Notes under the pieces: model-generated | The model's database searches: none | What the model saw: only the letters and a program-made list of their open reading frames with translations | Told to the model about the DNA's origin: nothing | In this document: positions 1-64,000 of the stretch, one piece after another | Layout of the letters: every line of letters starts with the position of its first letter | Numbering within the stretch: the first letter of the stretch is position 1 | Made by a program: the position numbers and the translations under genes | IMG/VR virus record: IMGVR_UViG_3300045988_062257 | Direction: 5' to 3' (one strand) | Length of the DNA stretch: 64,000 nucleotides | Origin: a virus

Positions 1-7745: not shown

Positions 7746-8216
7746 ATGGCGAATAAGTACATTTCCAATGTAGAACTCGGCAGTACCATTTACTCCCTTA
7801 AAGATAAAGAAGCAAGAGCCGCGGTCAATGCATTACAAACCGCGGTTTCTTCTTCTTTAGTCTTTAAAGGTGTCGTCTCTAGTGCTGCCGATCTTACTAG
7901 TCTAAAGAATTACAAAGTCGGTTGGACATATAAAGCTAATGCATCTTTCGAGATTGCTTCTCTGGGCAAGCTTGAAGTAGGTGATATGATTATATGTATC
8001 AGCAATTATAGTTCTAGCTATAAAGCAAGTGACTGGACAGTAGTTCAAAACAATGTAGATACTATGACTGGGGCTTCCTCTACGGCCGCGGGCACGAGAG
8101 GTTTAGTACCAGCACCTCAAGCTAATGATAACGAAAAATATCTTCGAGGCGATGGAACATGGGGTTCTCCCGCCGCTGATGTTGCTTGGGGAAGTTTCAA
8201 TGATTTAATAGGATAA
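7746..8216 (+). CDS. Putative structural protein (shares IYSLKDKEAR motif with previous gene)
   Basis: RBS AAGGATGG. Paralogous N-terminus to 6475-7692. Confidence 0.4.
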   Translation: MANKYISNVELGSTIYSLKDKEARAAVNALQTAVSSSLVFKGVVSSAADLTSLKNYKVGWTYKANASFEIASLGKLEVGDMIICISNYSSSYKASDWTVVQNNVDTMTGASSTAAGTRGLVPAPQANDNEKYLRGDGTWGSPAADVAWGSFNDLIG

Positions 8217-8241
8217 GCCATTTGGCTTATCCTATTTTTTT
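8209..8241 (+). terminator. Rho-independent terminator (AGGATAAGCCA-TTT-GGCTTATCCT plus T9)
   Basis: Perfect 10-bp stem and T-run. Confidence 0.65.
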
Positions 8242-8329
8242 TTGCATTTTTTCAAAATATATTGTATTATATGTATATAAGATAAAAGAGGAAAGACCTT
8301 TCCCCAAACAAAAGCACAGTTTGAAAATA

Positions 8330-8382
8330 ATTAAAAATTATATTATAATATATATAGTAAATGAGAAAAGGAGTTATAAGTT
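8330..8382 (+). promoter_or_regulatory. Promoter motif plus leader (ATTATATTATAATATATATAGTAAATGAGAAAAGGAG)
   Basis: Instance of the repeated promoter/leader motif before the gene at 8383. Confidence 0.4.
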
Positions 8383-8715
8383 ATGTATCCGATTGAGAAG
8401 TATAAGTTTTATACCAATGGTTCTCGCGTAATTGCAGTTTCTACCTATGCGGGCAAGACTGTGCGAGGTGTTGCCGTTTGCCACGCTGGTGATGCATTCT
8501 CTCTGGAGAAGGGCAAGAAGCTCGCTGCTCTGCGGTGTGCGGAGAAGATTGCCAAGAAGCGTGTTGCTCGTGCCAATCGAAAGGTGGATGAGGCCTATTG
8601 GGCGTATGTCGATGCGGAGGCTTATCTCGATAAGATGGTCGATTATAAGGACGATGCCCTCTATGAGTTGAACGAGGTCGTCGCTGCCAAGAACGATATG
8701 CTTGATAGCCTGTAA
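8383..8715 (+). CDS. Hypothetical protein (110 aa)
   Basis: Preceded by the promoter motif and RBS AAAGGAG. The antisense ORF 8374-8847 is judged spurious. Confidence 0.45.
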   Translation: MYPIEKYKFYTNGSRVIAVSTYAGKTVRGVAVCHAGDAFSLEKGKKLAALRCAEKIAKKRVARANRKVDEAYWAYVDAEAYLDKMVDYKDDALYELNEVVAAKNDMLDSL

Positions 8716-8752
8716 GGAAATATCCTGAGCAAGATATAAAACTGCTCTATTC

Positions 8753-8846
8753 GGAGGATTAACCCTAATTGGCAAGGGAGCGGTCCTGAAAACCGCCAGT
8801 AACCGTGAACAACGGCGTAAGAGTTCGAGTCTCTTATCCTCCGCCA
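8753..8846 (+). tRNA. tRNA-Ser (anticodon TGA), class II
   Basis: Acceptor GGAGGAT/ATCCTCC, anticodon arm GCGGT-CCTGAAA-ACCGC (C at position 33 is unusual), long variable arm CCGT-GAACA-ACGG, T-arm AAGAG-TTCGAGT-CTCTT, discriminator G, CCA. Confidence 0.65.
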
Positions 8847-8876
8847 ACGAATTAGACGAGAAATAGGAGGTAAAAG

Positions 8877-9230
8877 ATGGACGCTTTAGAATTTTTGAAA
8901 GAACGGAAAAGAATGTGCAACTTATACAGTCATTGCAAGGGCTGCCCGCTTGACGGAAGCAAATGCGTTATTGACAATGCTGTCTCCGATGAAGATTGCA
9001 AAAGATTCGCCGCTTCCGTTGAGCAATGGTCGAAGGAACACCCGCGCAAGACGCGGCAGAGCGTGTTTCTGGAGCAGTATCCGGAGGCACGCATCGGAGA
9101 TGACGGTGTGTTGCAAATATACCCCTGCTCAATTTCCCCGTCGCACAGGAACGCACGAGGTAACTGCGCAACTATGGGACGCGAATGCTCCGACTGCCGC
9201 CGCGAGTTCTGGTCGCAAGAGGTGGAGTGA
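8877..9230 (+). CDS. Hypothetical Cys-rich protein
   Basis: RBS AGGAGGTAAAAG. Multiple CxxC-like pairs. Confidence 0.45.
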   Translation: MDALEFLKERKRMCNLYSHCKGCPLDGSKCVIDNAVSDEDCKRFAASVEQWSKEHPRKTRQSVFLEQYPEARIGDDGVLQIYPCSISPSHRNARGNCATMGRECSDCRREFWSQEVE

Positions 9231-9254
9231 TGAAAGCAAATGAGAAATTTGCAA

Positions 9255-9300
9255 AAATATAAATATTATGATATAATATTTATATAAGGTAAGGGAAGAA
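9255..9300 (+). promoter_or_regulatory. Promoter motif (TATGATATAATATTTATATAAGGTAAGGGAAG) upstream of the tRNA/Y-RNA block
   Basis: Instance of the repeated promoter motif. Confidence 0.4.
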
Positions 9301-9315
9301 CTTCTTCCCTTGTAT

Positions 9316-9402
9316 GCCCAAGTAGAAGAACTGGTATATTCAGCAGGCTCAAACCCTGCCGTCGAAAGACATCTGTGGGTTCGAATCCCACCTTGGGTAC
9401 CA
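9316..9402 (+). tRNA. tRNA-Leu (anticodon CAA), class II
   Basis: Acceptor GCCCAAG/CTTGGGT, anticodon arm GCAGG-CTCAAAC-CCTGC, long variable arm (GTC-gaaa-GAC), T-arm GTGGG-TTCGAAT-CCCAC, discriminator A, CCA. Confidence 0.75.
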
Positions 9403-9495
9403 ATGGCGCCGGCTATCGCGTAATACCGGATAATCAAAGAGGTATCGGTTGAAGATGGTTCGAAACATCCAAATCTTATGGCCTCCGCCATGCCA
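9403..9495 (+). ncRNA. Candidate Y-RNA-like ncRNA (long terminal helix with internal loop plus two internal hairpins, one T-loop-like)
   Basis: 5' ATGGCG-CC-GGCTAT pairs with 3' ATAAGGCC-TC-CGCCAT (about 12 bp with a 2x2 internal loop), enclosing hairpins ATACCGGATA...TATCGGT and GATG-GTTCGAAA-CATC. Ends GCCA. Lies 250 nt upstream of a Ro60/TROVE gene. Confidence 0.35.
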
Positions 9496-9498
9496 AAT

Positions 9499-9585
9499 GC
9501 GAACGTAGTCAAGTGGTTTAAGACCCCGGCCTGCAAAGCCGTGTGACCCGTAAGGGCGTGAGTTCGAATCTCACCGTTCGCTCCA
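9499..9585 (+). tRNA. tRNA-Cys-like (anticodon GCA, discriminator U) with an atypical long variable arm
   Basis: Acceptor GCGAACG/CGTTCGC, D-arm GTC-AAGTGGTTTAA-GAC, anticodon arm CCGGC-CTGCAAA-GCCGT, 15-nt variable region GTGACCCGTAAGGGC, T-arm GTGAG-TTCGAAT-CTCAC, U73, CCA. Long variable arms are not expected for Cys. Confidence 0.5.
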
Positions 9586-9710
9586 TAAGACCTTAACAGC
9601 AATAAAAAATGGACTGTAAATCCGTCGCTTATGCTACGCAGGTTCGAATCCTGCCCTCCCCACCACTATATGGCGGAGGTAGGGAAGTGGTTAAACCCAA
9701 CGGAACCAAA
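9586..9710 (+). ncRNA. Circularly permuted tRNA-like module (3' half followed by 5' half); candidate YrlA-type Y RNA
   Basis: Order is anticodon-like arm ATGGA-CTGTAAA-TCCGT, T-arm GCAGG-TTCGAAT-CCTGC, acceptor 3' strand CCTCCCC-A-CCA, 6-nt loop, acceptor 5' strand GCGGAGG, TA, D-arm GGG-AAGTGGTTAAA-CCC, then ACGGA (complementary to TCCGT). This is a tRNA body closed at the acceptor end and open at the anticodon end, immediately upstream of rsr. Confidence 0.35.
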
Positions 9711-9779
9711 AAGAAAAGGTCTAGAATCTAATCTCCCTTGTCCAAGGGAGTAACTAAAAATCAAAAGGAGATTGATACG

Positions 9780-11270
9780 ATGAATACTTTTATGAACGCT
9801 ATGAAGCAAGATACCAACTTTACCTTGACTGAGAATGGTGCTATTACCCATAAGTCCACTCTGAATGGTCTTATGGATTTGTTTGCGCTTGGCGGAGCAT
9901 ATCGCACTCGCTCTGACGCAGATTGCATCACTTTGTTTAAGGCGGCTTTTGACGAGGATGAAGCTCATGCTTTGAAGTGCCTATTCTACCTGCGCGATGT
10001 GCGCGGCGGCCAGGGCGAGCGTCGTTTCTTCCGCGTTGTAACTAATTGGCTTGCTTCTCACGAAACTGAGGCTATGCGTCGTAATCTCCAGTTTGTGCCC
10101 GAGTACGGTCGCTGGGATGACCTGTATATCTTCGTTGGCACTCCTCTGGAGAAGGACGCCTTCAATCTGATGCGCCATCAGCTGGCTTTGGATGTTTCTT
10201 GCAAGACTCCTTCTCTGCTTGCTAAGTGGCTGAAGTCTGAGAATACCAGCTCTAAGGAATCTCGCCATCTGGCGGTGATTACTCGCAATCATTTCGGCAT
10301 GACCGCGAAGCAGTATCGTAAGACCCTTTCCACTTTGCGTGAGCGTATCCGCATTGTCGAGCGCCTCATGTCTGAGAATCGTTGGGACGAGATTGAGTTC
10401 GATAAGATTCCTTCTCGCGCCGGTGTAATTTATCGCAATGCGTTTGCTCGCCGCGATATGATTAAGGCTAAGTACGAGGCTTTCGCTAAGGACACTGAGA
10501 CTAAGGTTAATGCCAGTGCTCTCTATCCTCACGATATTGCACATCGTGCCTTTGAAGCCAATCGTAAGGGATTGGGCGATCCTGATCGTCTGATGCTTCA
10601 GAAGTATTGGGAGAACCTTCCTAACTACTACGGCGATAATATCGAGAATGGCATTGCTGTTGTCGATGTTTCTGGCTCTATGACCGGTGTTCCTATGGAG
10701 GCTGCGGTTTCTATGGGTGCGTACATCGCAGATAAGGCGCACGGTCCTTTTGCCAACCACTTCATTACCTTCTCTGGTAATCCTGAGTTGGTGAAGTTCG
10801 AGGGGGCAGACATTACCGATAAGTTGTGCCGTTGCATTGGTGCGGATTGGGGTATGAACACTAATATCGAAGCTGTCTTCGATATGCTGCTCAGCACCGC
10901 AATGAAGCAAAGTGTAAAGCCTGAGGATATGCCTACTCGCGTTTATATCTTCTCTGATATGGAGTTTGACAAGTGCGTTATCAGTAACTCTACTGGTCGG
11001 GGTGGCTGGGGATATGGTATGCACAGCGATGCCATCCAGACTCTCTTTGAGGCTATGAAGGCTAAGTGGGCACGCTACGGTTACAAGATGCCTAGCTGCA
11101 TTTTCTGGAACCTGAACGCCCGCAATAACAACATTCCCGCAATCGGTGACGGCTTTAGCTATGTAAGTGGCTTTAGCCCTGTCATGATTCAGCAGATTCT
11201 CAGCGGCAAGGACGGACTCGATCTGGTTCTTGAGAAGCTGGATAGCGAGCGTTACGCTCAGATCCACTAA
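9780..11270 (+). CDS. rsr: Ro60/TROVE-domain protein with C-terminal vWA domain (Rsr-like)
   Basis: About 500 aa, N-terminal TROVE-like region and a MIDAS-containing vWA segment (VVDVSGSM ... S..T). RBS AAAAGGAG before ATG 9780 (ORF table starts at an upstream in-frame codon, 9738). The antisense ORF 9981-11267 is judged a shadow ORF. Confidence 0.55.
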   Translation: MNTFMNAMKQDTNFTLTENGAITHKSTLNGLMDLFALGGAYRTRSDADCITLFKAAFDEDEAHALKCLFYLRDVRGGQGERRFFRVVTNWLASHETEAMRRNLQFVPEYGRWDDLYIFVGTPLEKDAFNLMRHQLALDVSCKTPSLLAKWLKSENTSSKESRHLAVITRNHFGMTAKQYRKTLSTLRERIRIVERLMSENRWDEIEFDKIPSRAGVIYRNAFARRDMIKAKYEAFAKDTETKVNASALYPHDIAHRAFEANRKGLGDPDRLMLQKYWENLPNYYGDNIENGIAVVDVSGSMTGVPMEAAVSMGAYIADKAHGPFANHFITFSGNPELVKFEGADITDKLCRCIGADWGMNTNIEAVFDMLLSTAMKQSVKPEDMPTRVYIFSDMEFDKCVISNSTGRGGWGYGMHSDAIQTLFEAMKAKWARYGYKMPSCIFWNLNARNNNIPAIGDGFSYVSGFSPVMIQQILSGKDGLDLVLEKLDSERYAQIH

Positions 11271-11278
11271 ACCCTTTC

Positions 11279-11326
11279 AAACGGGGAAATGGCAAGAAAA
11301 TTGCCATTTCCCCCGTCTTTTCTATT
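11279..11326 (+). terminator. Rho-independent terminator (AACGGGGAAATGGCAA-gaaaa-TTGCCATTTCCCCCGT plus T-run)
   Basis: 16-bp stem followed by CTTTTCT. Confidence 0.65.
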
Positions 11327-11390
11327 TATTGAAAAATAATTTAATTTATGATATAATAAATATATAAGGTAAGGAAAGGAAGTTACATAG

Positions 11391-12278
11391 ATGAATCCAT
11401 TTGAAATGCCATTCCCAAGTTTGTTTACATCTTCATTTGAACCACCAGCGCGATCTGCTTCTGATTATTCTCTATATCGAGAAGACTTTGGTAGTATTTA
11501 CAGTTTACTGAATACTATCAATAACCGTGAAAACAATAGCTTCATGCGTAACGAAGATTCGTCTCAGGAACGTGGAAATGAAGAGTGGAGTGGCACTTCT
11601 TCTTATGAAGAAGCTCAATCTCTCTTGATTCATGGCTATGAAGATCCGGTTAAAAGTATCAAGAGCAGTTTAGCTAAAAATAAGAAACTGACAAGTAAAA
11701 TCTACAATTCAATTCCTAAGCCCATAGTCCAAAATAGAGTGGTAGGATTTGTTCCAAATGTACCCAATGCTCTTAAAGGACTGCCGGAATCTATGATTAC
11801 ACTGGAAAAACTCCATAAGAAGAGAAAGACCATCTCTATTATCTATGCTACGGGCGGTAGCTGTGGCGTAGAAAGTGATGTTCTGGCATCCGCGGGCTCG
11901 GCGCTTGTATCCGCCATCAACCTCATTGAGTTGTCCGGTGTGCAAACTGAATTGTCGGTTGGTTTTATGCCTACGAAAGAAACTAAGCAGATTATTTTCC
12001 CGACTGTGAAGATTAAAGGCTATGGCGAACGCTTTAATTTGCAGAAAATCTGCTTCCCGATGATTCACCCTGCAATGTTTAGACGAATTGGCTTTAAGTA
12101 CCTTGAAACTTGTCCTGGTATGGTAGAAAATTTTTCTCATGGTTATGGCCGTCCGCCTGAGCTTGAAGTTTTGAAGACTCTTATCAAGGATAAAAATACC
12201 TATGTGATTAACCGTGCGTGGATTACTGAACATGAAAATGATATTGAAGAAATTCTTAAATATATGGAGGTCTGCTGA
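11391..12278 (+). CDS. Hypothetical protein (295 aa)
   Basis: Promoter motif plus RBS AAGGAAAGGAAG upstream. No recognisable domain by eye. Confidence 0.45.
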   Translation: MNPFEMPFPSLFTSSFEPPARSASDYSLYREDFGSIYSLLNTINNRENNSFMRNEDSSQERGNEEWSGTSSYEEAQSLLIHGYEDPVKSIKSSLAKNKKLTSKIYNSIPKPIVQNRVVGFVPNVPNALKGLPESMITLEKLHKKRKTISIIYATGGSCGVESDVLASAGSALVSAINLIELSGVQTELSVGFMPTKETKQIIFPTVKIKGYGERFNLQKICFPMIHPAMFRRIGFKYLETCPGMVENFSHGYGRPPELEVLKTLIKDKNTYVINRAWITEHENDIEEILKYMEVC

Positions 12279-12279
12279 T

Positions 12280-13239
12280 ATGAATAGAGATAAGATGCTC
12301 GAAGCAATGATGAAGGCGGTGACTGATGCGGTCGTCGACGTGAATGTGGAAGAAATTCTGGCAAAAGTGTATCCTCAGATTGATGAGAAAATTCACGAGA
12401 CTTATGGTTTCCTGCCGGAGGTTCATGAAGTGCGGACGCCGACTACGACTCATAAGATCTGCGGCACTACGCATGAGAAGTTTGACGAAGTTCTCAATAT
12501 CGTCAATCTGGATATCCCCGTTTATCTGACCGGCAAAGCGGGCACCGGCAAGAATGTCATTTGTCAGCAGGTCGCGGAATCTCTGGGTCTGGATTTTTAC
12601 TTCACAAACGCTGTTACGCAGGAGTACAAGCTGACTGGCTTCATTGATGCCAACGGCAATTATCAGGAAACCCAGTTTTATAAAGCTTTTACGAAGGGTG
12701 GTCTGTTCTTCTTGGACGAGATGGACGCGTCTATCCCTGAGACCCTGATTATTTTGAACGCGGCCATCGCGAATAGATACTTCGACTTCCCCAACGGCAA
12801 AGTTAGTGCGAACCCTAACTTTAGAGTCATCGCTGCTGGTAATACGGTTGGTACTGGTGCAGATAATAACTACACTGGTCGCTATTGCTTGGATAGAGCA
12901 AGTCTTGACCGTTTTGCTATGGTGAACATCGACTACTCTGAAAAGATTGAGATGGCTATGGCAGATAACAACAAGAGTCTAGTATCTTTCTGCCATCGTT
13001 TCAGAGAGATTACCGATAAGGCTGGCATTGAGTGCTTGTTTTCTTATCGTACTATTGATAGAATTGCAAAACTCGAAACGGTAATCAACAATCTATCCGA
13101 GGTTCTGTCTATCTCACTACTTAAGGGCATGGACGAAGATACTTTGTCTATTCTTAAGAACGAGCTGTCTGAAGCTAAGGATATGACAAATAACAAGTAT
13201 GCGAAAGCTATTATCAATGGTAATAGCTGGGATTTTTAA
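12280..13239 (+). CDS. MoxR-like AAA+ ATPase
   Basis: Walker A LTGKAGTGKN and Walker B LFFLDEMD. Size and motif spacing match MoxR/RavA-type ATPases. ATG 12280 with RBS TATGGAGG (ORF table start 12214 is in frame). Confidence 0.55.
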   Translation: MNRDKMLEAMMKAVTDAVVDVNVEEILAKVYPQIDEKIHETYGFLPEVHEVRTPTTTHKICGTTHEKFDEVLNIVNLDIPVYLTGKAGTGKNVICQQVAESLGLDFYFTNAVTQEYKLTGFIDANGNYQETQFYKAFTKGGLFFLDEMDASIPETLIILNAAIANRYFDFPNGKVSANPNFRVIAAGNTVGTGADNNYTGRYCLDRASLDRFAMVNIDYSEKIEMAMADNNKSLVSFCHRFREITDKAGIECLFSYRTIDRIAKLETVINNLSEVLSISLLKGMDEDTLSILKNELSEAKDMTNNKYAKAIINGNSWDF

Positions 13240-13254
13240 GGAGGTAAACCAATA

Positions 13255-13458
13255 ATGATGGAAGGTTGGCTTTGCCCTCGGTGTCATAAAGTAAATGCGC
13301 CTTGGGTGTCACAATGCTCCTGTGAAGATTTTTGGCGTGACAAGATTACTTGCAATCCATGTACTACAGGAGCGTATCCGAGAGATAACTGGTCTGTTAC
13401 TACAGCCACTAACACTGATGTGAACAGCGATTCTACGAAAACTGGGCCCTCGGTATAA
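13255..13458 (+). CDS. Small zinc-ribbon protein
   Basis: RBS AAGGAGG. CPRCH...CSC...C..C motifs. Confidence 0.4.
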   Translation: MMEGWLCPRCHKVNAPWVSQCSCEDFWRDKITCNPCTTGAYPRDNWSVTTATNTDVNSDSTKTGPSV

Positions 13459-13462
13459 GAAT

Positions 13463-13500
13463 AAGGGGAGCTATCTATATAGCTCCCCTTTATTTTTTTG
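13463..13500 (+). terminator. Rho-independent terminator (AAGGGGAGCTATCTATATAGCTCCCCTT plus T8)
   Basis: Palindromic stem and T-run, followed by the promoter motif. Confidence 0.65.
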
Positions 13501-13552
13501 AAAAATTATAATATAATATATATAGAAAGTTAAGAAAGAGGGTTTGCGATAA

Positions 13553-14131
13553 ATGTTTGTTATTCTGTGGATTAAAGAAAATAAATATTATGCTTATGCC
13601 AAGGAAAATCATTGGACTGATAATATTTACGCGGCTGGTAGGTTCAATACCTTAGAGGCAGCTCAGAAGTATGCAAAGAATAGTCTAAAAGATAAACTGC
13701 AAGAATTGCAGTATCTTACTCTTGATGGTAAGGGAGCAAGCGAAGACCCCATTCCTACTTTAACAAAAGAAGAAGCAGAGGCTGCTTATGAGGAATTGCG
13801 GCAGGCTGTAGAAATCTTCGGCAAAGCTGCTGAAAAGATTCCTGCTATCACGAAATATTATGCAACTGTACAGTCTGAGCAAGATAAATTGCAAGAAGAT
13901 TTGCTCCACAAGTTTGAGTTTACCTCTCCTGGAAACATCATTTTCGTCAAACTGGGCCGTATGCTTAAAACTTGTCGAATTAAGAGAAGAGAAGCTAAAG
14001 ATCATCTCGGTTATATGATTGCTATTGGCAATGCCAAGGGAAAGGATATTCTTAACGCACATAACAATCATAATCACCTGATTGAAACTCGTAACTATAG
14101 CCCACGAGTTGCTCCAGAATTATTTAATTAA
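13553..14131 (+). CDS. Hypothetical protein
   Basis: Promoter motif plus RBS AAGAAAGAGGG upstream. Confidence 0.45.
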   Translation: MFVILWIKENKYYAYAKENHWTDNIYAAGRFNTLEAAQKYAKNSLKDKLQELQYLTLDGKGASEDPIPTLTKEEAEAAYEELRQAVEIFGKAAEKIPAITKYYATVQSEQDKLQEDLLHKFEFTSPGNIIFVKLGRMLKTCRIKRREAKDHLGYMIAIGNAKGKDILNAHNNHNHLIETRNYSPRVAPELFN

Positions 14132-14146
14132 GAAAGAAGGTATATA

Positions 14147-14458
14147 ATGAAATTGTGGATTGATGATTTGCGGCCAGCACCGAAAGGATATATCTGGGTT
14201 AAAAGCGTAAAAGCCGCTAAGACCGCGATCTGGCAGTATGAACATAACATGACAGATGACAATATCTTGATTGACCTTGATCATGATGCTGGTGACTATG
14301 TATCTAAAGGTGGGGACTATATCAAGGTACTCGATTGGCTAGAAGCTAAAGGTATTGTAGATACTGGATATAGCTTTCATATACATAGTATGAATCCTGT
14401 CGGCGTCCAGAATATGAGAGTAATCATTGAGAAGAATGGATGGAGGGAAATTAGATAA
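14147..14458 (+). CDS. Hypothetical protein
   Basis: RBS AAGAAGG before the ATG. Confidence 0.45.
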   Translation: MKLWIDDLRPAPKGYIWVKSVKAAKTAIWQYEHNMTDDNILIDLDHDAGDYVSKGGDYIKVLDWLEAKGIVDTGYSFHIHSMNPVGVQNMRVIIEKNGWREIR

Positions 14459-14634
14459 TGGTTAAGACTTGGGCACAACTATATGACAGACTGGGGCGAC
14501 AACCATTGTCTAAAACAAAAGAGTCACGTATCGTTCTCAAAAATGAGGATGGAACTTTCACGCCTTTAATGCTCGTATTTGATGCTAACGGAGCAAATTG
14601 GTGGCTTGAGAAAAGAAAGGATGGAAAAGATTAA
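14458..14634 (+). CDS. Hypothetical small protein (58 aa)
   Basis: ATG overlaps the previous stop (TAATG). Below the ORF-table length cutoff. Confidence 0.3.
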   Translation: MVKTWAQLYDRLGRQPLSKTKESRIVLKNEDGTFTPLMLVFDANGANWWLEKRKDGKD

Positions 14635-14865
14635 ATGGGTAAGTTTTCAGAGCTTAATCTAAAGTGGTATGAAGAGGAAGATTTAGAAGACCTTGAGGGA
14701 GAATATCCGGGTCTTTTCGATAAGTCAAGAGAGGAACTAGATAAATTCGCTACTGCGTTATACTGGAAAGCACAGAACCTAATTGAGGAAGCAAATAGCC
14801 TTGAGAGTAAGGCTGATGTTATTCGAACCTATCTGGATGCGACAGAAAGAGAGGAAGTGTTGTAA
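14635..14865 (+). CDS. Hypothetical acidic protein
   Basis: Start coupled to the previous stop. Confidence 0.4.
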   Translation: MGKFSELNLKWYEEEDLEDLEGEYPGLFDKSREELDKFATALYWKAQNLIEEANSLESKADVIRTYLDATEREEVL

Positions 14866-14867
14866 TA

Positions 14868-15170
14868 ATGGGAAAAATTACTCGTCATAGCAAAGAGCGC
14901 ATTGTTCAGAGAACTGAGGGATGTGAGAGTTTCGCAGAAGCTAAGAAGTTGGCTAAACAAGCTAAGCGATCTGGCGCGACTATCAATCAGTTCCAGAAGT
15001 TCCCTAAGTTCTTCTCGTATCTTCAGAACAAAAGAGATCAGACCAATACCTGCTCTATTAGAGTGTACCGAGGTAACATTTATATCTGGCGTGGCAAAGA
15101 TACACTAATTACCGCACACCCTATCCCCGAAAGATATATTAAAGAAATGGAGGCTATTGGTGATGACTGA
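14868..15170 (+). CDS. Hypothetical basic protein
   Basis: Start 2 nt after the previous stop. Confidence 0.4.
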   Translation: MGKITRHSKERIVQRTEGCESFAEAKKLAKQAKRSGATINQFQKFPKFFSYLQNKRDQTNTCSIRVYRGNIYIWRGKDTLITAHPIPERYIKEMEAIGDD

Positions 15171-15960
15171 TGTTATGAGTAGAGTTTATGGCCATCTCGA
15201 TGAAAGTTTACAGAGATTCGACGAATCCAGAATCGTCGGTATCTTCCTGCAAGGTTCTCAGAACTATGGTCTTGAAACTCCTAAGAGTGATGTTGATACA
15301 AAGCTGATTGTTACTCCTACTTTTGATGAAGTAGTTCTCAACAAGAAACCTATCAGCACCACTCATGTAAGAGCAAATAACGAGCATACTGACTTAAAGG
15401 ATATTCGTTTAATGCTCGCCACCTTTCGCAAGCAAAACCTTAACTTCATCGAAATTCTGTTTACCCCTTATGCTTGGGTAAACCCTCTCTTTGAAAGTGA
15501 ATGGAGCCGCCTGACTACGGCGCGCGAAAAGATTGCCCATTATTCTCCATATAGCGCAGTTAAAACTATGAAGGGTATCGCTATGGAGAAGTATCATGCC
15601 ATGGAACACGAGTATCCTAGCAAGTTGGAAGTATTGGCTGAATATGGATACGACCCAAAACAGCTTCATCATCTCCTGCGAGTCCAGGAATACATCCATA
15701 GATACATCAGCGGTGAATCTTATGAAGCGTGCTTGCATCCTAAGCATCCAGAGTTTCTCGTGGCTGTTAAGCAGGGATACTTTAACCTTGAACAGGCTCG
15801 CACTTCCGCAGATGCAGCGATTGCTGATGTAATTAAAACTGCGGATGCTTTCTGCGAAAAGGTTGGTAAAACTTTTGATACCGCAGTTGATGAACTGCTG
15901 GATGACGTACAGTACAATATCGTAAAAAGTGCATTGAAAGGAGAGATTCTAAATGATTAA
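15157..15960 (+). CDS. Nucleotidyltransferase (Pol-beta superfamily)
   Basis: GS-x9-DxD-like motif LQGSQNYGLETPKSDVDTK. Confidence 0.45.
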   Translation: MVMTDVMSRVYGHLDESLQRFDESRIVGIFLQGSQNYGLETPKSDVDTKLIVTPTFDEVVLNKKPISTTHVRANNEHTDLKDIRLMLATFRKQNLNFIEILFTPYAWVNPLFESEWSRLTTAREKIAHYSPYSAVKTMKGIAMEKYHAMEHEYPSKLEVLAEYGYDPKQLHHLLRVQEYIHRYISGESYEACLHPKHPEFLVAVKQGYFNLEQARTSADAAIADVIKTADAFCEKVGKTFDTAVDELLDDVQYNIVKSALKGEILND

Positions 15961-16747
15961 GAACTGGCTTGTTACAGGAGACACTCATGGTCAAGTCCTT
16001 GAAAGACTTAGTCATATTGGATATTCTCCTGATGAAACTGCATTGATTATTCTTGGCGATATGGGGCTTAATTTCTATCTGAATAAGACCGATCGCAAGA
16101 ATAAAAAGAATGTTAATAATACAGGCTTCCGCATTTACGCGGTTCGCGGAAACCATGAAGAGCGTCCAGAAAACCTTTCCATGGAGCAAATGTATGACGA
16201 AGACGTCGATGGCGGCGTCTATTATGAGCCAGAATTTCCGAATATCAGATACCTTTTTGATGGAGAGAGCTACAACATTCATGACTACTCTGTCCTTGTT
16301 ATCGGCGGGGCATATTCCGTAGATAAGTGGTATCGACTTGGAGGCCGTCCAGAAGATACAAATAGCTGGACCGGTTGGTTCAAGGACGAACAGCTAACCA
16401 AAAAGGAAATGGATGAAATTGGCGCATGGGTTGAAGGTAAGCGTTATGATTTTGTCCTAACCCATACTTGTCCCATTTCTTGGGAGCCAAGAGATTTGTT
16501 TCTCTCTGGTCTTGACCAATCAAAAGTAGATAAGAGTATGGAACTTTGGCTTGAGGATATCAAAAGCAAAGTTGATTGGGAAGTATGGCTCTGCGGCCAC
16601 TACCATGACGATCGGTTAATCCGACCTGGCGCAGAAATGTATTTCCATGACATTGAATCTCTTGATACAATTTGGGAGCGCTGGCAAGACCCTGAGAACA
16701 TCGACTGGTGGTTGAAGAAGGATCCAAACTACTATATGGGTAGATAA
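15953..16747 (+). CDS. Calcineurin-like metallophosphoesterase
   Basis: Motifs GDTHG, GDMG, GNHE, and HYHDD-like C-terminal His. Confidence 0.55.
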   Translation: MIKNWLVTGDTHGQVLERLSHIGYSPDETALIILGDMGLNFYLNKTDRKNKKNVNNTGFRIYAVRGNHEERPENLSMEQMYDEDVDGGVYYEPEFPNIRYLFDGESYNIHDYSVLVIGGAYSVDKWYRLGGRPEDTNSWTGWFKDEQLTKKEMDEIGAWVEGKRYDFVLTHTCPISWEPRDLFLSGLDQSKVDKSMELWLEDIKSKVDWEVWLCGHYHDDRLIRPGAEMYFHDIESLDTIWERWQDPENIDWWLKKDPNYYMGR

Positions 16748-16795
16748 AAAAATAAAGGGTCGAAGTATTAAATACTTCGACCCTTTTTAATTAAA
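16748..16795. terminator. Bidirectional Rho-independent terminator (AAAGGGTCGAAGTATT-taaa-TACTTCGACCCTTT)
   Basis: Perfect palindrome flanked by A-run on one side and T-run on the other. Separates converging + and - strand genes. Confidence 0.65.
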
Positions 16796-17048
16796 AATCA
16801 TGCCATTCAATTTTCTGCGGACTTCCAGTTCCACCGATCTTTTGATAGCCATTTGCTGCGGTATATTGCAAGATGGCATCTTCTACAAAGTAGATTTTGC
16901 CTTCTTCGCCTACCGCAGGAAGCTCAGAACGCTGTGTTACTTCAATGCTTCCACCATTTTTAATCTGTTCCTTAACCCATTCTTTGAGTTTTGTATCATA
17001 ATGAGACAAAAGGTTAAGGTCAATAAGATTTTCTAATGCAACTGCCAT
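16791..17048 (-). CDS. Hypothetical protein (minus strand)
   Basis: RBS AAGGAGTG upstream on the minus strand. Converges on the bidirectional terminator. Confidence 0.45.
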   Translation of the reverse strand: MAVALENLIDLNLLSHYDTKLKEWVKEQIKNGGSIEVTQRSELPAVGEEGKIYFVEDAILQYTAANGYQKIGGTGSPQKIEWHDF

Positions 17049-17061
17049 TAGGAATCACTCC

Positions 17062-17331
17062 TTAACCAAATAATTTATCAATGTCTGCAATGTCGGCTAA
17101 GCTGCCTTCAACGACAACTGTCCCACCGCCTCCGCCGCCACTTGACTTTTGTTTAATCCATTGACCCTGGTTGTTCAATCTATAAATGCTAGAAGTTGCG
17201 ACAACCTCGCAAGTGCTGCCAGGGGTAAAGTGGGTAGGAAGGGTGGCAATTTCGTCTTCGGTATCAACTAGTAGACGAACTAGATAGGGAGTGATTTTCT
17301 CCCCACTCATCATCTGAGAATACATAGACAA
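17062..17331 (-). CDS. Hypothetical Gly-rich protein (minus strand)
   Basis: Co-oriented with 16791-17048. Contains a GGGGGG run. Confidence 0.4.
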   Translation of the reverse strand: MSMYSQMMSGEKITPYLVRLLVDTEDEIATLPTHFTPGSTCEVVATSSIYRLNNQGQWIKQKSSGGGGGGTVVVEGSLADIADIDKLFG

Positions 17332-17419
17332 TCTGCCCCTTTCATTATTTTCTCTATTGTTATCTAAAAAATGATAATGAGTGTATATCAGCTTTTGGCC
17401 AAAATAAATACCTATTTGA

Positions 17420-17471
17420 AAAATATCATAAAATATATTATAATATATATAGAAAGTTAAGGAAGAAAGAA
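17420..17471 (+). promoter_or_regulatory. Promoter motif plus leader (TATATTATAATATATATAGAAAGTTAAGGAAG)
   Basis: Instance of the repeated motif before the gene at 17472. Confidence 0.4.
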
Positions 17472-17876
17472 GTGATAACCATTCGTATCTGGCACCAAAA
17501 ACTTATTCCCTATCTTGATCGTCAGCGTCTCTTGGGTCAGCATCGAGAATGCGCGGCTCTAAGAGGAAAAGGTTGGGGCAAGAAGCACGCAACTGTAGAC
17601 TACGCTTTTACACATGACCCTGCTCTACTTGTCGCTTATCATTATCTGATTATGGACGAGATGGAGAAGCGTGGTTACCATCCAGATAAGATTTGGAAGA
17701 ATCCTAACTGGCGAGGAAGTACATTAGGTGAGGGTACATGGATTTCTGATTCTAAGTATGAAGAGATTTATGAATCTGCTAAGCAGGGTAATATGATTTA
17801 CCCTGAACACGACGATGCTTATTTGCAGGAGTGTATCAATATTCTGCATGAAAAAGGTGTCGACATTACGATGTAA
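17472..17876 (+). CDS. Pyrimidine-dimer DNA glycosylase-like (T4 endonuclease V family?)
   Basis: N-terminal pattern IRIWHQKLIPYLDRQRLLGQHRECAAL resembles the endoV N-terminus (L..L.DQHL..EYRE). Non-ATG start in the ORF table. Confidence 0.35.
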   Translation: MITIRIWHQKLIPYLDRQRLLGQHRECAALRGKGWGKKHATVDYAFTHDPALLVAYHYLIMDEMEKRGYHPDKIWKNPNWRGSTLGEGTWISDSKYEEIYESAKQGNMIYPEHDDAYLQECINILHEKGVDITM

Positions 17877-17896
17877 CAAGAGAGGAGATAACTATA

Positions 17897-18066
17897 TGAT
17901 GCCCTATGTTTGTGATGGAACTATCGTAAGAGTGAGAGACGGTCGCACTGGTAAAGTCATCTGCGTTGATAGAAACACCAAGATTGCAGTAGTCTATACT
18001 GGTAAGGCATCTATCTCCACAAAGATTGAAAATCTTGAGGTCATTTCCTACAAGGAGGTTAAGTAA
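17897..18066 (+). CDS. Hypothetical small protein
   Basis: RBS AGAGGAG before ATG 17897. Listed within ORF 17815-18066. Confidence 0.35.
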
Positions 18067-18123
18067 ATGCCCGGAAGAGTAAGAGTTCATCGCCCTTCTC
18101 CCGAAAGAGAGGGAGAATATAAG

Positions 18124-18360
18124 ATGCGTATTCTTAGCATCTTGAATGAGTCCGAGGAAGCCATGACGATTGATGAAATCAAAAGCCAAGATATGATTCT
18201 TCAGCCGTTGACTTCTCAGAAAATGGCAAGACTTATCGGCAATCTGATTGAAATGGGACTTGTGCGGAAGGGCAAGTCTAAGAGCCTTGGACGCATGGTT
18301 TATAAGGCTGTAGCAGTCATGATTAGTCAAGGCTACGATGTGAATGAAGAGGAGGAATAA
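18124..18360 (+). CDS. Winged-helix-like small protein
   Basis: RBS GAGAGGGAG before ATG 18124 (ORF table starts upstream at 18067). C-terminal wHTH-like pattern. Confidence 0.35.
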   Translation: MRILSILNESEEAMTIDEIKSQDMILQPLTSQKMARLIGNLIEMGLVRKGKSKSLGRMVYKAVAVMISQGYDVNEEEE

Positions 18361-18363
18361 GAT

Positions 18364-19632
18364 ATGGCATATTTTGGTTTGGTAACTAAGTTGCAGAACT
18401 GCCGTAAGGACGAGAACTCTGATCGTCTGTATCTGGCAGATTGCTTCAATGAGGGCGTTATCGTCGGCCCCGATATGAAGACCGGTGATCTGGTTCTGTA
18501 CCTGCCGACCGATGGTCAGGTAGATCATTGGTTTGGCGATAAGTTTACCTTGTTCCGTAAGAATGAGGATGGTACTGAGCAGGGCGGTTATCTGGAGAAT
18601 AACGGTCATGTGCGGGCTATCAAGCTTCGTGGCAACGAGAGTTCTGGCATCGTCATCTCTCTTGAGCGTGTCTATGAGACTTTCGGCAATCAGCATTGGA
18701 AGAACGGAGATAAGATAAATACTATCAATGGTAAGGAGTTCTGCCGTAAGTATATCCCTAAGCGTAAGACTCCGAGCACCACTCCTAAGACTTCCTACAA
18801 GGGTCGTAAGGCAGAGGGTATTACCTATCCTGAGTTTGCAATGCATACTGACACCGAGCAGCTTGCATACAATCTGGATAAGTTCCGTCCCGGCGATGAG
18901 CTGAATATGACTCTTAAGATGCATGGCACTTCTCAGCGTTCCATGAACACCTTTGCTGAGCTACCCAATGGCTTCTTCCGTCGTCTATTCCATATGAAGA
19001 AGCGTCTGAAGCAGGCTTATGTTCTCGGTACGCGCCGTTGTGTTGTAACTGAGAACTCTCAGGGCTACTACGGCAATGATCTATTCCGTATGTCTCACCA
19101 TGAGGCATTGAAACCCCATCTTGATCCTGGTATGGAGGTCTTTTACGAGGTAGTAGGGTACTACGGTCCCTCTGAGAATGATACCATCATGCCTATCGGC
19201 GATAACTCCAAGCTAAAAGATAAGGCTTTCCAAAAGCTGTTCGGTAAAAAGTCTATCTTCTCCTACGGCTGCAAGCCCGGTGAGTCCCATATGTGGATTT
19301 ATCGCATCACTTCCGAGAATGGTCAGCGTGAGTGGACTCCTGACGAGATTACTGCTTGGTGCGAGAAGCATGGCTTTAATCGTGTCCCGGTGATTGAGAA
19401 CTTCAAGTTCACTACTGCCGAGGACCTGCAGGACCGCATTAACAAGTATTTCGAGGACTTGGTCGATCCTATCGGTAAAACTCATGTTAAAGAGGGCGTT
19501 GTAGTTCGTATCGTCAACCGCCGCGCCTTTACTGCTTTCAAGTCTAAGACTTACGAGTTCAAGGTGCTTGAGGGTATTATCAAAGAGACTGAGACTGCTC
19601 CAGATATGGAGGAGGCACAGGACGAAGTATGA
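18364..19632 (+). CDS. ATP-dependent RNA ligase, Rnl2-like
   Basis: Nucleotidyltransferase motif I KMHGTS (Rnl2 KIHGTN-like), motif IV EGVVVR, motif V FKSK. Confidence 0.5.
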   Translation: MAYFGLVTKLQNCRKDENSDRLYLADCFNEGVIVGPDMKTGDLVLYLPTDGQVDHWFGDKFTLFRKNEDGTEQGGYLENNGHVRAIKLRGNESSGIVISLERVYETFGNQHWKNGDKINTINGKEFCRKYIPKRKTPSTTPKTSYKGRKAEGITYPEFAMHTDTEQLAYNLDKFRPGDELNMTLKMHGTSQRSMNTFAELPNGFFRRLFHMKKRLKQAYVLGTRRCVVTENSQGYYGNDLFRMSHHEALKPHLDPGMEVFYEVVGYYGPSENDTIMPIGDNSKLKDKAFQKLFGKKSIFSYGCKPGESHMWIYRITSENGQREWTPDEITAWCEKHGFNRVPVIENFKFTTAEDLQDRINKYFEDLVDPIGKTHVKEGVVVRIVNRRAFTAFKSKTYEFKVLEGIIKETETAPDMEEAQDEV

Positions 19633-19792
19633 GAATTATCTTCTACGGTCTGTGGCTGACTACTATTGTTGTTGGTTCTATTCTAGGAACAATAGTTCCT
19701 CCTTCAGCCGTCTATCTTACCGGTTTTACGACAGGAACTCTCTCTTTAATACTCTTACACTTTGCCTCTCAATTTAAGGATTTAGGAGTATA
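19630..19792 (+). CDS. Small membrane protein (about 54 aa)
   Basis: ATG overlaps the previous stop. Two hydrophobic helices. Ends at TAG just before the next gene. Coordinates approximate. Confidence 0.3.
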
Positions 19793-19796
19793 GATT

Positions 19797-20153
19797 ATGC
19801 TTTATTGGGGTATTATCCTTTTTATTTGTATCATCGTTTTTGTTGTTTTATTTAAGGCACTCAATAATAGCTGTTGGTACTGGGGAATGGCAGCATTTGT
19901 TATTGCATTGGCAATGCTTTTAAGTACCTGCAAGTATAGAAGCTTTTTAGCTTCTTTTGAAATTCAACGCACAATTATTACGCAAATGTCACAGTCATAC
20001 CATTTTAACGACAATACACTTATCTATATAGCGGATATGATTGACGCTAATCAAGAGTTAGCGGAAATTCAAGGTAGTAAGAAAGCTTGGGGCGGATGGA
20101 GTATGTACCCCGATAGTGTCATGGATGTCATTCCCATCGGATTAGAAAACTAA
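19797..20153 (+). CDS. Membrane protein
   Basis: Two N-terminal TM helices. Confidence 0.4.
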   Translation: MLYWGIILFICIIVFVVLFKALNNSCWYWGMAAFVIALAMLLSTCKYRSFLASFEIQRTIITQMSQSYHFNDNTLIYIADMIDANQELAEIQGSKKAWGGWSMYPDSVMDVIPIGLEN

Positions 20154-20156
20154 ATG

Positions 20157-20198
20157 CAAGAGACTCTTACCTAGCCAGTAAGAGTCTCTTTATTTTTA
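20157..20198 (+). terminator. Rho-independent terminator (CAAGAGACTCTTAC-ctagcca-GTAAGAGTCTCTT plus T-run)
   Basis: 13-bp stem and TTATTTTTAT. Followed by the promoter motif. Confidence 0.65.
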
Positions 20199-20251
20199 TA
20201 ATAATATATTATATAATATATATAAAGAATGAGGAAAGGAGTTTTCTATAT

Positions 20252-20776
20252 ATGCAGAAAATTCTAATTGTAATTGATATGCAGAATGATTTCGTAACAG
20301 GGCCTCTCGGCTCTAAAGCCGCGCAAGTAGCTGCGAAGAATATTGCTGCGCATATCAATGAATATGACACGGTAATTTTCACCCGCGATACCCATGGCCC
20401 AGATTATCTGGATACATTGGAAGGAAAGTTCCTACCGATTCCGCATTGTATCAAGGATACTGAAGGATGGGAGATTATCCCTGAACTCGTTAATGGAGTT
20501 TCCAAGGTGAAGAATCTCTACGTCGTCGATAAGGATACCTTTGGCACTTTCATTTGGGGAAGTATGTCTGTAAATATGTCAGTAGATGAAGATACTACCA
20601 TTGAAATTTGCGGCGTATGCACCGACATTTGTGTGGTATCCAATGCTCTTATCATGCGGGCTTTTCGTCCTAATCAGAAGATCAAGTGTCACAAAGACTG
20701 GTGCGCTGGTACGAGTGTTGCAGCACATGAAGCAGCTCTTAAAGTTATGGAATCTTGCCAGATTGAAGTTATTTAA
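20252..20776 (+). CDS. Isochorismatase-family hydrolase (nicotinamidase PncA-like)
   Basis: N-terminal ILIVIDMQNDF and catalytic Cys region CGVCTDICV. Confidence 0.55.
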   Translation: MQKILIVIDMQNDFVTGPLGSKAAQVAAKNIAAHINEYDTVIFTRDTHGPDYLDTLEGKFLPIPHCIKDTEGWEIIPELVNGVSKVKNLYVVDKDTFGTFIWGSMSVNMSVDEDTTIEICGVCTDICVVSNALIMRAFRPNQKIKCHKDWCAGTSVAAHEAALKVMESCQIEVI

Positions 20777-20787
20777 GGAGGCTTAAT

Positions 20788-21621
20788 ATGCTATTTGTTC
20801 GCTCTAGAATGGGTTTTGAGGATAAAACCTGGATGCCAGTTAGTCAAGATCGATTTCCAGATGGAACGCTGCACATGACTGCTCCTAAAGATTCCTTATT
20901 TAAGAACTCTAATGTCGATATCTACTGGAAGTATAACAATGATGCAGAATTGTTCTCGCTAATTTGCTTGCGGAAACACTATGCCGATTGTAAAAATGTC
21001 ACACTTTATATGCCCTATTGTCCGCACGCCCGCATGGATAGAGTTAAGGGCACAACCGATGTATTCACTCTCAAGAGTTTTGCAGATGTTATCAACTCTC
21101 TTGATTTCACCAAGGTGGTTATCTATGATGCCCATAGTAATGTAACACCTGCGCTAATTGATAGAGTGGAAAATCGTCCGAATACTATGTTCGTTGAACG
21201 CACTTTACTCGATATCGGAGACGATAATCTTGTCATGTATTATCCCGACGAAGGGGCTATGAAGAGATATTCTGAGAATTGCCAGCGCCCTTATAGCTTT
21301 GGCATGAAGCGCAGAAATTGGGAGACTGGTAAAATTCTCGGTGTAGATATTATCAATAGAGAGATTGTAAAAGACAAGAATATCCTCATTGTTGATGATA
21401 TTTGTTCTAAGGGCGGTACATTCTACCATTCAGCGCAGGCTCTGAAAGATGCGGGCGCCGCAGATATTTATCTCTTCATCACTCATTGCGAAGATTCTAT
21501 TTTCAAAGGCAGCTTACTCGAAAGTGGCTTGATTAAGCACATCTACACCACTGATTCGTTGGGCCATGACATTCTCTTTAACAAACAGATTACGGTTTAC
21601 AACCTGCGAGAAATCATTTAA
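20788..21621 (+). CDS. PRPP-synthetase-like phosphoribosyl pyrophosphokinase (Prs or ADPR-PP synthetase-like)
   Basis: PRPP-binding signature ILIVDDICSKGGT. About 277 aa. Sits next to a NAMPT-family gene. Confidence 0.5.
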   Translation: MLFVRSRMGFEDKTWMPVSQDRFPDGTLHMTAPKDSLFKNSNVDIYWKYNNDAELFSLICLRKHYADCKNVTLYMPYCPHARMDRVKGTTDVFTLKSFADVINSLDFTKVVIYDAHSNVTPALIDRVENRPNTMFVERTLLDIGDDNLVMYYPDEGAMKRYSENCQRPYSFGMKRRNWETGKILGVDIINREIVKDKNILIVDDICSKGGTFYHSAQALKDAGAADIYLFITHCEDSIFKGSLLESGLIKHIYTTDSLGHDILFNKQITVYNLREII

Positions 21622-21630
21622 GGAAAGGAA

Positions 21631-23361
21631 TTGTATACAATGTTTAATCCTCTTTTAATGATTGACTTTTATAAGAGTACCCATCATGAACAGTACCCCG
21701 TTGGACTAACTAAGATGGTTAGCTACTACACTCCTCGTATGAGCCGCCTTAAGGATGTAGACAAGGTAACTTTGTTTGGTCTACAGGCATTTATTAAGGA
21801 GTATCTCATTGAGGGTTTTAACGATAACTTCTTTAATCGTCCAGAAGAGGAAGTTGTCGCAGAGTACGAGCGAGTTCTCAACGCTACTCTCGGTCCAGGT
21901 GCATTTCAGTCTGAGAAAATTAGAGATTTGCATCGACTGGGCTATCTTCCTCTAGAAATCTCTGCTGTCCCTGAAGGCACCAGAACCGCGATCGGCGTCC
22001 CGCAGATCGAGATTACCAACACTCACCCCAACTTCGTTTGGTTGGTGAATACTATTGAGACCCTTCTGTCTGCCACCATGTGGCATACGCAGGTATCCGC
22101 GGAAGTTGGCTATCGGTATCGCCAGATTGTGCAGAAATACCGTGACATGAGTTGCGACGACAATGTTCCTGTAGCTCGACTGCTTGGTGATTTCTCTATG
22201 CGCGGTCAGCAATCCGCGGAATCCGCAATTAAGAGTTCTGCTGGCTGGTGTCTATCTTTCCTGAACACCGCTACTGTACCTGCAATTATGTGGCTTGAGA
22301 AGAACTATAATTGCGACTGCACTAAGGAACCTGTTGCTTACGGCGCAATCTCTACCGAGCATAGTGTTATGTGCTCTAACTACGCGATTGATGGTAATGA
22401 AATTACCCACATCCGCAGACTTCTGACAGAGATTTATCCTCACCACAATTTTTCTATGGTGTCTGATAGTTACGACTATTGGAATCTCGTAGAGAAAATT
22501 CTCCCGCACTTGAAAAATGAAATCATGGCACATGATGGGTGTCTTTCTATTCGTGGCGATAGTGGCGACCCAGTTGAGATTATCGCGGGTAAGGAAATCA
22601 TCTATCTCAATGAGCAGGAGTGGGAGAACCTAAAAGACGATCCAAGTGAGTTCATTGCTGAGTTCTTTGAACGAGACTTAGAGAAAGACACTCAGCAGAT
22701 TTTCTCTTACAATGGAGAGTATGCTCTTGCTGACATTACAGTCGAATGGACTAATGAGCGCGGTGCTTGGACTGATTGCAAATATTGGTACATTGAGGGT
22801 TATAATGTCAAACTGATTGAAAATTATGAGCTTACTTCTGAGGATAAGGGAACTGTCTGGTGTTTGTGGGATATTTTCGGTGGAACTATCAATAGCAAGG
22901 GCTATAAGGTCCTTGATCCTCACATTAAAGCTATCTATGGTGATAGCATTACTCCTCAGCGGTGCACTCGCATTTATCAGCGCCTTGTGAATAATGGATT
23001 TGCCATTAACAATGTTTCTCTTGGCGTTGGCTCTTTCTCCTTTATGTGTCTTGAAGAAGATGGCAGCTTCAATCCTTACACTCGTGATACCTTTGGTATC
23101 GCTGTTAAGGCAACTTACGCGGAAAATGCAAATGGTAAGCCTATTATGATTTACAAGCAGCCCAAGGCTCTCAGTTGGAAGAAGTCTCAGAAAGGCTGCT
23201 GTCGGATAGCTCTTGATGGTCAGAGCTATGAAGATGAACTGACTTGGGCAGATCATCTTGGTGAAGACAATCTACTCCAGCCTGTGTTCCGTGATGGTAG
23301 TATGATTAAGGAGGACAGTCTGCACGATATTCGCGCACGGCTATATAAGGAGGGCTTTTAA
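21631..23361 (+). CDS. Nicotinamide phosphoribosyltransferase family protein (NadV/NAMPT-like)
   Basis: 576 aa. NAMPT/NAPRT-family architecture with conserved GDS and DSYD-like motifs. Confidence 0.55.
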   Translation: MYTMFNPLLMIDFYKSTHHEQYPVGLTKMVSYYTPRMSRLKDVDKVTLFGLQAFIKEYLIEGFNDNFFNRPEEEVVAEYERVLNATLGPGAFQSEKIRDLHRLGYLPLEISAVPEGTRTAIGVPQIEITNTHPNFVWLVNTIETLLSATMWHTQVSAEVGYRYRQIVQKYRDMSCDDNVPVARLLGDFSMRGQQSAESAIKSSAGWCLSFLNTATVPAIMWLEKNYNCDCTKEPVAYGAISTEHSVMCSNYAIDGNEITHIRRLLTEIYPHHNFSMVSDSYDYWNLVEKILPHLKNEIMAHDGCLSIRGDSGDPVEIIAGKEIIYLNEQEWENLKDDPSEFIAEFFERDLEKDTQQIFSYNGEYALADITVEWTNERGAWTDCKYWYIEGYNVKLIENYELTSEDKGTVWCLWDIFGGTINSKGYKVLDPHIKAIYGDSITPQRCTRIYQRLVNNGFAINNVSLGVGSFSFMCLEEDGSFNPYTRDTFGIAVKATYAENANGKPIMIYKQPKALSWKKSQKGCCRIALDGQSYEDELTWADHLGEDNLLQPVFRDGSMIKEDSLHDIRARLYKEGF

Positions 23362-23786
23362 TGAACGATCCATTCCTTGACATCAATAGAGTAGTTGATA
23401 GACTCTATAATGAATATAAGCGGTATGGTGATATTATTATCGCCTTCGACTTTGATTACACGGTTCATAATTTCCGTGACGAAGATTATACTTACGAGTG
23501 TGTGAGTGAAATGTTGCGGAAATGGCAACCCTATGCTAAGCTCGTGGTATTTAGTGCTTCTCAAGAAGAGCGATATCCCTATATTGCAGATTATCTCAAT
23601 CAGAATAACATTCCTTTTGATGCAATCAATGAGGATGTTCTGACTGAAAAACGTAAGCCAACGAGAAAACTGTATTATAATATCTTGCTTGATGATAGAG
23701 CAGGACTTGGTAGCGCTTACACGGCATTAGATATGCTATATAGTAAACTAGAAGCAGAAGGAGAACTGAAAACATGGAGAATGTAA
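23361..23786 (+). CDS. HAD-like hydrolase (possible nucleotidase)
   Basis: DxDxT motif FDFDYTV near the N-terminus. Confidence 0.35.
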   Translation: MNDPFLDINRVVDRLYNEYKRYGDIIIAFDFDYTVHNFRDEDYTYECVSEMLRKWQPYAKLVVFSASQEERYPYIADYLNQNNIPFDAINEDVLTEKRKPTRKLYYNILLDDRAGLGSAYTALDMLYSKLEAEGELKTWRM

Positions 23787-24514
23787 TTACCAATATCACC
23801 AATTGGATTAAGGATTACTTCGTAAATAATGGTCCAGATTGCAAAGCTATCATTGGTATTTCTGGTGGCAAAGATAGCACTGTAACTGCGGCTCTGCTTG
23901 TTAAAGCACTCGGAAAGAATAGGGTTATTGGTGTAAAAATGCCACAGGGCAATCAGCATGACATTAATGTTGCCAATAAAGTAATTGACTATCTCGGTAT
24001 ACGGAGTTACGAAATCAATATTGGCGATGTCTGTGAATCCTTATATCATGCTATTGATGAGGGGTATGATTTTGATAGTACAGTTAAAAACAATCCCCAA
24101 GTTACTTCTAACTCTCCTGCCCGCGTCCGCATGACAGTGCTTTATGCTATTGCTGCGCTTGAACATGGTAGAGTAGCAAACACTTGTAATAGGAGCGAGG
24201 ATTTTATTGGCTATTCCACTAAATTCGGAGACGCTGCTGGCGATTTCTCCGTGCTGTCTGAATATACAGTTTCAGAAGTGCGGCAGATTGGTAAAGCACT
24301 TGGTATCCCTAATGAGTTTATCTTTAAAGCGCCAGAAGACGGTCTTAGTGGCAAGACAGATGAAGATAATCTTGGATTTACCTATGGTGAACTCGATCAC
24401 TTCCTACTGCGAGGACATTATCCATCTTATGATGTTTATAAAAACATTGAAGAGCGGCACAAGCGCAATCTTCATAAGATAAATCCAATGCCTTCTTGTC
24501 CTAGATATTACTAA
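23774..24514 (+). CDS. nadE: NH3-dependent NAD+ synthetase
   Basis: PP-loop GISGGKDST plus NadE-like length and motif arrangement. Confidence 0.6.
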   Translation: MENVITNITNWIKDYFVNNGPDCKAIIGISGGKDSTVTAALLVKALGKNRVIGVKMPQGNQHDINVANKVIDYLGIRSYEINIGDVCESLYHAIDEGYDFDSTVKNNPQVTSNSPARVRMTVLYAIAALEHGRVANTCNRSEDFIGYSTKFGDAAGDFSVLSEYTVSEVRQIGKALGIPNEFIFKAPEDGLSGKTDEDNLGFTYGELDHFLLRGHYPSYDVYKNIEERHKRNLHKINPMPSCPRYY

Positions 24515-24534
24515 ACTCGCAATTACACTGTTAT

Positions 24535-24566
24535 AAAGAGAGCCTTACGGCTCTCTTTATTTTTTA
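24535..24566 (+). terminator. Rho-independent terminator (AAGAGAGCC-ttac-GGCTCTCTT plus T-run)
   Basis: Stem-loop plus TATTTTTTAT, then the promoter motif. Confidence 0.6.
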
Positions 24567-24611
24567 TAAAATATATTATATAATATATGTATAAGAGAGG
24601 GGAGAAAGAGT

Positions 24612-24857
24612 ATGAAAGAAATGTTCCATACTATTAAGAATGGTGAATTGCCTGTGCCTGGCAGTAAGGTGTTTATCCGTCTCAATGAAGAGGCTACTCG
24701 TGGGTATGCTTATCCTGAAGCCTCCATTGTTTCTGTGCAGACTTGGCGTGATGGACATATCCATTTTATCGAAGACTCTGGCGAGCAGTACATGGAGTTT
24801 TTCCCTCAGTATATCAAAGATTGGTGCTATCTTTCTGATCTGATGAAGTTACACTAA
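24612..24857 (+). CDS. Hypothetical protein
   Basis: Promoter motif plus RBS GAGGGGAG upstream. Confidence 0.4.
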   Translation: MKEMFHTIKNGELPVPGSKVFIRLNEEATRGYAYPEASIVSVQTWRDGHIHFIEDSGEQYMEFFPQYIKDWCYLSDLMKLH

Positions 24858-25006
24858 AGGACGGATATAATGGATTTATTTTCACTACTTGAGAATCTCA
24901 AGCTTGATCTTGAATGGGCAGAAGCTAATGAGTGGGAAGCTCCAATTTGTCTTGCTGACGATTTGCGAGAAGCTATTGAAATCATTGAAAAGGAGATGGA
25001 AGAATA

Positions 25007-25750
25007 ATGGCTACATATGCGTGCTCTGATTTGCACGGTAGATTGGATCTACTGAAGCAGATTCAGGATTTCTTACAACCCGATGATACGGTTTATTTTC
25101 TCGGCGATGCCGGAGATAGAGGTCCAAATCCTTGGGAGACTATCAAGGCAGTTGCTCAAGATAAGCGTTTTATCTATCTTAAAGGCAACCATGAAGATAT
25201 GCTGGTAAAAGCCATGGAAGATGAAGTGCGGAGAGAAGGATGCGGAGTACTTGGGAAAAACTTTGCTTTACTTTCTCAAAATGGGGGTGGAGAAACTTTC
25301 CTTGACTGGCTTTTAGAACCAATGAAAACTGGCTGGTGGAATTATCTCAAGAAACTACCAATCTATAAGAAATATGTAAATGAACAGGGAATCACTATTC
25401 ATCTCTGTCATGCTGGCTTTAATCCAATGCAGGATGATGCTATCCCTAATGACGACGATTTACTTTGGGATAGATGCCATTGGCACTCTAAGGAGCCTAT
25501 TTTTGGTGATAAAGAAATTTGCGTGCACGGCCATACTCCTATTCCATATCTGTTAAAACGAAATAACTGGAGCGATGAAATTCCAGATTGGGATGGTGGA
25601 GCTTGGTGGTATGCACAAGACCACAAAGTTGATTTGGATTGTGCAAGTTGGTATACTGGTTATACTGTATTGTTAGACTTAGACAGCTTTGATGAACATA
25701 TCTTTAATGCTGCCGACGCAATTGACCTTTCTAAGAAGGAGGAATGGTGA
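25007..25750 (+). CDS. Calcineurin-like metallophosphoesterase (Ser/Thr phosphatase-like)
   Basis: Motifs SDLHGR, GDAGDRG, GNHE. Confidence 0.55.
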   Translation: MATYACSDLHGRLDLLKQIQDFLQPDDTVYFLGDAGDRGPNPWETIKAVAQDKRFIYLKGNHEDMLVKAMEDEVRREGCGVLGKNFALLSQNGGGETFLDWLLEPMKTGWWNYLKKLPIYKKYVNEQGITIHLCHAGFNPMQDDAIPNDDDLLWDRCHWHSKEPIFGDKEICVHGHTPIPYLLKRNNWSDEIPDWDGGAWWYAQDHKVDLDCASWYTGYTVLLDLDSFDEHIFNAADAIDLSKKEEW

Positions 25751-26475
25751 TGATTCCCGGACTGTATAAAGTCTTTAACGAAAGATGGAATGGACAGACA
25801 ACTTGGGTATATTCAGATCCTCATTTTGGTGATAAAGAACTCGCCGCTGGAACTCCAGATCGTCCTTCCGATGAAGAGCAGGTTAAACTTATCAATAGCA
25901 AAGTTGGTAAGAAAGATGTTCTGATTATCTTGGGAGACTGCGGCGACCCGGCTATGTGCGCTAAACTTCGTGGTTATAAGGTACTTATTATGGGGAACCA
26001 TGACGCCGGCCGCAGTAATTATGAGCGCAAAAAGATTTCTCGCAAGTTCCCCAAAGAAGTCTTTCAAAAATCTGAGGCTCTTGATGAAATGAAACGCGTC
26101 TACCCCGGTTGTCAGTATTCTATTACCGAGGGGTATGACTTCCATTCCCCTTTTGAGTATTGGGAAGTCTTTGCGGACAATAATCTATTTGACGAGATCT
26201 ATGAGGGACCTCTCATGATTGGGGAAAAACTCATTCTCTCCCATGAGCCTCTTCCTATGATGCCTTGGGTGTTTAATATTCATGGTCATGTCCATGATCG
26301 TCGTCACAAAAATGATGACAGACATCTAAATGTTTGCTCTGACGCAATTAACTACAGCCCAGTCAATCTAAATAAGTTGATGAAGAATGGGCTTACCTCA
26401 AAAATCTACTCTGTACATCGACAGACTATTGATGTAGCTACGAAAAAGAAGGAAAAGAGGAAACGCAATGGATAA
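25744..26475 (+). CDS. Calcineurin-like metallophosphoesterase (second, adjacent)
   Basis: Motifs SDPHFGD, GDCGD, GNHD, HGHVH. Confidence 0.5.
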   Translation: MVMIPGLYKVFNERWNGQTTWVYSDPHFGDKELAAGTPDRPSDEEQVKLINSKVGKKDVLIILGDCGDPAMCAKLRGYKVLIMGNHDAGRSNYERKKISRKFPKEVFQKSEALDEMKRVYPGCQYSITEGYDFHSPFEYWEVFADNNLFDEIYEGPLMIGEKLILSHEPLPMMPWVFNIHGHVHDRRHKNDDRHLNVCSDAINYSPVNLNKLMKNGLTSKIYSVHRQTIDVATKKKEKRKRNG

Positions 26476-26749
26476 TCTTATGGATTTAATATTTGGTATT
26501 GTTTACAACAATCACGATTCCGATCTCATTGGGCGCGATCAGGTTGATGATTATACTATTGACACTTGTCTGACCGCAGACCAAGGTTATGAAACCGCGG
26601 TTTGGCGAGGAAACCATAATATGGTTATTGTGGCACGTTATGCCACTAGAGAAGAAGCTGTATTGGGGCATTATGAGTGGGTTGATAGATGTAAAAGTCA
26701 TCCTCGTTCTGCCTATAGCGTTCAGTTTGAGTGCGATGTTTTATTTTAA
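26468..26749 (+). CDS. Hypothetical protein
   Basis: Start overlaps the previous stop. Confidence 0.4.
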   Translation: MDNLMDLIFGIVYNNHDSDLIGRDQVDDYTIDTCLTADQGYETAVWRGNHNMVIVARYATREEAVLGHYEWVDRCKSHPRSAYSVQFECDVLF

Positions 26750-26767
26750 TATAAGGAGTTTATTATT

Positions 26768-27031
26768 ATGATGGATGATTTTCTGGCTATTCTGGGAGCT
26801 ATTGCTTTGATAATCGCAACAGTACTCGTTCTTCCCTTTATCTCTTTTTGGCTGTGCTATTTCGGAGGATGGGTGGCTTCTATTACCATTGGTAATATTC
26901 TCACTGATGGTCTAAATACTTTGTTCCAGACAACTTGGTTTACCAAGGATATGATTCCACTTTGCGCCGGTACGCTCGGTTGGATTGGTAGCTATTTTAG
27001 GACCAGTAATCTCGGAAAGAGCAAGGATTAA
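26768..27031 (+). CDS. Small membrane protein
   Basis: Two TM helices. Confidence 0.4.
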   Translation: MMDDFLAILGAIALIIATVLVLPFISFWLCYFGGWVASITIGNILTDGLNTLFQTTWFTKDMIPLCAGTLGWIGSYFRTSNLGKSKD

Positions 27032-27037
27032 AAGAAG

Positions 27038-27073
27038 AATCAAGGGAGTAAAAAGCTCCCTTGATTTTTTTAT
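27038..27073 (+). terminator. Rho-independent terminator (AATCAAGGGAG-taaaaa-GCTCCCTTGATT plus T-run)
   Basis: Stem-loop and T7. The promoter motif follows. Confidence 0.65.
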
Positions 27074-27111
27074 TATTTTATTATATAATATATGTATAAG
27101 AAAGGAGAAGA

Positions 27112-27948
27112 TTGAAAATGCCTATTCATGATGAACTTGGAACTCGGATGAAAGAGTTCTATGAAAGCGTTCCTAAGACTAAGTTAATGCGCCGTACCCC
27201 AGTTGCAATTCGCATTGACGGTAAAGCTTTCCACACCTTTACCCGTGGTTTCAGTAAGCCTTTTGACGATGTGCTGATTAGTGCGATGCAGGATACCATG
27301 AAATATCTCTGTGAAAACATTCAAGGGTGCGTATTAGGGTATACCCAAAGTGATGAAATCACTCTTATCCTTGTTGATTACAAGCGGCTCAACAGCTCTG
27401 CTTGGTTTGATTATGAAGTGCAGAAGATGTGTTCTATTGCCGCTTCTATGGCGACGATGGCTTTCAACAAAGCATTTAATGAAGGAGTTCGGCATAGGAA
27501 TCTAGATTATTATGCCGCTCATGCGACTATGGATAACCCTTACCCACAAGATGATTTGGGCCAGACTTATGCAGTAAAAGCACAAATGGGCGCCATGTTT
27601 GATGCTCGTTGTTTCAATATCCCCAAGGAAGAGGTCACCAACCTTGTCTATTGGCGTCAGCTAGATGCAACCCGCAATTCTATTCAGATGGTAGGTCAGG
27701 CTAATTTCTCTCACAAAGAACTCCAAGGTAAATCTTGTGAGAAAATCAAAGAGATGTTAATCACGGAGAAAGGGATTTCTTGGGAAGACTTTCATCCTAT
27801 GTATAAGCATGGCTCTTGTTGCATCAAGGTTACAACTGAGACCGATGGTGTAACTCGCTCTAGCTGGGAAATTGATAAAAATATTCCGCTATTTGTCGGA
27901 GAGGGACGTGAGTATATCGAATCTCTAATCCAATGTCAGGAGGAATAA
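27112..27948 (+). CDS. Thg1-like protein (tRNA-His guanylyltransferase family, 3'-5' polymerase)
   Basis: N-terminal RIDGKAFHTFTRG signature. About 278 aa. Confidence 0.5.
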   Translation: MKMPIHDELGTRMKEFYESVPKTKLMRRTPVAIRIDGKAFHTFTRGFSKPFDDVLISAMQDTMKYLCENIQGCVLGYTQSDEITLILVDYKRLNSSAWFDYEVQKMCSIAASMATMAFNKAFNEGVRHRNLDYYAAHATMDNPYPQDDLGQTYAVKAQMGAMFDARCFNIPKEEVTNLVYWRQLDATRNSIQMVGQANFSHKELQGKSCEKIKEMLITEKGISWEDFHPMYKHGSCCIKVTTETDGVTRSSWEIDKNIPLFVGEGREYIESLIQCQEE

Positions 27949-28430
27949 CAATGGCTGAATGGCAAAAAGGAACAGGATGGAAAGAATGGTTTGAAATTAC
28001 CGGCGCGGATGGAGTAGATTTCCACCCAATTGGTCAAGATCCGCGTAAAAACCCAGCCATTGTGTTGCAGTCTAATACCAAGGAAGATATTCTAGAAAGA
28101 AAAGTCGGCTATCCAAAGAGTAATTATTCATTTTGGAAAAAAATCAATGGCAAAAAATATTATATCTCTCTTGACAATCCAATTGAGGTAACTCATAAAG
28201 TTACTATAGATGCAGAAGTAGATTGGGTTACTGGTTATTTACGAGGCGGATATTACCATGGAGAACTTGAACTATCTGAGGAAGATTATAAAACTTTTAA
28301 GAAAGATCCATTAAATTTTTTAGAAAATCATATTGATTTATGGGTAGATTGGCCATTTGAAATAAACGATTGCGAGATTGAGGACATTGGTGAACTTTCA
28401 CAAGTCTATTTTACTGATCAAACTAATTAA
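27933..28430 (+). CDS. Hypothetical protein
   Basis: Overlaps upstream gene end. Confidence 0.4.
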   Translation: MSGGITMAEWQKGTGWKEWFEITGADGVDFHPIGQDPRKNPAIVLQSNTKEDILERKVGYPKSNYSFWKKINGKKYYISLDNPIEVTHKVTIDAEVDWVTGYLRGGYYHGELELSEEDYKTFKKDPLNFLENHIDLWVDWPFEINDCEIEDIGELSQVYFTDQTN

Positions 28431-28435
28431 ATAAA

Positions 28436-28477
28436 AATCAAAAGGTTCTAATTCTTAGAACCTTTTGATTTTTTTAT
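28436..28477 (+). terminator. Rho-independent terminator (AATCAAAAGGTTCTAA-ttc-TTAGAACCTTTTGATT plus T7)
   Basis: 16-bp stem and T-run. Confidence 0.65.
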
Positions 28478-28527
28478 AAATATATATTATAATATATATA
28501 GAAAGTTAAGAAAGGAAGTTATGAAGT
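28478..28527 (+). promoter_or_regulatory. Promoter motif plus leader (ATATATATTATAATATATATAGAAAGTTAAGAAAGGAAG), consensus-like copy
   Basis: Best match to the motif repeated about 17 times in the window. Confidence 0.45.
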
Positions 28528-28683
28528 ATGGTCACTAAAAATGACGCTGTTAAAGCGTTGGAAACCCTTGATGGTATTATTGATAGTCTGGATTGGAGCG
28601 GCGTATTCATTGATGACGAGCTAAATGACATTGAAAAATCAATGGCTATCATTCAGCAGTTTATTGAACAGGAGGAAAAGTAA
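28528..28683 (+). CDS. Hypothetical small acidic protein (51 aa)
   Basis: Follows the promoter/RBS motif. Below the ORF-table cutoff. Confidence 0.25.
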   Translation: MVTKNDAVKALETLDGIIDSLDWSGVFIDDELNDIEKSMAIIQQFIEQEEK

Positions 28684-28961
28684 TGACTCATTCGCATGGT
28701 ATGTTAGGTTATCACGATAGTCCAAGATGCAAGTCCGACCTTTGGTCTCCTGTCCCATGTTCTTGTGCTCAAGAGAATCGAGCTTTTTCTCCTTTTATAG
28801 AGCATCAGCAGGACCTTGAAGATGCTGTTAATTTGCTCATTGAAGCAAGAGTAAAAGGTGAGAACTGCTCTATTCAGTTTGAAACCGAGGTATCTGATGA
28901 AGATATTGCTTGGGTGATGGCTGAAGTTGAACGGAGGTTAGCTAATGCCAGAATACCTTGA
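28683..28961 (+). CDS. Hypothetical protein
   Basis: Start coupled to the previous stop. Confidence 0.4.
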   Translation: MTHSHGMLGYHDSPRCKSDLWSPVPCSCAQENRAFSPFIEHQQDLEDAVNLLIEARVKGENCSIQFETEVSDEDIAWVMAEVERRLANARIP

Positions 28962-29712
28962 CCGTGCTGTGGCTGTATCGCAAGCCAATTTCATACATGG
29001 TCATTGGGACGATGTGTACGTGAGTGCTGCTGCACTGATGGCAATACCAGCTGCAGATGTTATTCCAGTAACTCACAGTAAGTGGGATATTGAAGTTGGC
29101 ATGAATTATCATACGGAACGAATTTGTCCGGTATGTAAGAAAGTAATCAAGAGTAACTTCTGGGAGTATTGTTCACATTGTGGGGCAAAAATGGATGGAG
29201 GCGAAAAAATGACGACTGAACTGAAAGTAATGGTTGGCATCCCCGGTAGTGGTAAATCTACTTGGGTTAAGCAAGAGGTAGCTCGAATCGAGGAAGAACA
29301 TCGTACCACTTGTGTAGTTTCCAGAGATTTCGCGCGGCAGTCCATTTTGACCGATCGTGATAGCTACTTTGACAAAGAAGTTGAAGTATTCGACGAATTT
29401 GTCCGGCAGATTAACGAAGCTATGGAACTTGGTATTGATGTTGTGTTTGCGGATGCGACTCATATTAGCCCCGCTTCTCGTGCAAAGCTCCTTGGTCGGT
29501 TGATCGCAGATCCGCATACCAAATTGACCTTTGAAGTCATTGATGTCCCTGTTGAAACCGCTCTTGAGCGTAATGCTCAGCGGACTGGCGTTGCCAGAAT
29601 CCCCGATTCCGCAATTAAGAAGATGAAGAAGGGATTTTCTATTCCTACTGAAAAAGAGTTTCCTAAAACCAATTGGGGATTTTCTAATATCGAGGTGCGT
29701 GTGCATCATTAA
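28945..29712 (+). CDS. Polynucleotide-kinase-like P-loop kinase with N-terminal zinc ribbon
   Basis: CPVCKK...CSHCG zinc ribbon, then Walker A GIPGSGKST and PNK-kinase-like downstream region. Confidence 0.45.
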   Translation: MPEYLDRAVAVSQANFIHGHWDDVYVSAAALMAIPAADVIPVTHSKWDIEVGMNYHTERICPVCKKVIKSNFWEYCSHCGAKMDGGEKMTTELKVMVGIPGSGKSTWVKQEVARIEEEHRTTCVVSRDFARQSILTDRDSYFDKEVEVFDEFVRQINEAMELGIDVVFADATHISPASRAKLLGRLIADPHTKLTFEVIDVPVETALERNAQRTGVARIPDSAIKKMKKGFSIPTEKEFPKTNWGFSNIEVRVHH

Positions 29713-29801
29713 GAATAAGTTTTTCAATGACTATCAAAGATGAGGTCAGAAGTAATAAAAGAGTATGTAAGAATTTCCATTTATAAATGGAAGATGATAA
29801 A

Positions 29802-30506
29802 ATGTATTTCATTTATAAAATCGAAAATCTGATTAACCATAAAATCTATATTGGTTCCAGTGACTAGTCACGAGGATTTACAACAAGGTGGTATGAACAT
29901 TAGCAAAATGCTCGTCTCGAATCTCGCGCAGGATATGAATATCCATTATATCGAGCCATAAGAAAATATGGTATAGAGAATTTTGATTTTCAAATCTTAA
30001 TAAAAGATATTCAAACTCCAGAAGAAAGATATAAATTAGAGCATGATGCAATCATTGAATATAATAGCTTAACCTCTTAGCATGGATATAATCAAACTCT
30101 AAACACAGAATATCCGTTTGATGATCCAGAAGTACGAGCTAAATTGGCAACACCCATTTGTGCCATTTCAGAAACAAGTGGAGAAAAGAAATTTTTTCCT
30201 ACAATAACTGCCGCAGCTCATGAGTTAGGATCTGATAGAGCTAGTATTAGAAAATGCGCATCCGGTAGTACCAGATATAAAACAGTAAAGGGATTTATAT
30301 TTAGGGAATATAATCCAGAAACACTGGAAATCATTCCAAATAACATCCCCATAGAAGAAGCCAGCAAGTTAATTGAAATCAATGGAGAATTTCACAATTT
30401 CAAAGATTGGTGTTCCATTTATAATATTTCAAAAAATTCGGTATACAAGCGTATGAAAAATGGAATGTCGAGAATTGAAGCCATTACAACACCCAAAAGG
30501 AAGTGA
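29802..30506 (+). CDS. GIY-YIG homing endonuclease with NUMOD-like C-terminal DNA-binding domain; three in-frame TAG
   Basis: YFIYKIENLINHKIYIGSSD*SRGFTTRWYEH*QNAR (GIY...YIG...R..H) and C-terminal AAAHELGSDRASIRKC (NUMOD1-like). The ORF table lists only the C-terminal part (30144-30506), in frame with ATG 29802. Confidence 0.6.
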
Positions 30507-30512
30507 CTTATA

Positions 30513-31199
30513 TTGAAAATTTGGCTATCATCAGATTACCATTATAATCACGATAAGGAGTTCATCTGGAAAGCCCGTGGTTTTGAAAGCGTTGAAGAGA
30601 TGAATGAAACTATCGTAAAGAAGAATAATGAGTGTGTGGCACCGGAAGATACACTTATTATCTGCGGCGACCTCATGCTTGGTGGGGCTGATAAGCTCGA
30701 AGAAGGACTTGCTTTGCTCAATCGCATGAATGGTCTTAAGCTCGTGGTTGGTGGTAACCATGATACCCCTAATCGTAGAGAAGCCTATCTTAAGGCTGGT
30801 ATTCCTGTATTTGATGCTTATGCTTTTACCTACCGCAAGTATCATTTCTATGCTTCTCATTATCCTACTTTGACCGGCAACCTTGAGAAAGAGTCCCTCA
30901 AGCAGGTGACTTGTAATCTTTTTGGTCATACCCATCAGACCTCCAACTTCTACAATGAAATTCCATTTATGTACCATGTAGGAGTTGACTCTCATGAATG
31001 TTATCCTGTTCTTCTTGATGATGTTATCAAGGAAATGAATGAGAAGGTTGAGGAGTGTAAGGCGCAGCTGTAGATTGAAGAGTCAAGCCCTATCATAAGA
31101 TGTAATAAATGTATATATACCTATCCTAATTGTGGCTGTATCCCTGGGTTTTGTAAATCTTATAAGCGAGATCCTCCCGATGGAGGCTACTATGGATAA
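30513..31199 (+). CDS. Calcineurin-like metallophosphoesterase; TAG at 31071-31073 followed in frame by a 42-codon Cys-rich extension
   Basis: Motifs SDYHYNHD, GDLMLGG, GNHD, GHTH. After the TAG the frame stays open to TAA ~31197, encoding CNKCIYTYPNCGCIPGFC, a zinc-ribbon-like tail. Confidence 0.45.
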
Positions 31200-31255
31200 A
31201 CAATGCTAACGCATTGATTTATGAATAAACAATTTAATATATTAAGGAGTAACAC

Positions 31256-32752
31256 ATGGAAATTTTGATGACTATTCTTCCTTTTGTTCCTGCGGTGATT
31301 ATTGCTATTGCTCTTATCGCCCTCTTGGCTTCTGGTTATGTAAAGGCTCCACCTGATGTTGCCTATATCATTTCTGGTCTGCACAAGAAACCTCGTATTT
31401 TGGTCGGTAAGGCTGGCATCAAGATTCCCTTCTTGGAGCGACTGGATAAGCTGGCACTAGGAGCCATTCAGATTGATGTTAAGACTGGCTCTGCCGTGCC
31501 GACTGCTGAATACATCAATGTGCGAGTCGATTCTACCGTTTCTGTACGCGTGGGTCAGAGCGAAGAGATGATTGCTCTTGCTGCTCAGAACTTCCTAAAT
31601 GTCTCTCGCGATCAGATCGCACAGAAGATTAACGATCTTTTGGAAGGCAATATTCGTGAGATTGTGGGCCAGATGAAGCTAACTGAAATGGTCGGCGACC
31701 GCAAGGCCTTCTCCGAAAAGGTACAGGAAAATGCTGTACCTGACCTGGCTCGTTTTGGTCTGGAGTTGGTTTCTTTCAATGTCCAGAACTTCTCTGATGA
31801 TAATGATGTTATCACCAACCTCGGTATTGATAACGTCGAGCAGATCCGCAAGGACGCCGCAATTGCTAAGTCTAACGCCCAGCGCGAGATCGCGGTGGCC
31901 GAGGCTGAAAACGCTAAGGCTTCTAATGATGCCCGCGTGAAGGCTGAGGAAGAGATTGCCAAGCGTAATAACAGTCTGGCTATTCAGAAGGCTCAGTTGA
32001 AGCAGGAGGCGGATACCAAGCAGGCTCAGGCTAACGCTGCTATGGAAATCGAATCTGAGAACCAGCGTAAACTGCGCGATGTGGCCGCGGCAGATGCTGA
32101 CATTGCTCGTCAGGAAAAGGAGATTGACCTGAAGGAACGCGAAGTCGCCATTAAAGAGCGTGCTTTGGAGGCTGAGGTTAAGAAGACTGCGGAAGCCAAG
32201 AAGTATGCGGCTCAGCAGGAAGCTGATGCTAAGCTATACGCTACTCAGAAGCAGTCTGAAGCAGACCTGTATGAGCGTCAGAAAACCGCTGAAGCCGAGC
32301 GTTTTGAAGCAGAGCAGAGAGCTGAAGCCCAGCGTGCTACAGCTGAGGCTGTTCGTGTTCAGGGCGAAGCAGAAGCTGCGGCTACTAAGGCTCGTGGTGA
32401 AGCTGAGGCTGCCGCGATTCAGGCTAAGGCTGAGGCAGAAGCTGAAGGCCTTATGAAGAAGGCAGAAGCCATGAAGCAGTATGGCGAAGCTGCCAAGATG
32501 GATATGCAGATGGAAGCCCTCAAGCTGTACTTCCAGCAGTTGCCTGCTATTGCTCAGGCTACCGGTCAGGCGTACACCAATGTTGACAAGATTGTAATGT
32601 TTGGTGATGACACCAGCAAACTGTCTGGCAACATTATCAAGAATGTCGCTCAGGTTTCTGAGGGACTGAGTGAATCCCTCGGTATTGATGTGAAAACCTT
32701 GCTCACCGGTTTTCTCGGTGGCAAGTTGGCAGACTCCTCTAATAAGGAGTAA
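31256..32752 (+). CDS. SPFH/band-7 (flotillin-like) membrane protein with long A/E/K-rich coiled coil
   Basis: N-terminal TM helix, SPFH core, then about 200 aa EA-rich repeats (AEAEAAA...). Confidence 0.55.
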   Translation: MEILMTILPFVPAVIIAIALIALLASGYVKAPPDVAYIISGLHKKPRILVGKAGIKIPFLERLDKLALGAIQIDVKTGSAVPTAEYINVRVDSTVSVRVGQSEEMIALAAQNFLNVSRDQIAQKINDLLEGNIREIVGQMKLTEMVGDRKAFSEKVQENAVPDLARFGLELVSFNVQNFSDDNDVITNLGIDNVEQIRKDAAIAKSNAQREIAVAEAENAKASNDARVKAEEEIAKRNNSLAIQKAQLKQEADTKQAQANAAMEIESENQRKLRDVAAADADIARQEKEIDLKEREVAIKERALEAEVKKTAEAKKYAAQQEADAKLYATQKQSEADLYERQKTAEAERFEAEQRAEAQRATAEAVRVQGEAEAAATKARGEAEAAAIQAKAEAEAEGLMKKAEAMKQYGEAAKMDMQMEALKLYFQQLPAIAQATGQAYTNVDKIVMFGDDTSKLSGNIIKNVAQVSEGLSESLGIDVKTLLTGFLGGKLADSSNKE

Positions 32753-32755
32753 TTT

Positions 32756-32793
32756 TAAAGAACCGCGTTCGTAAGAGCGCGGTTCTTTTTTTT
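32756..32793 (+). terminator. Rho-independent terminator (AAAGAACCGCG-ttcgtaaga-GCGCGGTTCTTT plus T8)
   Basis: GC-rich stem and T-run. Confidence 0.65.
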
Positions 32794-32930
32794 GTCGCTA
32801 GTATCGTCGATCTCCGAGTTTCCGCACGCATAGGCCCAGCAAATTTTTCGGAGAAATAGGGCAAATTTGATTTATCTATAAAATTTTGCTATCATATAGG
32901 TAAAGAATTAAATAAGGAGAATAAAACTAT

Positions 32931-33395
32931 ATGAATTTGGTTAAAGCTATATATAAGGCTCCTGTGACTGTGAAAGAATATTGGGAAGAAAAAGGTGCTA
33001 CTGTTGTAATAATTCGTTACAATGGCAAAAGTTTTTGTGGTACAGCTAATTTAAGCAAGCGGGATGAGGGCTTCTACTCTAAAAAAGTTGGATATAACAT
33101 TGCTCTATCTAGAGCGAGAATCCAAGCTCTTACACATTTTTATAAACAAGAGAAAGATAAGTTTAATGTCCGTAATCAGTTTTATCAAGAGGTATTAGGT
33201 CTTGGGGTTAAAACTCCTGCGGAAGTGGATCCATTGGGCGCTTTTAATCGAAATATGATGCGCTGTAAATATAGAGCCGACGCACTTAAAGAGGCTCTTG
33301 ATAAAGAGAAAAATATGCTACATAAATATATTCTTGGTCAAGATAAAGCTATTGAGTCTGTCAAACGCTTTAGACAGAAGGCCGAGAATAATTAA
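32931..33395 (+). CDS. Hypothetical protein
   Basis: RBS AAGGAGAATAAAACTATATG. Confidence 0.4.
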   Translation: MNLVKAIYKAPVTVKEYWEEKGATVVIIRYNGKSFCGTANLSKRDEGFYSKKVGYNIALSRARIQALTHFYKQEKDKFNVRNQFYQEVLGLGVKTPAEVDPLGAFNRNMMRCKYRADALKEALDKEKNMLHKYILGQDKAIESVKRFRQKAENN

Positions 33396-33429
33396 CAAAC
33401 TTCTCTTATTTATTATAATAATATAAGAG

Positions 33430-33660
33430 GTGGTTTTATTGGTAAATATTTTAATTGGAGTTCTCCTTATCACAGTAGGTGCCACCTTACTCAATAGTAT
33501 TAGCGAAATTATAAGTGCTATTACAGAACTTATTAAAGCTAATATAAATGAAAGGATTGTTCGTCATAATGTTGCGATTAATAAACTTAGTGAAGGAGAA
33601 ACTCATTTCGGGGCAATCGGATTTGCCACTATATTCGAAGAGGAAGATGACCATGAATAA
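33430..33660 (+). CDS. Small membrane protein
   Basis: Single N-terminal TM helix. Non-ATG start. Confidence 0.3.
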   Translation: MVLLVNILIGVLLITVGATLLNSISEIISAITELIKANINERIVRHNVAINKLSEGETHFGAIGFATIFEEEDDHE

Positions 33661-34921
33661 TGATGTACGGTTTCCAACAGATAGATACTTCTACGATACT
33701 TGCTCCCTTTTGTTAGCCGGAGAAAGTCTATTTGAGCAAGATAGGGATCCTTTCTTAGTTTCCTCAATTACCCTAAAAGAATTAGAGAGAATTAAGACAG
33801 CTTCAAATAAGGATGCTGACATCAAGTATTCGGCGCGTCTATTACTCCATTTATTTGAAGAATATCCAGATAAATATGAAGTAATTCCACATAAAGTATA
33901 TAACGAGCTTGTAATTAAAGAAGCTGATTTCGATATTACTGATGATACCCGTATTTTGTCTGACGCTATCGCGTGCGATAAAGAAAAAGATATTGTCTTT
34001 GTAACTAACGATTTAAGTCTAAAGCATATCGCTAATTGCTTCTTTGGTAATGGAATGATTGAAAGCGTTCCAGAAGAAGTAGACGATTATACTGGCTATC
34101 TTGAAGTTACTTATAGCGACGAAGCTCTAGCAGAGTTCTACCAGAACCCAAACGATAATTCCTTTAATCTATTACCAGGGCAGTATCTTATCCTAAAAAA
34201 TAGTAATGGAGAGATTGTTGATTTGCGGGTTTGGACAGGCGAAGAGTTTAGATATCTTTCTTCTAAGACTATTAACTCTAAATGGTTTGGTAAAATTTCT
34301 CCATACTCTGGAGATATTTATCAGAAGATGCTATTCGATAGTTTGCGTAATAACAAGCTAACTCTTGTTAAAGGTCCAGCTGGTAGCGGCAAGACTTTCG
34401 TTTCTCTTGCTTACTTAATGGCAAAACTGGAAGCCCATGAACTAGATAAGATTATTATCTTCTGCAACACTGTTGCTACTGCTAATTCTGCTCGTCTCGG
34501 ATATTATCCTGGAACAAAAGATGAAAAACTACTTGACTCTCAGATTGGCAACTTGCTAAGTAGTAAGTTTGGCGGTCGAGAGGAAGTTGAGAGACTAATC
34601 GCAGAAGGTAAACTAGTTTTACTACCATTCTCTGATATTCGTGGTTATGATACATCTGGTATGAACGCAGGTATCTATATTTCTGAAGCTCAAAACCTTG
34701 ATCGTACACTAATGAAACTCGCTTTACAGCGCGTTGGTGAAGATTGTATTTGCATTATTGATGGTGATGAAAAAACTCAGGTTGATGATATTCACTTCTC
34801 TGGTGCAAATAATGGTATGCGGAGGGTATCAAAAGTATTCAGAGGTAAGAATATTTATGGAGAGGTAACTCTTAAGAATATCTATCGTAGTGAGATTGCG
34901 TCTATCGCTGATAAAATTTAA
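33653..34921 (+). CDS. phoH: PIN-domain plus PhoH-like ATPase
   Basis: N-terminal PIN-like FYDTCSLL...D, Walker A GPAGSGKT, PhoH-like C-terminus. ATG 33653 overlaps the end of the previous ORF (ORF table start 33548 is in frame). Confidence 0.55.
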   Translation: MNNDVRFPTDRYFYDTCSLLLAGESLFEQDRDPFLVSSITLKELERIKTASNKDADIKYSARLLLHLFEEYPDKYEVIPHKVYNELVIKEADFDITDDTRILSDAIACDKEKDIVFVTNDLSLKHIANCFFGNGMIESVPEEVDDYTGYLEVTYSDEALAEFYQNPNDNSFNLLPGQYLILKNSNGEIVDLRVWTGEEFRYLSSKTINSKWFGKISPYSGDIYQKMLFDSLRNNKLTLVKGPAGSGKTFVSLAYLMAKLEAHELDKIIIFCNTVATANSARLGYYPGTKDEKLLDSQIGNLLSSKFGGREEVERLIAEGKLVLLPFSDIRGYDTSGMNAGIYISEAQNLDRTLMKLALQRVGEDCICIIDGDEKTQVDDIHFSGANNGMRRVSKVFRGKNIYGEVTLKNIYRSEIASIADKI

Positions 34922-34926
34922 TAATA

Positions 34927-34958
34927 AGGTCGAGGGAGAAATCCCTCGACCTATTTTT
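34927..34958 (+). terminator. Rho-independent terminator (AGGTCGAGGGA-gaaa-TCCCTCGACCT plus T-run)
   Basis: 11-bp stem followed by ATTTTTAT. Confidence 0.6.
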
Positions 34959-34982
34959 ATACCCTAATTGGAGGTGAGGTCA

Positions 34983-36389
34983 TTGGCGGATAATGCTCAA
35001 GTTATTTGGGATTATCTCAAATCAAAAGGATTAAGTAACTGCGGCGCCGCAGGTCTAATGGGGAATCTATTCGCGGAAAGTGGACTTATTCCAACTAACT
35101 TATAGAACTCATATGAGAGCAAGTTAGGAATGAACGATGCCTCGTATACTGCGGCTGTTGATAATGGCTCCTATACCAATTTCATGCATGATTCTGCAGG
35201 ATATGGTTTAGCTCAATGGACATATTGGAGCCGCAAGCAAGGTCTGTTTTAGCTGTGCAAAAGTCGAGGAAAGTCTATTGGTGACTTGAACACTCAACTA
35301 GATTTTTTATATCAGGAACTAACTACAAGTTATTCCTAGCTATTAAAAATCTTGAAGACTACCTCATCTGTTGAAGAAGCATCTAATTTAGTGGTCACTC
35401 AATTTGAAAGACCGGCAGACCAAAGCTTTGATACACTAAAACAACGTGCTTTGTATAGTCAACGTTACTTCAATACTTATTCAACGCAAAAGGAGGAAAT
35501 GGCTAAGATGAAATATTCAAACGCCAATCAACCATTGGTTTGCATGATGACTAATAGTACCTGTTATAAGCAAACCCGTAAGATGGATATTAAAGGTGTA
35601 CTCTGGCATAGTACAGGCGCAAATAATAAAACTATTAAACGCTATGTCCAACCATCTGAGAGTGATAAAAATTATCAATCTCTGATTGCTAAAATTGGTA
35701 AAAATACCAGTAGAACCGATTGGAATCATAGCTCGTAGCAAGCTGGTGTAAACGCTTGGATTGGTACTCTTGCTGATGGAAGCGTAGCCGCGGTACAAAC
35801 GTTGCCTTGGAATTATAGACCTTGGGGCTGCGGCTCAGGTCCTAAAGGTAGTTGTAATACCGGATGGATTCAATTTGAAATTTGCGAAGACAATCTAAGT
35901 GATCCTAACTACTTCGCTAAAGTCTACAAAGAAGCTTGTGAATTGACAGCTTATTTATGTAAAACATATAATATCAATCCAAATGGTTTTGTAAATGTAA
36001 ATGGCGTAACCGTCCCAACTATTCTCTGCCATCAAGATAGTTATCAGCTGGGCCTCGGCAGTAATCATGCCGATGTATACCACTGGTTCAAGAAATATGG
36101 CAAAGATATGGCAACTGTCCGCAAAGATGTTGCTGCTTTAATGCAGTCTAAAGTTATCGAGGAGGATGATGAAGACATGACTCAAGAGAAATTCAACGAA
36201 ATGATGAATGTATATTTAAGCCAGCTCGCTGCTCAACCAGTTACTTGGGAACAAGATGCGATGACTTGGGCACAAGCTAATGGCTTAATCAATGGCAATG
36301 AAAAAGGCCAATTAATGCCAAAGCGTTTTATGACTCGCGGCGAATTTGCAGCCGTTCTAAAACGTTATGCTGAAAAGAGTGGTCAATAA
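34983..36389 (+). CDS. Endolysin: phage tail-lysozyme-like N-terminal domain plus amidase-like C-terminal domain; four in-frame TAG
   Basis: RBS GGAGGTGAGG then TTG 34983. GLMGNLFAESGLIPTNL*NSYE...GYGLAQWTYWSRKQGLF*LC matches the phage lysozyme-like family motif. Two further TAGs join ORFs 35352-35738 and 35802-36389 (same frame, offset 450 nt). Confidence 0.6.
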
Positions 36390-36712
36390 TGACTCGTCAA
36401 ACAAGAGGAAAAAGAAGACACAATTAGAAGAGAGAATTTTCTAAACAACTTATTTGCGATATTCGCTCTTTATTGTGGATTGTAACTATCTCTGGTATTG
36501 CTCTTGCTTTCTATTGCGTACATCTTGGCTATTTAGGCACTCTTCCATGGATTAGTGCATTAGTAGGATTACCCTGGTCTGCGCATGGTATTGTTTGTTC
36601 TTTTTACTTAAATATGAGTAAATCTGATCACCGCAAGGGTGGAATTACCTATGATTTAGCTATGTGTGAACAACAATAGCAACAAATAATCGAGGATGAA
36701 GCAACCATCTAA
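36389..36712 (+). CDS. Holin-like two-TM membrane protein; two in-frame TAG
   Basis: ATG overlaps the lysin stop (TAATG). Basic N-terminus MTRQTRGKRRHN*KRE then two TM helices. ORF table shows only 36473-36679. Reading through the terminal TAG extends it 11 codons to TAA. Confidence 0.4.
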
Positions 36713-36716
36713 TATT

Positions 36717-36760
36717 AAAGGCTTAGTAGATTTAATAATCTACTAAGCCTTTTTCTTATT
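36717..36760 (+). terminator. Rho-independent terminator (AAAGGCTTAGTAGATT-taataa-TCTACTAAGCCTTT)
   Basis: Long stem followed by TTCTTATTT. The promoter motif follows. Confidence 0.55.
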
Positions 36761-36852
36761 TAAGCTTGATTTTTTATAAAATATATGGTATTATATATTC
36801 AGAAATAAAAAAGGAGAACTTAAAAATAAATGAAGTATTTGAGGTATAGCGA

Positions 36853-37356
36853 ATGATAGTGATATACACAGACGGCTCAACCTTAAAGAATGGCGCGAAA
36901 GACGCAAAAGGTGGTTTTGGAGTTGTAGTTTGCGAAGCGGAACCGCATCAAGATCCGTCAACCTATAAAGTTATCGCTGCATATTCTGAACGCGCAGATG
37001 GGACAACAAACAATAGAATGGAAATGTCTGCAATTTTGTGGGCATTAACTCATTATGGTGCAAAAGACGGCGATTTCTTTACTCCTATTGTTTATAGTGA
37101 TTCTATGTATTGTGTCAACAGTTTCACTAATTGGATTAAGAATTGGAAGGCGAATGGCTGGGTCCGTGCCGGCAATAAACCTTTAGAGAATAAGGACTTA
37201 ATTCTCGAATACGATAGATTAACAACTAAAGAAGGATTACGGGTTGATTTAAGATATGTAAAAGGACATAATGGAACGCTGTTTAATGAGCTTGCTGACC
37301 AATTAGCAACAGGCAAGATTACAGGACAGCAAGTATTAGATATGTATGGAGGTTAA
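36853..37356 (+). CDS. rnhA: Ribonuclease H
   Basis: RNase HI signatures IYTDGS, TNNRMEM, YSDS, KGHNG. Confidence 0.6.
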   Translation: MIVIYTDGSTLKNGAKDAKGGFGVVVCEAEPHQDPSTYKVIAAYSERADGTTNNRMEMSAILWALTHYGAKDGDFFTPIVYSDSMYCVNSFTNWIKNWKANGWVRAGNKPLENKDLILEYDRLTTKEGLRVDLRYVKGHNGTLFNELADQLATGKITGQQVLDMYGG

Positions 37357-37358
37357 AT

Positions 37359-39257
37359 ATGGGAAAACTATATGACGAGAAATCAATCGAGTCACTTTCT
37401 CCATTAGAGTTTACAAGACTGCGGCCGGGCGTTTACGTCGGTAGTACTGAGTATTCTACTCAGCTATTGATTGAAATTGTATCTAACGCGGTCGATGAAT
37501 TTAAAGCAGGCCATGGTAATAAGATTATTGTTACCATTAAGAATGATAATACGATTATCGTAGAAGATAATGGTCAGGGATTTATTCCTAATGCTAAACG
37601 CGACGATGGTAAGACTGTACTTGAAGCATCCTTTAGCGTGTTGAATACTTCTGGTAAGTATTCTGACGATGGCGTTTATGAGGGTACGGCTCTTGGCTTG
37701 AATGGTATTGGTAGTAAGTTGACCACTTATCTGTCTCATTGGCTTGAGGTAATTACTCATCGAGATGGTAAGTACGAGCATATCTGGTTTAAGGAAGGTG
37801 TCTTTGATAAACGAGATACTGGCACATGGGATAACAAGAATAGTCCCTCTGGCACTTTGGTTCAGTGGCAGCCTAATGAAGAGTTCTTCACACATCCAGA
37901 GGTAGATATGCCTGTCATTACCAATCTTTTTAAGGTAATTGCGTGCTTGTGCCCAGGCCTGACTATCGAGTTGAATAGAGAAGGACAACCGCAGGTTATC
38001 TTCGCTTCTAAGAATGGTCTTATGGACTTAGTAGATGAAGCAGTTAAAGGTAAGGAAATCTTGAAGAACCGCTTAAACTTCAATTTTTCTGATGGCAAGA
38101 ACAAGTTGGATTTAGTTCTGACCTATACAAATGCTTATTCTGCAACCATTGTTCCTTATGTAAATACCGGTCTTACAGATTCAGGTCCGCATATTACGCA
38201 AATTAAAACCATCCTCACGAGAGAGATGAATAAGTTCTTCCGTGAAAAAGGGTGGCTAAAAGATAAGGACGAAAATCTCACCGGTGAAGATTGTCAGGAA
38301 GGTATGTATATTGCCTTCAATGTGACCGCTCCTGGTGTTGCATATGACGCTCAGACTAAAAGCAGAGTAGTTAAACTCGATATGAAGCCCTTTACCGCGG
38401 CAATTGCAGAGGAACTTCAATACTGGTTTGCTGCAAACGAGAAAGATATTAAGGGAATCGCAGATAAGGCACTTAATGCCCGTAAAGCGAGAGAAGCTGC
38501 TCGTAAGGCAAGAGACGCGGCTCGTGGAGTAAAAGCGAAAAAGGAAACTGGCCTTAAGGCAAAAATGCAAATCAGTAACAAGTTTATTGATTGCACGAAT
38601 AAGAATCCTAAAAACCGTAATCTTCTTCTCGTAGAGGGCTTGTCAGCAGGCGCGTCTGCGGTGGAGGCCCGCAATCCTAAAACAGACTGCATTTATATGT
38701 TACGAGGAAAAATTGTCTCTCCGCTAAAAACTGCGGTAGACAAGATTCTTGCGAATCAAGAGATGTCAGATATTGTGCGTGTAATTGGCGCTGGATTTGA
38801 TTCTTCTTTTGATGTCAACAAGATGAATTTTGACAAGATTGTCATTACTTCCGATGCAGATAGTGATGGCGCGGACATTGAGCTTCTGCTTATCACTTTC
38901 TTCTATACCTATATGCGGCCTCTTGTGGAAGCTGGTAAGTTATACAGAGCTGTAACTCCGTTGTATATTATTCGTCAAAAGGGAAAAGAGTATTATTGCT
39001 ATTCTGAAGATGAATTAACAGAGTGGAAGAACAGCCATAGTGGTTCGTATGACTTACTGCGTGCTAAGGGTCTTGGTGAGTTAAACCCCGAAGATCTGCA
39101 GAAGGTTTGTTTTATGAATGAGAGATATAAGCGTATCTCTATCTCTGACGCAGAGAAAACCACAGAATTACTCAATATTCTGATGGGTAGTGCAGTTGAA
39201 CCTCGCAAGCAGTATATCTACGATAATGCTAACGAACTCGGTTTCAATTTTGAGTAA
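37359..39257 (+). CDS. Type II DNA topoisomerase, ATPase/Toprim subunit (GyrB / T4 gp39-gp60-like)
   Basis: GHKL ATPase motifs (EIVSNAVDE, NGQGF, GLNGIGSK), Toprim EGLSAGAS, DADSDG. Confidence 0.65.
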   Translation: MGKLYDEKSIESLSPLEFTRLRPGVYVGSTEYSTQLLIEIVSNAVDEFKAGHGNKIIVTIKNDNTIIVEDNGQGFIPNAKRDDGKTVLEASFSVLNTSGKYSDDGVYEGTALGLNGIGSKLTTYLSHWLEVITHRDGKYEHIWFKEGVFDKRDTGTWDNKNSPSGTLVQWQPNEEFFTHPEVDMPVITNLFKVIACLCPGLTIELNREGQPQVIFASKNGLMDLVDEAVKGKEILKNRLNFNFSDGKNKLDLVLTYTNAYSATIVPYVNTGLTDSGPHITQIKTILTREMNKFFREKGWLKDKDENLTGEDCQEGMYIAFNVTAPGVAYDAQTKSRVVKLDMKPFTAAIAEELQYWFAANEKDIKGIADKALNARKAREAARKARDAARGVKAKKETGLKAKMQISNKFIDCTNKNPKNRNLLLVEGLSAGASAVEARNPKTDCIYMLRGKIVSPLKTAVDKILANQEMSDIVRVIGAGFDSSFDVNKMNFDKIVITSDADSDGADIELLLITFFYTYMRPLVEAGKLYRAVTPLYIIRQKGKEYYCYSEDELTEWKNSHSGSYDLLRAKGLGELNPEDLQKVCFMNERYKRISISDAEKTTELLNILMGSAVEPRKQYIYDNANELGFNFE

Positions 39258-39271
39258 TAAGGAGTGATTTT

Positions 39272-41635
39272 ATGAGTTTGATTACAGAAGTTGATATTCT
39301 TGATGAAGCTAAAGATAACTTTCTAACTTATGCAGAAGAAGTTCTAACCGATCGTGCAATTCCTGCCGCGGAAGATGGTCTCCTTAGTGCTCAGCGAAAA
39401 ATTCTTTGGACTATGGAAAGTTATCTAAAGATGGATAACAAGAGCAAGACTAAAAAGTGTAATGCCATTATTGGTTCTACTCTGGCAACCTCTTACTTCC
39501 ATGGTGATATTGCCTGCTATGGTGTTCTGCGGAAGATGGCACAGGAGTTCCTCATGCGCTATCCTCTTGTGACTGGACAGGGACAGTTGGGCACGCAGGA
39601 AAATAATGATATGTTCTCGTCTTCCCGTTATACTGAGGCTAAGCCTTCTAAGTTTACCGATTTGATGATGAATGACTTTAGTAAGAATGTCGTTCCTACT
39701 AAAGAGACTTATAATGGTGAGTTCCAGGAACCTATCATTCTTCCTTCACTATTCCCTAACGCAATCTGCAACGGTCGTCAGGCAATTGGCATTTCTATGG
39801 CACATAACTCTGCTCCGCATAATCTGACAGAGGTATGCAATGCTGCTATTGCTTTGATTGAAAAGGGTGACCTAACTATTGATGAAGTGCTATCTTACAT
39901 CCCTGGTCCAGACTTTCCTCTCGGCGGTACAGTTCTTAATATTAAAGATGTGCGGGCGGCTTTTGCGTCCGGTAAGTCTAACGTCTCTCTAAAAATCCAG
40001 GGTGATTATGAGATTGATGGGCAAGACATTATTTTTACCAGTATCCCTTATCGCACCTACCGCAATAAGATTAAGGAACAGATTGAGAAGAATATAGATG
40101 TTTTGAGTGAGTTGATTGATGACTTCGACGATGAGTCTAATATCGGCCAGAATAAGCTGGTATTCCATGTAAAAGATGGAGTATCTGTATCTAAAGCATT
40201 GAATAAATTATTCTTGCTGACAGATTTACAGTCCACTTTATCCTATAACATGAATTATATCGTCAATGGCACTCCTAAGCTATGCTCTATGGTTGACTTA
40301 CTTCATGCTTATATCAACCATCAAGAAGATGTTCTTGTCAATGCCACAACTTTTGATAAAGAGAAAGCCGAAGCAAGAGCGCATATCCTTGAGGGTCTGA
40401 TTGCCGCAGTTGATAAGATTGATGAAGTAATTGCATTGATTAAGCAGTCCGCAGGACGGACTGATGCGAGAACTAAGTTAATAGATTTCCTCTCTGTTGA
40501 CGAGGTGCAAGCAAATGCAATTCTCGATATGAAGCTCGGTAAATTAACTCGTATTGATAAAGAAGAATTAGTCAATGAGTTAAAAGAAAAGAAAGAGTTT
40601 ATTGCTAAGTGTATTGAAATCCTAACTGATAAAGAAGTAAGAAATAAAGTCTTAATCTCTAAGATTACTCAGCTAAGAGACACTTATGGCGATGCTCGCA
40701 GAACTAAGCTACTTAATACAGACATTCCTAAGCAAGAGAAAGAAGTAGTCGTTGTTGAGCCGAAAGATTGTGTAGTTGTAGTGACTAAAAAGAATACTAT
40801 TAAGCGTATTGATGCTAAGAACTTCAAAGCTCAAAAGCGTAATACTACTGGTATTAAAACCGGTGATATTGTTCTCTTCTCGCAAAAAACTAATACACAA
40901 GATACCTTGATGGTATTCTCCTCTAAGGGCAAGATGTATCGTGTATTAGTGGATAATATTCCAGAAGGTACAAATGCGTCTAACGGAACGCCTATCTCCA
41001 CCCTAATTGAGTTTGAGAATGGCGAGAAACCTATGGCATTTACAACAATGACCAGAGATACAGATAAGAAGTTTATCTTCTTTGCCACGAAGAATGGTAC
41101 TATCAAGAAGGTTCCTCTTGATGAATATGATAAGATGAAGCGTACGGGTATTATCGCTATCAGTTTTAAAGATGGCGATGAACTTGCAGATGTTACATTT
41201 ATCAATCAAGAGCAAATGTTATTGGTAACAAAGAATGGTATGGCTATTCGATTTGGAACCGCAGAAATGCCTATCTCTTCTCGCACAGCGCAAGGTGTCA
41301 AGGGCATGAAACTAAATGATGGCGACAGTGTAATCGCGGCATTGCCGATCGTGGATCCCGCAGATTATCTCGCTATTGTTTCCAAGAATGGCTTAGGTAA
41401 GAAAATGCAGATTGATGGACTTACTTTGCAGAACCGTGGAGGCAAGGGATTACTCTGCTATAAGGAAGAAATCGCCGGAGCGGAGATTATCAAAGAAAAT
41501 GATAATCTCCTTATCAATGGTGACAAGTCTTCTATCGTTATTAGCGGTAAAGACATTCCCACTCTTGGTCGAATTTCCATGGGCAATATCATGCTGAAGA
41601 ACAACGAACAAGTGATTTCTATTACGCAAGTATAA
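39272..41635 (+). CDS. Type II DNA topoisomerase, DNA-cleavage subunit (GyrA / T4 gp52-like)
   Basis: Breakage-reunion region with catalytic Tyr context (SSRYTEAK) and GyrA-like C-terminal repeats. Confidence 0.6.
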   Translation: MSLITEVDILDEAKDNFLTYAEEVLTDRAIPAAEDGLLSAQRKILWTMESYLKMDNKSKTKKCNAIIGSTLATSYFHGDIACYGVLRKMAQEFLMRYPLVTGQGQLGTQENNDMFSSSRYTEAKPSKFTDLMMNDFSKNVVPTKETYNGEFQEPIILPSLFPNAICNGRQAIGISMAHNSAPHNLTEVCNAAIALIEKGDLTIDEVLSYIPGPDFPLGGTVLNIKDVRAAFASGKSNVSLKIQGDYEIDGQDIIFTSIPYRTYRNKIKEQIEKNIDVLSELIDDFDDESNIGQNKLVFHVKDGVSVSKALNKLFLLTDLQSTLSYNMNYIVNGTPKLCSMVDLLHAYINHQEDVLVNATTFDKEKAEARAHILEGLIAAVDKIDEVIALIKQSAGRTDARTKLIDFLSVDEVQANAILDMKLGKLTRIDKEELVNELKEKKEFIAKCIEILTDKEVRNKVLISKITQLRDTYGDARRTKLLNTDIPKQEKEVVVVEPKDCVVVVTKKNTIKRIDAKNFKAQKRNTTGIKTGDIVLFSQKTNTQDTLMVFSSKGKMYRVLVDNIPEGTNASNGTPISTLIEFENGEKPMAFTTMTRDTDKKFIFFATKNGTIKKVPLDEYDKMKRTGIIAISFKDGDELADVTFINQEQMLLVTKNGMAIRFGTAEMPISSRTAQGVKGMKLNDGDSVIAALPIVDPADYLAIVSKNGLGKKMQIDGLTLQNRGGKGLLCYKEEIAGAEIIKENDNLLINGDKSSIVISGKDIPTLGRISMGNIMLKNNEQVISITQV

Positions 41636-41670
41636 GAGAAAGAATGGGTACACCCATTCTTTCTCTTAGT
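41636..41670 (+). terminator. Rho-independent terminator (AGAGAAAGAATGGGT-ac-ACCCATTCTTTCTCT)
   Basis: 15-bp palindrome followed by T-rich sequence. Confidence 0.55.
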
Positions 41671-41727
41671 TGACTTTTCTTTTTAATTATTATAATATAT
41701 TTATATAAAGAAAGGGAATAACAATAA

Positions 41728-42876
41728 ATGAGTTTTGATAAAGATAAGATACATGAGTTGTATCCTGAAGCAGAAAATTTAATGATTGAGCCAATGCTCA
41801 TTTGGAAGTTACCAGCGGGAAAAGAATCTATGCTCTCTGAAGTATGCTCTAATGGGGAATATTTTCTTGAAGAGAAGATTGACGGAGCATTTTATCAGTT
41901 TGTAAAAACTGAAAATCATTCTTATCTTTTTGGTCGCACAGTAAGTAAACTATCTGGTATCCTTACAGAAAAAAGTGACAATGTACCTCACTTAAAAGAG
42001 GCGTTGAACTGCCTTCCCGCAGGAACAATTCTCATTGGAGAAATTTATGTTCCAGGTGGTACATCGAAAGATACTGTAAGTATTATGGGATGTTTACCTG
42101 CTCTTGCTATCAAGAGACAAGAGAAAGAACCAATTCATTATTATGTGCATGATATTATTGCATATGATACAGTCAATCTTATTGACTCACCCGCAGATTT
42201 GCGCTATAAAATTCTTGCGGCAATCTGGAAGAAACATGATCTTAACCAATACAGTTTCTTGAGACTTGCTACTCGTGTTGACGAAGATATGGAAGCTGAA
42301 ATCTCCCGTATCTTGAAATCTGGTGGCGAAGGTGCAGTTCTAAAGAAGAAAGACTATCCATATACCCCTGGTAAAAGACCCGCCTGGTCTACTATTAAAG
42401 TTAAACAGATGGATTCTATTGATTTAATTTGTACTGGTTTTTGCGATGCTACAAAGGAGTATACCGGTAAGGAATTGGCCACTTGGGAATATTGGGAAGA
42501 GCGCGGTGAGCGAAGTCAAGATGGTGAATATACTTGGCTATTAAGTGAAGGTCAATATTATGAAGATTATTTTCATAATCCTCATATTTACAGACCCGTA
42601 ACTAAGCCTTATTTTCTTGGCTGGAAAACCGCAATTAGGATTGGTGCGTACAATGATAATGGGGAACTTGTTGACTTAGGTACAGTTAGTTCTGGATTAA
42701 CTGACGATAATAAGAGAGAGATGACTGAGAATCCCGATTTGTGGCTTGGTCATGTTATTGCTCTTGATTGTATGCAAATTGATAAGAAAGAGCATACTTT
42801 GCGACATCCTGTCTTCAAGTGTAAAAGAGACGATAAGGATGCAAAAGATTGCGTAATATCAGAAATTTTTTGTTGA
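41728..42876 (+). CDS. ATP-dependent polynucleotide ligase (KxDG nucleotidyltransferase; DNA ligase-like)
   Basis: Motif I EEKIDGAF plus downstream ligase-like motifs (EGAVLKK). Confidence 0.5.
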   Translation: MSFDKDKIHELYPEAENLMIEPMLIWKLPAGKESMLSEVCSNGEYFLEEKIDGAFYQFVKTENHSYLFGRTVSKLSGILTEKSDNVPHLKEALNCLPAGTILIGEIYVPGGTSKDTVSIMGCLPALAIKRQEKEPIHYYVHDIIAYDTVNLIDSPADLRYKILAAIWKKHDLNQYSFLRLATRVDEDMEAEISRILKSGGEGAVLKKKDYPYTPGKRPAWSTIKVKQMDSIDLICTGFCDATKEYTGKELATWEYWEERGERSQDGEYTWLLSEGQYYEDYFHNPHIYRPVTKPYFLGWKTAIRIGAYNDNGELVDLGTVSSGLTDDNKREMTENPDLWLGHVIALDCMQIDKKEHTLRHPVFKCKRDDKDAKDCVISEIFC

Positions 42877-42943
42877 CTTAAAAAATATTTTCTGATATAA
42901 TATATATGTAATTCAGAAAAGCAATAGTAAAAGGACAGATTGT

Positions 42944-43144
42944 ATGACCCGTAAACAGATGAAGCGGTTCGCAGATGAAATCTACAAATGTGAGCTTATT
43001 CACCAAGATGAAAATTCCTCAAAAGAGGAAAAAGCCCATGCAGAAGACCGAATTATGCAGTTAACTAACTAGATTATGGCTCTTCCTGATGGGATAAATG
43101 CTTTACTGGAAATTGATGCTTTAATTGCATCGAAAATTAAATAA
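42944..43144 (+). CDS. Hypothetical small protein, one in-frame TAG
   Basis: RBS AAAAGGACAG before ATG. TAG at codon 42 then continues to TAA. Confidence 0.3.
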
Positions 43145-43168
43145 TACATTTTAGAGGAGATTATTACA

Positions 43169-43432
43169 ATGGCTATGAAGGAAAATACTCGTAAGGTTTT
43201 TGATTATCTAAAGGACAATACTGACAAGGATTTAACTGCCGCTGATGTGGCTGAAGCTCTTGGTCTTGAGAAGCGCCAGGTTGATGGTATTTTTACCTCT
43301 GCTCTGCAGCGTAAGGACTATGGTACGCGTGAGCCCGCTGAGGTTGAGCTTGCCGATGGCTCCCATCAGAAAGTTAAGTATCTTCGCTTGACTGACAAGG
43401 GCTTGGCTTTCGATCCTGATGCTCAGGAGTAA
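43169..43432 (+). CDS. Hypothetical protein
   Basis: RBS AGAGGAG. Confidence 0.4.
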   Translation: MAMKENTRKVFDYLKDNTDKDLTAADVAEALGLEKRQVDGIFTSALQRKDYGTREPAEVELADGSHQKVKYLRLTDKGLAFDPDAQE

Positions 43433-43439
43433 TAAATTA

Positions 43440-43478
43440 GATCGGTAAGAGGATATACCTCTTACCGATTTCTTTTAC
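43440..43478 (+). terminator. Rho-independent terminator (AATCGGTAAGAGG-atata-CCTCTTACCGATT plus T-rich)
   Basis: 13-bp stem and TCTTTTAC. Confidence 0.6.
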
Positions 43479-43480
43479 TT

Positions 43481-44398
43481 ATGATTTATTATATATTATC
43501 AGGCTTGGTTATTCTTGCGTTAATAGGATATGTTTTATATCTCCGCAATAATCGGCTTTAGGTAGTATTGATAAATAAAGAAAGACAAGAAGAAAATAAA
43601 CGTATTGAACAAGATATTGCATTGAAATAGAGAGAATTAGCAAAAGTAAAAGAAGATATTGTATCACATAATGAAATTGTCAATTCTTTAAACGATACTG
43701 CGAATAAGTTGCGGGAAAGCGCTGAATAGCGAGCAGAAGAGAGCGCTAAAGCTCAATTTGAAAAGAAAAGTAAAGAGCTTGATGAAACATATCAAGCTAA
43801 AGAAAAATATCATTTAGCAGAACTTCAATAGATAACTAATCAAATTTCACATTAGCAAGATAAACTCCATGAATTGGAAGCTAAATAGTTATCTTATATC
43901 TAGGCTCAATAGCGCCAAGAAGCGATTGCCGCAGATTAGGATTACTACCGTCTTGCTATTGATGAATTTAGTTTGAATGATATTACTTTATTACGTGATT
44001 TGCAAATTCACTTTGTGAAAAAGGAAATCATTGATAAAGTAATATGGGAGACCTATTATCGTCCTGCGTATGATATTCTTATGACGCATCTATTTGCCAC
44101 TAATAAAGGTAAAGTATGCGGTATCTATAAGATTACCGATCTAATAACTGGTTAGGCTTATATTGGTTAGTCTGTTGATATTAAAGAGCGTTTTAGACAG
44201 CACATTAAAACCTCTTTAGCATACGGACCTGCGACTAATAAGTTATATTAGGCGATGCAAAAATCTGGTCAATATAATTTTATATTTGAGATTTTGGAAG
44301 AAGTGCCTAGAGATTAGTTAAATGAACGAGAGACTTATTGGATTGAGTTCTATAAGACTAAAGAACTAGGTATGAATGGAACTCGTGGAGGTTCATAA
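43481..44398 (+). CDS. TM helix plus Gln-rich coiled coil plus GIY-YIG nuclease domain; 16 in-frame TAG
   Basis: With TAG read as Gln: N-terminal TM (IYYILSGLVILALIGYVLYL), coiled coil AELQQITNQISHQQDKLHELEAKQ, C-terminal GIYKITDLITGQAYIGQSVDIKERFRQH...YWIEFYKTKELGMN. The ORF table captures only 43973-44155. Confidence 0.5.
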
Positions 44399-44709
44399 TG
44401 TTTAAAGTGATTGCGAGTCGTGGCGCAGGCAAGACAACCAGCTTAATGCGCTATGCAAATGATTTAGCAGATAAATATCCTGATAAGATGGTGCTCTTTG
44501 TTACTCAACATCCTCAACTGATGGTTAAAAAGTTCTTAGAGTTAACAAAAAAGCGTAATCTACCGCAGAATTTAGGATTTATTAGCTATGGATATTTTCT
44601 AACAAAAGCGAGAGGTATGAAATGTATTGCTGTTATTGATGAACTAGATTGCTGGCTCGATCAATTCAACATTGTAGGATACACAAATACTGTGGGAGAC
44701 GATAACTGA
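44398..44709 (+). CDS. Small P-loop protein
   Basis: Walker A-like RGAGKTTS. Confidence 0.35.
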   Translation: MFKVIASRGAGKTTSLMRYANDLADKYPDKMVLFVTQHPQLMVKKFLELTKKRNLPQNLGFISYGYFLTKARGMKCIAVIDELDCWLDQFNIVGYTNTVGDDN

Positions 44710-45561
44710 ATGAATAAAGCAGACAATTATATGGTTGAAACAATCAACCTTATTCTTGACAATGGATATAAGGACATTAATCCAAGACCACATTACGCCG
44801 ATGGCACTCCCGCGCATACACTCTCTGTAAATCATAATTTCCGTACTTATGATTTGTCTAAAGGAGAGTTTCCTATCTGCACCCTACGGCCAATGGCTTG
44901 GAAAACTGGTATCAAGGAAATCTTCACTATCTATCAAAAGCCCACAAATGAGATTGCTAAGATGGAAGAAATGGGAGTTAATTGGTGGGGCGACTGGGAT
45001 ATTGGTGATGGCACGATTGGTCAACGTTATGGAGCAACAGTAAGTCGATATGATTTAATCAATAACTTGATTAAGGATATTGAGAATGACCCATATGGTC
45101 GCCGCAAGGTAGTTTCTTTATGGCAGGAAGCTGATCTTCGTGAAACTGCGGGATTGGCACCTTGCGCGTTTCTAACCATCTGGAATGTTCGTGGAGAATA
45201 TCTTGATATGATGCTGGTTCAGCGTAGCGGCGATATGCTTACTGCTTCTGGTCCCGGTGGTATCAATGAAATCCAGTATGCAGCGCTCTTGATGATGATT
45301 GCTCGTCATACTGGTTATAAACCTGGAGTATTTAGTCATGTAGTGGCTAATGAACAGATTTATGACCGTCATATGGATGCTGCACATGAAATGATTTCAA
45401 GATTTTTCAATAGTATGTTCTTTGGCGATGATGCTTGCAAGAATCCTGTATTGCATCTAAATCCTGAGAAAACTAATTTCTATGACATGACCATTGATGA
45501 CTTTACGATGGAGAATTACTCTCCCATGAAGCCGCAGTTAAAGTTGGAGTTGGGTATATGA
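44710..45561 (+). CDS. thyA: Thymidylate synthase
   Basis: Conserved ThyA segments RRKVVSLWQEADL, LAPCAFLTIWNV (catalytic Cys), LVQRSGDM. Confidence 0.7.
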   Translation: MNKADNYMVETINLILDNGYKDINPRPHYADGTPAHTLSVNHNFRTYDLSKGEFPICTLRPMAWKTGIKEIFTIYQKPTNEIAKMEEMGVNWWGDWDIGDGTIGQRYGATVSRYDLINNLIKDIENDPYGRRKVVSLWQEADLRETAGLAPCAFLTIWNVRGEYLDMMLVQRSGDMLTASGPGGINEIQYAALLMMIARHTGYKPGVFSHVVANEQIYDRHMDAAHEMISRFFNSMFFGDDACKNPVLHLNPEKTNFYDMTIDDFTMENYSPMKPQLKLELGI

Positions 45562-46076
45562 TTTCTGCTATTGTTGCGGTAGACGAGCATTGGGGAATTG
45601 GTTATCAAGGTCAACTATTAGAACATATCCCTGCTGATCTAAAACATTTCAAAGAGTTGACTAAATATAATGTTGTGGTAATGGGACGCAATACTTGGGA
45701 GAGTCTTCCTAAAAAGGATGCTCTGCCAAGGCTTCCAGACCGTATCAATATTATTGTTTCTAACTCAATGGTTTCAAATGGGGTGATTTCTATTCTTGGA
45801 GATCTAACTGTTGCAATGCCATTAGAGGGAACTCTTGATTACATTAAGGTTTGTGATATGGATATTTTTGTTATTGGTGGAGGACAGATTTACAATGCTC
45901 TTCTCCCCTATTGCGATAGAGTTTATGTAACAAAAATCTATGCAAGTCATGATAATATTGATACCTTTTTCCCTAATCTCGATGAATCAAAAGAATGGAA
46001 TGCTATTGAGGAAGACTCAATGGCCTCATATAACGACATCAAATATCAATTTTGGCGGTATGATAGGGTCAGTTGA
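45558..46076 (+). CDS. folA: Dihydrofolate reductase
   Basis: MISAIVAVDEHWGIG...VVMGRNTWESLP (DHFR N-terminal motif) and GGGQIY. Confidence 0.6.
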   Translation: MISAIVAVDEHWGIGYQGQLLEHIPADLKHFKELTKYNVVVMGRNTWESLPKKDALPRLPDRINIIVSNSMVSNGVISILGDLTVAMPLEGTLDYIKVCDMDIFVIGGGQIYNALLPYCDRVYVTKIYASHDNIDTFFPNLDESKEWNAIEEDSMASYNDIKYQFWRYDRVS

Positions 46077-46084
46077 TTTTTCTT

Positions 46085-46131
46085 TAATTTTATGTTATTA
46101 TATATGTATAAAAGGTAAGGAAATGGATTAA
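46085..46131 (+). promoter_or_regulatory. Promoter motif (TTATATATGTATAAAAGGTAAGGAAATG)
   Basis: Instance of the repeated motif. Confidence 0.35.
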
Positions 46132-46512
46132 ATGAATAATAAGTACAAAGCATTTACTGATTACTTCGACTGGCTAGTGCAGAATTGCAAGGAGCCAGTT
46201 GTACTTCCCGATGAAGTACAAGATGTCTATAATCTCCTCCTTGCGCAGCAAGGTATGGAGAAACCCATGTTCACAGAAAGTGGACTTTCAATCCTTGAAT
46301 ATTTACAGACTTGTGATGCTACGAGTTTGAAAGCAAAAGATATCGCAGACGGAATGGTTATTTCATCTCGCAAAGTATCTGGAGCTATTCGTAAACTCGT
46401 ATCTGATGGGTTTGTAGATAAATATGGCCAGAATCCTGTCATTTATAGCTTGACGGAAAAGGGCAAAAATTTTGATATTAACGCTTATAAGGAGAATTTG
46501 AACAATGAGTAA
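46132..46512 (+). CDS. Winged-helix DNA-binding protein (MarR-like fold?)
   Basis: SLKAKDIADGMVISSRKVSGAIRKLVSDGFV resembles a wHTH recognition helix and wing. Confidence 0.35.
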   Translation: MNNKYKAFTDYFDWLVQNCKEPVVLPDEVQDVYNLLLAQQGMEKPMFTESGLSILEYLQTCDATSLKAKDIADGMVISSRKVSGAIRKLVSDGFVDKYGQNPVIYSLTEKGKNFDINAYKENLNNE

Positions 46513-47461
46513 GAAAATGAAGAATGAATCCCATGTTGAAGGTTATGTTTACGAGCACAAGCTGGAAATGAAGGAGAGCGGTCCAAACTCTAAGAATCCC
46601 GGTACTGAGTTTATTAGTGGTACTCTTAGCGTGGCAACTGATGACGAGATGCTCAATGTGGTACAGGTGCATTTCACCTATGTAACTGCGGTGACCGCTA
46701 AGGGTAAGCCTAACAATACCTTTAATGTTCTCCAGTCCATCATTGACAACAAGATTGGTTCTGTGATGGAACATGGTAAGGAGAACGCAGGTAAGGTTCG
46801 TATTGATACTGCCATTGGTCTAAATGAGTGGTATGATAAAGATGGTAATCTGGTATCTGTTCGCCGCAACGAGGGTGGCTTTGTACATCAGGTACAAGAG
46901 CTGTGCGAGCCTAAGAGCCGTGCAACTTTCAACACCGATATGGTAATTACTAACGTTCGTCGTGTTGAGGCTGATGAAGAGAAAGAAACACCCGAAAAGG
47001 TAATTGTTAAGGGCTGCGTGTTTGATTTCCGTAATGCTCTACTCCCTGTTGAGTTTAGCGTTTATGAGCCATACGCTCCCGCAAAAGCTCTCGATTATTT
47101 CGAAAATCTCGGCGCTTCCTCTAGTTCTCCTGTCTTTACCAGAGTTCAGGGTATTCAGGTATCCAAAACTATTGTGCGTAAGACTGAGGAAGAGAGTGCA
47201 TTTGGTGAAGCTGTTGTAAAGGAAACTCGTACTTCTCAGCGTGATTTTGTGATTAATTGGGCACAGCCTGAGACTTATGAGTGGGACAGCGAGGATACTC
47301 TGTTGGCTTCTGAATTGGGTGAGATGATGACCGCTCGTGAGGTTCATCTTGCTGAGATTAAGAAGCGCCAGGACGAGTATCAAGCTTCTCGTGGTAACGC
47401 GGCTGCGGGTGGTGCTTCTAAGGCAACTGCGGCTCCTGCGAAGGGCGACTACAACTTTTAA
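46505..47461 (+). CDS. Putative ssDNA-binding protein
   Basis: Position in the replication block. Gly/Ala-rich tail ending with acidic/aromatic GDYNF reminiscent of SSB C-terminal tips. No firm motif. Confidence 0.3.
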   Translation: MSKKMKNESHVEGYVYEHKLEMKESGPNSKNPGTEFISGTLSVATDDEMLNVVQVHFTYVTAVTAKGKPNNTFNVLQSIIDNKIGSVMEHGKENAGKVRIDTAIGLNEWYDKDGNLVSVRRNEGGFVHQVQELCEPKSRATFNTDMVITNVRRVEADEEKETPEKVIVKGCVFDFRNALLPVEFSVYEPYAPAKALDYFENLGASSSSPVFTRVQGIQVSKTIVRKTEEESAFGEAVVKETRTSQRDFVINWAQPETYEWDSEDTLLASELGEMMTAREVHLAEIKKRQDEYQASRGNAAAGGASKATAAPAKGDYNF

Positions 47462-47467
47462 TTAAAT

Positions 47468-47500
47468 AAGGGGCAGTTATCTACCCCTTTCATTTCCTCA
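47468..47500 (+). terminator. Rho-independent terminator (AAGGGGCAG-ttat-CTACCCCTT)
   Basis: Stem-loop plus TCATTTCC. Confidence 0.5.
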
Positions 47501-47534
47501 TTATAAATAAAATAATTAAAGGAGAAAAATAATT

Positions 47535-48509
47535 ATGAGTTTGCTTGACCTTAAACCACATGAAGTATCAAGAGATTTAAGAGGATATTCCGTTTTATTC
47601 TATGGCACTCCTAAATCTGGTAAGACTACAATTGCCAGTGAATTTCCCGGCGCACTTCTTCTCGCTTTCGAGAAAGGTTATAACGCATTGCCGGGTGTAT
47701 ATGCCCAGCCTATCAATAGCTGGGGTGAATTTAAGAAGCTCTTTACAGAGTTAAAGACTCCAGAAGTACAAGAAAAGTTCCAGACTATTGTTATCGACAC
47801 CGCGGATATTGCTTACAGTTATTGTGAAAAATATATTTGTAATCGTGAGGGTGTTGATACCATCGCAGACCTTGCTTATGGTAAGGGTTACTCCATGGTT
47901 GGCACCGAATTTGACGAGGCAATCCGCAAGATTCTTCAGTTGAATTATGGTCTGATTTTGATTTCCCACTCTACTGACAAGGTATTTAAGGATGAAGAGG
48001 GCAACGAATATAATCAAATCGTTCCCACTCTTGATAAGAGAGGCCGTCTGATTTGCGAAAGAACTTGCGACATTATCGGTTATTCCACTTCTGTGAATAC
48101 TGATGAAGGTGTTCAAACTCGCCTCTTTATGAGAGGTACTCCTCGTTACGTAGCAGGTTCTCGTTTTAAGTATATTCCCAATTCTATTGAATTTACTTAT
48201 GATAACTTAGTAAGTGCGATCGCGGAAGCTATCGACAAGCAGGCAGAGGAAACTGGCGGTAAGTTTATTTCTGATGAAGCTACTCAGGTAGTTACAGAAG
48301 ATGTAATTTATGATTTTGATCGACTAAATGCTCGTTTCCAAGAACTGGTTGGTGAGTTGATGTCTGCTAATCAGTCTAATGCCGGTAAGATTACTGCTAT
48401 TGTTGACAAGTATCTTGGTAAGGGAAAGAAAGTCGGAGAATGTACTCCTGAGCAAGCTGAACAAATTGACCTTATTGTTCATGACTTGGAGCTTCTAATT
48501 AAGGGCTAA
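47535..48509 (+). CDS. RecA-superfamily ATPase (Sak4-like recombination protein)
   Basis: Walker A YGTPKSGKTT, Walker B VIDTAD, overall AAA_24-like layout. Confidence 0.5.
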   Translation: MSLLDLKPHEVSRDLRGYSVLFYGTPKSGKTTIASEFPGALLLAFEKGYNALPGVYAQPINSWGEFKKLFTELKTPEVQEKFQTIVIDTADIAYSYCEKYICNREGVDTIADLAYGKGYSMVGTEFDEAIRKILQLNYGLILISHSTDKVFKDEEGNEYNQIVPTLDKRGRLICERTCDIIGYSTSVNTDEGVQTRLFMRGTPRYVAGSRFKYIPNSIEFTYDNLVSAIAEAIDKQAEETGGKFISDEATQVVTEDVIYDFDRLNARFQELVGELMSANQSNAGKITAIVDKYLGKGKKVGECTPEQAEQIDLIVHDLELLIKG

Positions 48510-48605
48510 GATTAAAGGAGGGTATTCTTGTATGAATACTCTCCTTTTGATTTTTTATCATAATTATGGTATAATAGTTATAGAAAATGTAAAGAAAGGA
48601 GCGTA

Positions 48606-49142
48606 ATGATTATGGCAAAACATATGGTGAAGTGCTTGTACTGCGGCCAGATGTTTGATGCTAATACCGAGCCTTTCGTAAAACCAAACGCAAGACGATA
48701 TGCTCATGTAGCTTGTGCGAGGACAGAAGAAGAAAATCAAACTCAAGAAGAAAAAGACAAGCGTGAATTAGAAGAATATATCAAGGAATTATTTGGAGTT
48801 AGCACTATCCCAGTCAAAATTAGGAAACAGATGGATACCTTTAGAAAAGAAAAAAATTATAGCTATTCTGGAATGAGAAAAACGCTAAAATTTTTCTTTG
48901 AAGTTAAGGGTAATCCGATCGAAAAAGCTAACGGTGGTATCGGTATTATTCCTTGGGTATATGATAAAGCATTTGATTATTGGAGAGCTTTATGGGAAGC
49001 TCAAGAGCGCAATAAGGGAGTAGAAATTCAGAAGTATAATTTGCCTGTGCGAGAAATTCACATTGTTCCTCCTGAGAGAGAGCCAATGAAGCATACGCGG
49101 CAATTATTTACATTCTTAGATGAAGGAGAGGAAGATACATGA
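48606..49142 (+). CDS. Zinc-finger protein, hypothetical
   Basis: CLYCG...HVAC four-ligand motif near the N-terminus. Confidence 0.4.
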   Translation: MIMAKHMVKCLYCGQMFDANTEPFVKPNARRYAHVACARTEEENQTQEEKDKRELEEYIKELFGVSTIPVKIRKQMDTFRKEKNYSYSGMRKTLKFFFEVKGNPIEKANGGIGIIPWVYDKAFDYWRALWEAQERNKGVEIQKYNLPVREIHIVPPEREPMKHTRQLFTFLDEGEEDT

Positions 49143-50680
49143 ATAGTAGTTATGTTGATACTGCTGCTATCACACAGATTATCGGTTGTGTCTTCAATAA
49201 TGCCGCAATTCTCGACGACACAGACAAATATATTATCCACGAAGAAGACTTCGTAGAAGATTTCCACAAGATTGTATTCGGTAGTATGTATAATATTCAT
49301 CTGACAGGTAGCCAGGTTAATATTGATGCTATTATCGACTATTTAGCTAATCGACCTAAATTTGATGCAATCTTTAAGAAGAATAAGGGTGTTGAGTATC
49401 TATTAGAAGCTTCTCAAAATGCTCGTCAAGACACTTTTAATTATTATTATGGTAGGTTGAAAAAGTTTACTCTGTTGAGAGCTTATGATAGCTATGGAGT
49501 AGACGTAAGTGGATTGTATGATCCTGATAATCTACTCGATACCAAAAAGCGCCAACAACAGGAAGATTGGTTGGATGCAACTTCACTGGTTGATATTGCA
49601 AATACAATTGATACTAAGATTGATGAAATCAAGAGCAAGTATATTGATGATGATTTAGGTCTTGGATATCAAGCCGGTGACGGTATCATGGAGTTGATCG
49701 AAGACCTTGAGAAACATCCAGAGGTCGGTATTCCTCTCTATGGACCTCTCATCAATACAGTAACAAGAGGAGCAAGATTGCGAAAATATTACTTGCGATC
49801 TGCAGCTACTGGTATCGGTAAAACGAGAAGTATGATTGCTGATGCTTGCAATTTTGCGTGTAATCGCATCTACCATGAGCAGTTTGGTTGGATTAAAAAT
49901 GGCGCATCTCAACCGACACTCTTTATTGCTACAGAGCAAGATAAAGGAGAAGTTCAAACAATGATGTTGGCTTTTTTATCTTGTGTAAATGAGGAGCATA
50001 TCCTTAATGGTCAATATCTCGAAGGGGAAAGAGAGCGAGTTGTTGAAGCTGCAAAGATAATTAAAGATAGTCCAATTTGGATTGAAGAATTGCCAGATTT
50101 CTCTTTGCAGGATGTAGAGAATAAGATTAAGAAGAATATCCGTGAGCATGATGTTAAGTATGTTTTGTTTGATTACATTCAGACTTCTCTTAAAATCTTG
50201 GAAGAGATCACCAAGAAAACTGGTGGTATTCGTTTGAGAGAAGATAATATTTTGTTCATGCTTTCTGCGAGACTAAAGGATTTGGCAAATAAATATGGCG
50301 TCTTTATTATGTCTGCTACTCAGTTAAATGGTGATTATAAAGATAGCGAAACGCCTGACCAAAACTTATTGCGCGGTGCAAAAAGTATTGCAGACCGAGC
50401 TGACGTAGGTATGATTTTATTAGGCGTTTCAGAAGAAGATTTAGCAAAGCTAGAACCAATTCTTGAAGCAAACCCCAATCTTCAAAGACCGAACATTAAA
50501 CTCTCTGTCTATAAGAACAGACGAGGCTCTTATAAGGGCGTGTTCTTATGGTGTACCGCGGATTTAGGTACTTGTCGTATTCACCCTCAGTTTTGTACCA
50601 CTTGGCACCATGAGATGGTTGGTATTGAAGATATTAAAGTTATTGTAGATGATGAACCCAGTGCATGGGATAATAATTAA
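49139..50680 (+). CDS. dnaB: DnaB-like replicative DNA helicase
   Basis: Walker A AATGIGKT, H2/H3/H4-like motifs, N-terminal DnaB-like domain. Confidence 0.65.
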   Translation: MNSSYVDTAAITQIIGCVFNNAAILDDTDKYIIHEEDFVEDFHKIVFGSMYNIHLTGSQVNIDAIIDYLANRPKFDAIFKKNKGVEYLLEASQNARQDTFNYYYGRLKKFTLLRAYDSYGVDVSGLYDPDNLLDTKKRQQQEDWLDATSLVDIANTIDTKIDEIKSKYIDDDLGLGYQAGDGIMELIEDLEKHPEVGIPLYGPLINTVTRGARLRKYYLRSAATGIGKTRSMIADACNFACNRIYHEQFGWIKNGASQPTLFIATEQDKGEVQTMMLAFLSCVNEEHILNGQYLEGERERVVEAAKIIKDSPIWIEELPDFSLQDVENKIKKNIREHDVKYVLFDYIQTSLKILEEITKKTGGIRLREDNILFMLSARLKDLANKYGVFIMSATQLNGDYKDSETPDQNLLRGAKSIADRADVGMILLGVSEEDLAKLEPILEANPNLQRPNIKLSVYKNRRGSYKGVFLWCTADLGTCRIHPQFCTTWHHEMVGIEDIKVIVDDEPSAWDNN

Positions 50681-50693
50681 GGAGAAGATAATA

Positions 50694-50867
50694 TGAAGAA
50701 CTCTAAGGCTATTGATTATCAGATTACTAAGAAGCAGTTTGATGGTATCCTTTCTACTCGTAAGGATGATGAAGCAAAAAAGAACCCTTATCAGTATGTA
50801 ATGGGGATTATCAATGAGAGTTATGGTCTGCGTGGTACAGTAACTCATCTCGTTATTATTGAGTAAT
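50694..50867 (+). CDS. Hypothetical small protein
   Basis: RBS AAGGAGAAG. Stop overlaps the next start (TAATG). Confidence 0.3.
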
Positions 50868-51969
50868 GTCTCGTTATTATGATAAAGACGAGCTAAAGGA
50901 GAAACTAGAACTAGAGCAGATTTATGACTTGGTAGAAGCTTGGGGAGGCGAGCCTGAGTACACAGATGGAGGGCTTATCTCTCAGACCATTTGTCACAAT
51001 CTACCTGGCGAGGGTTCCCGCAAGCTTTATTATTACACTAATACTCGATTGTTTAGATGCTATACTGGCTGTATTGATCCTACTTTTGATATCTTTGACC
51101 TATGTATCAAGGTAATGAAAAATCAAAAGCAACTGAAATGGGAAATGTACGATGCTATGGATTATATAGCATCGTACTTTGGTTTTGATGGTATCGAAAA
51201 ACAAGAGGAACAATCGGAGTTAAAAGACTGGGACATATTTAAGAAACACAATTTGCGGCTTCCAGAAAAGAAACCTATGGTTCAATTAAAAGAATATGAT
51301 CCAGTTATTCTTACTCGCTTTGCTTATCCACGAATCTCTCGTTGGGAACAAGAGGGAATTAGTGATGAAGTAAGTAAAAAGAATCTTATTGGCTACTATC
51401 CAGGCGGCGAGCAAATCACAATTCCGCATTTTGATATTGATAATCGTTTGATTGGTATTAGAGGTCGCTCTTTAGCGGCAGATGAAGCTGAGAGATATGG
51501 TAAATATAGACCTCTATTGATTGGTAAGCAATTATACAATCATCCATTAAGTATGAATCTGTATAACTTAAACAATAGCAAAGATAATATCGCTAAAATT
51601 CATGCCGCGATTATTTTTGAGAGCGAAAAGTCTTGTTTGATGTATCAATCATACTATGGGCATGAGAATGATATTTCTGTCGCTATTTGCGGAAGTAGCT
51701 TATCGAGCTATCAGGTTGATTTATTGAAACAAGTTGGCGCGAGAGAAATTGTGATTGCTCTTGATAGGCAATTCCAAGAAATTAGCGATGATGAGTTTAA
51801 GCGATTAAAAGCCAAACTTATTCATTTTTATAATAAATATAATAACTCTATAAGAGTAACAGCTATATTCGACAAAGCTATGATTTCACCTTATAAAGCT
51901 AGTCCTATTGATCAAGGACCGCAAGTTTTTGAGAAATTATTAGCCGAACGAATTATTCCAAAAGATTAA
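50866..51969 (+). CDS. DNA primase (zinc-binding plus Toprim)
   Basis: Zinc-ribbon CHNLPGE...CYTGC and a downstream Toprim-like acidic cluster. Sits between helicase and DHH genes. Confidence 0.5.
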   Translation: MSRYYDKDELKEKLELEQIYDLVEAWGGEPEYTDGGLISQTICHNLPGEGSRKLYYYTNTRLFRCYTGCIDPTFDIFDLCIKVMKNQKQLKWEMYDAMDYIASYFGFDGIEKQEEQSELKDWDIFKKHNLRLPEKKPMVQLKEYDPVILTRFAYPRISRWEQEGISDEVSKKNLIGYYPGGEQITIPHFDIDNRLIGIRGRSLAADEAERYGKYRPLLIGKQLYNHPLSMNLYNLNNSKDNIAKIHAAIIFESEKSCLMYQSYYGHENDISVAICGSSLSSYQVDLLKQVGAREIVIALDRQFQEISDDEFKRLKAKLIHFYNKYNNSIRVTAIFDKAMISPYKASPIDQGPQVFEKLLAERIIPKD

Positions 51970-51980
51970 GGAGGTAAATC

Positions 51981-53690
51981 ATGGATTATTAGCTGATTAA
52001 GCCTATTCATGACGGTTACTCCGCTATTGAACAGGTGCTGACAAATAGAGGGATTAAATTTGAAGATATTGATCATTATCTTAATGTATCAGAATCAGAT
52101 AATTTATCACCCCTTTTGCTCAAAAATATTGAGAGTGCAGCTAAGATGATTTTTAATCAACTTAGTAAAGATAGTTTTCATATTCATGTGCAAGTGGATA
52201 GCGACTGCGATGGATATACTTCAGCAGCTTTATTATTGAATTATATCCATGCTATATTCCCATCTGCTATATCGCATATTTCATATAGTTTTCACGATGG
52301 TAAGATTCATGGTATTAACCCTGAGTTGATTCCACCAGAGACAACATTAGTCATTGCTCCAGATTCAAGCTCTAATGACTATGATATTCACAAGGCTCTC
52401 CATGATAAGGGTATTGAAGTTCTTGTATTGGATCACCACTAGGCTGAGAGAATTTCAGAATATGCTTGTATCGTGAATAATCAACTTTGTGATTATCCTA
52501 CTAAATCGCTTTCTGGTGTTGGTGTAGTTTATAAGCTATGTCAATTTATTGATTCTCTGCTTCCCGCAGATCAACAGAAAGCGGATCAATTCTTGGATAT
52601 AGTAGCTATTGGCTTGGTTGGAGATATGATGGATTTAAGAGATTTTGAAACACACTATCTAGTTCAGACTGGATTAAATCAAATTCAAAATCCATTTATC
52701 AAAGGTATGGCAGAAAAGAATCATTACCAGTTAGGCGATCACCCTACTCCTATCGGGGTTGCTTTCTACATTGTACCACTTATTAACTCAATTACAAGAG
52801 TTGGAACAATGGCTGAAAAGATTTTATTATTTGAGTCTATGCTTAACTGGAAAGCCTTTGATTTAGTTCCTTCAACTAAGAGAGGATGCTCTGGTCAGCA
52901 AGAGACAAGATTGGAACAAAGCTTGCGGACTTGCACTAATGTCAAGAATCGGCAAACGAGAAATCAGGATGCCGCGGTTGAACAGGTTAAAACAATCATC
53001 GAGGATAATAAACTTCTCGATCATAAGATTTTGTTAATTAAATTAGAACACCCTTCTTTTGATAGAGGTATCACTGGTTTAATTGCTAACAAACTTATGG
53101 CAGAATACCAGCGGCCTGTGGCATTGTTAGTGGAAGTAGAAGAAGATGGGAAAATCGCTTGGAGCGGTTCGGCACGTGGATATGAGAAATCTAAGCTAAA
53201 TGATTTCAGAGGCTTTTGTCGAGATAGCGGTTTAGTTTATCTTGCTGAAGGCCATCCTAATGCATTTGGTTTCGGTATCTTGGACGAGAATTTTGATGCC
53301 TTTCTCGAATATGCCGATAATGCACTCAAGGATATAGAATTTTCACCAAGTTATAAAGTGGATTTTATTCATTCCATAAACAACTTTAATCCTAAAGAAA
53401 TTCTTGAACTAGGTAACATGAAAAATCTTTGGGGTCAAAATGTTGATGAACCACTTATCGCGGTGGAAAATGTTGCAGTAACAAAAGACATGATTACACT
53501 CATGGCAAGAGATAGGAACCCCACGTTGAAGATCCAATTACCCAACGGAGTTACTTGCATCAAGTTTAAATCAAGCGAAGAGGAGCTGGATAGTTTGTTC
53601 AGCGAAAACGGTTGCGTGACTATTAATCTTGTGGGTAAGGCCGAAGTAAATAAATACTTCAATAGTGTAACACCACAACTTATTATCTAG
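51981..53690 (+). CDS. DHH-family phosphoesterase (RecJ-like exonuclease); two in-frame TAG (codon 4 and after the DHH motif)
   Basis: Perfect SD AAGGAGGT 7 nt before ATG 51981, then MDY*LIKP. DHH motifs DCDGYTS, VLDHH*, and DHHA1-like GHP. ORFs 52035-52442 and 52473-53690 are in the same frame (offset 438 nt). Confidence 0.6.
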
Positions 53691-53766
53691 AATTATGAGA
53701 TTATAAATCGTCAGGAATATTATTTTTAATGATTGCGCGACCTCTTACTAAAGGAGGAACAATCAA

Positions 53767-54492
53767 ATGAGTCGTTTTATTAAAGTTATCACAAGTTTAA
53801 TCATTATATTATCTTTATGCGGATGTGGCTATGGCCTAGCGGTCACTGCTCAAGCTTATTCCGTGCCGTATAACGAAACTGTTAGTTATACTCTTGATGA
53901 TATGGATACATTGATTGAGCTTATTGCGGAACAAATCTCGAATATGAACGCCGCACATCAAATGGCTGAAGCTGCTAGATAGCTAGGCTATAGTGAAGAC
54001 CATGACGTCATTGTATTAGCAAAACAAGAACACGCTGATGCAAATGCTTTGAGAATGAAATATCAAAGCGTATATGACCAACTCATGGAACATTGGCATC
54101 AAAAGGAAGAAGAGTACCCAACAGCTACTTATATATGGACCTACTTCAAAGATCTGGGCTACAGTAACCAAGTTTGCGCTGGCATTCTTGGTAATATAAT
54201 GGCTGAAACTGGAGGTAACACATTAGACATTCAAGCCACGATTTCTGGTAACGGATATTATGGTATATGTCAATGGAATAAAGCCTACTCAAATGTATGG
54301 GGAGCCTCGTTAGAAGAGCAATGCGACTATCTGCGAGATACTATTGAGTACGAGTTCGATACATTCGGTTATGTTTATAAGAGAAACTTTGATTACAATA
54401 GTTTCTTAGATTTAACCGACATTAAAAGCGCCGCTCTAGCATTTGCTAAATGCTATGAGAGATGCGGTTCTGGGAGCTATTATACGCGATAG
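53767..54492 (+). CDS. Lipoprotein with phage lysozyme-like (tail-lysozyme family) domain; one in-frame TAG
   Basis: Signal peptide plus lipobox LSLCGC. After TAG 53980-53982 the frame continues (54049 in frame, offset 282 nt) into ICAGILGNIMAETGG...GYYGICQWN, paralogous to the endolysin N-domain. Confidence 0.45.
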
Positions 54493-54540
54493 CAAAATGC
54501 TATTGCTGCATATAATTACTTCATAAGTTAAAATAAAGAA

Positions 54541-54578
54541 TTGACGAACTGGCCGGAACCTAGACGGCCGTTCGTCAA
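54541..54578. terminator. Strong hairpin (TTGACGAACTGGCCG...CGGCCGTTCGTCAA), terminator-like
   Basis: About 15-bp composite stem. T-run on the reverse-complement side only. Confidence 0.35.
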
Positions 54579-54812
54579 AACTAAAACAGGGTTTACTATT
54601 TTTGGAAAGGAAAAGTGGTATGAATATTTTATATGTAGATTTAACTAGCATGAATATTTCAGAAGCAGTCTCGCTATATGAGCAACTCTCCTATAAATTA
54701 GATGATGATTTAATTATGCTACCGATGAATACTAGACTACTTTATGATGTAAAGCTAGAAGATTTATATGACTTGAAAGCTAAAGTAGATGCAGTAATTA
54801 AGGAGAAGGAAA

Positions 54813-55973
54813 ATGGAACTAACACGTAAGCAAGAGGAAGGATTGAGAATCGCAGTAGAGCGATATCACCAGAATGAACCTTATACCGTGATTTCAGGCT
54901 ACGCTGGAACAGGTAAATCAACTCTTATTAAGTTCATTATTTCTGCTCTAGATGTCAACCCCGAACGAGTAGCCTATATTGCTTATACTGGCAAAGCCGC
55001 GCAAGTATTAAGAAATAAAGGTTGTCCGACTGCGATGACTGCACATCGACTACTCTATAAATCCTTACAGCGAGCTGATGGCACTTTTATTCATATTCCG
55101 AGAGAATCACTTAACTCTGATTGTGATATTGTCGTCGTAGATGAGGTATCTATGCTACCAAAACAGATGTGGGAGCTATTACTATCGCATAATGTTTATG
55201 TAATTGCTTGCGGCGACCCAGGCCAGTTGCCTCCTATTGGCGAGGAGAATGGCATCCTCGACCATCCGCATATCTTCCTTGACGAAATTATGCGCCAGGC
55301 CGCAGAAAGCGAAATTATCCGCCTGTCCGCAGATATTCGTGCTGGTAAGATTATTAAACCTTACAAGGGTTCAGAAATCAACGTCGTTCGACAGAGAGAC
55401 CTTTGCGATGGTATGTTCACATGGGCTGATCAAATTCTTTGTGGTAAGAATGCTACTCGTCATACTATGAATAATTATTACCGTAATATGCGATATGGCG
55501 AAGATATTCCTGCTCCTATTGTTGGAGATAAAGTTATTTGTCTCAAGAATAACTGGGATAAGATTACTGCCACAGGTGATGCTCTTGTTAATGGGACCAT
55601 CGGCACGATCGAAGAGATTGCTACTTATCCTAACCCATGGCTTAATCCCATGTGTATCATTGATTTTGCGCCAGAGACTATTGATGAAACAGATCCTCGT
55701 GATCAAGTATTCCATGAACTCTTGATGGACTATAAGCTTATTACTACAAAAGAAGCAACTGTCAATAAAGAAAACTTCCGAATGTTTCCTAAGCAGTTAC
55801 GACCAGAGCAATTTGATTATGGCTACTGTATTACAGTACATAAGAGTCAGGGTAGCGAGTATGATAAAGTTCTGGTGCTTGAAGAAGTTCTTAAAAGAGC
55901 AGATCACGCAAGATGGCTATACACAGCTGTAACAAGGGCTTCGCAGAAATTAACCTTAGTATTAAAAGATTAA
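54813..55973 (+). CDS. SF1B helicase (Dda/RecD-like)
   Basis: Walker A GYAGTGKST, Walker B VVVDEVSM, motif VI-like TVHKSQGSEYD. Confidence 0.6.
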   Translation: MELTRKQEEGLRIAVERYHQNEPYTVISGYAGTGKSTLIKFIISALDVNPERVAYIAYTGKAAQVLRNKGCPTAMTAHRLLYKSLQRADGTFIHIPRESLNSDCDIVVVDEVSMLPKQMWELLLSHNVYVIACGDPGQLPPIGEENGILDHPHIFLDEIMRQAAESEIIRLSADIRAGKIIKPYKGSEINVVRQRDLCDGMFTWADQILCGKNATRHTMNNYYRNMRYGEDIPAPIVGDKVICLKNNWDKITATGDALVNGTIGTIEEIATYPNPWLNPMCIIDFAPETIDETDPRDQVFHELLMDYKLITTKEATVNKENFRMFPKQLRPEQFDYGYCITVHKSQGSEYDKVLVLEEVLKRADHARWLYTAVTRASQKLTLVLKD

Positions 55974-55984
55974 TAACTTGCTTT

Positions 55985-56035
55985 TTGTATTTAATTATGC
56001 TATAATATTTATATAAAAGGTAAAGGAGATAGTTT
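55985..56035 (+). promoter_or_regulatory. Promoter motif (TATGCTATAATATTTATATAAAAGGTAAAGGAG)
   Basis: Instance of the repeated motif preceding the polymerase gene. Confidence 0.4.
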
Positions 56036-59000
56036 ATGAGTTATTTCAACAATCATGCTCATACAGAATATAGCAATCTCCGTCTTCTCGACTGCATAAA
56101 TCATCCGGAAGAGTTGATTGACAAGGCTATCGAGCTTGGATTGACAGGAATCGCAATTACAGACCACGAATCGTTGAGCGCTCATATGAGAGTCAACAAG
56201 TATGCTAAAAAACTACAGAAAACTCATCCTGAGTTTACTATTGCATTGGGTAACGAAATCTATCTGACCGATACGCGAGAAATGGGTCAGAAGTATTATC
56301 ACTTTATTCTTCTCGCAAAGAATGAACATGGCTATAGAGGTCTGAAAGAGTTGTCCTCTATTGCATGGACAAACGGTTATTATGACCGTCGAATGGAAAG
56401 AGTGCCGCTCCTTAAATCTGAACTCAAAGAGATCATGCAAAGATTTAAGGGAGATATTATTGGCACAACTGCTTGTATCGGTGGAGAATTGGGACAGTCT
56501 ATTCTAAACCTTGATGCTTGCGAAAAAGCTAACGATGAAAATAATGCACGTCGTTACCATGAACAGATTATCGACTTTATGGAGTTTGGTATTGATGTCT
56601 TTGGTAAAGATGATTTTTATATAGAGTGTGCGCCAGCGAATAACGAGGAGCAGATTATTGCAAATAAGAGAATGCTTAGTATCGCTAAAGCATTTGATGT
56701 AAAGGTATGCGTTGGCACTGACGCTCACTATCTCACCAAGGAAGATAGATATGTGCATAAATCCTATCTTAATTCCAAAGGTGGAGAAAGAGAAGTTGAT
56801 TCATTTTATGAGTTTACTTATCTTATGTCTGAGCAAGAGGCAACAGATTTACTTTTGTCTAGCTACGACTTAAATACAATTTATTGGATCTACGACAATT
56901 CTAATGAAATCAAGGATAAGATTGAGTTTTACTCTCTTGAGAAACATCAGTCTATTCCAGAAGTAGAAGTAACTCATTATAATAAGTATGATTGGTCACG
57001 AGTTCCAGAAGATATGATGGATACTTTCCGTGATGATTATAAAGTATTAACTTCCTTGATTGAATCTGATAACGAGCAAGAGAAATATTGGATTCAGGAA
57101 TGCATCATTGCAATGCAGGAGAAAGGTCTTATCCATAAGAAAGAGTATTGGGAAAGACTTGAAGAAGAAGCAAGAGTAAAGAGAGTTATTGGCGAGAAGT
57201 TACAAACCTGTATGTTCGCATACCCTAATACATTGAAACACTATGTAGATTTGTTCTGGAATTGCGGAAGTACAGTCGGTGCAGGCCGAGGTTCTGCGTG
57301 TGCAGCTTTAAACCATTATCTCCTTGGTATTACTCAGCTTGACCCCATCGAGTGGGACTTACCTTTCTGGCGTTATATTAACGATGAACGTGTTGAGTTA
57401 GGCGATATCGATCTTGACTTGGCACCGTCTAAAATTCAGAAGATTTTTGCCGAAATCCGCAAGGAAAGAGGAGAACTTGGTCTAGTCCAGGTTTGCACTT
57501 TTGGTACAGAAGGTACGAAGTCTGCAATCTTGACTGCGTGTAGAGGTTATCGTTCTGAGGAATATCCCGATGGTATTGATGTTGATGAAGCACAATATTT
57601 GAGTTCTTTGATTCCTCAAGAGCGTGGTTTCCTGTGGCCAATTGAAGATGTTGTCAATGGTAATCAAGAGAAGGGCAGAAAACCTGTTAAAGCATTTGTA
57701 ACCGCGGTTTCGCAGTATGACGGACTATTAGACATTATTGTTCGTATTCAGGGCATGGTGAATAAGAGAAGTAGTCACGCATCTGGTGTTATTCTCTTTG
57801 ATGAAAATATCTATGATTCCGCCGCAGTTATGCGTACTCCAAAAGGCGCATTGATTACTCAGTGGGATCTGCATGACCAGGAAGCCGCAGGTTCTGTGAA
57901 ATATGACTTCCTGCTAACAAGTGTGCAGGATATTATTATTCAAACTATTGAACTTCTTCAAGCCGATGACGTTATTGAAAAAGATTTAACTCTTAGAGAG
58001 GCTTATGATAAGTATTTACACCCATCTGTTCTTCCGCAGGATGATGAAGCAATGTGGACTGCTCTGGCAAATGGTGATGTAATCGGCTGTTTCCAGTTTG
58101 ATAGCGCGGTTGGCGCACAGGCAGCCAAGAAAATCCGTCCGCATAACCCTCTCGAAATGGCGGATGCCAATGGTTTGATGCGTCTTATGGCTTCTGAGCC
58201 TGGCGCAGAAACTCCGATGGAAAAGTATGTTAGATATAAGAATAATATCTCTTTGTGGTATCAAGAGATGGATAAGAATGGTCTGACGAAACAAGAGCAG
58301 AAAACTTTGGAGCCTTACTTCTTATCTTCTTATGGTGTACCTCCCTCTCAAGAGCAGTTGATGAAGATGTTGCGGGATCCCGATATCTGCAACTTTAGTC
58401 TGGCTGAAGCCAACGCCGCAAGAAAGATTGTTGGTAAGAAACTGATGGATAAGATTCCAGAACTTCATCAGAAGGTTCTGGATACAGCAAAGTCAGAAAT
58501 GTTAGGCAAGTATGTTTGGAAATTTGGACTCGGTCCGCAGATGGGCTACTCATTCTCTGTAATCCATGCTCTTGCTTATAGCTTCGTTGGTATGCAGACT
58601 CTTTATCTCGCTACACATTTCAATCCTGTGTATTGGAATACCGCGTACCTAATCGTTAATAGTGGGGCTATTGATGAAGATGAGGGCGAGCAATCTGACT
58701 ATACAAAGTTAGCAAAGGCTATTGGTGAAATTCGTAACAAAGGTATTAAGGTATCTCTTGTTGATATTAACCATTCTGCACTTGGATTTAAGCCCGATGC
58801 AGAAAACAATCAAATCTTGTTTGGTCTAAAGGGTTTAACTAATGTCAACAATGATTTGATTAAAGAGATTATCGCAAACCGTCCATATGTATCTATGGTT
58901 GATTTTTATTATAGAGTAACACCTAATAAGCAAGCTATGATTGCTCTTATTAAGGGTGGTGCTTTTGATCAATTCTGTAATCGTAAAGAAGCTATGGTAC

Positions 59001-59932
59001 AATATTTATGGATGACCTGTGATAGAAAAAAGCGTTTAACTCTACAAAATATGCCAGGTCTTATCCGCTACGGTCTTCTGCCTGAAAATACAGAAGAGCA
59101 AGTTCTTGCGCGCAGGATCTATGAGTTCAATCGGTATCTAAAAGCAGAATGTAAGTACGATGGGACTTATTATAAGTTGGATGAACGAGCGGTTGACTTC
59201 ATTTATGAGCTTAGTACGCAAGTCGGGGGCATCGAGGAGAATATCGTGAATGAGAATGATATGTTCCTCTTTAATGTAAAAGATTGGGATAACTTCTATC
59301 AAAAGGAAATGGATATATTCAGAGATTGGATTAAAGAAAATAAAGATAGTATTCTTGATGAACTGAATACTCGAATCTTCATGCAAGATTGGGAAAAGTA
59401 TGCTAAAGGAAATATTTCCTCTTGGGAAATGGAAGTTCTGTGCTTCTATTACCATGACCACGAATTAAGCAATGTGAACACTCAAAAGTATGGTTTAGTA
59501 GATTTCTTCTCTCTACCTGAAGATCCAATCATTGAAAAAACTTTCAAAAAAGGTGCATCTATTATTCCAATTTATAAGCTCAATAGAATCTGCGGAACTT
59601 GCATTGCAAAAAATAAAACTAAGAGTGTTGTGTATCTACTTACAACAACAGGCGTAGTATCTGTTAAATTCAGACAGGAGTATTTCGCTTTGTTTGATAA
59701 GCAGACCTTCCGCAAGAATAATGATGGAACTAAAACTGTCATTGAAAAGTCTTGGTTCAACCGTGGCAATATGATTATGGTACAAGGTATCCGTAGGGGT
59801 GATGAATTTGTAACTAAGAAGTATGCAAGTTCCAATGGTCACCAACTGTATCATATTGATGAAGTAACTGCTGATGGTTCTCTCGTTCTAAGAAGTGAGA
59901 GAGCGACAGGAGAGGAAGAAGAAGATGAATAA
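56036..59932 (+). CDS. dnaE: DNA polymerase III alpha subunit (DnaE/PolC family, N-terminal PHP domain)
   Basis: PHP motifs HTEYSNLRLLD...DHES, polymerase core (GSAC...DIDLDL), 1298 aa, uninterrupted by TAG. Confidence 0.7.
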   Translation: MSYFNNHAHTEYSNLRLLDCINHPEELIDKAIELGLTGIAITDHESLSAHMRVNKYAKKLQKTHPEFTIALGNEIYLTDTREMGQKYYHFILLAKNEHGYRGLKELSSIAWTNGYYDRRMERVPLLKSELKEIMQRFKGDIIGTTACIGGELGQSILNLDACEKANDENNARRYHEQIIDFMEFGIDVFGKDDFYIECAPANNEEQIIANKRMLSIAKAFDVKVCVGTDAHYLTKEDRYVHKSYLNSKGGEREVDSFYEFTYLMSEQEATDLLLSSYDLNTIYWIYDNSNEIKDKIEFYSLEKHQSIPEVEVTHYNKYDWSRVPEDMMDTFRDDYKVLTSLIESDNEQEKYWIQECIIAMQEKGLIHKKEYWERLEEEARVKRVIGEKLQTCMFAYPNTLKHYVDLFWNCGSTVGAGRGSACAALNHYLLGITQLDPIEWDLPFWRYINDERVELGDIDLDLAPSKIQKIFAEIRKERGELGLVQVCTFGTEGTKSAILTACRGYRSEEYPDGIDVDEAQYLSSLIPQERGFLWPIEDVVNGNQEKGRKPVKAFVTAVSQYDGLLDIIVRIQGMVNKRSSHASGVILFDENIYDSAAVMRTPKGALITQWDLHDQEAAGSVKYDFLLTSVQDIIIQTIELLQADDVIEKDLTLREAYDKYLHPSVLPQDDEAMWTALANGDVIGCFQFDSAVGAQAAKKIRPHNPLEMADANGLMRLMASEPGAETPMEKYVRYKNNISLWYQEMDKNGLTKQEQKTLEPYFLSSYGVPPSQEQLMKMLRDPDICNFSLAEANAARKIVGKKLMDKIPELHQKVLDTAKSEMLGKYVWKFGLGPQMGYSFSVIHALAYSFVGMQTLYLATHFNPVYWNTAYLIVNSGAIDEDEGEQSDYTKLAKAIGEIRNKGIKVSLVDINHSALGFKPDAENNQILFGLKGLTNVNNDLIKEIIANRPYVSMVDFYYRVTPNKQAMIALIKGGAFDQFCNRKEAMVQYLWMTCDRKKRLTLQNMPGLIRYGLLPENTEEQVLARRIYEFNRYLKAECKYDGTYYKLDERAVDFIYELSTQVGGIEENIVNENDMFLFNVKDWDNFYQKEMDIFRDWIKENKDSILDELNTRIFMQDWEKYAKGNISSWEMEVLCFYYHDHELSNVNTQKYGLVDFFSLPEDPIIEKTFKKGASIIPIYKLNRICGTCIAKNKTKSVVYLLTTTGVVSVKFRQEYFALFDKQTFRKNNDGTKTVIEKSWFNRGNMIMVQGIRRGDEFVTKKYASSNGHQLYHIDEVTADGSLVLRSERATGEEEEDE

Positions 59933-60479
59933 AGTCAAAGTCATTGCTTTATTTGGTAAAGCCGGGAGCGGGAAGGATACAATCCTTCGCGCTCTCGTTA
60001 AAGTAGATCCTGATAAATTTAATGAGATTGTGAGTTGTACTACTCGTCCTCCTCGCGGAGGAGAACAAGAGGGAGTAAATTATCACTTCTTAACAATTGA
60101 CCAGTTCACAGAGAAAGTCCTTAATGGCGATATGCTAGAAGCAACTGAATTTAATGACTGGCATTATGGGACTGCTTTATCTAGTTTATCAAAAGATAAA
60201 ATCAATGTGGGCGTCTTTAATCCTCAAGGTATTAGATGCCTAATGGAAGATAATTTCGTAGATTTAACTGTGTATTATGTGCAGACTAGTGATAAAGAAC
60301 GTCTAATCAGACAGTTAAATAGAGAAGAGAATCCTGATATTCAAGAAATTATTAGACGTTTCTCAACTGACGAACAAGATTTTGAAGATTTAGAGGATAT
60401 TGATTATCAAGTAATTAAAAATCAAGATGCAGGCGATTTACTTCGTGCTGTCGATCTTATAGCTGGGCAATTTTGTTAA
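59925..60479 (+). CDS. Guanylate kinase-like nucleoside-monophosphate kinase
   Basis: P-loop GKAGSGKDT and Gmk-like CTTRPPRGGE. ATG 59925 with RBS GGAGAGGAAG (ORF table starts at an upstream in-frame codon, 59895). Confidence 0.5.
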   Translation: MNKVKVIALFGKAGSGKDTILRALVKVDPDKFNEIVSCTTRPPRGGEQEGVNYHFLTIDQFTEKVLNGDMLEATEFNDWHYGTALSSLSKDKINVGVFNPQGIRCLMEDNFVDLTVYYVQTSDKERLIRQLNREENPDIQEIIRRFSTDEQDFEDLEDIDYQVIKNQDAGDLLRAVDLIAGQFC

Positions 60480-60530
60480 ATTTGCTTATCAAAAACACCA
60501 GATAAAATATAATCAGCTTGGGAGGTTAAT

Positions 60531-60962
60531 ATGTATTGTATATATTTACACCGTAATTTAATAAATGGCAAGGTGTATATCGGATAGACTAAGTTTGGCG
60601 ATAATCCAAATAAACGGTGGTAGGGTGGAGAAGGTTATAAAAGATAGATAAATTTTTATGAAGATATTTCTAAATATGGATGGGATAATTTTGACCATAT
60701 TATATTAGCTTCAAATCTAACTTTAGAAAGAGCTAATGCTTTAGAAATAAAATTCATAGAAGATTATCAGTCTACCGATCCTCAATATGGCTATAATATC
60801 ATGTCTGGTGGAGGAAATGCGCTATCCAATAATTCTAACCTCCTTTCAACTTTATACTTTAATGATGAAAAGGGAATCCTAAGAAGCAAGAAAGTAAAAA
60901 GTGTTTTAGAAGCTGAAAAGATTAGATATAATGAAAAATATCAAAGATATTTTGGAAAATAA
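60531..60962 (+). CDS. GIY-YIG homing endonuclease (free-standing, between gmk-like and nrdD); three in-frame TAG
   Basis: RBS GGGAGG. YCIYLHRNLINGKVYIG*TKFGDNPNKRW*GGEGYKR*INFYE: the canonical GIY-YIG motif is YIGQT..R...H. Confidence 0.6.
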
Positions 60963-60981
60963 ATACAAGGGAGTGTTTTGA

Positions 60982-63234
60982 TTGCTACAAGTGAAAAAGA
61001 GAAATGGTATCCTTGTACCATTTGATAAGCAAAGAATCGTTAACGCTATCAATAAGGCTTTCATCGAAGTTGATGGCACTTTATATGAAGAAGATACAGC
61101 AAATGATATTGCTGATGAAATTAAGTATAGTGTAAAGACCACAGATAAAATTATCTCTGTCGAGGAAATTCAAGACATGGTTGAAGACTTCCTCATGCGA
61201 TCTGAACGCAAAGATGTAGCTAAAACCTATATTCGTTATCGTTATAAACGAGAGGTCGCGCGTTCAGGCAGAGACGATTTTATTAAGGCTTTCTCTGAGA
61301 AGATTAACGGTACAGCCATTGAGAATTAGAACGCTAATGTTGATGAAATGTCATTCGGCGGTCGAGTTGGCGCAGGGTCTGACTTGCAAATGAAGAGATA
61401 CGCTCTAGATTACTGCGTTTCTGATATGGCTCGCTGCAATCACGAGAACAATGAAATTTATATCCATGACCTATCTGCTTATGCAGTTGGTATGCATAAC
61501 TGTCTCTCCATTCCTTTTGATGATCTACTCGCGAAAGGTTTCAATACTAGACAGACTGACGTGCGGCCCGCAGGTTCTGTGAATACTGCTTTCCAGTTGG
61601 TTGCTGTTATTTTCCAGCTTCAATCCTTACAGCAATTTGGTGGAGTAAGTGCTACCCATCTTGACTGGACTATGGTTCCTTATGTAAGAAAAAGTTTTAG
61701 AAAACATTATATTGAAGGTTTAAAGTATATTGAGAATATCTCCGATAAAGAGCTTTTTGACCATATCCCAGATACTGCTGGAATTGAAGATAATGAATAT
61801 ATGATTTATGATAAAGCATATCAATATGCTCTTGATATGACTGTTAAAGAAGTGCATCAAGCTGTAGAAGGTATGTATCATAATCTTAATACTCTTCAAT
61901 CTCGTTCTGGTAATCAATTACCATTCACTTCTATCAACTATGGTACTTGCACTCTACCAGAAGGTAGAATGGTTACAAAAGCATTGCTTGATGTTTCTAT
62001 CGAGGGACTCGGTAGACTGCATAAAACTTCTATCTTCCCTTGCGGTATCTTCCAATGCATGAAAGGTATCAATCAAAAGCCAGGCGATCCAAACTATGAT
62101 TTGTTCAGACTGGCCCTAAGATCTACTGCAACTAGACTCTATCCTAATTATGCTAATGTTGATTGGTCTGGTAATGCAGGATATGATCGAAACGATCCAC
62201 GCACATACTTTAGTACGATGGGTTGTAGAACCGCGAATGGTTGGGATATAAATCACGATGATGGAGTTAACGGTCAAACAAAAGATGGACGCGGCAATAT
62301 TTGTCCTGTAACTATTATCATGCCTACTCTTGCTATGGAGTGTAAGATTAACTTTGATGCAGATGTAAAAGGCCATCATTCTTTTGATGATAGACAAATT
62401 CTAATTGACAGATTCCTCTATAAACTTGACCAGAAGATCCATGAAGCAAAAGATATGCTAATTGAACGTTTTGATTATATCTGCTCCCAACCTGCGGCAT
62501 CCGCCAAATTCATGTATGAGAACGGCTTAATGATAGGCTATGACGGTAAGAATACTCGTAGTGCTCTTAAGCATGGTACTCTTGCTCTTGGTCAATTGGG
62601 TCTAGCTGAAACTCTGCAAATCCTTATTGGTCAAGATCATACTACTCCAGAAGGTATGAAGTTAGCAAAGCAGATTGAGCAGCTTTTTAAAGATAGATGC
62701 GCAGAGTTTAAGGAGCAATACAGCTTAAACTTTGGTGTATATTATACTCCTGCTGAGAATCTTTGCTACACAGCTATGACAAAGTTCAAAGAGAAGTACG
62801 GAGAAATTCCTAATGTAAGTGATAGAGATTATTTCACTAACTCTATTCATGTCCCTGTATGGAAAGAAATGTCTCCATTTGATAAGATTGACATTGAGAG
62901 TCAATTAACTGGATATTCTTCCGCTGGGTGTATCACTTATGTCGAACTTGATAGTGGCGTCAAGAATAATATTGATGCTTTAGAAACTCTAGTGCATTAC
63001 GCCATGGAACATGATATTCCCTACTTTGCTATCAATGTTCCTAATGATACTTGTCTTGACTGTGGTTTCATGGACGAATTTAACGATCATTGTCCTGTTT
63101 GCGGAAGCCATCATATCCAACAACTTAGACGAGTAACCGGCTATCTAACTGGTAACTATACAACCGCATTTAATGCAGGTAAAATTGCAGAAACAAATGA
63201 TAGAGTAAAACACGCTGGTCGATTGGAGGAATGA
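60982..63234 (+). CDS. nrdD: Anaerobic ribonucleoside-triphosphate reductase (NrdD) with N-terminal ATP-cone; TAG joins cone and catalytic body
   Basis: ATP-cone VKKRNGILVPFDKQRI. ORFs 60982-61329 and 61348-63234 are in the same frame (offset 366 nt) across TAG 61327-61329. C-terminal zinc site CLDCG...CPVCG and glycyl-radical motif RVTGYL. Confidence 0.65.
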
Positions 63235-63237
63235 CCT

Positions 63238-63720
63238 ATTCGTTACGCAGGAATTATTTATAATGACTTTTCTTCAGCACCTGGTGTGTGTCTATCATTC
63301 TTTACTCAGGGGTGCCCCTTCCATTGTGAGGGGTGCCACAATCCTGAGACTTGGGATTTTGATGGCGGAAGAGAGTTTACACAAGATACTTTGCAATCAA
63401 TCATTACTGGATTGAAAGCTAATGGAATACATAGAAATCTATGTATCATGGGTGGAGAACCTTTATGCCAAGATAATTCATTCCTTACTCGCTTGATTGT
63501 AACGGCAGTAAAGAAAGAGCTACCGGATACTAAAATCTACATTTGGACAGGTAATAAATATGAAGAACTTCTTCATTCTTCTGATACCAATATGCGGGAA
63601 ATTCTTAAGACTGCGGATGTCTTGATTGATGGCCCCTATATTCAAGCTGAACGAGATATTACCTTGCCTATGCGTGGTAGCCGCAATCAGCGCATCATTA
63701 ACTTACATGATGCTAATTAA
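63238..63720 (+). CDS. nrdG: Anaerobic RNR activating enzyme (NrdG); non-ATG start unresolved
   Basis: Conserved N-terminal IRYAGIIYNDFSSAPGV and radical-SAM CxxxCxxC (GCPFHCEGCHN) lie upstream of the first in-frame ATG/GTG (ORF table start 63286). The frame opens right after the nrdD TGA. Confidence 0.5.
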   Translation: MRYAGIIYNDFSSAPGVCLSFFTQGCPFHCEGCHNPETWDFDGGREFTQDTLQSIITGLKANGIHRNLCIMGGEPLCQDNSFLTRLIVTAVKKELPDTKIYIWTGNKYEELLHSSDTNMREILKTADVLIDGPYIQAERDITLPMRGSRNQRIINLHDAN

Positions 63721-63736
63721 TTCCATTTTTGGTGGC

Positions 63737-64000
63737 ATGATGATTGCCATAGCTAGTTATATTTATCTTCAAGTCGGCGGAATAGTAGGAGCCTTTCTCT
63801 TTTCTATAGGGCTTCTAACCATTCTTAATATGAACTTTAAGCTATATACTGGTGCAATAGGATTTATACATCTAAATCCCGCAGATATGCAAAACATTAC
63901 TACGATTCTTACTGGTAATTTAATCGGAGTATGCTTACTCTTGTTCTTCCCGCACTCTGCGGCCATTCCTTTGGTCGCTACCAAGCTAGCTCTTCCACTT
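63737..64000 (+). CDS. Membrane protein, 5' part (runs off the window end)
   Basis: Open + strand frame from ATG 63737 to the window end encodes hydrophobic helices. Absent from the ORF table because no stop is reached. Preferred over antisense ORF 63769-63984. Confidence 0.35.
   Translation, partial: MMIAIASYIYLQVGGIVGAFLFSIGLLTILNMNFKLYTGAIGFIHLNPADMQNITTILTGNLIGVCLLLFFPHSAAIPLVATKLALPL

Follow-up and report, generated by a model that had tools for sequence, protein, structure and literature searches.

The Ro60/Rsr proteins are rings of TROVE and vWA parts (PDB 1yvp, 2nvo and 9l5y); Y RNA sits on the outside of the closed ring, and RNA 3′ ends are threaded through its hole. Their bacterial partner RNA YrlA consists of a terminal stem around elements in the order variable (V) arm, T arm, acceptor-like stem-loop and D arm (PMC4201824; bioRxiv 10.1101/312249), and YrlA of M. 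smegmatis is processed by an RNase P cut and trimming (PMC4201824). YrlA RNAs associate with the Ro60 ortholog and are either modified by TruB/DusA or cleaved by RNase P. Among phages, Thermus phage phiLo encodes a Ro60 with Yrl1 and Yrl2 just upstream, and this protein binds host PNPase in vitro (PMC12135203). Bas63 gp130 (Felixounavirus) is a Ro60-like counter of Ppl defence; its study identified no RNA and merely guessed that some 'tRNAs' were Y RNAs (bioRxiv 10.1101/2024.10.10.617714).

In this study, we analyzed a 64,000-nt stretch of viral DNA, here called the window (IMG/VR record IMGVR_UViG_3300045988_062257). An earlier note had proposed that a Ro60-like gene lies here in a tRNA cluster beside a Y-like RNA that mimics tRNA. 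The general idea holds, the RNA being that at 9586-9724. This RNA and the neighboring DUF2828 protein are probably a hitherto undescribed variant of the Ro60/YrlA kind. The features are listed in Table 1.

Table 1. Features of the locus and of the further handle RNAs, in window coordinates.
Feature	Position	Strand	Details
Handle RNA, cargo a non-permuted cloverleaf	336-444	+	GAAGACGCUU-GCCGCAA...GGCGUCUUG; R2 22.5 bits
Handle RNA, cargo not tRNA-like	609-753	+	AAAGACCUAU-ACAGCAA...GUGGGUCUUG
Probable handle RNA, variant motif GUCAGCAA	1192-1348	+	AAGACGCUAG-UCAGCAA...UUAGCGUCUUG; weakest member, fold z = -0.5
tRNA body: 7-bp acceptor stem, D arm, T arm, G-CCA	1670-1793	+	Rfam tRNA 48.6 bits, model positions 1-71; 55-nt insert replaces anticodon loop and carries loop-closed handle AGGUCUAG-UAA-AUAGACCACGACAGCAAC
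Second YrlA-type RNA	3127-3239	+	R1 41.5 bits, R2 79.2 bits; fold z = -4.6; handle AAAGACGCAU-ACAGCAA...AUGCGUCUUG; permuted tRNA-like domain, 7-bp acceptor stem, G-CCA in loop
Candidate sigma-70-type promoter (consensus scan)	9249-9277	+	TTGCAA, 17 nt, TATAAT, TG extension; putative function
tRNA-Leu(CAA), type II, CCA encoded	9316-9402	+	ARAGORN; Rfam tRNA 51.9 bits
93-nt spacer RNA	9403-9495	+	Terminal helix of 6 bp, 2x2 loop and ~6 bp; two inner hairpins; G-CCA 3′ end
tRNA with GCA (Cys) anticodon, CCA encoded	9499-9585	+	U73 discriminator, unusually long variable arm; ARAGORN; Rfam tRNA 57 bits
YrlA-type Y-like RNA, 139 nt: handle and circularly permuted tRNA-like domain	9586-9724	+	R1 168.5 bits, R2 134.7 bits; fold z = -2.8
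Handle helix, 5′ strand AGACCUU	9588-9594	+	Pairs with 9716-9722; 7/7 pairs changed on both sides across phages
Conserved single-stranded ACAGCAA	9596-9602	+	Just 3′ of handle helix
UCCGU, equivalent of tRNA positions 39-43	9621-9625	+	Pairs with ACGGA 9700-9704; 'anticodon stem' linking tRNA-like domain to handle
Variable-arm mimic CGC-UUAU-GCUAC	9626-9637	+	Covarying 2-3 bp stem
T arm GCAGG-UUCGAAU-CCUGC	9638-9654	+	Canonical T loop; 100% cells paired; 4/5 pairs covary
Acceptor stem-loop, 7 bp with C2-C71 mismatch	9655-9679	+	All 7 pairs covary; CCUCCCC 9655-9661, discriminator A9662, CCA 9663-9665, linker CUAUAUG 9666-9672, GCGGAGG 9673-9679
U8-A9, D arm GGG-AAGUGGUUAAA-CCC, A26	9680-9699	+	D arm holds A14, G15, G18, G19, A21
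ACGGA, equivalent of tRNA positions 27-31	9700-9704	+	Partner of 9621-9625
Handle helix, 3′ strand AAGGUCU	9716-9722	+	Family usually ends ..GUCUUG
7-bp hairpin CUCCCUU-GUCC-AAGGGAG, no U tract	9733-9750	+	5′ leader of the gene; kept in close relatives
Shine-Dalgarno AAGGAG	9765-9770		Ahead of ORF 9780-11270
Ro60-like protein (predicted fold), 496 aa	9780-11270	+	N-terminal helical-repeat (TROVE-like) domain, C-terminal vWA with MIDAS
Predicted intrinsic terminator	11283-11313	+	13-bp stem, then T-rich tail

A DUF2828 protein with a predicted Ro60 fold

The gene is a genuine open reading frame on the + strand. A Pfam scan at E ≤ 1 matched its product to DUF7788, DUF2828 and, weakly, VWA_2, with no match to the TROVE HMM, and the family assignment was DUF2828 plus DUF7788 and phrog_850, not PF05731. 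The same scan of the Rhizobium phage RHph_Y65 protein gave a TROVE match of 2.6e-13. A phmmer search against the PDB found nothing, and hhalign against a phage TROVE protein aligned the MIDAS stretch alone. The predicted structure, which is of moderate confidence with three disordered stretches, matched only Ro60 proteins across both domains, with a helical-repeat (HEAT-like) region followed by vWA. Because the TROVE HMM was silent and the profile comparison aligned only the MIDAS motif, the Ro60 relationship rests on the predicted structure, and the resemblance of the N-terminus is visible only at the level of the modeled fold. The TROVE-like N-terminus described in the earlier note was thus retained as a predicted fold and lost in the HMM comparison which that note had set as its own test. 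The vWA C-terminus with a MIDAS was borne out: the motif DVSGS occupies residues 296-300 (nt 10665-10679), and D296, S298, S300, T361 and D393 were invariant across 41 homologs.

Compared with Ro60/Rsr, the protein shares the predicted helical repeats, the MIDAS vWA and a similar size, its top structural matches span both domains, and its gene adjoins Y-like RNAs. It differs in escaping all three sequence searches and in its identity of 8-18% in structural alignments. By likeness to Ro60, the modeled protein may form a closed ring and bind RNA. Its mycobacteriophage homologs, which are also DUF2828 proteins, carry the annotation 'Ro-like RNA binding protein'.

The candidate promoter and the predicted terminator enclose a unit at 9249-11313. 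Judging from these signals, it would be transcribed as a single phage unit of promoter, tRNA-Leu, 93-nt spacer RNA, GCA tRNA, Y-like RNA, protein gene and terminator, and then processed. The promoter belongs to a cassette (..TGATATAAT..TATATAAGGTAAGG) that appears again at 11329-11357 and, in a less strict form, at 300-335. The 5′ end of the Y-like RNA is set by the 3′ end of the GCA tRNA, and the RNA ends 56 nt upstream of the gene's start codon on the same strand. The hairpin in the leader may be a processing or stability element.

Structure and covariation of the Y-like RNA

Between the two handle strands, the V arm comes first, followed by the T arm, the acceptor stem-loop and the D arm. 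A YUAY motif opens the V loop, as described for YrlA (PMC4201824), and CUGUAAA (9614-9620) before UCCGU is a vestigial tRNA-Tyr anticodon loop. We checked the tertiary-contact set of YrlA (U8, A14, G15:C48, G18G19, U54U55C56, A58 and G53:C61). The tRNA tertiary-contact nucleotides were present as U9680, A9686, G9687 with C9637 (the C48 position, Levitt partner of G15), G9689-G9690, UUCGAAU 9643-9649 and G9642:C9650.

To follow the structure across phages, we used a covariance model built from the hand-derived structure (R1) and a further covariance model (R2). Across 22 phage sequences, 93.6% of cells were paired; shuffles gave 66.4%, and sliding the partners gave no more than 51%. Both sides had changed in 27 of 29 pairs, and all six helices covaried, in alignments that were fitted to the model and are thus biased towards the structure. 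The stem 9621-9625/9700-9704 carried compensatory changes in RHph_Y65, LPCS28, KP13-16 and L035. NCCA was kept in the acceptor loop of the window-type RNAs, the same four, and RNA 3127-3239. A 19-nt segment, UAGGGAAGUGGUUAAACCC, was invariant in four phages of different hosts, and the D stem covaried in more distant members. Neither ARAGORN nor the Rfam tRNA model reported anything in 9586-9724, and the Rfam YrlA model still gave no match when 171 nt were searched at E ≤ 10; a weak match to Rfam tmRNA_permuted (RF04321) covered 9638-9681. The sequence GACNNNNACAGCAA occurs four times in the window against 0.09 expected, always on the + strand and within the tRNA cluster. ACAGCAA at 9596-9602 is the proposed recognition site of the Ro60-like protein.

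The RNA resembles YrlA (RF02553) in its paired ends, V-T-acceptor-D order and tRNA tertiary-contact nucleotides, in lying on the same strand and within 4 kb of a Ro60-type gene, and in being one of several per genome; its 7-bp acceptor stem is like that of M. smegmatis YrlA. It departs from YrlA in several respects. The window RNAs stay below the Rfam gathering score (no match for 9586-9724; a full-length match of 29 bits, under the gathering score of 69, for 3127-3239). In place of GNCGAA(N0-1)G, the 5′ region reads UAAGACCUUAACAGCAAU, the group motif being GAC-N4-ACAGCAA. The acceptor loop already encodes CCA, the partner is a DUF2828 and not a Pfam TROVE protein, and the same handle also sits on un-permuted tRNA bodies and non-tRNA cargos. 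As in phiLo, a phage Ro60-type protein has Y-like RNAs just upstream, and phiLo Ro60 is its best structural match; unlike here, the phiLo protein is recognizably TROVE and its RNAs have a CGAA motif and a stem-bulge-stem and are not permuted tRNAs. The 3′ half precedes the 5′ half in the gene, and CCA, a short linker and the +1 nucleotide follow one another, as in the permuted tRNA genes of Cyanidioschyzon merolae and the two-piece permuted tmRNA (RF04321), but the window RNA has no anticodon loop to restore, bulge-helix-bulge, mRNA-like part or tag reading frame.

Handle RNAs in the window and in other phages

The handle recurs at least five more times in the tRNA cluster of the window. By its sequence, RNA 1670-1793 is the un-permuted topology of the handle-tRNA design, a type also found in LPCS28 and KP13-16. 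RNA 336-444 begins directly after a promoter cassette; ARAGORN names its cloverleaf tRNA-Cys(ACA), and the Rfam tRNA model covers it at model positions 4-67 only.

In other phages, handle RNAs lay at most ~2.5 kb from DUF2828 genes and on the same strand in Cronobacter phage LPCS28, Klebsiella phage KP13-16, E. coli phage wV8, Bacillus phage PK-3, Staphylococcus phage S-CoN_Ph5, Campylobacter phage CPX and Mycobacterium phage Lolly9. All 75 R2 matches at E ≤ 0.01 shared the strand of the gene. Related phage RNAs scored 34-40 bits with the Rfam YrlA model, none reaching threshold. DUF2828 homologs were found in 704 phage records, against 87 with a TROVE-type phage Ro60 as query. No strong RNA match lay within 3 kb of many DUF2828 loci at 55-67% identity; for Vibrio phage nt-1, a 4-kb range gave none. 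In the close relative L007/L084, the 5′ two thirds of the RNA are deleted between T loops and the gene is retained, so either the RNA is dispensable or the contig is defective.

Adjacency alone is weak evidence, because phage tRNA clusters and the DUF2828 gene co-locate anyway. We also weighed whether the handle instead marks tRNA-cluster transcripts for processing or stability, for instance as a nuclease or RNA-chaperone site, with the gene merely a frequent cluster resident. The distances of up to 9 kb between the gene and the window RNAs at 336-3239 fit this explanation, as does the habit of tRNA clusters to collect many small genes and RNAs. An RNA-first test in IMG/VR, in which a 14-base pattern was searched and the gene sought in the fetched stretch, found a DUF2828 gene near just 9 of 30 complete handles, which also suits such a signal; all nine were on the same strand, and only 3 of 93 matches without the closing helix had the gene nearby (odds ratio 12.9, p = 1.4e-4). 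This 13-fold enrichment over incomplete-motif controls speaks against a mere signal, and the handles are 20-400 nt from the gene in Lolly9, CPX, S-CoN_Ph5, PK-3 and the window, Lolly9 having a single ordinary tRNA nearby. In the TROVE-linked case, RHph_Y65, a TROVE+vWA_Ro60 gene is preceded at 90 nt by a tRNA-like domain of 78% identity, and the handle is replaced by UGCGAAUG, a CGAA-type motif, with the tRNA-like domain kept. Such a swap would be predicted for an end module that is matched to its protein partner, and we consider the signal explanation unlikely. The RNA has a conserved, covarying structure and recurs beside DUF2828 genes in unrelated phages. As judged from these sequences, the handle RNAs are a widespread phage RNA family that was previously unannotated.

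Proposed mechanism

Taken as a whole, we put the probability at roughly 70% that the gene encodes a Ro60-like DUF2828 protein with 9586-9724 as its YrlA-type partner RNA, the handle being bound by the protein. Processing of the flanking tRNA would free the Y-like RNA. The handle, formed by helix 9588-9594/9716-9722 and ACAGCAA, would be the binding place of the Ro60-like protein, in the role that the GNCGAA(N)G or CGAA stem has in bacterial YrlA, and the permuted tRNA keeps all nucleotides that hold the tRNA L shape. Since the acceptor stem has its full 7 bp and the loop is led by A-CCA, RNase P probably cuts 5′ of G9673, and exonucleases may then trim the RNA to CCA9665. This would yield a tRNA mimic in two pieces that exposes a free CCA end and is held on the protein ring. 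Rsr/Y RNA/PNPase and phiLo Ro60/Yrl/PNPase serve as models for a possible cellular role: the RNA would act as a gate on the ring and connect it to a host factor that binds tRNA or degrades RNA, with the effect of changing RNA turnover or weakening host defence during infection.

A wider reading, which we hold only tentatively, is that DUF2828 proteins and handle RNAs form a large unrecognized phage RNP family, with one handle grafted on several tRNA bodies per genome so that tRNA 3′ ends are shown on a Ro60-like ring. Most handle tRNA bodies retain the 7-bp acceptor stem and an encoded NCCA. The handle might occur in three topologies, a classification just as provisional: permuted, un-permuted with the handle replacing the anticodon loop, and attached through the acceptor end. 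If the wider reading is true, the RNAs could capture or decoy host tRNA enzymes (defence nucleases, CCA-adding enzyme, synthetases or exoribonucleases) or, alternatively, serve the repair of phage tRNAs.

The 93-nt element at 9403-9495

The earlier note had placed the Y RNA in the 93-nt spacer, with the 2x2-loop helix as the Ro-binding site and the GGUUCGAAAC hairpin as a T-arm mimic. The structures it described do exist. A9403-G9408 pair with C9486-T9491, followed by the 2x2 internal loop and a second helix of 6 pairs in the minimum-free-energy fold and 5 in the centroid, and GGTTCGAAAC (9457-9466) lies within a 4-bp hairpin with an 8-nt loop. The element is also closed by G-CCA (9492-9495), which that note had missed.

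The Y RNA role assigned to the element fared differently. The fold of 9403-9498 (-24.8 kcal/mol) was no better than that of shuffles (-22.9 ± 3.0; z = -0.63), with 53 of 200 shuffles as stable, and helices of at least 12/14 pairs with arms 50-90 nt apart numbered 277 in the first 20 kb against 234-316 in shuffles. No Rfam family matched 9403-9495, the metazoan-type Y_RNA model (RF00019) did not match at E ≤ 10, and ARAGORN and the Rfam tRNA model found nothing. The element was present only in five near-identical phages (four relatives), with no compensatory changes among the copies, all substitutions being unpaired or wobble-neutral. In L004, L013 and L008, which are as close to the window as the phages retaining the element, an unrelated 108-nt or 298-nt sequence fills the slot, and the gene and the 9586-9724 RNA are kept. 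The handle motif is absent, R1 and R2 give no match specific to the element, and the lone overlapping R2 match, a weak one (9330-9543, 21 bits), aligns the flanking tRNAs with wrong pairing and passes over the element.

We therefore rejected 9403-9495 as a Y RNA, for want of statistical, comparative or family support. Even a role as an additional, YrlB-like partner is very improbable. Bacteria commonly have at least two Y RNAs, and the second of these in some cases has a T-arm-like hairpin (PMC4201824); the element begins exactly where the CCA of tRNA-Leu ends, and tRNA processing would therefore release it. Other large phage contigs also carry its 17-mer GATGGTTCGAAACATCC in their tRNA clusters, flanked by similar sequence; none of these loci has a DUF2828 protein within the stretch examined. 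The Y-like RNA 9586-9724 lies one tRNA downstream of the element, inside the interval that the earlier note discussed, and had been overlooked there.

Permuted tRNA or tRNA-gene debris as an unlikely alternative

The Y-like RNA could also be unlinked to the protein, either as debris left when recombination in the cluster joined the 3′ two thirds of a tRNA-Tyr to another tRNA's 5′ third, or as a true permuted gene that matures to a working tRNA via circularization, as in the red alga C. merolae. CUGUAAA followed by UCCGU does resemble a tRNA-Tyr anticodon arm, the vestigial AUGGA before it fits an origin by tandem duplication, the L007 deletion shows that T-loop recombination occurs here, the window has an RNA ligase gene (18364-19632), and Chen et al. 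warned that tandem tRNAs can mimic YrlA (PMC4201824). We nevertheless find this explanation hardly credible, since neither half lies within a complete tRNA, a normal tRNA-Tyr is already present at 3909-3994, neither a bulge-helix-bulge motif nor a splicing endonuclease could be seen, and several members cannot become tRNAs, as their acceptor loop is closed and lacks CCA and nothing resembles an anticodon loop. The same design is found with quite different sequences in phages whose hosts span five bacterial phyla or classes, and the covariation of both the terminal helix and the long-range anticodon stem indicates that selection acts on the permuted fold as a whole.

A Ro60-like gene and its putative partner RNA

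The earlier note had paired a Ro60 gene with a candidate Y RNA in the 93-nt spacer 9403-9495. Our results support a Ro60-like/Y-RNA-like pair at this locus, but the RNA is a different one. The partner is probably the 139-nt YrlA-type RNA at 9586-9724, which has relatives elsewhere in the window that share a terminal handle (a 7-bp terminal helix with a conserved unpaired ACAGCAA). The start of the window holds a tRNA cluster of 12 ARAGORN calls (363-9585, all on the plus strand), and the stretch from 9249 to 11313 would form one co-transcribed unit. The tRNA at 9499-9585 carries cysteine identity marks (GCA anticodon, U73) yet has a type-II variable arm, which is unusual for tRNA-Cys and is kept in close relatives.

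Coordinates of the features at the locus, of the handle RNAs and of related elements, with structural matches of the Ro60-like protein
Feature	Position	Strand	Remarks
Sigma-70-like promoter	9249-9277		
tRNA-Leu(CAA)	9316-9402		
Spacer	9403-9495		93 nt
tRNA, GCA anticodon	9499-9585		long variable arm
Non-coding leader	between 9585 and ORF 9780-11270		194 nt
ORF of Ro60-like protein	9780-11270		AAGGAG ahead of start
Strong intrinsic terminator	11283-11313		
Handle RNA	336-444	+	non-permuted cloverleaf as cargo; ARAGORN miscall tRNA-Cys(ACA) at 363-432
Handle RNA	609-753	+	cargo not tRNA-like
Handle RNA	1192-1348	+	other cargo; variant motif GUCAGCAA
Handle RNA	1670-1793	+	full tRNA body with G-CCA, un-permuted; Rfam tRNA 48.6 bits
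Handle RNA	3127-3239	+	YrlA-type, G-CCA in acceptor loop; R2 79 bits
Handle RNA	9586-9724	+	YrlA-type, best example
Closing helix of 9586-9724	9588-9594 with 9716-9722		
Lolly9 (L098) mini RNA	3787-3835		
Lolly9 (L098) YrlA-type RNA	3846-3976		
Lolly9 (L098) third motif	3991		
Region with GGAUGGUUCGAAACAUCC, locus L108	4312-4480		
Region with GGAUGGUUCGAAACAUCC, locus L111	6507-6680		
Region with GGAUGGUUCGAAACAUCC, locus L113	517-634		
Region with GGAUGGUUCGAAACAUCC, locus L115	about 740-880		
Structural match 9l5y_B			Thermus phage phiLo Ro60; 14.6; 369
Structural match 2nvo_A			D. radiodurans Rsr; 13.3; 255
Structural match 1yvp_A			Xenopus Ro60; 12.0; 285

The 93-nt spacer

The helix, internal loop, hairpins and GGUUCGAAAC described for the spacer are all present, but it shows no sign of being a Y RNA. 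Its fold z-score was -0.63, and comparable helices numbered 277, against 234-316 in shuffled sequence. Rfam searches at the gathering threshold (whole window) and at E <= 10 (9200-9800) returned no Y_RNA or YrlA match for either the spacer or 9586-9724, and the spacer matched none of the other Rfam families either. The only overlapping match of R2, a covariance model of YrlA-type phage RNA, was 9330-9543, which aligned the flanking tRNAs and not the element. In IMG/VR, the element was found in four near-identical relatives only, with few substitutions, all at unpaired or wobble-neutral positions. The gene and the 9586-9724 RNA, but not the element, are retained in other relatives with 95-99% protein identity; an unrelated 108-nt sequence fills the slot in two loci (L004, L013), and in another (L008) the slot holds a 298-nt insert that contains an ORF for a small lipoprotein. 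With a chance-level fold, near-identical copies only and a slot that is replaced in relatives, 9403-9495 has no support as a Y RNA. The element ends in G-CCA at its 3' side, and tRNA processing could well free it as a small RNA.

One hairpin of the spacer, the 17-mer GGAUGGUUCGAAACAUCC, was also found in six further large-phage loci (L108, L110-L113 and L115), which lie in tRNA clusters and have weak flank similarity. In L108, L111, L113 and L115, it stands between a covarying hairpin on its 5' side, whose loop is UAAUUAC-like, and a tRNA-like piece on its 3' side that has an acceptor-like stem, a D-like arm and a T arm. These RNAs are unannotated and matched no Rfam family at gathering score, and no DUF2828 gene was found near them within the stretches examined.

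The DUF2828 protein and its predicted Ro60 fold

The product of 9780-11270 matched DUF2828 (2e-27), DUF7788 (2.7e-46) and, weakly, VWA_2 in Pfam, and phrog_850, 'RNA-binding protein', in PHROGs (3.5e-129); phmmer against PDB sequences and NCBIfam gave nothing useful. The TROVE homology expected of it was absent from the Pfam result. The protein is nevertheless Ro60-like in predicted fold and domain order, a link that depends on a structural model of moderate confidence, and differs from Ro60/TROVE proteins in lying outside Pfam TROVE. When the DUF2828 alignment, a shallow one with every member at least 65% identical, was compared with a phage TROVE protein by hhalign, only 15 residues aligned, around the MIDAS site. 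The MIDAS residues showed no variation across the DUF2828 family.

A tblastn search with this product returned 704 phage records, compared with 87 for a TROVE-type phage protein as query. The records include Felixounavirus, Listeria, Staphylococcus, Campylobacter and Vibrio phages and cluster-L-type mycobacteriophages, whose homologs are annotated 'Ro-like RNA binding protein'; members are otherwise annotated merely 'RNA-binding protein', 'vWFA protein' or hypothetical. DUF2828, which is much commoner than TROVE in phages, is predicted from the model to have the Ro60 fold.

Directly 3' of the gene lie a DUF7192 protein and an AAA_5 (MoxR-like) ATPase (11391-13239), and 7 kb further on there is a PF09414 RNA ligase (18364-19632). 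MoxR-like ATPases typically partner with vWA proteins, and these neighbours are consistent with an RNA-centred module. In Listeria phage LMTA-148, RtcB lies about 1.3 kb downstream of the DUF2828 gene.

Structure and covariation of the RNA at 9586-9724

Within the leader, 9586-9724 can be read as a tRNA in permuted order. It runs from UCCGU (tRNA positions 39-43) through a short variable arm, a canonical T arm (GCAGG-UUCGAAU-CCUGC), the acceptor 3' strand CCUCCCC followed by A-CCA, a 7-nt linker and the acceptor 5' strand GCGGAGG to U8-A9, a D arm with A14, G15, G18 and G19, and finally A26 and ACGGA (positions 27-31). The V-T-acceptor-D order inside a closing helix is the YrlA design (Chen et al. 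2014, PMC4201824), which has been likened to circularly permuted tRNAs with loop-closed acceptor stems (Wang et al., bioRxiv 10.1101/312249). The Rfam YrlA model gave no match at all on 9586-9724, and on 3127-3239 only a sub-threshold match in a later short-range search (29 bits against a threshold of 69). These two window RNAs share the YrlA design but fall below its Rfam threshold and lack its motif; by analogy, the locus would still work like Ro60/YrlA, although its protein also falls outside the TROVE HMM.

BLASTN identified homologs in three phages, unannotated there: Rhizobium phage RHph_Y65, 90 nt upstream of a TROVE + vWA_Ro60 gene, and Cronobacter phage LPCS28 and Klebsiella phage KP13-16, each downstream of a DUF2828 + DUF7788 gene. 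Among these three and the window phage, changes in the acceptor and anticodon stems are fully compensated, whereas the D arm does not differ. When the regions upstream of the 80 related genes were scanned for permuted tRNAs with a strict regular expression, only close relatives were found, so covariance models were required for wider reach. MAFFT placed the acceptor and handle strands of the four distant RNAs out of register, and the model R1 was therefore built from window-type sequences alone (seven, with a structure derived by hand), and the others were realigned to this model. Additional members, again next to DUF2828 genes, were recovered with R1 from mycobacteriophage Lolly9, E. coli phage wV8, Bacillus phage PK-3 and many IMG/VR loci. 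R2 sharpened these matches, with 75/75 at E <= 0.01 on the strand of the gene.

In 22 sequences, 93.6% of cells were paired, compared with 66.4% after shuffling and at most 51% with slid partners, in an alignment fitted to the model. Changes on both sides were seen in 27 of 29 pairs and covariation in all six helices; a few weak matches may be tandem tRNAs, which would raise mismatches, not support. A local hairpin, UGGA-CUGUAAA-UCCG (9610-9624), was weighed against the long-range anticodon stem and rejected: the window clade and L035 could form it, LPCS28, KP13-16 and RHph_Y65 lack it, and covariation of the long-range stem is seen everywhere. The tRNA-like core with its terminal module is thus conserved and covarying.

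The handle and the RNAs that carry it

All DUF2828-linked members have common termini, 5' (A)AGAC-N3-4-(A/U)ACAGCAA and N3-4-GUCU(U)G 3'. GACNNNNACAGCAA occurs four times in the window against 0.09 expected, and with variants counted there are at least six handle RNAs, all inside the tRNA cluster. The Rfam tRNA match at 336-444 covers positions 4-67 only. Un-permuted versions are also present in LPCS28 and KP13-16, and mini versions, consisting of the handle only, in wV8, Lolly9, PK-3 and others. The TROVE-linked RNA of RHph_Y65 keeps the tRNA-like domain and carries UGCGAAUG on its 5' side, a CGAA-type motif as in classical YrlA and phiLo Yrl RNAs (PMC4201824; PMC12135203); such a swap is expected if the end module matches the protein partner.

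A 14-base handle pattern was scanned over IMG/VR as an RNA-first test (an earlier pattern with the 3' strand fixed gave one locus). The results showed a DUF2828 gene in the fetched stretch for 9 of 30 matches with the closing helix, on the same strand in 9/9 and 0.1-3.8 kb from the handle, compared with 3 of 93 without it (odds ratio 12.9, p = 1.4e-4). The co-location of handle RNA and DUF2828 is repeated across unrelated phages.

This linkage has exceptions. In one close relative (L007/L084), most of the 9586-9724-type RNA is deleted and the gene is intact; tRNA-Leu is fused directly to ..ACCA-CUAUACG-GCGGAGG... (L007 2817-2945, corresponding to L084 about 4270-4470). Recombination between GGTTCGAATCC T loops appears to account for this deletion, which took the 93-nt element and the GCA tRNA together with all but the 3' third of the Y-like RNA. 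At many of the more distant DUF2828 loci, only weak matches lay within 3 kb of the gene, and in Vibrio phage nt-1 no match was seen within 4 kb.

Further tRNA bodies of the 1670-1793 type lie at 1216-1339 and 1346-1461 of L082 and at 2569-2682 of L083; all of them keep NCCA and a perfect 7-bp acceptor stem. The inserts that replace their anticodon loop are 45-55 nt long (55 nt in 1670-1793) and contain a hairpin of 6-7 bp and then (A/U)CAGCA, which together are the handle closed by a loop. ARAGORN misses 1670-1793, and the Rfam tRNA model finds it with lax filters only.

Behind the Ro-like gene gp54 of Lolly9, three handle motifs lie in a 380-nt 'empty' gap (3744-4124), and the same DNA is called a hypothetical protein in sister phages (MiniLon 58, Finnry 55, Samty 55). 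In wV8 (L101), the minus-strand CDS gp48 (hypothetical protein, 6329-6586) overlaps the plus-strand YrlA-type RNA 6361-6488, and this CDS call is probably spurious.

Proposed mechanism and significance

Animals have Ro60 and Y RNAs, as do about 5% of bacteria and a small number of phages, and to our knowledge their role in phage infection has barely been explored. At this locus, tRNA processing would free the 9586-9724 RNA. Because of the 7-bp acceptor stem and encoded A-CCA, RNase P would probably cut 5' of G9673, with trimming back to CCA9665. The one YrlA that has a 7-bp stem, that of M. smegmatis, undergoes RNase P cleavage and acquires CCA (PMC4201824). The handle would be the site bound by the protein with the predicted Ro60 fold, and the RNA may tether or gate it towards a host factor, by analogy with Rsr/Y RNA/PNPase and phiLo Ro60/Yrl/PNPase (PMC4201824, PMC12135203). 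A counter-defence role is also possible by analogy with Bas63 gp130, a Ro60-like protein reported to counter the Ppl defence (bioRxiv 10.1101/2024.10.10.617714). The Ro60-like fold of gp130 and its position by a tRNA cluster suggest that it belongs to DUF2828; if so, handle RNAs would be the obvious missing component of this counter-defence.

DUF2828 seems to come with a class of tRNA-mimic RNAs of its own. Current tools overlook these RNAs for three reasons: their scores do not reach the Rfam YrlA threshold, GenBank records leave them unannotated or have 'hypothetical protein' calls overlapping them, and at times they are miscalled as odd tRNAs. Among the papers searched, none ties DUF2828 to Y RNAs, and some of the DUF2828-linked mycobacteriophage RNAs may already be listed as YrlA (Chen et al. 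2014). The locus points to an RNA-protein pairing that is widespread in phages but unannotated and has a recognition motif both simple and testable; the conserved handle offers a concrete binding prediction as well as an easy search key. Several of the 'tRNA' calls in phage tRNA clusters, tRNA-Cys(ACA) at 363-432 for instance, are probably non-decoders.

Other small RNAs of the region

A promoter cassette (..TTATGATATAAT/TTGTTATAAT..TTTATA(G/T)AA..) is repeated at 300-335, 760-800, 9246-9292 and 11329-11375, ahead of small RNAs and genes, which suggests many short independent transcription units in the region. Some of the handle RNAs at 336-444, 609-753, 1192-1348 and 3127-3239 start directly after such cassettes. 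Between an HNH endonuclease ORF and the handle RNA that starts at 3127, and directly 5' of the latter, a non-coding stretch (about 3005-3123) finishes with a well-formed T arm (ACGAG-UUCGAGU-CUCGU) and then CGCCCGC-A-CCA; a matching 5' acceptor strand was not found upstream. The ARAGORN tRNA at 4166-4239 (Rfam tRNA 36.2 bits) has an 8-nt anticodon loop with a four-base anticodon, 'taaa', and might suppress frameshifts or stop codons, or else be a further tRNA-like RNA that does not decode.

What the first reader, a model, noticed from the sequence alone, without database searches (positions are those of the whole stretch)
9586..9710. Circularly permuted tRNA-like module immediately upstream of rsr
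Reading 5' to 3' the order is: anticodon-like arm (AUGGA-CUGUAAA-UCCGU), T-arm, acceptor 3' strand with ACCA, a 6-nt cap loop, acceptor 5' strand (GCGGAGG), UA, D-arm (GGG-AAGUGGUUAAA-CCC), then ACGGA, which again pairs with UCCGU. This is a tRNA whose acceptor end is closed and whose anticodon end is open. That is the topology described for the tRNA-like domain of YrlA-type Y RNAs. It could alternatively be a permuted tRNA gene needing processing and ligation; an Rnl2-like ligase and a PNK-like kinase are encoded in this window.
Basis: inference. Interest (0 to 1): 0.62.

Follow-up and report, generated by a model that had tools for sequence, protein, structure and literature searches.

The report
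Permuted tRNA-like Y RNA, Ro-like partner
This is a real, conserved small RNA shaped like a tyrosine tRNA cut open at the anticodon end and closed at the acceptor end; it belongs to a large, apparently undescribed family of phage RNAs that sit next to a distant relative of the Ro60 RNA-binding protein.

Summary
Window 9587-9723 (+) is a circularly permuted tRNA-Tyr-like RNA. Re-joining its halves gives a sequence ARAGORN calls tRNA-Tyr(GTA); the native order gives nothing.

It is conserved in more than 60 phage and metagenome contigs. RNAalifold independently predicts the YrlA topology, with 15 of 29 pairs showing compensatory changes.

It is not a canonical YrlA. It has no GNCGAA motif and no Rfam RF02553 match. 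The gene 57 nt downstream is DUF2828+DUF7788, not Pfam TROVE, although its predicted fold matches Ro60 best.

The module sits on a terminal helix followed by an invariant ACAGCAA. That platform recurs 1-5 times beside DUF2828 genes in phages of Firmicutes, Actinobacteria, Proteobacteria and Campylobacter:
- It is strand-specific: 74 of 99 motif copies have the helix on the gene strand, 6 of 49 on the other.
- It is absent from four TROVE loci.
- It is not in Rfam.

A pattern-first scan recovers DUF2828 genes (Fisher p 4e-10). The window holds three more members, one with the opposite permutation.

Best reading: a Y-RNA analogue for a second, commoner phage Ro60 branch (704 versus 89 phage records). 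A tRNA gene awaiting ligation is not supported. Protein binding and processing are inferred.

The parts
9249..9277 (+). sigma-70-type promoter TTGCAA-17-TATAAT (with a TG extension) that heads the unit tRNA-Leu / spacer / tRNA-Cys / Y-like RNA / Ro-like gene
   Evidence: This is a consensus match only; transcription has not been shown.
9499..9585 (+). tRNA-Cys(GCA) with encoded CCA; it ends 1 nt before the element, which implies co-transcription and tRNA-type processing
9587..9594 (+). 5' strand of the terminal (platform) helix, AAGACCUU; positions 9588-9594 pair with 9716-9722
   Evidence: It covaries in relatives: AAGACUU/AAGUCUU, AGGAUGC/GCAUCCU, GUAGUU/AACUAC.
9596..9602 (+). ACAGCAA motif, the invariant signature of the family; inferred binding site for the DUF2828-type Ro-like protein
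9609..9625 (+). complete anticodon-arm-like hairpin AUGGA-CUGUAAA-UCCGU (GUA = Tyr); competes with the long-range helix
   Evidence: It is present only in the window lineage, L113 and L117, and absent in L001-L003.
9621..9625 (+). UCCGU, the strand that pairs with ACGGA 9700-9704 (the anticodon-stem equivalent that closes the tRNA-like module)
   Evidence: 5 of 5 pairs are kept in 16 distinct sequences, and 4 of 5 positions show double-sided changes. RNAalifold chooses this helix.
9626..9637 (+). long variable arm (type II tRNA-like hairpin)
9638..9654 (+). T arm GCAGG-UUCGAAU-CCUGC
9655..9665 (+). acceptor 3' strand CCUCCCC, then discriminator A and CCA
   Evidence: N-CCA is retained in all six divergent lineages although it lies in a 'loop'.
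9666..9672 (+). 7-nt cap loop that closes the acceptor helix; predicted RNase P cleavage between 9672 and 9673 (inferred)
   Evidence: The precedent is M. smegmatis YrlA (PMC4201824).
9673..9681 (+). acceptor 5' strand GCGGAGG (C:C mismatch at 2:71), then U8 A9
9682..9698 (+). D arm GGG-AAGUGGUUAAA-CCC
   Evidence: It is 17/17 identical in phages of Cronobacter, Klebsiella and Rhizobium and in gut phages. It is also identical to the D arm of genuine phage tRNA-Tyr genes (L006, L011).
9700..9704 (+). ACGGA, 3' strand of the anticodon-stem-equivalent helix
9716..9722 (+). 3' strand of the terminal platform helix, AAGGUCU
9733..9750 (+). conserved leader hairpin CUCCCUU-GUCC-AAGGGAG just upstream of the ribosome-binding site
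   Evidence: TTGTCCAA lies within 110 nt upstream of the start in 45 of 81 DUF2828 loci (50 occurrences in 560 kb in all), and the stem covaries.
9780..11270 (+). DUF2828+DUF7788 protein (496 aa) with a Ro60-like fold (helical repeats plus a vWA domain with a DVSGSM MIDAS motif); presumed partner of the RNA
11283..11313 (+). intrinsic terminator (13-bp stem plus a U tract) that ends the unit
3128..3238 (+). second family member in the window: platform AAGACGCAU/AUGCGUCUU, ACAGCAA, and a permuted tRNA-like module (T arm, 7-bp acceptor with GCCA, D arm)
   Evidence: The minimum-energy fold gives exactly this structure, z = -4.8. Rfam YrlA scores 29 bits, E 0.001-0.007.
1670..1790 (+). family member with the opposite permutation: a tRNA body with an open acceptor end (GCCA) whose anticodon loop is replaced by a closed platform hairpin GGUCUA-GUAAA-UAGACC, then ACG and ACAGCAA (1730-1736)
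   Evidence: Rfam tRNA scores 48.6 bits with a 55-nt insert.
610..752 (+). family member with a platform (AAGACCUAU ... GUGGGUCUU) and ACAGCAA but an inner module that is not tRNA-like
   Evidence: The fold is weak, z = -1.7.

Best explanation
Window 9587-9723 encodes a stable non-coding RNA of the Y-RNA kind. It has two modules.

**Module 1: platform.** The 5' and 3' ends pair into a terminal helix, followed directly on the 5' side by single-stranded ACAGCAA. I infer that this is the binding site for the DUF2828/DUF7788 protein encoded 57 nt downstream in the same operon. That protein is a distant Ro60 homologue.

**Module 2: tRNA mimic.** This is a tRNA-Tyr-derived, circularly permuted tRNA mimic. 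In order it has an anticodon-stem equivalent, a long variable arm, a T arm, a 7-bp acceptor helix closed by a loop, and a D arm. By analogy with YrlA, it would present an L-shaped tRNA-like surface to tRNA-recognising enzymes while tethered to the Ro-like protein.

**Processing (inferred).** The 7-bp acceptor helix and N-CCA are kept in all lineages. I therefore infer that RNase P cuts at 9672/9673 and the 3' side is trimmed to CCA, as shown for M. smegmatis YrlA. This would give a two-piece RNA held together by the platform and acceptor helices.

**Context.** The RNA is made with tRNA-Leu and tRNA-Cys from one promoter. It lies in a tRNA array next to an RNA-repair island. The likely role is tRNA or structured-RNA surveillance or repair during infection.

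**Shown:** sequence, conservation, covariation, genomic linkage, and the protein's predicted Ro60-like fold.
**Inferred:** protein binding, RNase P processing, and function.
For: **The tRNA-like module is real and permuted**
- Un-permuting the halves gives tRNA-Tyr(GTA).
- RNAalifold predicts the platform helix, the long-range anticodon-stem helix, the V, T and acceptor helices and the D arm; 15 of 29 pairs have compensatory changes.
- Per-helix counts agree.

**Genomic linkage**
- Promoter 9249-9277 and terminator 11283-11313 bracket the tRNAs, the RNA and the gene.
- 238 of 238 tRNAs near DUF2828 genes lie on the gene strand, and 68 of 80 loci have at least one.

**The protein is Ro60-like**
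- Pfam gives DUF2828+DUF7788.
- The top nine Foldseek PDB hits are all Ro60/TROVE: phiLo Ro60 9kop (TM 0.56-0.59), 1yvr and 2nvo.
- hhalign against phage TROVE proteins gives 93% probability, E 3e-7.

**The platform family**
- In 80 DUF2828 loci, ACAGCAA has an adjacent helix of at least 7 bp in 74 of 99 cases on the gene strand. The figure is 6 of 49 on the opposite strand and 0-8 for each of eight permuted control 7-mers.
- It is found in all eleven cultured-phage DUF2828 loci examined: Lolly9, wV8, Listeria LMTA-148, Bacillus PK-3, Campylobacter CPX, a Staphylococcus phage, an Enterococcus phage, phiM12, KP13-16, LPCS28 and, ambiguously, Vibrio nt-1. It is found in none of four TROVE loci.
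- In a pattern-first scan, 18 of 61 helix-positive loci encode DUF2828, all on the same strand, against 2 of 176 helix-negative loci; p = 3.7e-10.

**Natural module swap**
- Rhizobium phage Y65 (true TROVE) has the same D arm and T loop on a CGAAUG platform.

**Resemblance to YrlA**
- Sibling elements score 29-48 bits on Rfam YrlA. Known TROVE-phage Y RNAs score 30-42 bits.
Against: - There is no experimental evidence of a transcript, of processing or of protein binding.
- The element itself has no RF02553 match at E<=10 and lacks GNCGAA.
- Sequence comparison with TROVE proteins finds nothing (BLASTP; PDB phmmer). Homology rests on a pLDDT-76 model with TM 0.36-0.59 and on a profile match limited to the vWA region.
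- By strict criteria, only 48 of 80 metagenomic DUF2828 loci show a platform RNA within 3 kb.
- 43 helix-positive pattern hits had no DUF2828 gene in the DNA held.
- Natural recombinants (L005, L030, L118, L142, L132) have lost the 5' half while keeping the gene, so the RNA is dispensable in some phages.
- The local anticodon hairpin and the long-range helix are isoenergetic: -30.8 versus -28.8 to -32.6 kcal/mol. The fold in this lineage is therefore not settled by thermodynamics.
Confidence: 0.68

Rival explanations
1. It is a circularly permuted tRNA-Tyr gene. The transcript would be circularised or re-ligated by the phage RNA ligase and kinase, then cut at the acceptor ends to give a working tRNA-Tyr.
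For: - The un-permuted join is a good tRNA-Tyr(GTA) with A73, G1:C72, a long variable arm and CCA.
- An RNA ligase (18364-19632), a kinase (28945-29712) and a Thg1-like enzyme (27112-27948) are encoded in the window.
Against: - A normal tRNA-Tyr(GTA) lies at 3909-3994.
- Relatives L001, L002 and L003 lack the 5' anticodon-stem strand, so no complete tRNA can be assembled from them.
- U33 is lost in L008 (CAGUAAA) and L114 (UAGUAAA).
- There is an extra base between the T and acceptor stems in L001, L003, L113 and L117, and a fixed 2:71 mismatch in the window lineage.
- Inspection shows no bulge-helix-bulge junction.
- The conserved terminal helix plus ACAGCAA is shared with RNAs that have no tRNA module.
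Confidence: 0.04
2. It is a neutral recombination scar in a tRNA array. The 3' half of one tRNA-Tyr copy would be fused to the 5' half of the next tandem copy (or it would be an att-site remnant), with no function of its own.
For: - Tandem tRNA genes with spacers of 3-7 nt are common here.
- T-loop recombinants do occur (L005, L132).
- The 3' half resembles the attP-side tRNA fragment of mycobacteriophage Dori.
- A tandem duplication is the likely evolutionary origin.
Against: - The element is conserved as a unit in phages of unrelated hosts, with compensatory changes in every helix, including the terminal helix that joins the two 'halves'.
- The D arm is invariant across those phages.
- It is strand-specifically and statistically linked to one protein family.
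- There is no integrase nearby.
Confidence: 0.03
3. It is a cis-acting leader of the Ro-like mRNA, for example an autoregulatory operator or a tRNA-sensing element. It would not be a trans-acting stable RNA.
For: - It lies 57 nt upstream of the start in the same transcription unit.
- A conserved hairpin (9733-9750) lies between the RNA and the gene.
- An alternative pairing of AAUCUCC (9730-9736) with the Shine-Dalgarno GGAGAUU (9767-9773) suggests translational control.
Against: - In Lolly9, the Staphylococcus phage and wV8 the family members lie downstream of the gene.
- In this window two members lie 6-9 kb upstream, among tRNAs.
- Loci carry several tandem copies.
- This pattern fits excised stable RNAs like tRNAs. 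The two roles are not mutually exclusive.
Confidence: 0.1
4. It is a tRNA mimic that acts independently of the Ro-like protein. Examples are a decoy or sensor for host anticodon nucleases, or a processing or punctuation signal in tRNA arrays. The ACAGCAA helix would then be recognised by some other factor.
For: - The GUAAA part of the Tyr anticodon loop is retained even in relatives that lack the hairpin.
- The context is a tRNA array and an RNA-repair island.
- 43 helix-positive loci had no DUF2828 gene in the DNA held.
Against: - The association with DUF2828 is strong and same-strand.
- The platform is absent from TROVE-type tRNA-rich loci, which have their own motif instead.
- The module swap in Rhizobium phage Y65 ties the platform type to the protein type.
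Confidence: 0.1

Closest known systems
YrlA-type bacterial Y RNAs (Rfam RF02553; S. Typhimurium and M. smegmatis YrlA; Chen et al. 2014 PMC4201824; Wang et al. 2018 bioRxiv 10.1101/312249)
   Same: - The two-module design is the same: a terminal helix formed by the 5' and 3' ends, plus a tRNA-like domain.
- The 5'-to-3' order is the same: anticodon-stem strand, V, T arm, closed acceptor stem-loop, D arm, anticodon-stem strand. [quoted passage not shown]
- It is encoded next to, and on the same strand as, a Ro60-fold protein, often in several copies and with tRNAs.
- Like M. smegmatis YrlA, it has a 7-bp acceptor stem.
- Sibling elements reach 29-48 bits on RF02553, as known phage YrlAs do.
   Different: - It has no GNCGAAN0-1G / CGAA motif; an invariant ACAGCAA follows the 5' strand of the terminal helix instead.
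- It has no RF02553 match for this element.
- The partner is DUF2828/DUF7788, not Pfam TROVE.
- N-CCA is encoded.
- In this lineage a complete anticodon arm with GUA is retained. YrlA is described as lacking both an anticodon loop and a free CCA end.
Phage Ro60 with Y-RNA-like Yrl1/Yrl2 (Thermus phage phiLo, PMC12135203), and the TROVE-type phage Y RNAs of CcrColossus and crAss001
   Same: - A phage-encoded Ro60-fold protein has Y-like RNAs beside it on the same strand.
- The phiLo Ro60 crystal structure (9kop) is the best structural match to the window protein.
- CcrColossus has tandem Y-like RNAs with permuted T/acceptor/D modules.
   Different: - Those proteins are TROVE by sequence. Their RNAs carry CGAA / ACUUCG / UUACUUCAA-type motifs (PMC12135203), and none has the ACAGCAA platform.
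- The DUF2828 type is found in 704 phage records against 89 for the TROVE query.
Circularly permuted tRNA genes of Cyanidioschyzon merolae and other algae (recalled from established literature; not read here)
   Same: The 3' half is encoded upstream of the 5' half, and the acceptor ends are joined by a short linker. Un-permuting gives a canonical cloverleaf.
   Different: - Those genes yield the only functional copy of a tRNA, through a circular intermediate and the splicing endonuclease/ligase pathway at a bulge-helix-bulge junction.
- Here a normal tRNA-Tyr exists, and no such junction is seen.
- Relatives cannot form a full tRNA, and the ends form a conserved protein-platform-like helix.
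tmRNA, including two-piece (permuted) tmRNA
   Same: It is a tRNA mimic with T arm, acceptor and CCA, and permuted gene order occurs in some lineages. There are weak Rfam hits to the T-arm/acceptor part (12-15 bits).
   Different: There is no tag reading frame and there are no pseudoknots. The scores are far below threshold. A D arm is present and the partner context is different.

Membership tests
YrlA (Rfam RF02553; Chen et al. 2014) | A tRNA-like domain in the order anticodon-stem strand / V / T arm / closed acceptor-like stem-loop / D arm / anticodon-stem strand | tested here: met
   RNAalifold predicts all of these helices, and 15 of 29 pairs have compensatory changes.
YrlA (Rfam RF02553; Chen et al. 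2014) | A terminal helix formed by the 5' and 3' ends (the Ro-binding module) | tested here: met
   The helix is 9588-9594 / 9716-9722. It covaries across lineages.
YrlA (Rfam RF02553; Chen et al. 2014) | A GNCGAAN0-1G motif near the 5' end | tested here: not met
   The motif is absent from 9587-9625; ACAGCAA is present instead. The TROVE-linked relative L002 has GCGAAUG, as does the Rfam consensus.
YrlA (Rfam RF02553; Chen et al. 2014) | A match to the family covariance model at the gathering score (69 bits) | tested here: not met
   There is no RF02553 match at E<=10 in 9250-9850. The sibling at 3128-3241 scores 29 bits. Known TROVE-phage YrlAs also stay below threshold, at 30-42 bits.
YrlA (Rfam RF02553; Chen et al. 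2014) | Encoded within about 4 kb of, and on the same strand as, a TROVE-domain Ro60 orthologue | tested here: inconclusive
   It lies 57 nt upstream on the same strand. However, the protein is DUF2828+DUF7788 with no Pfam TROVE hit. It is Ro60-like only by predicted fold and by a profile match.
YrlA (Rfam RF02553; Chen et al. 2014) | Bound by Ro60/Rsr in vivo; carries psi55 and D modifications made by TruB and DusA | not testable with these tools
   This needs RIP/CLIP and modification mapping.
Ro60 / TROVE proteins (for the partner protein) | A Pfam TROVE (PF05731) plus vWA_Ro60 (PF25045) match | tested here: not met
   One search gives DUF2828, DUF7788 and a weak VWA_2 match only. The control, mycobacteriophage McGee Ro, gives TROVE at 9e-50 and vWA_Ro60 at 4e-54.
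Ro60 / TROVE proteins (for the partner protein) | A helical-repeat domain followed by a vWA domain with a MIDAS motif, with overall fold similarity to solved Ro60 structures | tested here: met
   The AF2 model has pLDDT 76. The nine best PDB matches are all Ro60/TROVE, E 2e-6 to 9e-5. DVSGSM aligns with the TROVE proteins' D[VI]SGSM.
Functional circularly permuted tRNA gene | The 3' half lies upstream of the 5' half, and un-permuting gives a canonical tRNA | tested here: met
   ARAGORN calls the re-joined sequence tRNA-Tyr(gta). This holds only for the window lineage, L113 and L117.
Functional circularly permuted tRNA gene | tRNA invariants are kept across relatives (U33, no base between the T and acceptor stems, a complete anticodon arm), and the gene is needed for decoding | tested here: not met
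   U33 is lost in L008 and L114. An extra base is present in four lineages. The anticodon arm is incomplete in L001-L003. A separate tRNA-Tyr lies at 3909-3994.
ACAGCAA-platform RNAs linked to DUF2828 genes (family defined here) | A terminal helix (commonly NAGRC + 4 nt on the 5' side and GYCUN on the 3' side), followed 0-2 nt later by ACAGCAA, on the strand of a nearby DUF2828 gene | tested here: met
   The window element has AAGACCUUA-ACAGCAA ... AAGGUCUAG.

The most novel reading that the evidence does not exclude
In this lineage the RNA would be a switchable, complete tRNA-Tyr mimic tethered to a Ro-like ring.

- After RNase P cleavage and trimming it would expose a genuine A73-CCA end.
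- When the local hairpin AUGGA/UCCGU forms instead of the long-range helix, it would display a full anticodon arm with GUA.
- It could then be recognised, perhaps even charged, by TyrRS. Alternatively it could act as a bait or sensor for host anticodon nucleases that target tRNA-Tyr, bringing the Ro-like protein and the phage RNA-repair enzymes to the site of damage.
- The window's opposite permutation at 1670-1790 (open acceptor, closed platform) would be a second route to the same chimera.
Probability: 0.12. Interest if true: 0.85.

Novelty: new variant of a known kind. Interest (0 to 1): 0.7.

Why it matters
Ro60 and its Y RNAs form a conserved but poorly understood RNA-surveillance system. 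In bacteria and phages only the TROVE-type protein and the GNCGAA-type Y RNAs have been described.

This finding points to a second branch:
- The protein is DUF2828/DUF7788. It is found in about eight times more phage genomes than the TROVE type (704 versus 89 records). These include model and applied phages: Felix O1-like phages, Listeria A511/P100-like phages, Campylobacter phages, Staphylococcus and Enterococcus phages, and cluster L mycobacteriophages.
- The branch appears to have its own RNA recognition signature, a terminal helix plus ACAGCAA.
- It has the same habit of displaying tRNA-like modules.

Practical consequences:
- It gives a domain of unknown function a concrete RNA ligand that can be tested. 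The domain also occurs in plant genomes; wheat and other plant genes are annotated DUF2828 (PMC6937682).
- It explains unannotated gaps and probably spurious small ORFs in many phage genomes.
- It offers a natural module-swap experiment, with the same tRNA-Tyr-like module on two platforms, for asking what determines Ro-RNA specificity.

Tried and rejected
- **Rfam.** The gathering search and the E<=10 search around the element found only tRNAs and chance-level hits: tmRNA 12-15 bits, a plastid UTR, and a CRISPR repeat that merely reflects a leader pairing.
- **ARAGORN on the native order.** Nothing was found.
- **Sequence-level links between the protein and Ro60.** PDB phmmer found nothing, and BLASTP against a phage TROVE protein found nothing. 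Only fold search and profile-profile comparison connect them.
- **nhmmer with the tRNA-like core.** It found only close relatives. This is what led me to look at the flanks and so find the platform.
- **Genome-contig scan for the T-loop...D-arm pattern.** It gave one MAG contig, so this exact module is phage-borne and is not the bacterial YrlA consensus.
- **First constrained-folding script.** It had a bracket-order bug. Its energies are void, and one search replaces it.
- **Motif-agnostic helix scan.** It is noisy (about 500 helices per strand), but ACAGCAA is the only recurrent follower: 31 on the gene strand against 0 on the other.
- **Spacer 9403-9498.** I considered it as a YrlB-like RNA. 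Its fold is not better than shuffles (z = -0.6), and it is not conserved in L035. It is probably a decayed tRNA.
- **attP remnant, raised by the Dori match.** Rejected: that match is the 3' half of a host-type tRNA-Tyr next to an integrase, and no integrase is present here.
- **Literature not held.** The supplementary tables of Chen et al. 2014 and the 2020 Annual Review are not in the library. I could not read the published list of 22 phages.
- **Literature searches.** Searches for DUF2828, Ro-like and YrlA found no description of an RNA partner for DUF2828 proteins.
Full report
**1. What is there**

Reading the + strand, tRNA-Cys ends at 9585 with an encoded CCA. One base later a 137-nt element begins:
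- terminal-helix 5' strand AAGACCUU: 9587-9594
- ACAGCAA: 9596-9602
- an A-rich linker
- a complete anticodon-arm-like hairpin AUGGA-CUGUAAA-UCCGU: 9609-9625
- a long variable arm: 9626-9637
- T arm: 9638-9654
- acceptor 3' strand CCUCCCC, then ACCA: 9655-9665
- a 7-nt cap loop: 9666-9672
- acceptor 5' strand GCGGAGG: 9673-9679
- UA
- D arm GGG-AAGUGGUUAAA-CCC: 9682-9698
- A, then ACGGA: 9700-9704
- a linker
- terminal-helix 3' strand AAGGUCU: 9716-9722

The cap loop is 7 nt. The acceptor helix has a C:C mismatch at 2:71. The RNA extends beyond 9710.

**2. Is it more than chance?**

- ARAGORN and Rfam find no tRNA in the native order.
- Joining 9673-9699 to 9609-9665 gives an 84-nt sequence that ARAGORN calls tRNA-Tyr(GTA) with a normal type II cloverleaf.
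- The exact D arm recurs in 19 IMG/VR stretches. The T-loop...D-arm arrangement recurs in 37 metagenome stretches.
- blastn finds the element at about 78% identity in unannotated gaps of Cronobacter phages LPCS28 and S13, Klebsiella phage KP13-16 and Rhizobium phage RHph_Y65.
- I parsed 16 distinct sequences from six lineages:
  - The long-range helix UCCGU/ACGGA is fully paired in all 16, with double-sided changes at 4 of 5 positions.
  - The T stem has double-sided changes at 3 of 5 positions.
  - The acceptor has them at 6 of 7 positions.
- RNAalifold on seven full-length members, given no structure, predicts the terminal helix, the long-range anticodon-stem helix, the V hairpin, the T arm, the acceptor helix and the D arm. 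15 of 29 pairs are kept through changes on both sides.
- The consensus picks the long-range helix, not the local anticodon hairpin. In Cronobacter, Klebsiella and Rhizobium phages the 5' strand of that hairpin does not exist.
- For the window sequence alone the two alternatives are isoenergetic.

**3. The neighbour**

- The ORF at 9780-11270 matches Pfam DUF2828 and DUF7788 and PHROG 850 'RNA-binding protein'. It does not match TROVE.
- Sequence searches against solved structures and against a phage TROVE protein find nothing.
- An AlphaFold model (pLDDT 76) has as its nine best PDB matches only Ro60/TROVE structures over the full length. The best is Ro60 of Thermus phage phiLo.
- A profile-profile comparison with phage TROVE proteins gives 93% probability over the vWA domain and the helix before it.
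- So 'rsr' is right in spirit, because the fold is Ro60-like, and wrong in letter.
- As a control, the Ro protein of cluster C1 mycobacteriophages matches TROVE at 1e-49. Chen et al. used this kind. The 'Ro-like' proteins of Lolly9, wV8 and Listeria LMTA-148 are DUF2828/DUF7788.

**4. The larger pattern**

More distant DUF2828 loci lack the tRNA-Tyr-like core. Their upstream regions still showed the same start and end: a helix, then ACAGCAA.

*Strand and control statistics (80 IMG/VR loci)*
- On the gene strand ACAGCAA occurs 99 times, and 74 of these have an adjacent terminal helix of at least 7 bp.
- On the other strand the figures are 49 and 6.
- Eight permuted control 7-mers give 0-8.

*Shape of the platform*
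- The 5' strand is commonly NAGRC plus four bases abutting ACAGCAA.
- The 3' strand ends in GYCUN-G.
- The enclosed module is 30-115 nt.
- It is sometimes a plain hairpin, often contains a T arm, and sometimes is a full tRNA-like module in permuted or in native order.

*Distribution in cultured phages*

The same RNAs, in 1-5 tandem copies, flank the DUF2828 gene in:
- mycobacteriophage Lolly9
- Felix O1-like wV8
- Listeria LMTA-148
- Bacillus PK-3
- Campylobacter CPX
- a Staphylococcus phage
- Enterococcus EFGrNG
- Sinorhizobium phiM12
- Klebsiella KP13-16

Vibrio nt-1 is ambiguous. None is found in four TROVE loci: Rhizobium Y65, CcrColossus, crAss001 and phiLo. Those carry other motifs (CGAAUG, ACUUCG, UUACUUCAA).

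*Pattern-first test*
- I scanned IMG/VR for two 14-base versions of the 5' platform.
- 18 of 61 helix-positive loci encode a DUF2828 homologue in the DNA held, all on the same strand.
- 2 of 176 helix-negative (chance) loci do.
- The odds ratio is 36 and Fisher p is 3.7e-10.

*Not in Rfam.* No Rfam 15 family covers these RNAs.

**5. Relation to YrlA**

- Rfam does hold YrlA (RF02553).
- Its consensus shows the canonical platform cggCGAAUGC...GucGccg and the order T / acceptor / D.
- The window's sibling element at 3128-3241 aligns end to end with it at 29 bits.
- Other DUF2828-linked tRNA-like members score 34-48 bits.
- Accepted TROVE-phage Y RNAs score 30-42 bits.
- All are below the gathering score of 69.
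- The finding's own element does not match at all. The likely reasons are its long variable arm, its extra hairpin and its CCA-bearing acceptor.
- Rhizobium phage Y65 is informative. Its element has the identical D arm and T loop, but it sits on a CGAAUG platform next to a true TROVE gene. The same effector module appears on two platforms, and each platform matches its protein type.

**6. Context**

- A good sigma-70-type promoter (9249-9277) and a strong terminator (11283-11313) bracket tRNA-Leu, a spacer, tRNA-Cys, the RNA and the gene.
- 68 of 80 DUF2828 loci have tRNAs within 3 kb, and all 238 tRNAs lie on the gene strand.
- Downstream genes include:
  - DUF7192
  - a MoxR-like AAA ATPase
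  - RlaP
  - phosphoesterases
  - an RNA ligase (PF09414)
  - a Thg1-like enzyme
  - a P-loop kinase
  - a band-7 protein
  - PhoH-PIN
- This echoes the rsr-yrlBA-rtcBA operon.
- In Listeria LMTA-148 the gene lies between the tRNA array and RtcB/RNA-ligase genes.

**7. Mechanism**

*Shown:* a conserved, structured, strand-specific RNA family genetically linked to a Ro60-fold protein.

*Inferred:*
- The helix plus ACAGCAA is the protein's binding site.
- The tRNA-like module recruits tRNA-recognising factors.
- The 7-bp acceptor and the conserved N-CCA mean RNase P cleavage and a CCA 3' end. N-CCA is kept in six lineages whose cap loops differ completely. The precedent is M. smegmatis YrlA (PMC4201824).

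*Rivals:*
- A permuted tRNA gene awaiting ligation is contradicted by the relatives and by the separate tRNA-Tyr.
- A neutral recombination scar is contradicted by covariation across the junction. Tandem duplication of tRNA-Tyr is nevertheless the likely origin.
- A purely cis-regulatory role is unlikely, because family members lie downstream of the gene or kilobases away.

**8. Novelty and limits**

- The permuted-tRNA topology of YrlA is published.
- Phage Ro60 with Y-like RNAs is published for TROVE proteins (PMC4201824, PMC12135203).
- I found no paper linking DUF2828 proteins to an RNA. The literature library is partial, and the supplementary phage list of Chen et al. was not available.
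- All functional statements are inference.
- The protein homology rests on a medium-confidence model.
- One third of the metagenomic loci show no platform RNA by my strict criteria.
- Natural recombinants lacking the 5' half exist.

Noticed in passing
window 1670-1790: A tRNA (Rfam 48.6 bits; not called by ARAGORN) has its anticodon loop replaced by a 55-nt insert. The insert holds a closed platform hairpin GGUCUA-GUAAA-UAGACC, then ACG and ACAGCAA. This is the opposite circular permutation of the finding: the acceptor is open with GCCA and the platform is closed.
   Followed up: partly
window 3128-3238: A second permuted tRNA-like platform RNA is present. It has AAGACGCAU-ACAGCAA, a T arm, a 7-bp acceptor with GCCA, a D arm and AUGCGUCUU. 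Its minimum-energy fold is exactly this structure (z = -4.8). It gives a sub-threshold Rfam YrlA hit (29 bits).
   Followed up: yes
window 610-752: A third platform RNA (AAGACCUAU-ACAGCAA ... GUGGGUCUU) has a 120-nt inner module that is not tRNA-like. Its fold is not clearly better than shuffles.
   Followed up: partly
window 9733-9750 (and 9730-9736 versus 9767-9773): A leader hairpin CUCCCUU-GUCC-AAGGGAG lies before the ribosome-binding site. TTGTCCAA sits within 110 nt of the start in 45 of 81 DUF2828 loci (50 occurrences in 560 kb), and the stem covaries. AAUCUCC can alternatively pair with the Shine-Dalgarno GGAGAUU. This may be a translational operator or a processing site.
   Followed up: partly
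window 9403-9498: The spacer between tRNA-Leu and tRNA-Cys has a T-arm-like GAUGGUUCGAAACAUC (9454-9469). Its CCUCCGCCAU (9482-9491) is perfectly complementary to AUGGCGGAGG (9670-9679). Its fold is not better than shuffles, and it is not conserved in L035. It is probably a decayed tRNA copy.
   Followed up: partly
L005 4285-4441 (same in L030, L118, L142); L132: These are natural recombinants. The 5' part of the element (platform strand, ACAGCAA, anticodon arm, V arm) is replaced at the T loop by another tRNA whose anticodon loop is UUUCAAA (anticodon UCA, which would read UGA). The Ro-like gene stays intact.
   Followed up: partly
window 4166-4239 and 363-432: ARAGORN reports a tRNA with a four-base anticodon 'taaa' and an odd 'tRNA-Cys(aca)'. 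These may be frameshift-suppressor-like or degenerate tRNAs in the array.
   Followed up: no
window 11391-13239: Directly after the vWA-containing Ro-like gene, behind its own promoter (11329-11357), lie DUF7192 and a MoxR-like AAA_5 ATPase. MoxR ATPases typically work with vWA proteins, so this may be a functional trio.
   Followed up: no
window 15157-34921: An RNA-repair and counter-defence island is present. It holds RlaP nucleotidyltransferase, three metallophosphoesterases, an RNA ligase, NAD salvage/synthesis genes (PRPP synthetase-like, NAMPT/NAPRTase, NadE), a Thg1-like enzyme, an AAA_33 kinase, a band-7 protein and PhoH-PIN.
   Followed up: partly
L148 (crAss001) 5470-6080, especially 5648-5791: Downstream of the crAss001 TROVE gene, five tandem unannotated RNAs share a UUACUUCAA motif. 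One is a tRNA body with an insert of about 70 nt carrying that motif. It is the TROVE-type counterpart of window 1670-1790.
   Followed up: partly
L105 (wV8) 8329-8586 minus strand; L151 (Staphylococcus phage) 5224-5571: Annotated small hypothetical CDSs overlap platform RNAs. They are probably mis-called ORFs.
   Followed up: no
window 9682-9698; L001, L002, L003, L006, L011: The D arm GGGAAGUGGUUAAACCC is 17/17 identical in the permuted elements of phages that infect unrelated hosts. It is also identical in two genuine phage tRNA-Tyr genes. Yet the window's own tRNA-Tyr (3909-3994) has a different D arm. The reason for this extreme conservation is unexplained.
   Followed up: partly

What the first reader, a model, noticed from the sequence alone, without database searches (positions are those of the whole stretch)
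15157..29712. Dispersed RNA repair and processing toolkit
Within about 15 kb: a Pol-beta-type nucleotidyltransferase (15157), an Rnl2-like RNA ligase (18364, motif KMHGTS), a Thg1-like reverse polymerase (27112, RIDGKAFHTFTRG) and a PNK-like P-loop kinase (28945). The Ro60 gene, a DHH phosphoesterase and a tRNA cluster lie nearby. Together these can heal and seal broken tRNAs (kinase plus ligase), rebuild the 5' end (Thg1-like) or 3' end (nucleotidyltransferase), and perform RNA quality control (Ro60). That is a counter-measure set against host anticodon nucleases and tRNA-targeting toxins.
Basis: partly seen in the sequence, partly recalled or inferred. Interest (0 to 1): 0.6.

Follow-up and report, generated by a model that had tools for sequence, protein, structure and literature searches.

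The report
Phage tRNA repair gene set
An uncultured ~148-kb human-gut phage carries a conserved set of RNA end-repair enzymes, plus a Ro60-like protein with tRNA-mimicking small RNAs; this is a new example of an already described phage counter-defence kit, not a new kind of system.

Summary

Corrections:
- The ligase has the Rnl5 (Naegleria/Deinococcus) layout, not the Rnl2 layout.
- The "Ro60" is a DUF2828/DUF7788 protein with a Ro60 fold.
- The DHH protein is RecJ-like, lies in the replication module, and is not part of the kit.

- A cREC cyclic-phosphate domain.
- Four metallophosphoesterases, one overlapping the RlaP gene.
- A MoxR ATPase.
- At least two covariation-supported YrlA-like RNAs (permuted tRNA mimics), one ending 51 nt upstream of the Ro60-like gene.

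The gene set recurs, in shuffled order, across a clade of 100-200 kb metagenomic phages. The heal-and-seal function against host tRNA nucleases is inferred, not shown. It matches systems catalogued by Burroughs and Aravind (2016) and Iyer et al. (2021).

The Thg1-like enzyme may instead add G-1 to the phage's own tRNA-His, which has U at position -1. TLP-less phages T5 and CHI14 share that feature, so it is not diagnostic.

Verdict: real, well supported, a new member of a known kind.

The parts
486..9585 (+). tRNA cluster: 11 credible tRNAs, each with a 7-bp acceptor stem and an encoded CCA. It continues upstream of the window in the same genome (about 33 tRNAs plus a tmRNA).
   Evidence: ARAGORN and Rfam. 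Contig L091, 99.99% identical to the window, shows 22 more tRNAs and a tmRNA.
334..449 (+). Tentative third Y-like RNA. A closing stem AAGACGCUU / AAGGCGUCUU plus GCCGCAA encloses the element that ARAGORN calls 'tRNA-Cys(aca)'.
   Evidence: Covariance model R1, 29.5 bits, E 5e-4. Single-sequence fold and motif scan. Rfam tRNA matches only model positions 4-67.
3125..3244 (+). Y-like RNA copy A, a YrlA-type permuted tRNA mimic. In order: 9-bp closing stem, hairpin, T-arm, acceptor 3' strand plus GCCA, loop, acceptor 5' strand, D-arm.
   Evidence: Rfam YrlA, full length but below threshold (29 bits against 69). The fold of the single sequence equals the consensus, z = -4.6. On 26 homologues: 95.4% of cells paired against 71.7% in shuffles, and 25 of 30 pairs changed on both sides.
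9584..9729 (+). Y-like RNA copy B. It starts right after tRNA-Cys and ends 51 nt upstream of the Ro60-like start codon. It also contains an anticodon-arm-like hairpin and ACCA.
   Evidence: R1, 40.2 bits, E 7e-7. Hits at the same position in L008-L011, L013, L017 and L018. Fold z = -2.9.
9780..11270 (+). Ro60-like protein: a helical TROVE-like ring plus a vWA domain with a MIDAS motif. Sequence family DUF2828/DUF7788.
   Evidence: Pfam. PHROG 850 'RNA-binding protein', E 3.5e-129. AlphaFold model pLDDT 77; the top 11 PDB fold hits are all Ro60 (2NVO E 8.5e-7; phage phiLo Ro60 9L5Y). DxSxS is invariant.
11391..12278 (+). DUF7192 protein, function unknown. Found only in the window's closest relatives.
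   Evidence: Pfam E 5.9e-34. Present in 9 of 62 loci.
12214..13239 (+). MoxR-type AAA+ ATPase (true start uncertain). A candidate remodeller acting through the vWA/MIDAS domain of the Ro60-like protein; this role is inferred.
   Evidence: Pfam AAA_5 E 2.8e-11. Present in 8 of 62 loci.
14147..14458 (+). cREC (cyclic-phosphate-processing receiver) domain protein. A candidate 2',3'-cyclic phosphate opener.
   Evidence: Pfam PF20274 E 1.9e-18. The proposed role comes from PMC7824862. Present in 26 of 62 loci.
15157..15960 (+). RlaP-family Pol-beta nucleotidyltransferase (probable ATG at 15163).
   Evidence: Present in 41 of 62 loci.
15953..16747 (+). Metallophosphoesterase 1. It overlaps the end of the RlaP gene by 8 nt. 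A candidate 3'-phosphate or cyclic-phosphate esterase.
   Evidence: Pfam Metallophos E 3.3e-8. GDTHG / GD / GNHE motifs. Adjacent to RlaP in 31 of 32 loci. No informative PDB relative.
18364..19632 (+). ATP-dependent RNA ligase with the Rnl5 layout: an N-terminal OB-like domain followed by a C-terminal nucleotidyltransferase domain.
   Evidence: PHROG 968 'RNA ligase', E 3.4e-53. A separate DNA ligase lies at 41728-42876.
20252..24514 (+). NAD+ salvage block interleaved with the kit: nicotinamidase-like isochorismatase, PRPP synthetase, NAMPT/NAPRT, a 141-aa protein and NAD synthase. This is context, not RNA repair itself.
   Evidence: Pfam. The same ligase-NAD salvage adjacency occurs in Alishewanella and Mycobacterium phages.
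25007..26475 (+). Two further metallophosphoesterases (25007-25750 and 25744-26475), directly upstream of the Thg1-like region.
   Evidence: Pfam Metallophos E 1.2e-10 and 5.5e-5.
27112..27948 (+). Bacterial-type Thg1-like protein, a 3'-5' polymerase (probable ATG at 27118). It has a ~36-aa insert at residues 125-160 relative to BtTLP.
   Evidence: Called as a 276-aa gene on contig L087.
28945..29712 (+). PNK-type P-loop kinase with an N-terminal CxxC...CxxC zinc-ribbon extension and no phosphatase domain.
   Evidence: PHROG 505 'polynucleotide kinase', E 5.6e-20. An identical 255-aa gene call exists on a 148-kb public contig.
30513..31073 (+). Metallophosphoesterase 4. In relative L002 its counterpart overlaps the kinase gene by 4 nt. 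In the window a NUMOD homing-endonuclease ORF (30144-30506) lies between them.
   Evidence: Pfam. L002 gene table. The best PDB relative is Aquifex aq_1665, not the CthPnkp phosphatase.
31256..32752 (+). SPFH/Band-7 (flotillin-like) protein. A possible scaffold; its membership in the kit is not tested.
   Evidence: Pfam Band_7 E 5.8e-19.
33548..34921 (+). PIN-PhoH protein (a predicted RNase domain plus an ATPase). It marks the conserved end of the island; its role is not tested.
   Evidence: Pfam PhoH E 4.2e-26, PIN_4 E 3.8e-7. Present at the same place in L002 and L087.

Best explanation
Window positions of about 300-35000 form the translation-maintenance and counter-defence island of an uncultured ~148-kb human-gut phage. 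The host is probably an anaerobic Firmicute with an S-layer.

The island provides spare tRNAs and a heal-and-seal RNA repair pathway. The proposed steps, all inferred from family membership, are:
1. A host ribotoxin cuts a tRNA and leaves a 2',3'-cyclic phosphate and a 5'-OH.
2. The cREC protein and one or more metallophosphoesterases open and remove the 3' phosphate.
3. The PNK-type kinase phosphorylates the 5'-OH.
4. If a nucleotide was excised, RlaP adds one or two back to the 3'-OH.
5. The Rnl5-type ligase seals the break.
6. The Thg1-like enzyme refills 5'-truncated acceptor stems, using the 3' strand as template, and/or adds G-1 to the phage tRNA-His.

A Ro60-like ring protein, with at least two YrlA-type tRNA-mimic RNAs, provides RNA quality control or scaffolding. 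Those RNAs are probably released from the tRNA-cluster transcript. The protein may be remodelled by the neighbouring MoxR ATPase.

What is shown here: the family and fold assignments, intact catalytic motifs, conserved linkage across the clade, and the structure and covariation of the small RNAs.

What is inferred: every enzymatic step, the substrates, and the link to host nucleases.
For: - Family assignments with intact motifs.
- Ligase fold is NgrRnl-like. The Ro60-like protein has a Ro60 fold.
- Published descriptions of the same component set in phages: PMC7824862. RlaP biochemistry: PMC12776372.
- Synteny in an 85%-identical relative and on near-identical 148-kb contigs.
- 36 of 62 related loci carry at least 3 of 6 core repair genes near the Ro60-like gene, in shuffled order. 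RlaP and the phosphoesterase are adjacent in 31 of 32.
- A separate DNA ligase exists, so the PF09414 ligase is not the replicative enzyme.
- Y-like RNA: strong covariation; 39 of 54 loci with enough upstream sequence have at least one strong copy; also present beside the DUF2828 gene of cultured Bacillus phage PK-3.
- The credible tRNAs in the window (numbers 2-12) need neither CCA addition nor 5' editing.
Against: - There are no functional data and the host is unknown.
- The genes are spread over 20 kb and interleaved with NAD+ salvage genes and a DenV-type glycosylase.
- Kinase and TLP homologues lie within 10 kb of the Ro60-like gene in only 5 and 13 of 62 loci, though in the window itself they lie 17-19 kb away, so this count is limited by locus length.
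- The loci come from one clade, so part of the synteny reflects shared ancestry.
- The ligase's solved relative is described as a nick-sealing enzyme, and whether this type seals anticodon-loop breaks is untested.
- None of the phosphoesterases resembles the CthPnkp phosphatase at sequence level.
- The RlaP HMM score is marginal.
- The TLP has an alternative substrate in tRNA-His.
Confidence: 0.6

Rival explanations
1. The set serves maturation and upkeep of the phage's own large tRNA and small-RNA repertoire, not damage repair. In particular, the Thg1-like enzyme adds G-1 opposite C73 to the phage tRNA-His, whose gene has U at position -1. The other enzymes would process the tRNA/Y-RNA polycistron.
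For: The tRNA-His lies 1.85 kb upstream of the window edge on a contig that is 99.99% identical to the window. It reads ...GCCA-u-GUGGCUG...CAGUCAC-C-CCA. Five distinct clade tRNA-His genes have U at -1 with G1 and C73, against one clear G-1. Bacterial and archaeal TLPs add templated nucleotides at tRNA 5' ends (abstracts of PMC3061083 and PMC4820378). Y-like RNAs abut tRNAs.
Against: The credible tRNAs inspected (window numbers 2-12) have perfect 7-bp acceptor stems and an encoded CCA, so no 5' editing or CCA addition is needed. T5 and Serratia phage CHI14 also have U at -1, although Escherichia and Serratia phages are not among the ten genera itemised in the TLP search, whose remaining 19 organism names were not listed. 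A tRNA-His without G-1 is therefore not specific to TLP-encoding phages. A kinase, a ligase and RlaP have no role in ordinary bacterial tRNA maturation.
Confidence: 0.15
2. The genes are an unconnected collection of early or auxiliary genes. The ligase seals RNA-terminated nicks in DNA during replication or repair, the kinase acts on DNA ends or on nucleosides, and the metallophosphoesterases are protein or nucleotide phosphatases. Their proximity is incidental.
For: The genes are spread over 20 kb with unrelated genes between them (DenV, NAD salvage, a homing endonuclease). Gene order varies between lineages, and 13 of 62 loci show none of the six genes near the Ro60-like gene. The metallophosphoesterases have no informative relatives.
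Against: The same combination recurs in shuffled order. RlaP-phosphoesterase and kinase-phosphoesterase are overlapping gene pairs. PNK, ligase and NAPRT also sit together in the distant mycobacteriophage DirkDirk. A dedicated DNA ligase is present elsewhere in the window. The combination matches a published RNA-repair syntax.
Confidence: 0.13
3. The core of the island counters NAD+- and nucleotide-signal-based defence rather than RNA damage. cREC, the phosphoesterases and the kinase would degrade cyclic or ADP-ribose-derived immune signals and feed the NAD+ salvage block, and the ligase and TLP would be secondary passengers.
For: A complete-looking NAD+ salvage block lies in the middle of the kit. 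Iyer et al. link cREC to NAD+/ADPr-processing systems as well as to RNA ligases. Ligase homologues sit beside PRPP synthetase and NAPRT in unrelated phages.
Against: The kinase's nearest relatives are polynucleotide kinases, not nucleoside kinases. RlaP, TLP, the RNA ligase and Ro60 with its Y RNAs all act on RNA. The two functions are not mutually exclusive.
Confidence: 0.1

Closest known systems
Phage RNA-repair systems catalogued by comparative genomics (Burroughs and Aravind 2016, NAR 44:8525; Iyer et al. 2021, Viruses 13:63, PMC7824862)
   Same: The component list is the same: phage tRNAs, an ATP-dependent RNA ligase, RlaP, polynucleotide kinase, phosphoesterases, cREC, sporadic Thg1 and a Rot/TROVE protein with a tRNA-like RNA, next to NAD+ salvage genes.
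   Different: This genome is about 148 kb, below the jumbo range surveyed, and belongs to an uncultured gut-phage lineage. The phosphatases are calcineurin-type rather than HAD or 2H. The ligase has an Rnl5-like layout, whereas Iyer et al. say most phage ligases are Rnl1 or Rnl2. The TROVE-fold protein belongs to DUF2828/DUF7788. The 2016 paper itself could not be read here.
T4 Pnkp + Rnl1 repair of PrrC-cleaved tRNA-Lys
   Same: A phage-encoded 5' kinase plus RNA ligase with heal-and-seal logic. The kinase shares the P-loop and the RD..R motif with T4 Pnk.
   Different: There is no fused HAD 3'-phosphatase, and the ligase is not Rnl1. Extra RlaP, cREC, TLP and Ro60/Y RNA components are present. 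No cognate host nuclease is known.
Clostridium thermocellum Pnkp (kinase - metallophosphoesterase - ligase)
   Same: The kinase's best solved relative is the CthPnkp kinase domain (4GP6, E 8e-6). In relative L002 the kinase gene overlaps a metallophosphoesterase gene.
   Different: The activities sit on separate polypeptides. The phosphoesterase is not detectably related to the Pnkp phosphatase beyond the superfamily. No Hen1 methyltransferase was seen. The ligase belongs to a different family.
Naegleria gruberi / Deinococcus radiodurans RNA ligase (Rnl5)
   Same: N-terminal OB-like domain followed by a C-terminal nucleotidyltransferase domain. There is a full-length fold match (E 3.5e-14) and a profile match through the N-domain. 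Motifs I, III, IV and V are conserved.
   Different: 422 aa against 340 aa, with insertions. About 15% identity. TM-score is only 0.36-0.45 because the domain orientation differs. Sequence-level E-value is only 0.05.
Bacterial Rsr (Ro60)-YrlA systems and Thermus phage phiLo Ro60-Yrl (PMC4201824, PMC12135203)
   Same: A Ro60-fold ring plus vWA protein, with tRNA-mimicking Y RNAs encoded upstream on the same strand.
   Different: The protein is in the DUF2828/DUF7788 sequence family and was not detected by Pfam TROVE. The RNAs score far below Rfam's YrlA threshold and lie inside a tRNA cluster. Next to the protein gene is a MoxR ATPase, or an MVP-like protein in sister lineages.
Bacillus thuringiensis Thg1-like protein (BtTLP, PDB 4KGK)
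   Same: E 7.5e-61 over nearly the full length, with the catalytic RIDG and SDE motifs.
   Different: It has a ~36-residue insertion between the two conserved halves, and it is phage-encoded.

Membership tests
Thg1 / Thg1-like protein (PF04446) | HMM match above the curated threshold | tested here: met
   103.5 bits against 29.2, E 1e-29.
Thg1 / Thg1-like protein (PF04446) | Catalytic carboxylates (Asp of the RIDG motif; the Asp-Glu pair of the SDE motif), aligned to a solved TLP | tested here: met
   RIDGKAF and YTQSDEIT align with BtTLP 4KGK.
Thg1 / Thg1-like protein (PF04446) | 3'-5' nucleotide addition activity on tRNA | not testable with these tools
   Needs an enzyme assay.
Rnl2-type RNA ligase (T4 Rnl2 / REL1) | N-terminal nucleotidyltransferase domain followed by a C-terminal helical domain | tested here: not met
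   The NTase domain is at residues 183-391, behind a ~180-aa beta-rich N-domain. Rnl2 and REL1 align over only ~290 columns, E 1e-6 to 1e-7.
Rnl5-type RNA ligase (NgrRnl / DraRnl) | N-terminal OB-like domain plus C-terminal NTase domain | tested here: met
   Foldseek: 13 NgrRnl entries at the top, ~420 aligned columns, E 3.5e-14 to 3e-12. The profile hit to NgrRnl comes through the N-domain.
Rnl5-type RNA ligase (NgrRnl / DraRnl) | Significant sequence-level relationship to a characterised Rnl5 | tested here: inconclusive
   Profile E 0.054 only. 15% identity, TM-score 0.36-0.45.
Covalent nucleotidyltransferase (ligase) superfamily | Motif I lysine (KxxG) and motifs III, IV and V conserved | tested here: met
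   K185, H187, G188, E262, E377, G378, K393 and K395 are invariant in 26 sequences down to 30% identity.
RlaP (PF10127) | HMM match above the curated threshold | tested here: met
   Marginal: 23.6 bits against 23. 18 of 21 clade homologues have RlaP as top family, best E 5.5e-6.
RlaP (PF10127) | Pol-beta GS...DxD catalytic motif | tested here: met
   G31, S32, D43 and D45 are invariant in the clade alignment.
RlaP (PF10127) | Gene-neighbourhood association with an RNA ligase | tested here: met
   The ligase starts 2.4 kb downstream on the same strand. Both genes are found in many related loci.
RlaP (PF10127) | Addition of 1-2 NMP to RNA 3'-OH | not testable with these tools
   Shown only for Pseudomonas RlaP (PMC12776372).
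Polynucleotide 5'-kinase (T4 Pnk / CthPnkp kinase clade) | P-loop plus the Asp/Arg motif (RDxxR), aligned to solved PNKs | tested here: met
   GIPGSGKST and SRDFAR. Matches to 4GP6 (E 8e-6) and 1LY1 (E 1.3e-5) over residues 92-230. PHROG 505.
Polynucleotide 5'-kinase (T4 Pnk / CthPnkp kinase clade) | Fused 3'-phosphatase domain (bifunctional Pnkp) | tested here: not met
   A 255-aa protein with a Zn-ribbon N-terminus and a kinase domain only.
Ro60 / TROVE | Match to the Pfam TROVE model | tested here: not met
   Only DUF2828, DUF7788 and a weak VWA_2 hit at E<=0.01. No PDB sequence or profile hit to Ro60.
Ro60 / TROVE | Helical ring plus vWA fold with a MIDAS motif | tested here: met
   The top 11 fold hits are all Ro60, E 8.5e-7 to 8e-4, over 514-584 aligned columns. 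D296, S298 and S300 are invariant.
Ro60 / TROVE | A cognate Y RNA encoded nearby | tested here: met
   Copy B ends 51 nt upstream and copy A lies 6.5 kb upstream. Binding is not testable here.
YrlA (Rfam RF02553) | Score at or above the gathering threshold | tested here: not met
   29 bits against 69.
YrlA (Rfam RF02553) | A closing stem enclosing a tRNA-like module (T-arm, acceptor-like stem, D-arm), supported by covariation | tested here: met
cREC (PF20274) | HMM match above the curated threshold | tested here: met
   67.3 bits against 27, E 1.9e-18.
CthPnkp / lambda-type RNA 3'-phosphatase (calcineurin-like) | A specific relationship of the phosphoesterases to the Pnkp phosphatase domain | tested here: not met
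   Only generic PF00149 matches. PDB: no relative for 15953-16747, and Aquifex aq_1665 for 30513-31073.

The most novel reading that the evidence does not exclude
The DUF2828-type Ro60-like protein and its permuted-tRNA Y RNAs, released from the tRNA-cluster transcript, may form a single RNP platform together with a neighbouring remodeller or shell. That neighbour is the MoxR ATPase in this lineage and a major-vault-protein-like protein in 26 of the 80 Ro-anchored sister loci. The platform would either recruit the adjacent end-healing, RlaP, ligase and Thg1-like enzymes to broken tRNAs, or act as a tRNA decoy for host nucleases. It would be a phage counterpart of a Ro or vault RNP dedicated to tRNA protection. 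DUF2828 proteins occur in at least 704 phage records, so this would be a widespread module that is largely unannotated in phage records.
Probability: 0.15. Interest if true: 0.8.

Novelty: new member of a known kind. Interest (0 to 1): 0.45.

Why it matters
This adds an abundant, uncultured human-gut phage lineage to the set of phages that carry a multi-enzyme RNA repair kit: the ligase cluster alone holds 1,393 member sequences. It also pins down which enzyme subtypes are used. That implies tRNA-targeting defences are a significant pressure in the gut.

The more useful by-product is a testable link. The very common phage DUF2828 protein has a Ro60 fold and is accompanied by covariation-supported tRNA-mimic RNAs, including in cultured Bacillus phages. 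Experiments on Ro60/Y-RNA function in phage infection, and on RlaP, cREC and Rnl5-type ligase substrates, are therefore feasible.

Tried and rejected
- Megablast of 15 kb against 50,697 phage records found nothing. The phage has no close cultured relative.
- Iterating nhmmer with the Y-like RNA drifted into ordinary tRNAs. I discarded that result and used a covariance model instead.
- I rejected the idea that the TLP and the nucleotidyltransferase edit or complete the phage tRNAs in general. The credible tRNAs inspected have perfect acceptor stems and an encoded CCA.
- I tested whether a tRNA-His lacking G-1 is specific to TLP-encoding phages. TLP-less T5 and CHI14 also lack it, so the idea is kept only as a rival.
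- PDB profile and sequence searches were uninformative for RlaP, phosphoesterase 1 and the Ro60-like protein.
- The 'split CthPnkp' idea for the kinase plus phosphoesterase 4 holds only as an analogy.
- The MVP-like protein of relatives shows no significant similarity to the window's Band-7 protein.
- Burroughs and Aravind 2016 could not be retrieved.
- The DHH protein was examined and excluded from the kit.

Full report
**Context**

The window is one-stranded: essentially all credible genes are on the + strand. GC content is about 40%. It has a tRNA cluster at its left end and a replication module on the right, with gyrase, a DNA ligase, DnaB, a RecJ-like protein, a RecD-like helicase, Pol III alpha and NrdD.

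No cultured phage is close at the nucleotide level. Public human-gut metagenome contigs of about 148 kb carry identical proteins in the same order. One of them, L091, is 99.99% identical to the window over 12.2 kb. The window is therefore part of an abundant uncultured phage of about 148 kb.

An SLH-domain amidase, an anaerobic ribonucleotide reductase, and best protein matches to large Bacillus and Fusobacterium phages suggest an anaerobic Firmicute host. That is inference.

**Check of the observation**

Each of the four named ORFs exists and passes Pfam's curated threshold.

- 15157-15960 is an RlaP-family Pol-beta nucleotidyltransferase. The score is marginal (23.6 bits against 23). It is backed by PHROG 388 at E 6.7e-22, by 18 of 21 clade homologues hitting RlaP first, and by an invariant GS...DxD motif.
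- 18364-19632 is a PF09414 RNA ligase (E 5e-10). The quoted KMHGTS contains the motif I lysine. Motifs I, III, IV and V are invariant across 26 homologues down to 30% identity.
- 27112-27948 is a Thg1-family protein (E 1e-29). Its closest solved relative is the Bacillus thuringiensis Thg1-like protein (E 7.5e-61). The RIDG and SDE catalytic motifs are intact, and there is a ~36-residue insertion.
- 28945-29712 is an AAA_33 kinase. Its nearest solved relatives are the C. thermocellum Pnkp kinase domain and T4 polynucleotide kinase. It has a P-loop, an RDxxR motif and an N-terminal CxxC...CxxC extension. The same 255-aa gene is called in public data.

The ligase is not built like Rnl2. Its catalytic domain is C-terminal, behind a beta-rich N-domain of about 180 aa.
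- A profile of the family finds only the Naegleria gruberi ligase in the PDB, through the N-domain (E 0.05).
- The AlphaFold model (pLDDT 77) matches that enzyme over about 420 columns at E 3.5e-14. Rnl2 and REL1 match only the catalytic domain, at E 1e-6 to 1e-7.
- It therefore has the Rnl5 layout, with insertions. A separate ATP-dependent DNA ligase lies at 41728-42876.

The 'Ro60' gene is 9780-11270. By sequence it is DUF2828/DUF7788, with no TROVE hit at E<=0.01 and no sequence-level PDB relative.
- Its model's top 11 fold matches are all Ro60 orthologues over the full length, including Deinococcus Rsr and the Ro60 of Thermus phage phiLo.
- The vWA MIDAS motif is invariant.

The DHH protein at 52473-53690 has DHHA1 plus RecJ_OB domains and lies inside the replication module. 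I exclude it from the kit.

Between the Ro60-like gene and RlaP lie a DUF7192 protein, a MoxR-type AAA+ ATPase and a cREC ('cyclic-phosphate processing receiver') protein (E 1.9e-18).

Four calcineurin-type metallophosphoesterases are present.
- One overlaps the end of the RlaP gene by 8 nt. It is adjacent to RlaP in 31 of the 32 related loci that have both.
- Another follows the kinase. In relative L002 those two genes overlap by 4 nt. In the window a NUMOD homing-endonuclease ORF sits between them.

These proteins are the candidates for 3'-end healing, which the stand-alone kinase cannot supply. None of them is specifically related to the CthPnkp phosphatase.

A Band-7/SPFH protein and a PIN-PhoH protein close the island. 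An NAD+ salvage block (20252-24514) and a DenV-type glycosylase are interleaved.

**Small RNAs**

A permissive Rfam scan gave a full-length but sub-threshold YrlA (bacterial Y RNA) match at 3128-3241 (29 bits against 69). The sequence is a circularly permuted tRNA mimic inside a 9-bp closing stem. In order, it has a T-arm, the acceptor 3' strand followed by GCCA, a loop, the acceptor 5' strand and a D-arm.

I fetched 80 related loci through the Ro60-like protein.
- The element recurs on the gene strand.
- RNAalifold on 11 copies predicted five helices, with 17 of 30 pairs compensatory.
- A covariance model found strong copies that never overlap any of 679 ARAGORN tRNAs.
- On 26 strong copies, 95.4% of cells are paired against 71.7% in shuffles and 28-48% with slid partners. 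25 of 30 pairs change on both sides. That alignment was fitted to the model, which favours the structure. However, the independent MAFFT alignment and the single-sequence fold (z = -4.6) agree with it.

A second copy at 9584-9729 ends 51 nt upstream of the Ro60-like start codon. It holds that position in seven relatives.

The odd 'tRNA-Cys(aca)' at 363-432 sits inside the same closing-stem motif and is probably a third copy. A fourth candidate, at about 609-755, is tentative.

The motif AAGAC...(A/G)C(A/C)GCAA occurs four times on the + strand and never on the other strand in 64 kb.

Of 54 loci with enough upstream sequence, 39 have at least one strong copy. Cultured Bacillus phage PK-3 has two copies in the tRNA gaps just upstream of its DUF2828 gene.

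Phage Ro60 with Y-like RNAs is already known (PMC4201824, PMC12135203). This extends a known pairing to the DUF2828 sequence family.

**Linkage**

A relative whose ligase is 85% identical keeps the same order from the Ro60-like gene to PIN-PhoH.

Among 62 loci with at least 9 kb downstream of the Ro60-like gene, these fractions have a homologue within reach:
- RlaP: 41
- Phosphoesterase 1: 34
- Ligase: 31
- cREC: 26
- TLP: 13
- Kinase: 5

36 of the 62 have at least three of the six, and the order is shuffled.

The kinase and TLP counts are limited by locus length, because in the window these genes lie 17-19 kb from the Ro60-like gene. The loci also belong to one clade, so part of this is shared ancestry. 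The retention of content despite rearrangement argues for functional linkage, as does the similar PNK-ligase-NAPRT neighbourhood in a mycobacteriophage.

**Mechanism**

The best-supported reading is the published one for such gene sets (PMC7824862). It combines spare tRNAs with a heal-and-seal pathway against host tRNA nucleases.
1. cREC and a phosphoesterase clear the 2',3'-cyclic or 3' phosphate.
2. The kinase phosphorylates the 5'-OH.
3. RlaP restores an excised nucleotide. This activity has been shown for Pseudomonas RlaP (PMC12776372).
4. The ligase seals the break.
5. The TLP refills 5'-truncated acceptor stems.
6. Ro60 and its Y RNAs act in quality control or scaffolding.

All enzymatic steps are inferred from family membership.

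**Rival for the TLP**

The phage tRNA-His, 1.85 kb beyond the window's left edge in the same genome, has G1, C73 and an encoded CCA but U at position -1. Four further distinct clade tRNA-His genes show the same pattern. A templated G-1 addition would be a natural TLP reaction.

However, T5 and the T4-like phage CHI14 also have U at -1, and their genera are not among the ten itemised in the TLP search, whose remaining 19 organism names were not listed. The feature is therefore not diagnostic.

The other tRNAs need no 5' editing or CCA addition. That argues against a general maturation role for the whole set.

**Comparison and novelty**

The system works like the T4 Pnkp/Rnl1 and C. thermocellum Pnkp pathways. 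Its composition matches the phage RNA-repair systems described by Burroughs and Aravind (2016) and Iyer et al. (2021). The differences are:
- an Rnl5-type ligase;
- calcineurin-type phosphoesterases rather than HAD or 2H enzymes;
- a stand-alone kinase with a zinc ribbon;
- a DUF2828-type Ro60-like protein with a MoxR neighbour;
- a genome below jumbo size.

I rate it a new member of a known kind. It is of moderate interest, mainly because the Ro60-like/Y-RNA link is testable in cultured Bacillus phages.

**Limits**

- The host and its defences are unknown.
- Burroughs and Aravind 2016 could not be read. I cannot say whether DUF2828 was already unified with TROVE there.
- E-values from the home-built covariance model are rough.
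- The AlphaFold models have only moderate confidence (pLDDT 77).

Noticed in passing
L002 3161-5596, and 25 other Ro-anchored loci (for example L033 12787-15213, L040 11720-14176, L045 11933-14365): An 811-aa major-vault-protein-like gene (Pfam MVP_shoulder) lies directly downstream of the Ro60-like gene in 26 of the 80 Ro-anchored loci. The window's lineage has DUF7192 plus MoxR at that position instead. Phage MVPs have been reported (bioRxiv 10.1101/2023.11.10.566534), but that paper does not mention TROVE, Ro60 or tRNA. A TROVE-fold protein, a vault-shell-like protein and small tRNA-like RNAs together parallel the eukaryotic vault.
   Followed up: partly
window 4166-4239: A tRNA with an 8-nt anticodon loop (gUUAAAAg; ARAGORN anticodon 'taaa'), 3 nt after a tRNA-Met. 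It scores 36 bits with Rfam tRNA. It could be a +1 frameshift or ochre-suppressor-like tRNA.
   Followed up: no
L091 6262-6338 (same genome, 1.85 kb upstream of window position 1): The phage tRNA-His has a 7-bp stem, C73 and an encoded CCA, but U at position -1. It begins 1 nt after the CCA of tRNA-Arg. T5 and Serratia phage CHI14 tRNA-His genes also have U at -1.
   Followed up: partly
L091 1-8185 (same genome, upstream of the window): 22 more tRNAs, a tmRNA (tag DNNYFDSHMAA) and a tRNA with anticodon CUA (called 'Pyl', amber-suppressor-like). 43 such CUA tRNAs occur across the related loci, which hints at TAG reassignment in parts of this clade.
   Followed up: no
window 3075-3125: An orphan element resembling a tRNA 3' half (T-arm-like CGAGUUCGAGUCUCG, then GCCCGCACCA) lies immediately 5' of Y-like RNA copy A. 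No matching 5' acceptor strand is present, and its fold is not distinctive (z = -1.4).
   Followed up: partly
window 3333-3735: Read by eye, this stretch looks like an HNH endonuclease gene interrupted by a stop codon, lying between Y-like RNA A and tRNA-Gln.
   Followed up: no
window 20252-24514: A complete-looking NAD+ salvage block (nicotinamidase-like, PRPP synthetase, NAMPT/NAPRT, NAD synthase) is embedded in the repair island. Ligase homologues in Alishewanella phage Slicko01 and Mycobacterium phage DirkDirk also sit beside PRPP synthetase or NAPRT genes.
   Followed up: partly
window 17472-17876: A DenV-type pyrimidine-dimer DNA glycosylase (Pfam Pyr_excise, E 7.6e-23) lies between the RlaP pair and the ligase.
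   Followed up: no
window 4247-5383: An AAA / nSTAND3-like ATPase is encoded inside the tRNA cluster. It is conserved in 25 of 62 related loci.
   Followed up: no
L093 16959-17094 and 18422-18551 (Bacillus phage PK-3): Y-like RNAs (43-44 bits with model R1) fill the gaps between tRNAs just upstream of the DUF2828 gene of a cultured phage. In that record neither the tRNAs nor these RNAs are annotated.
   Followed up: partly
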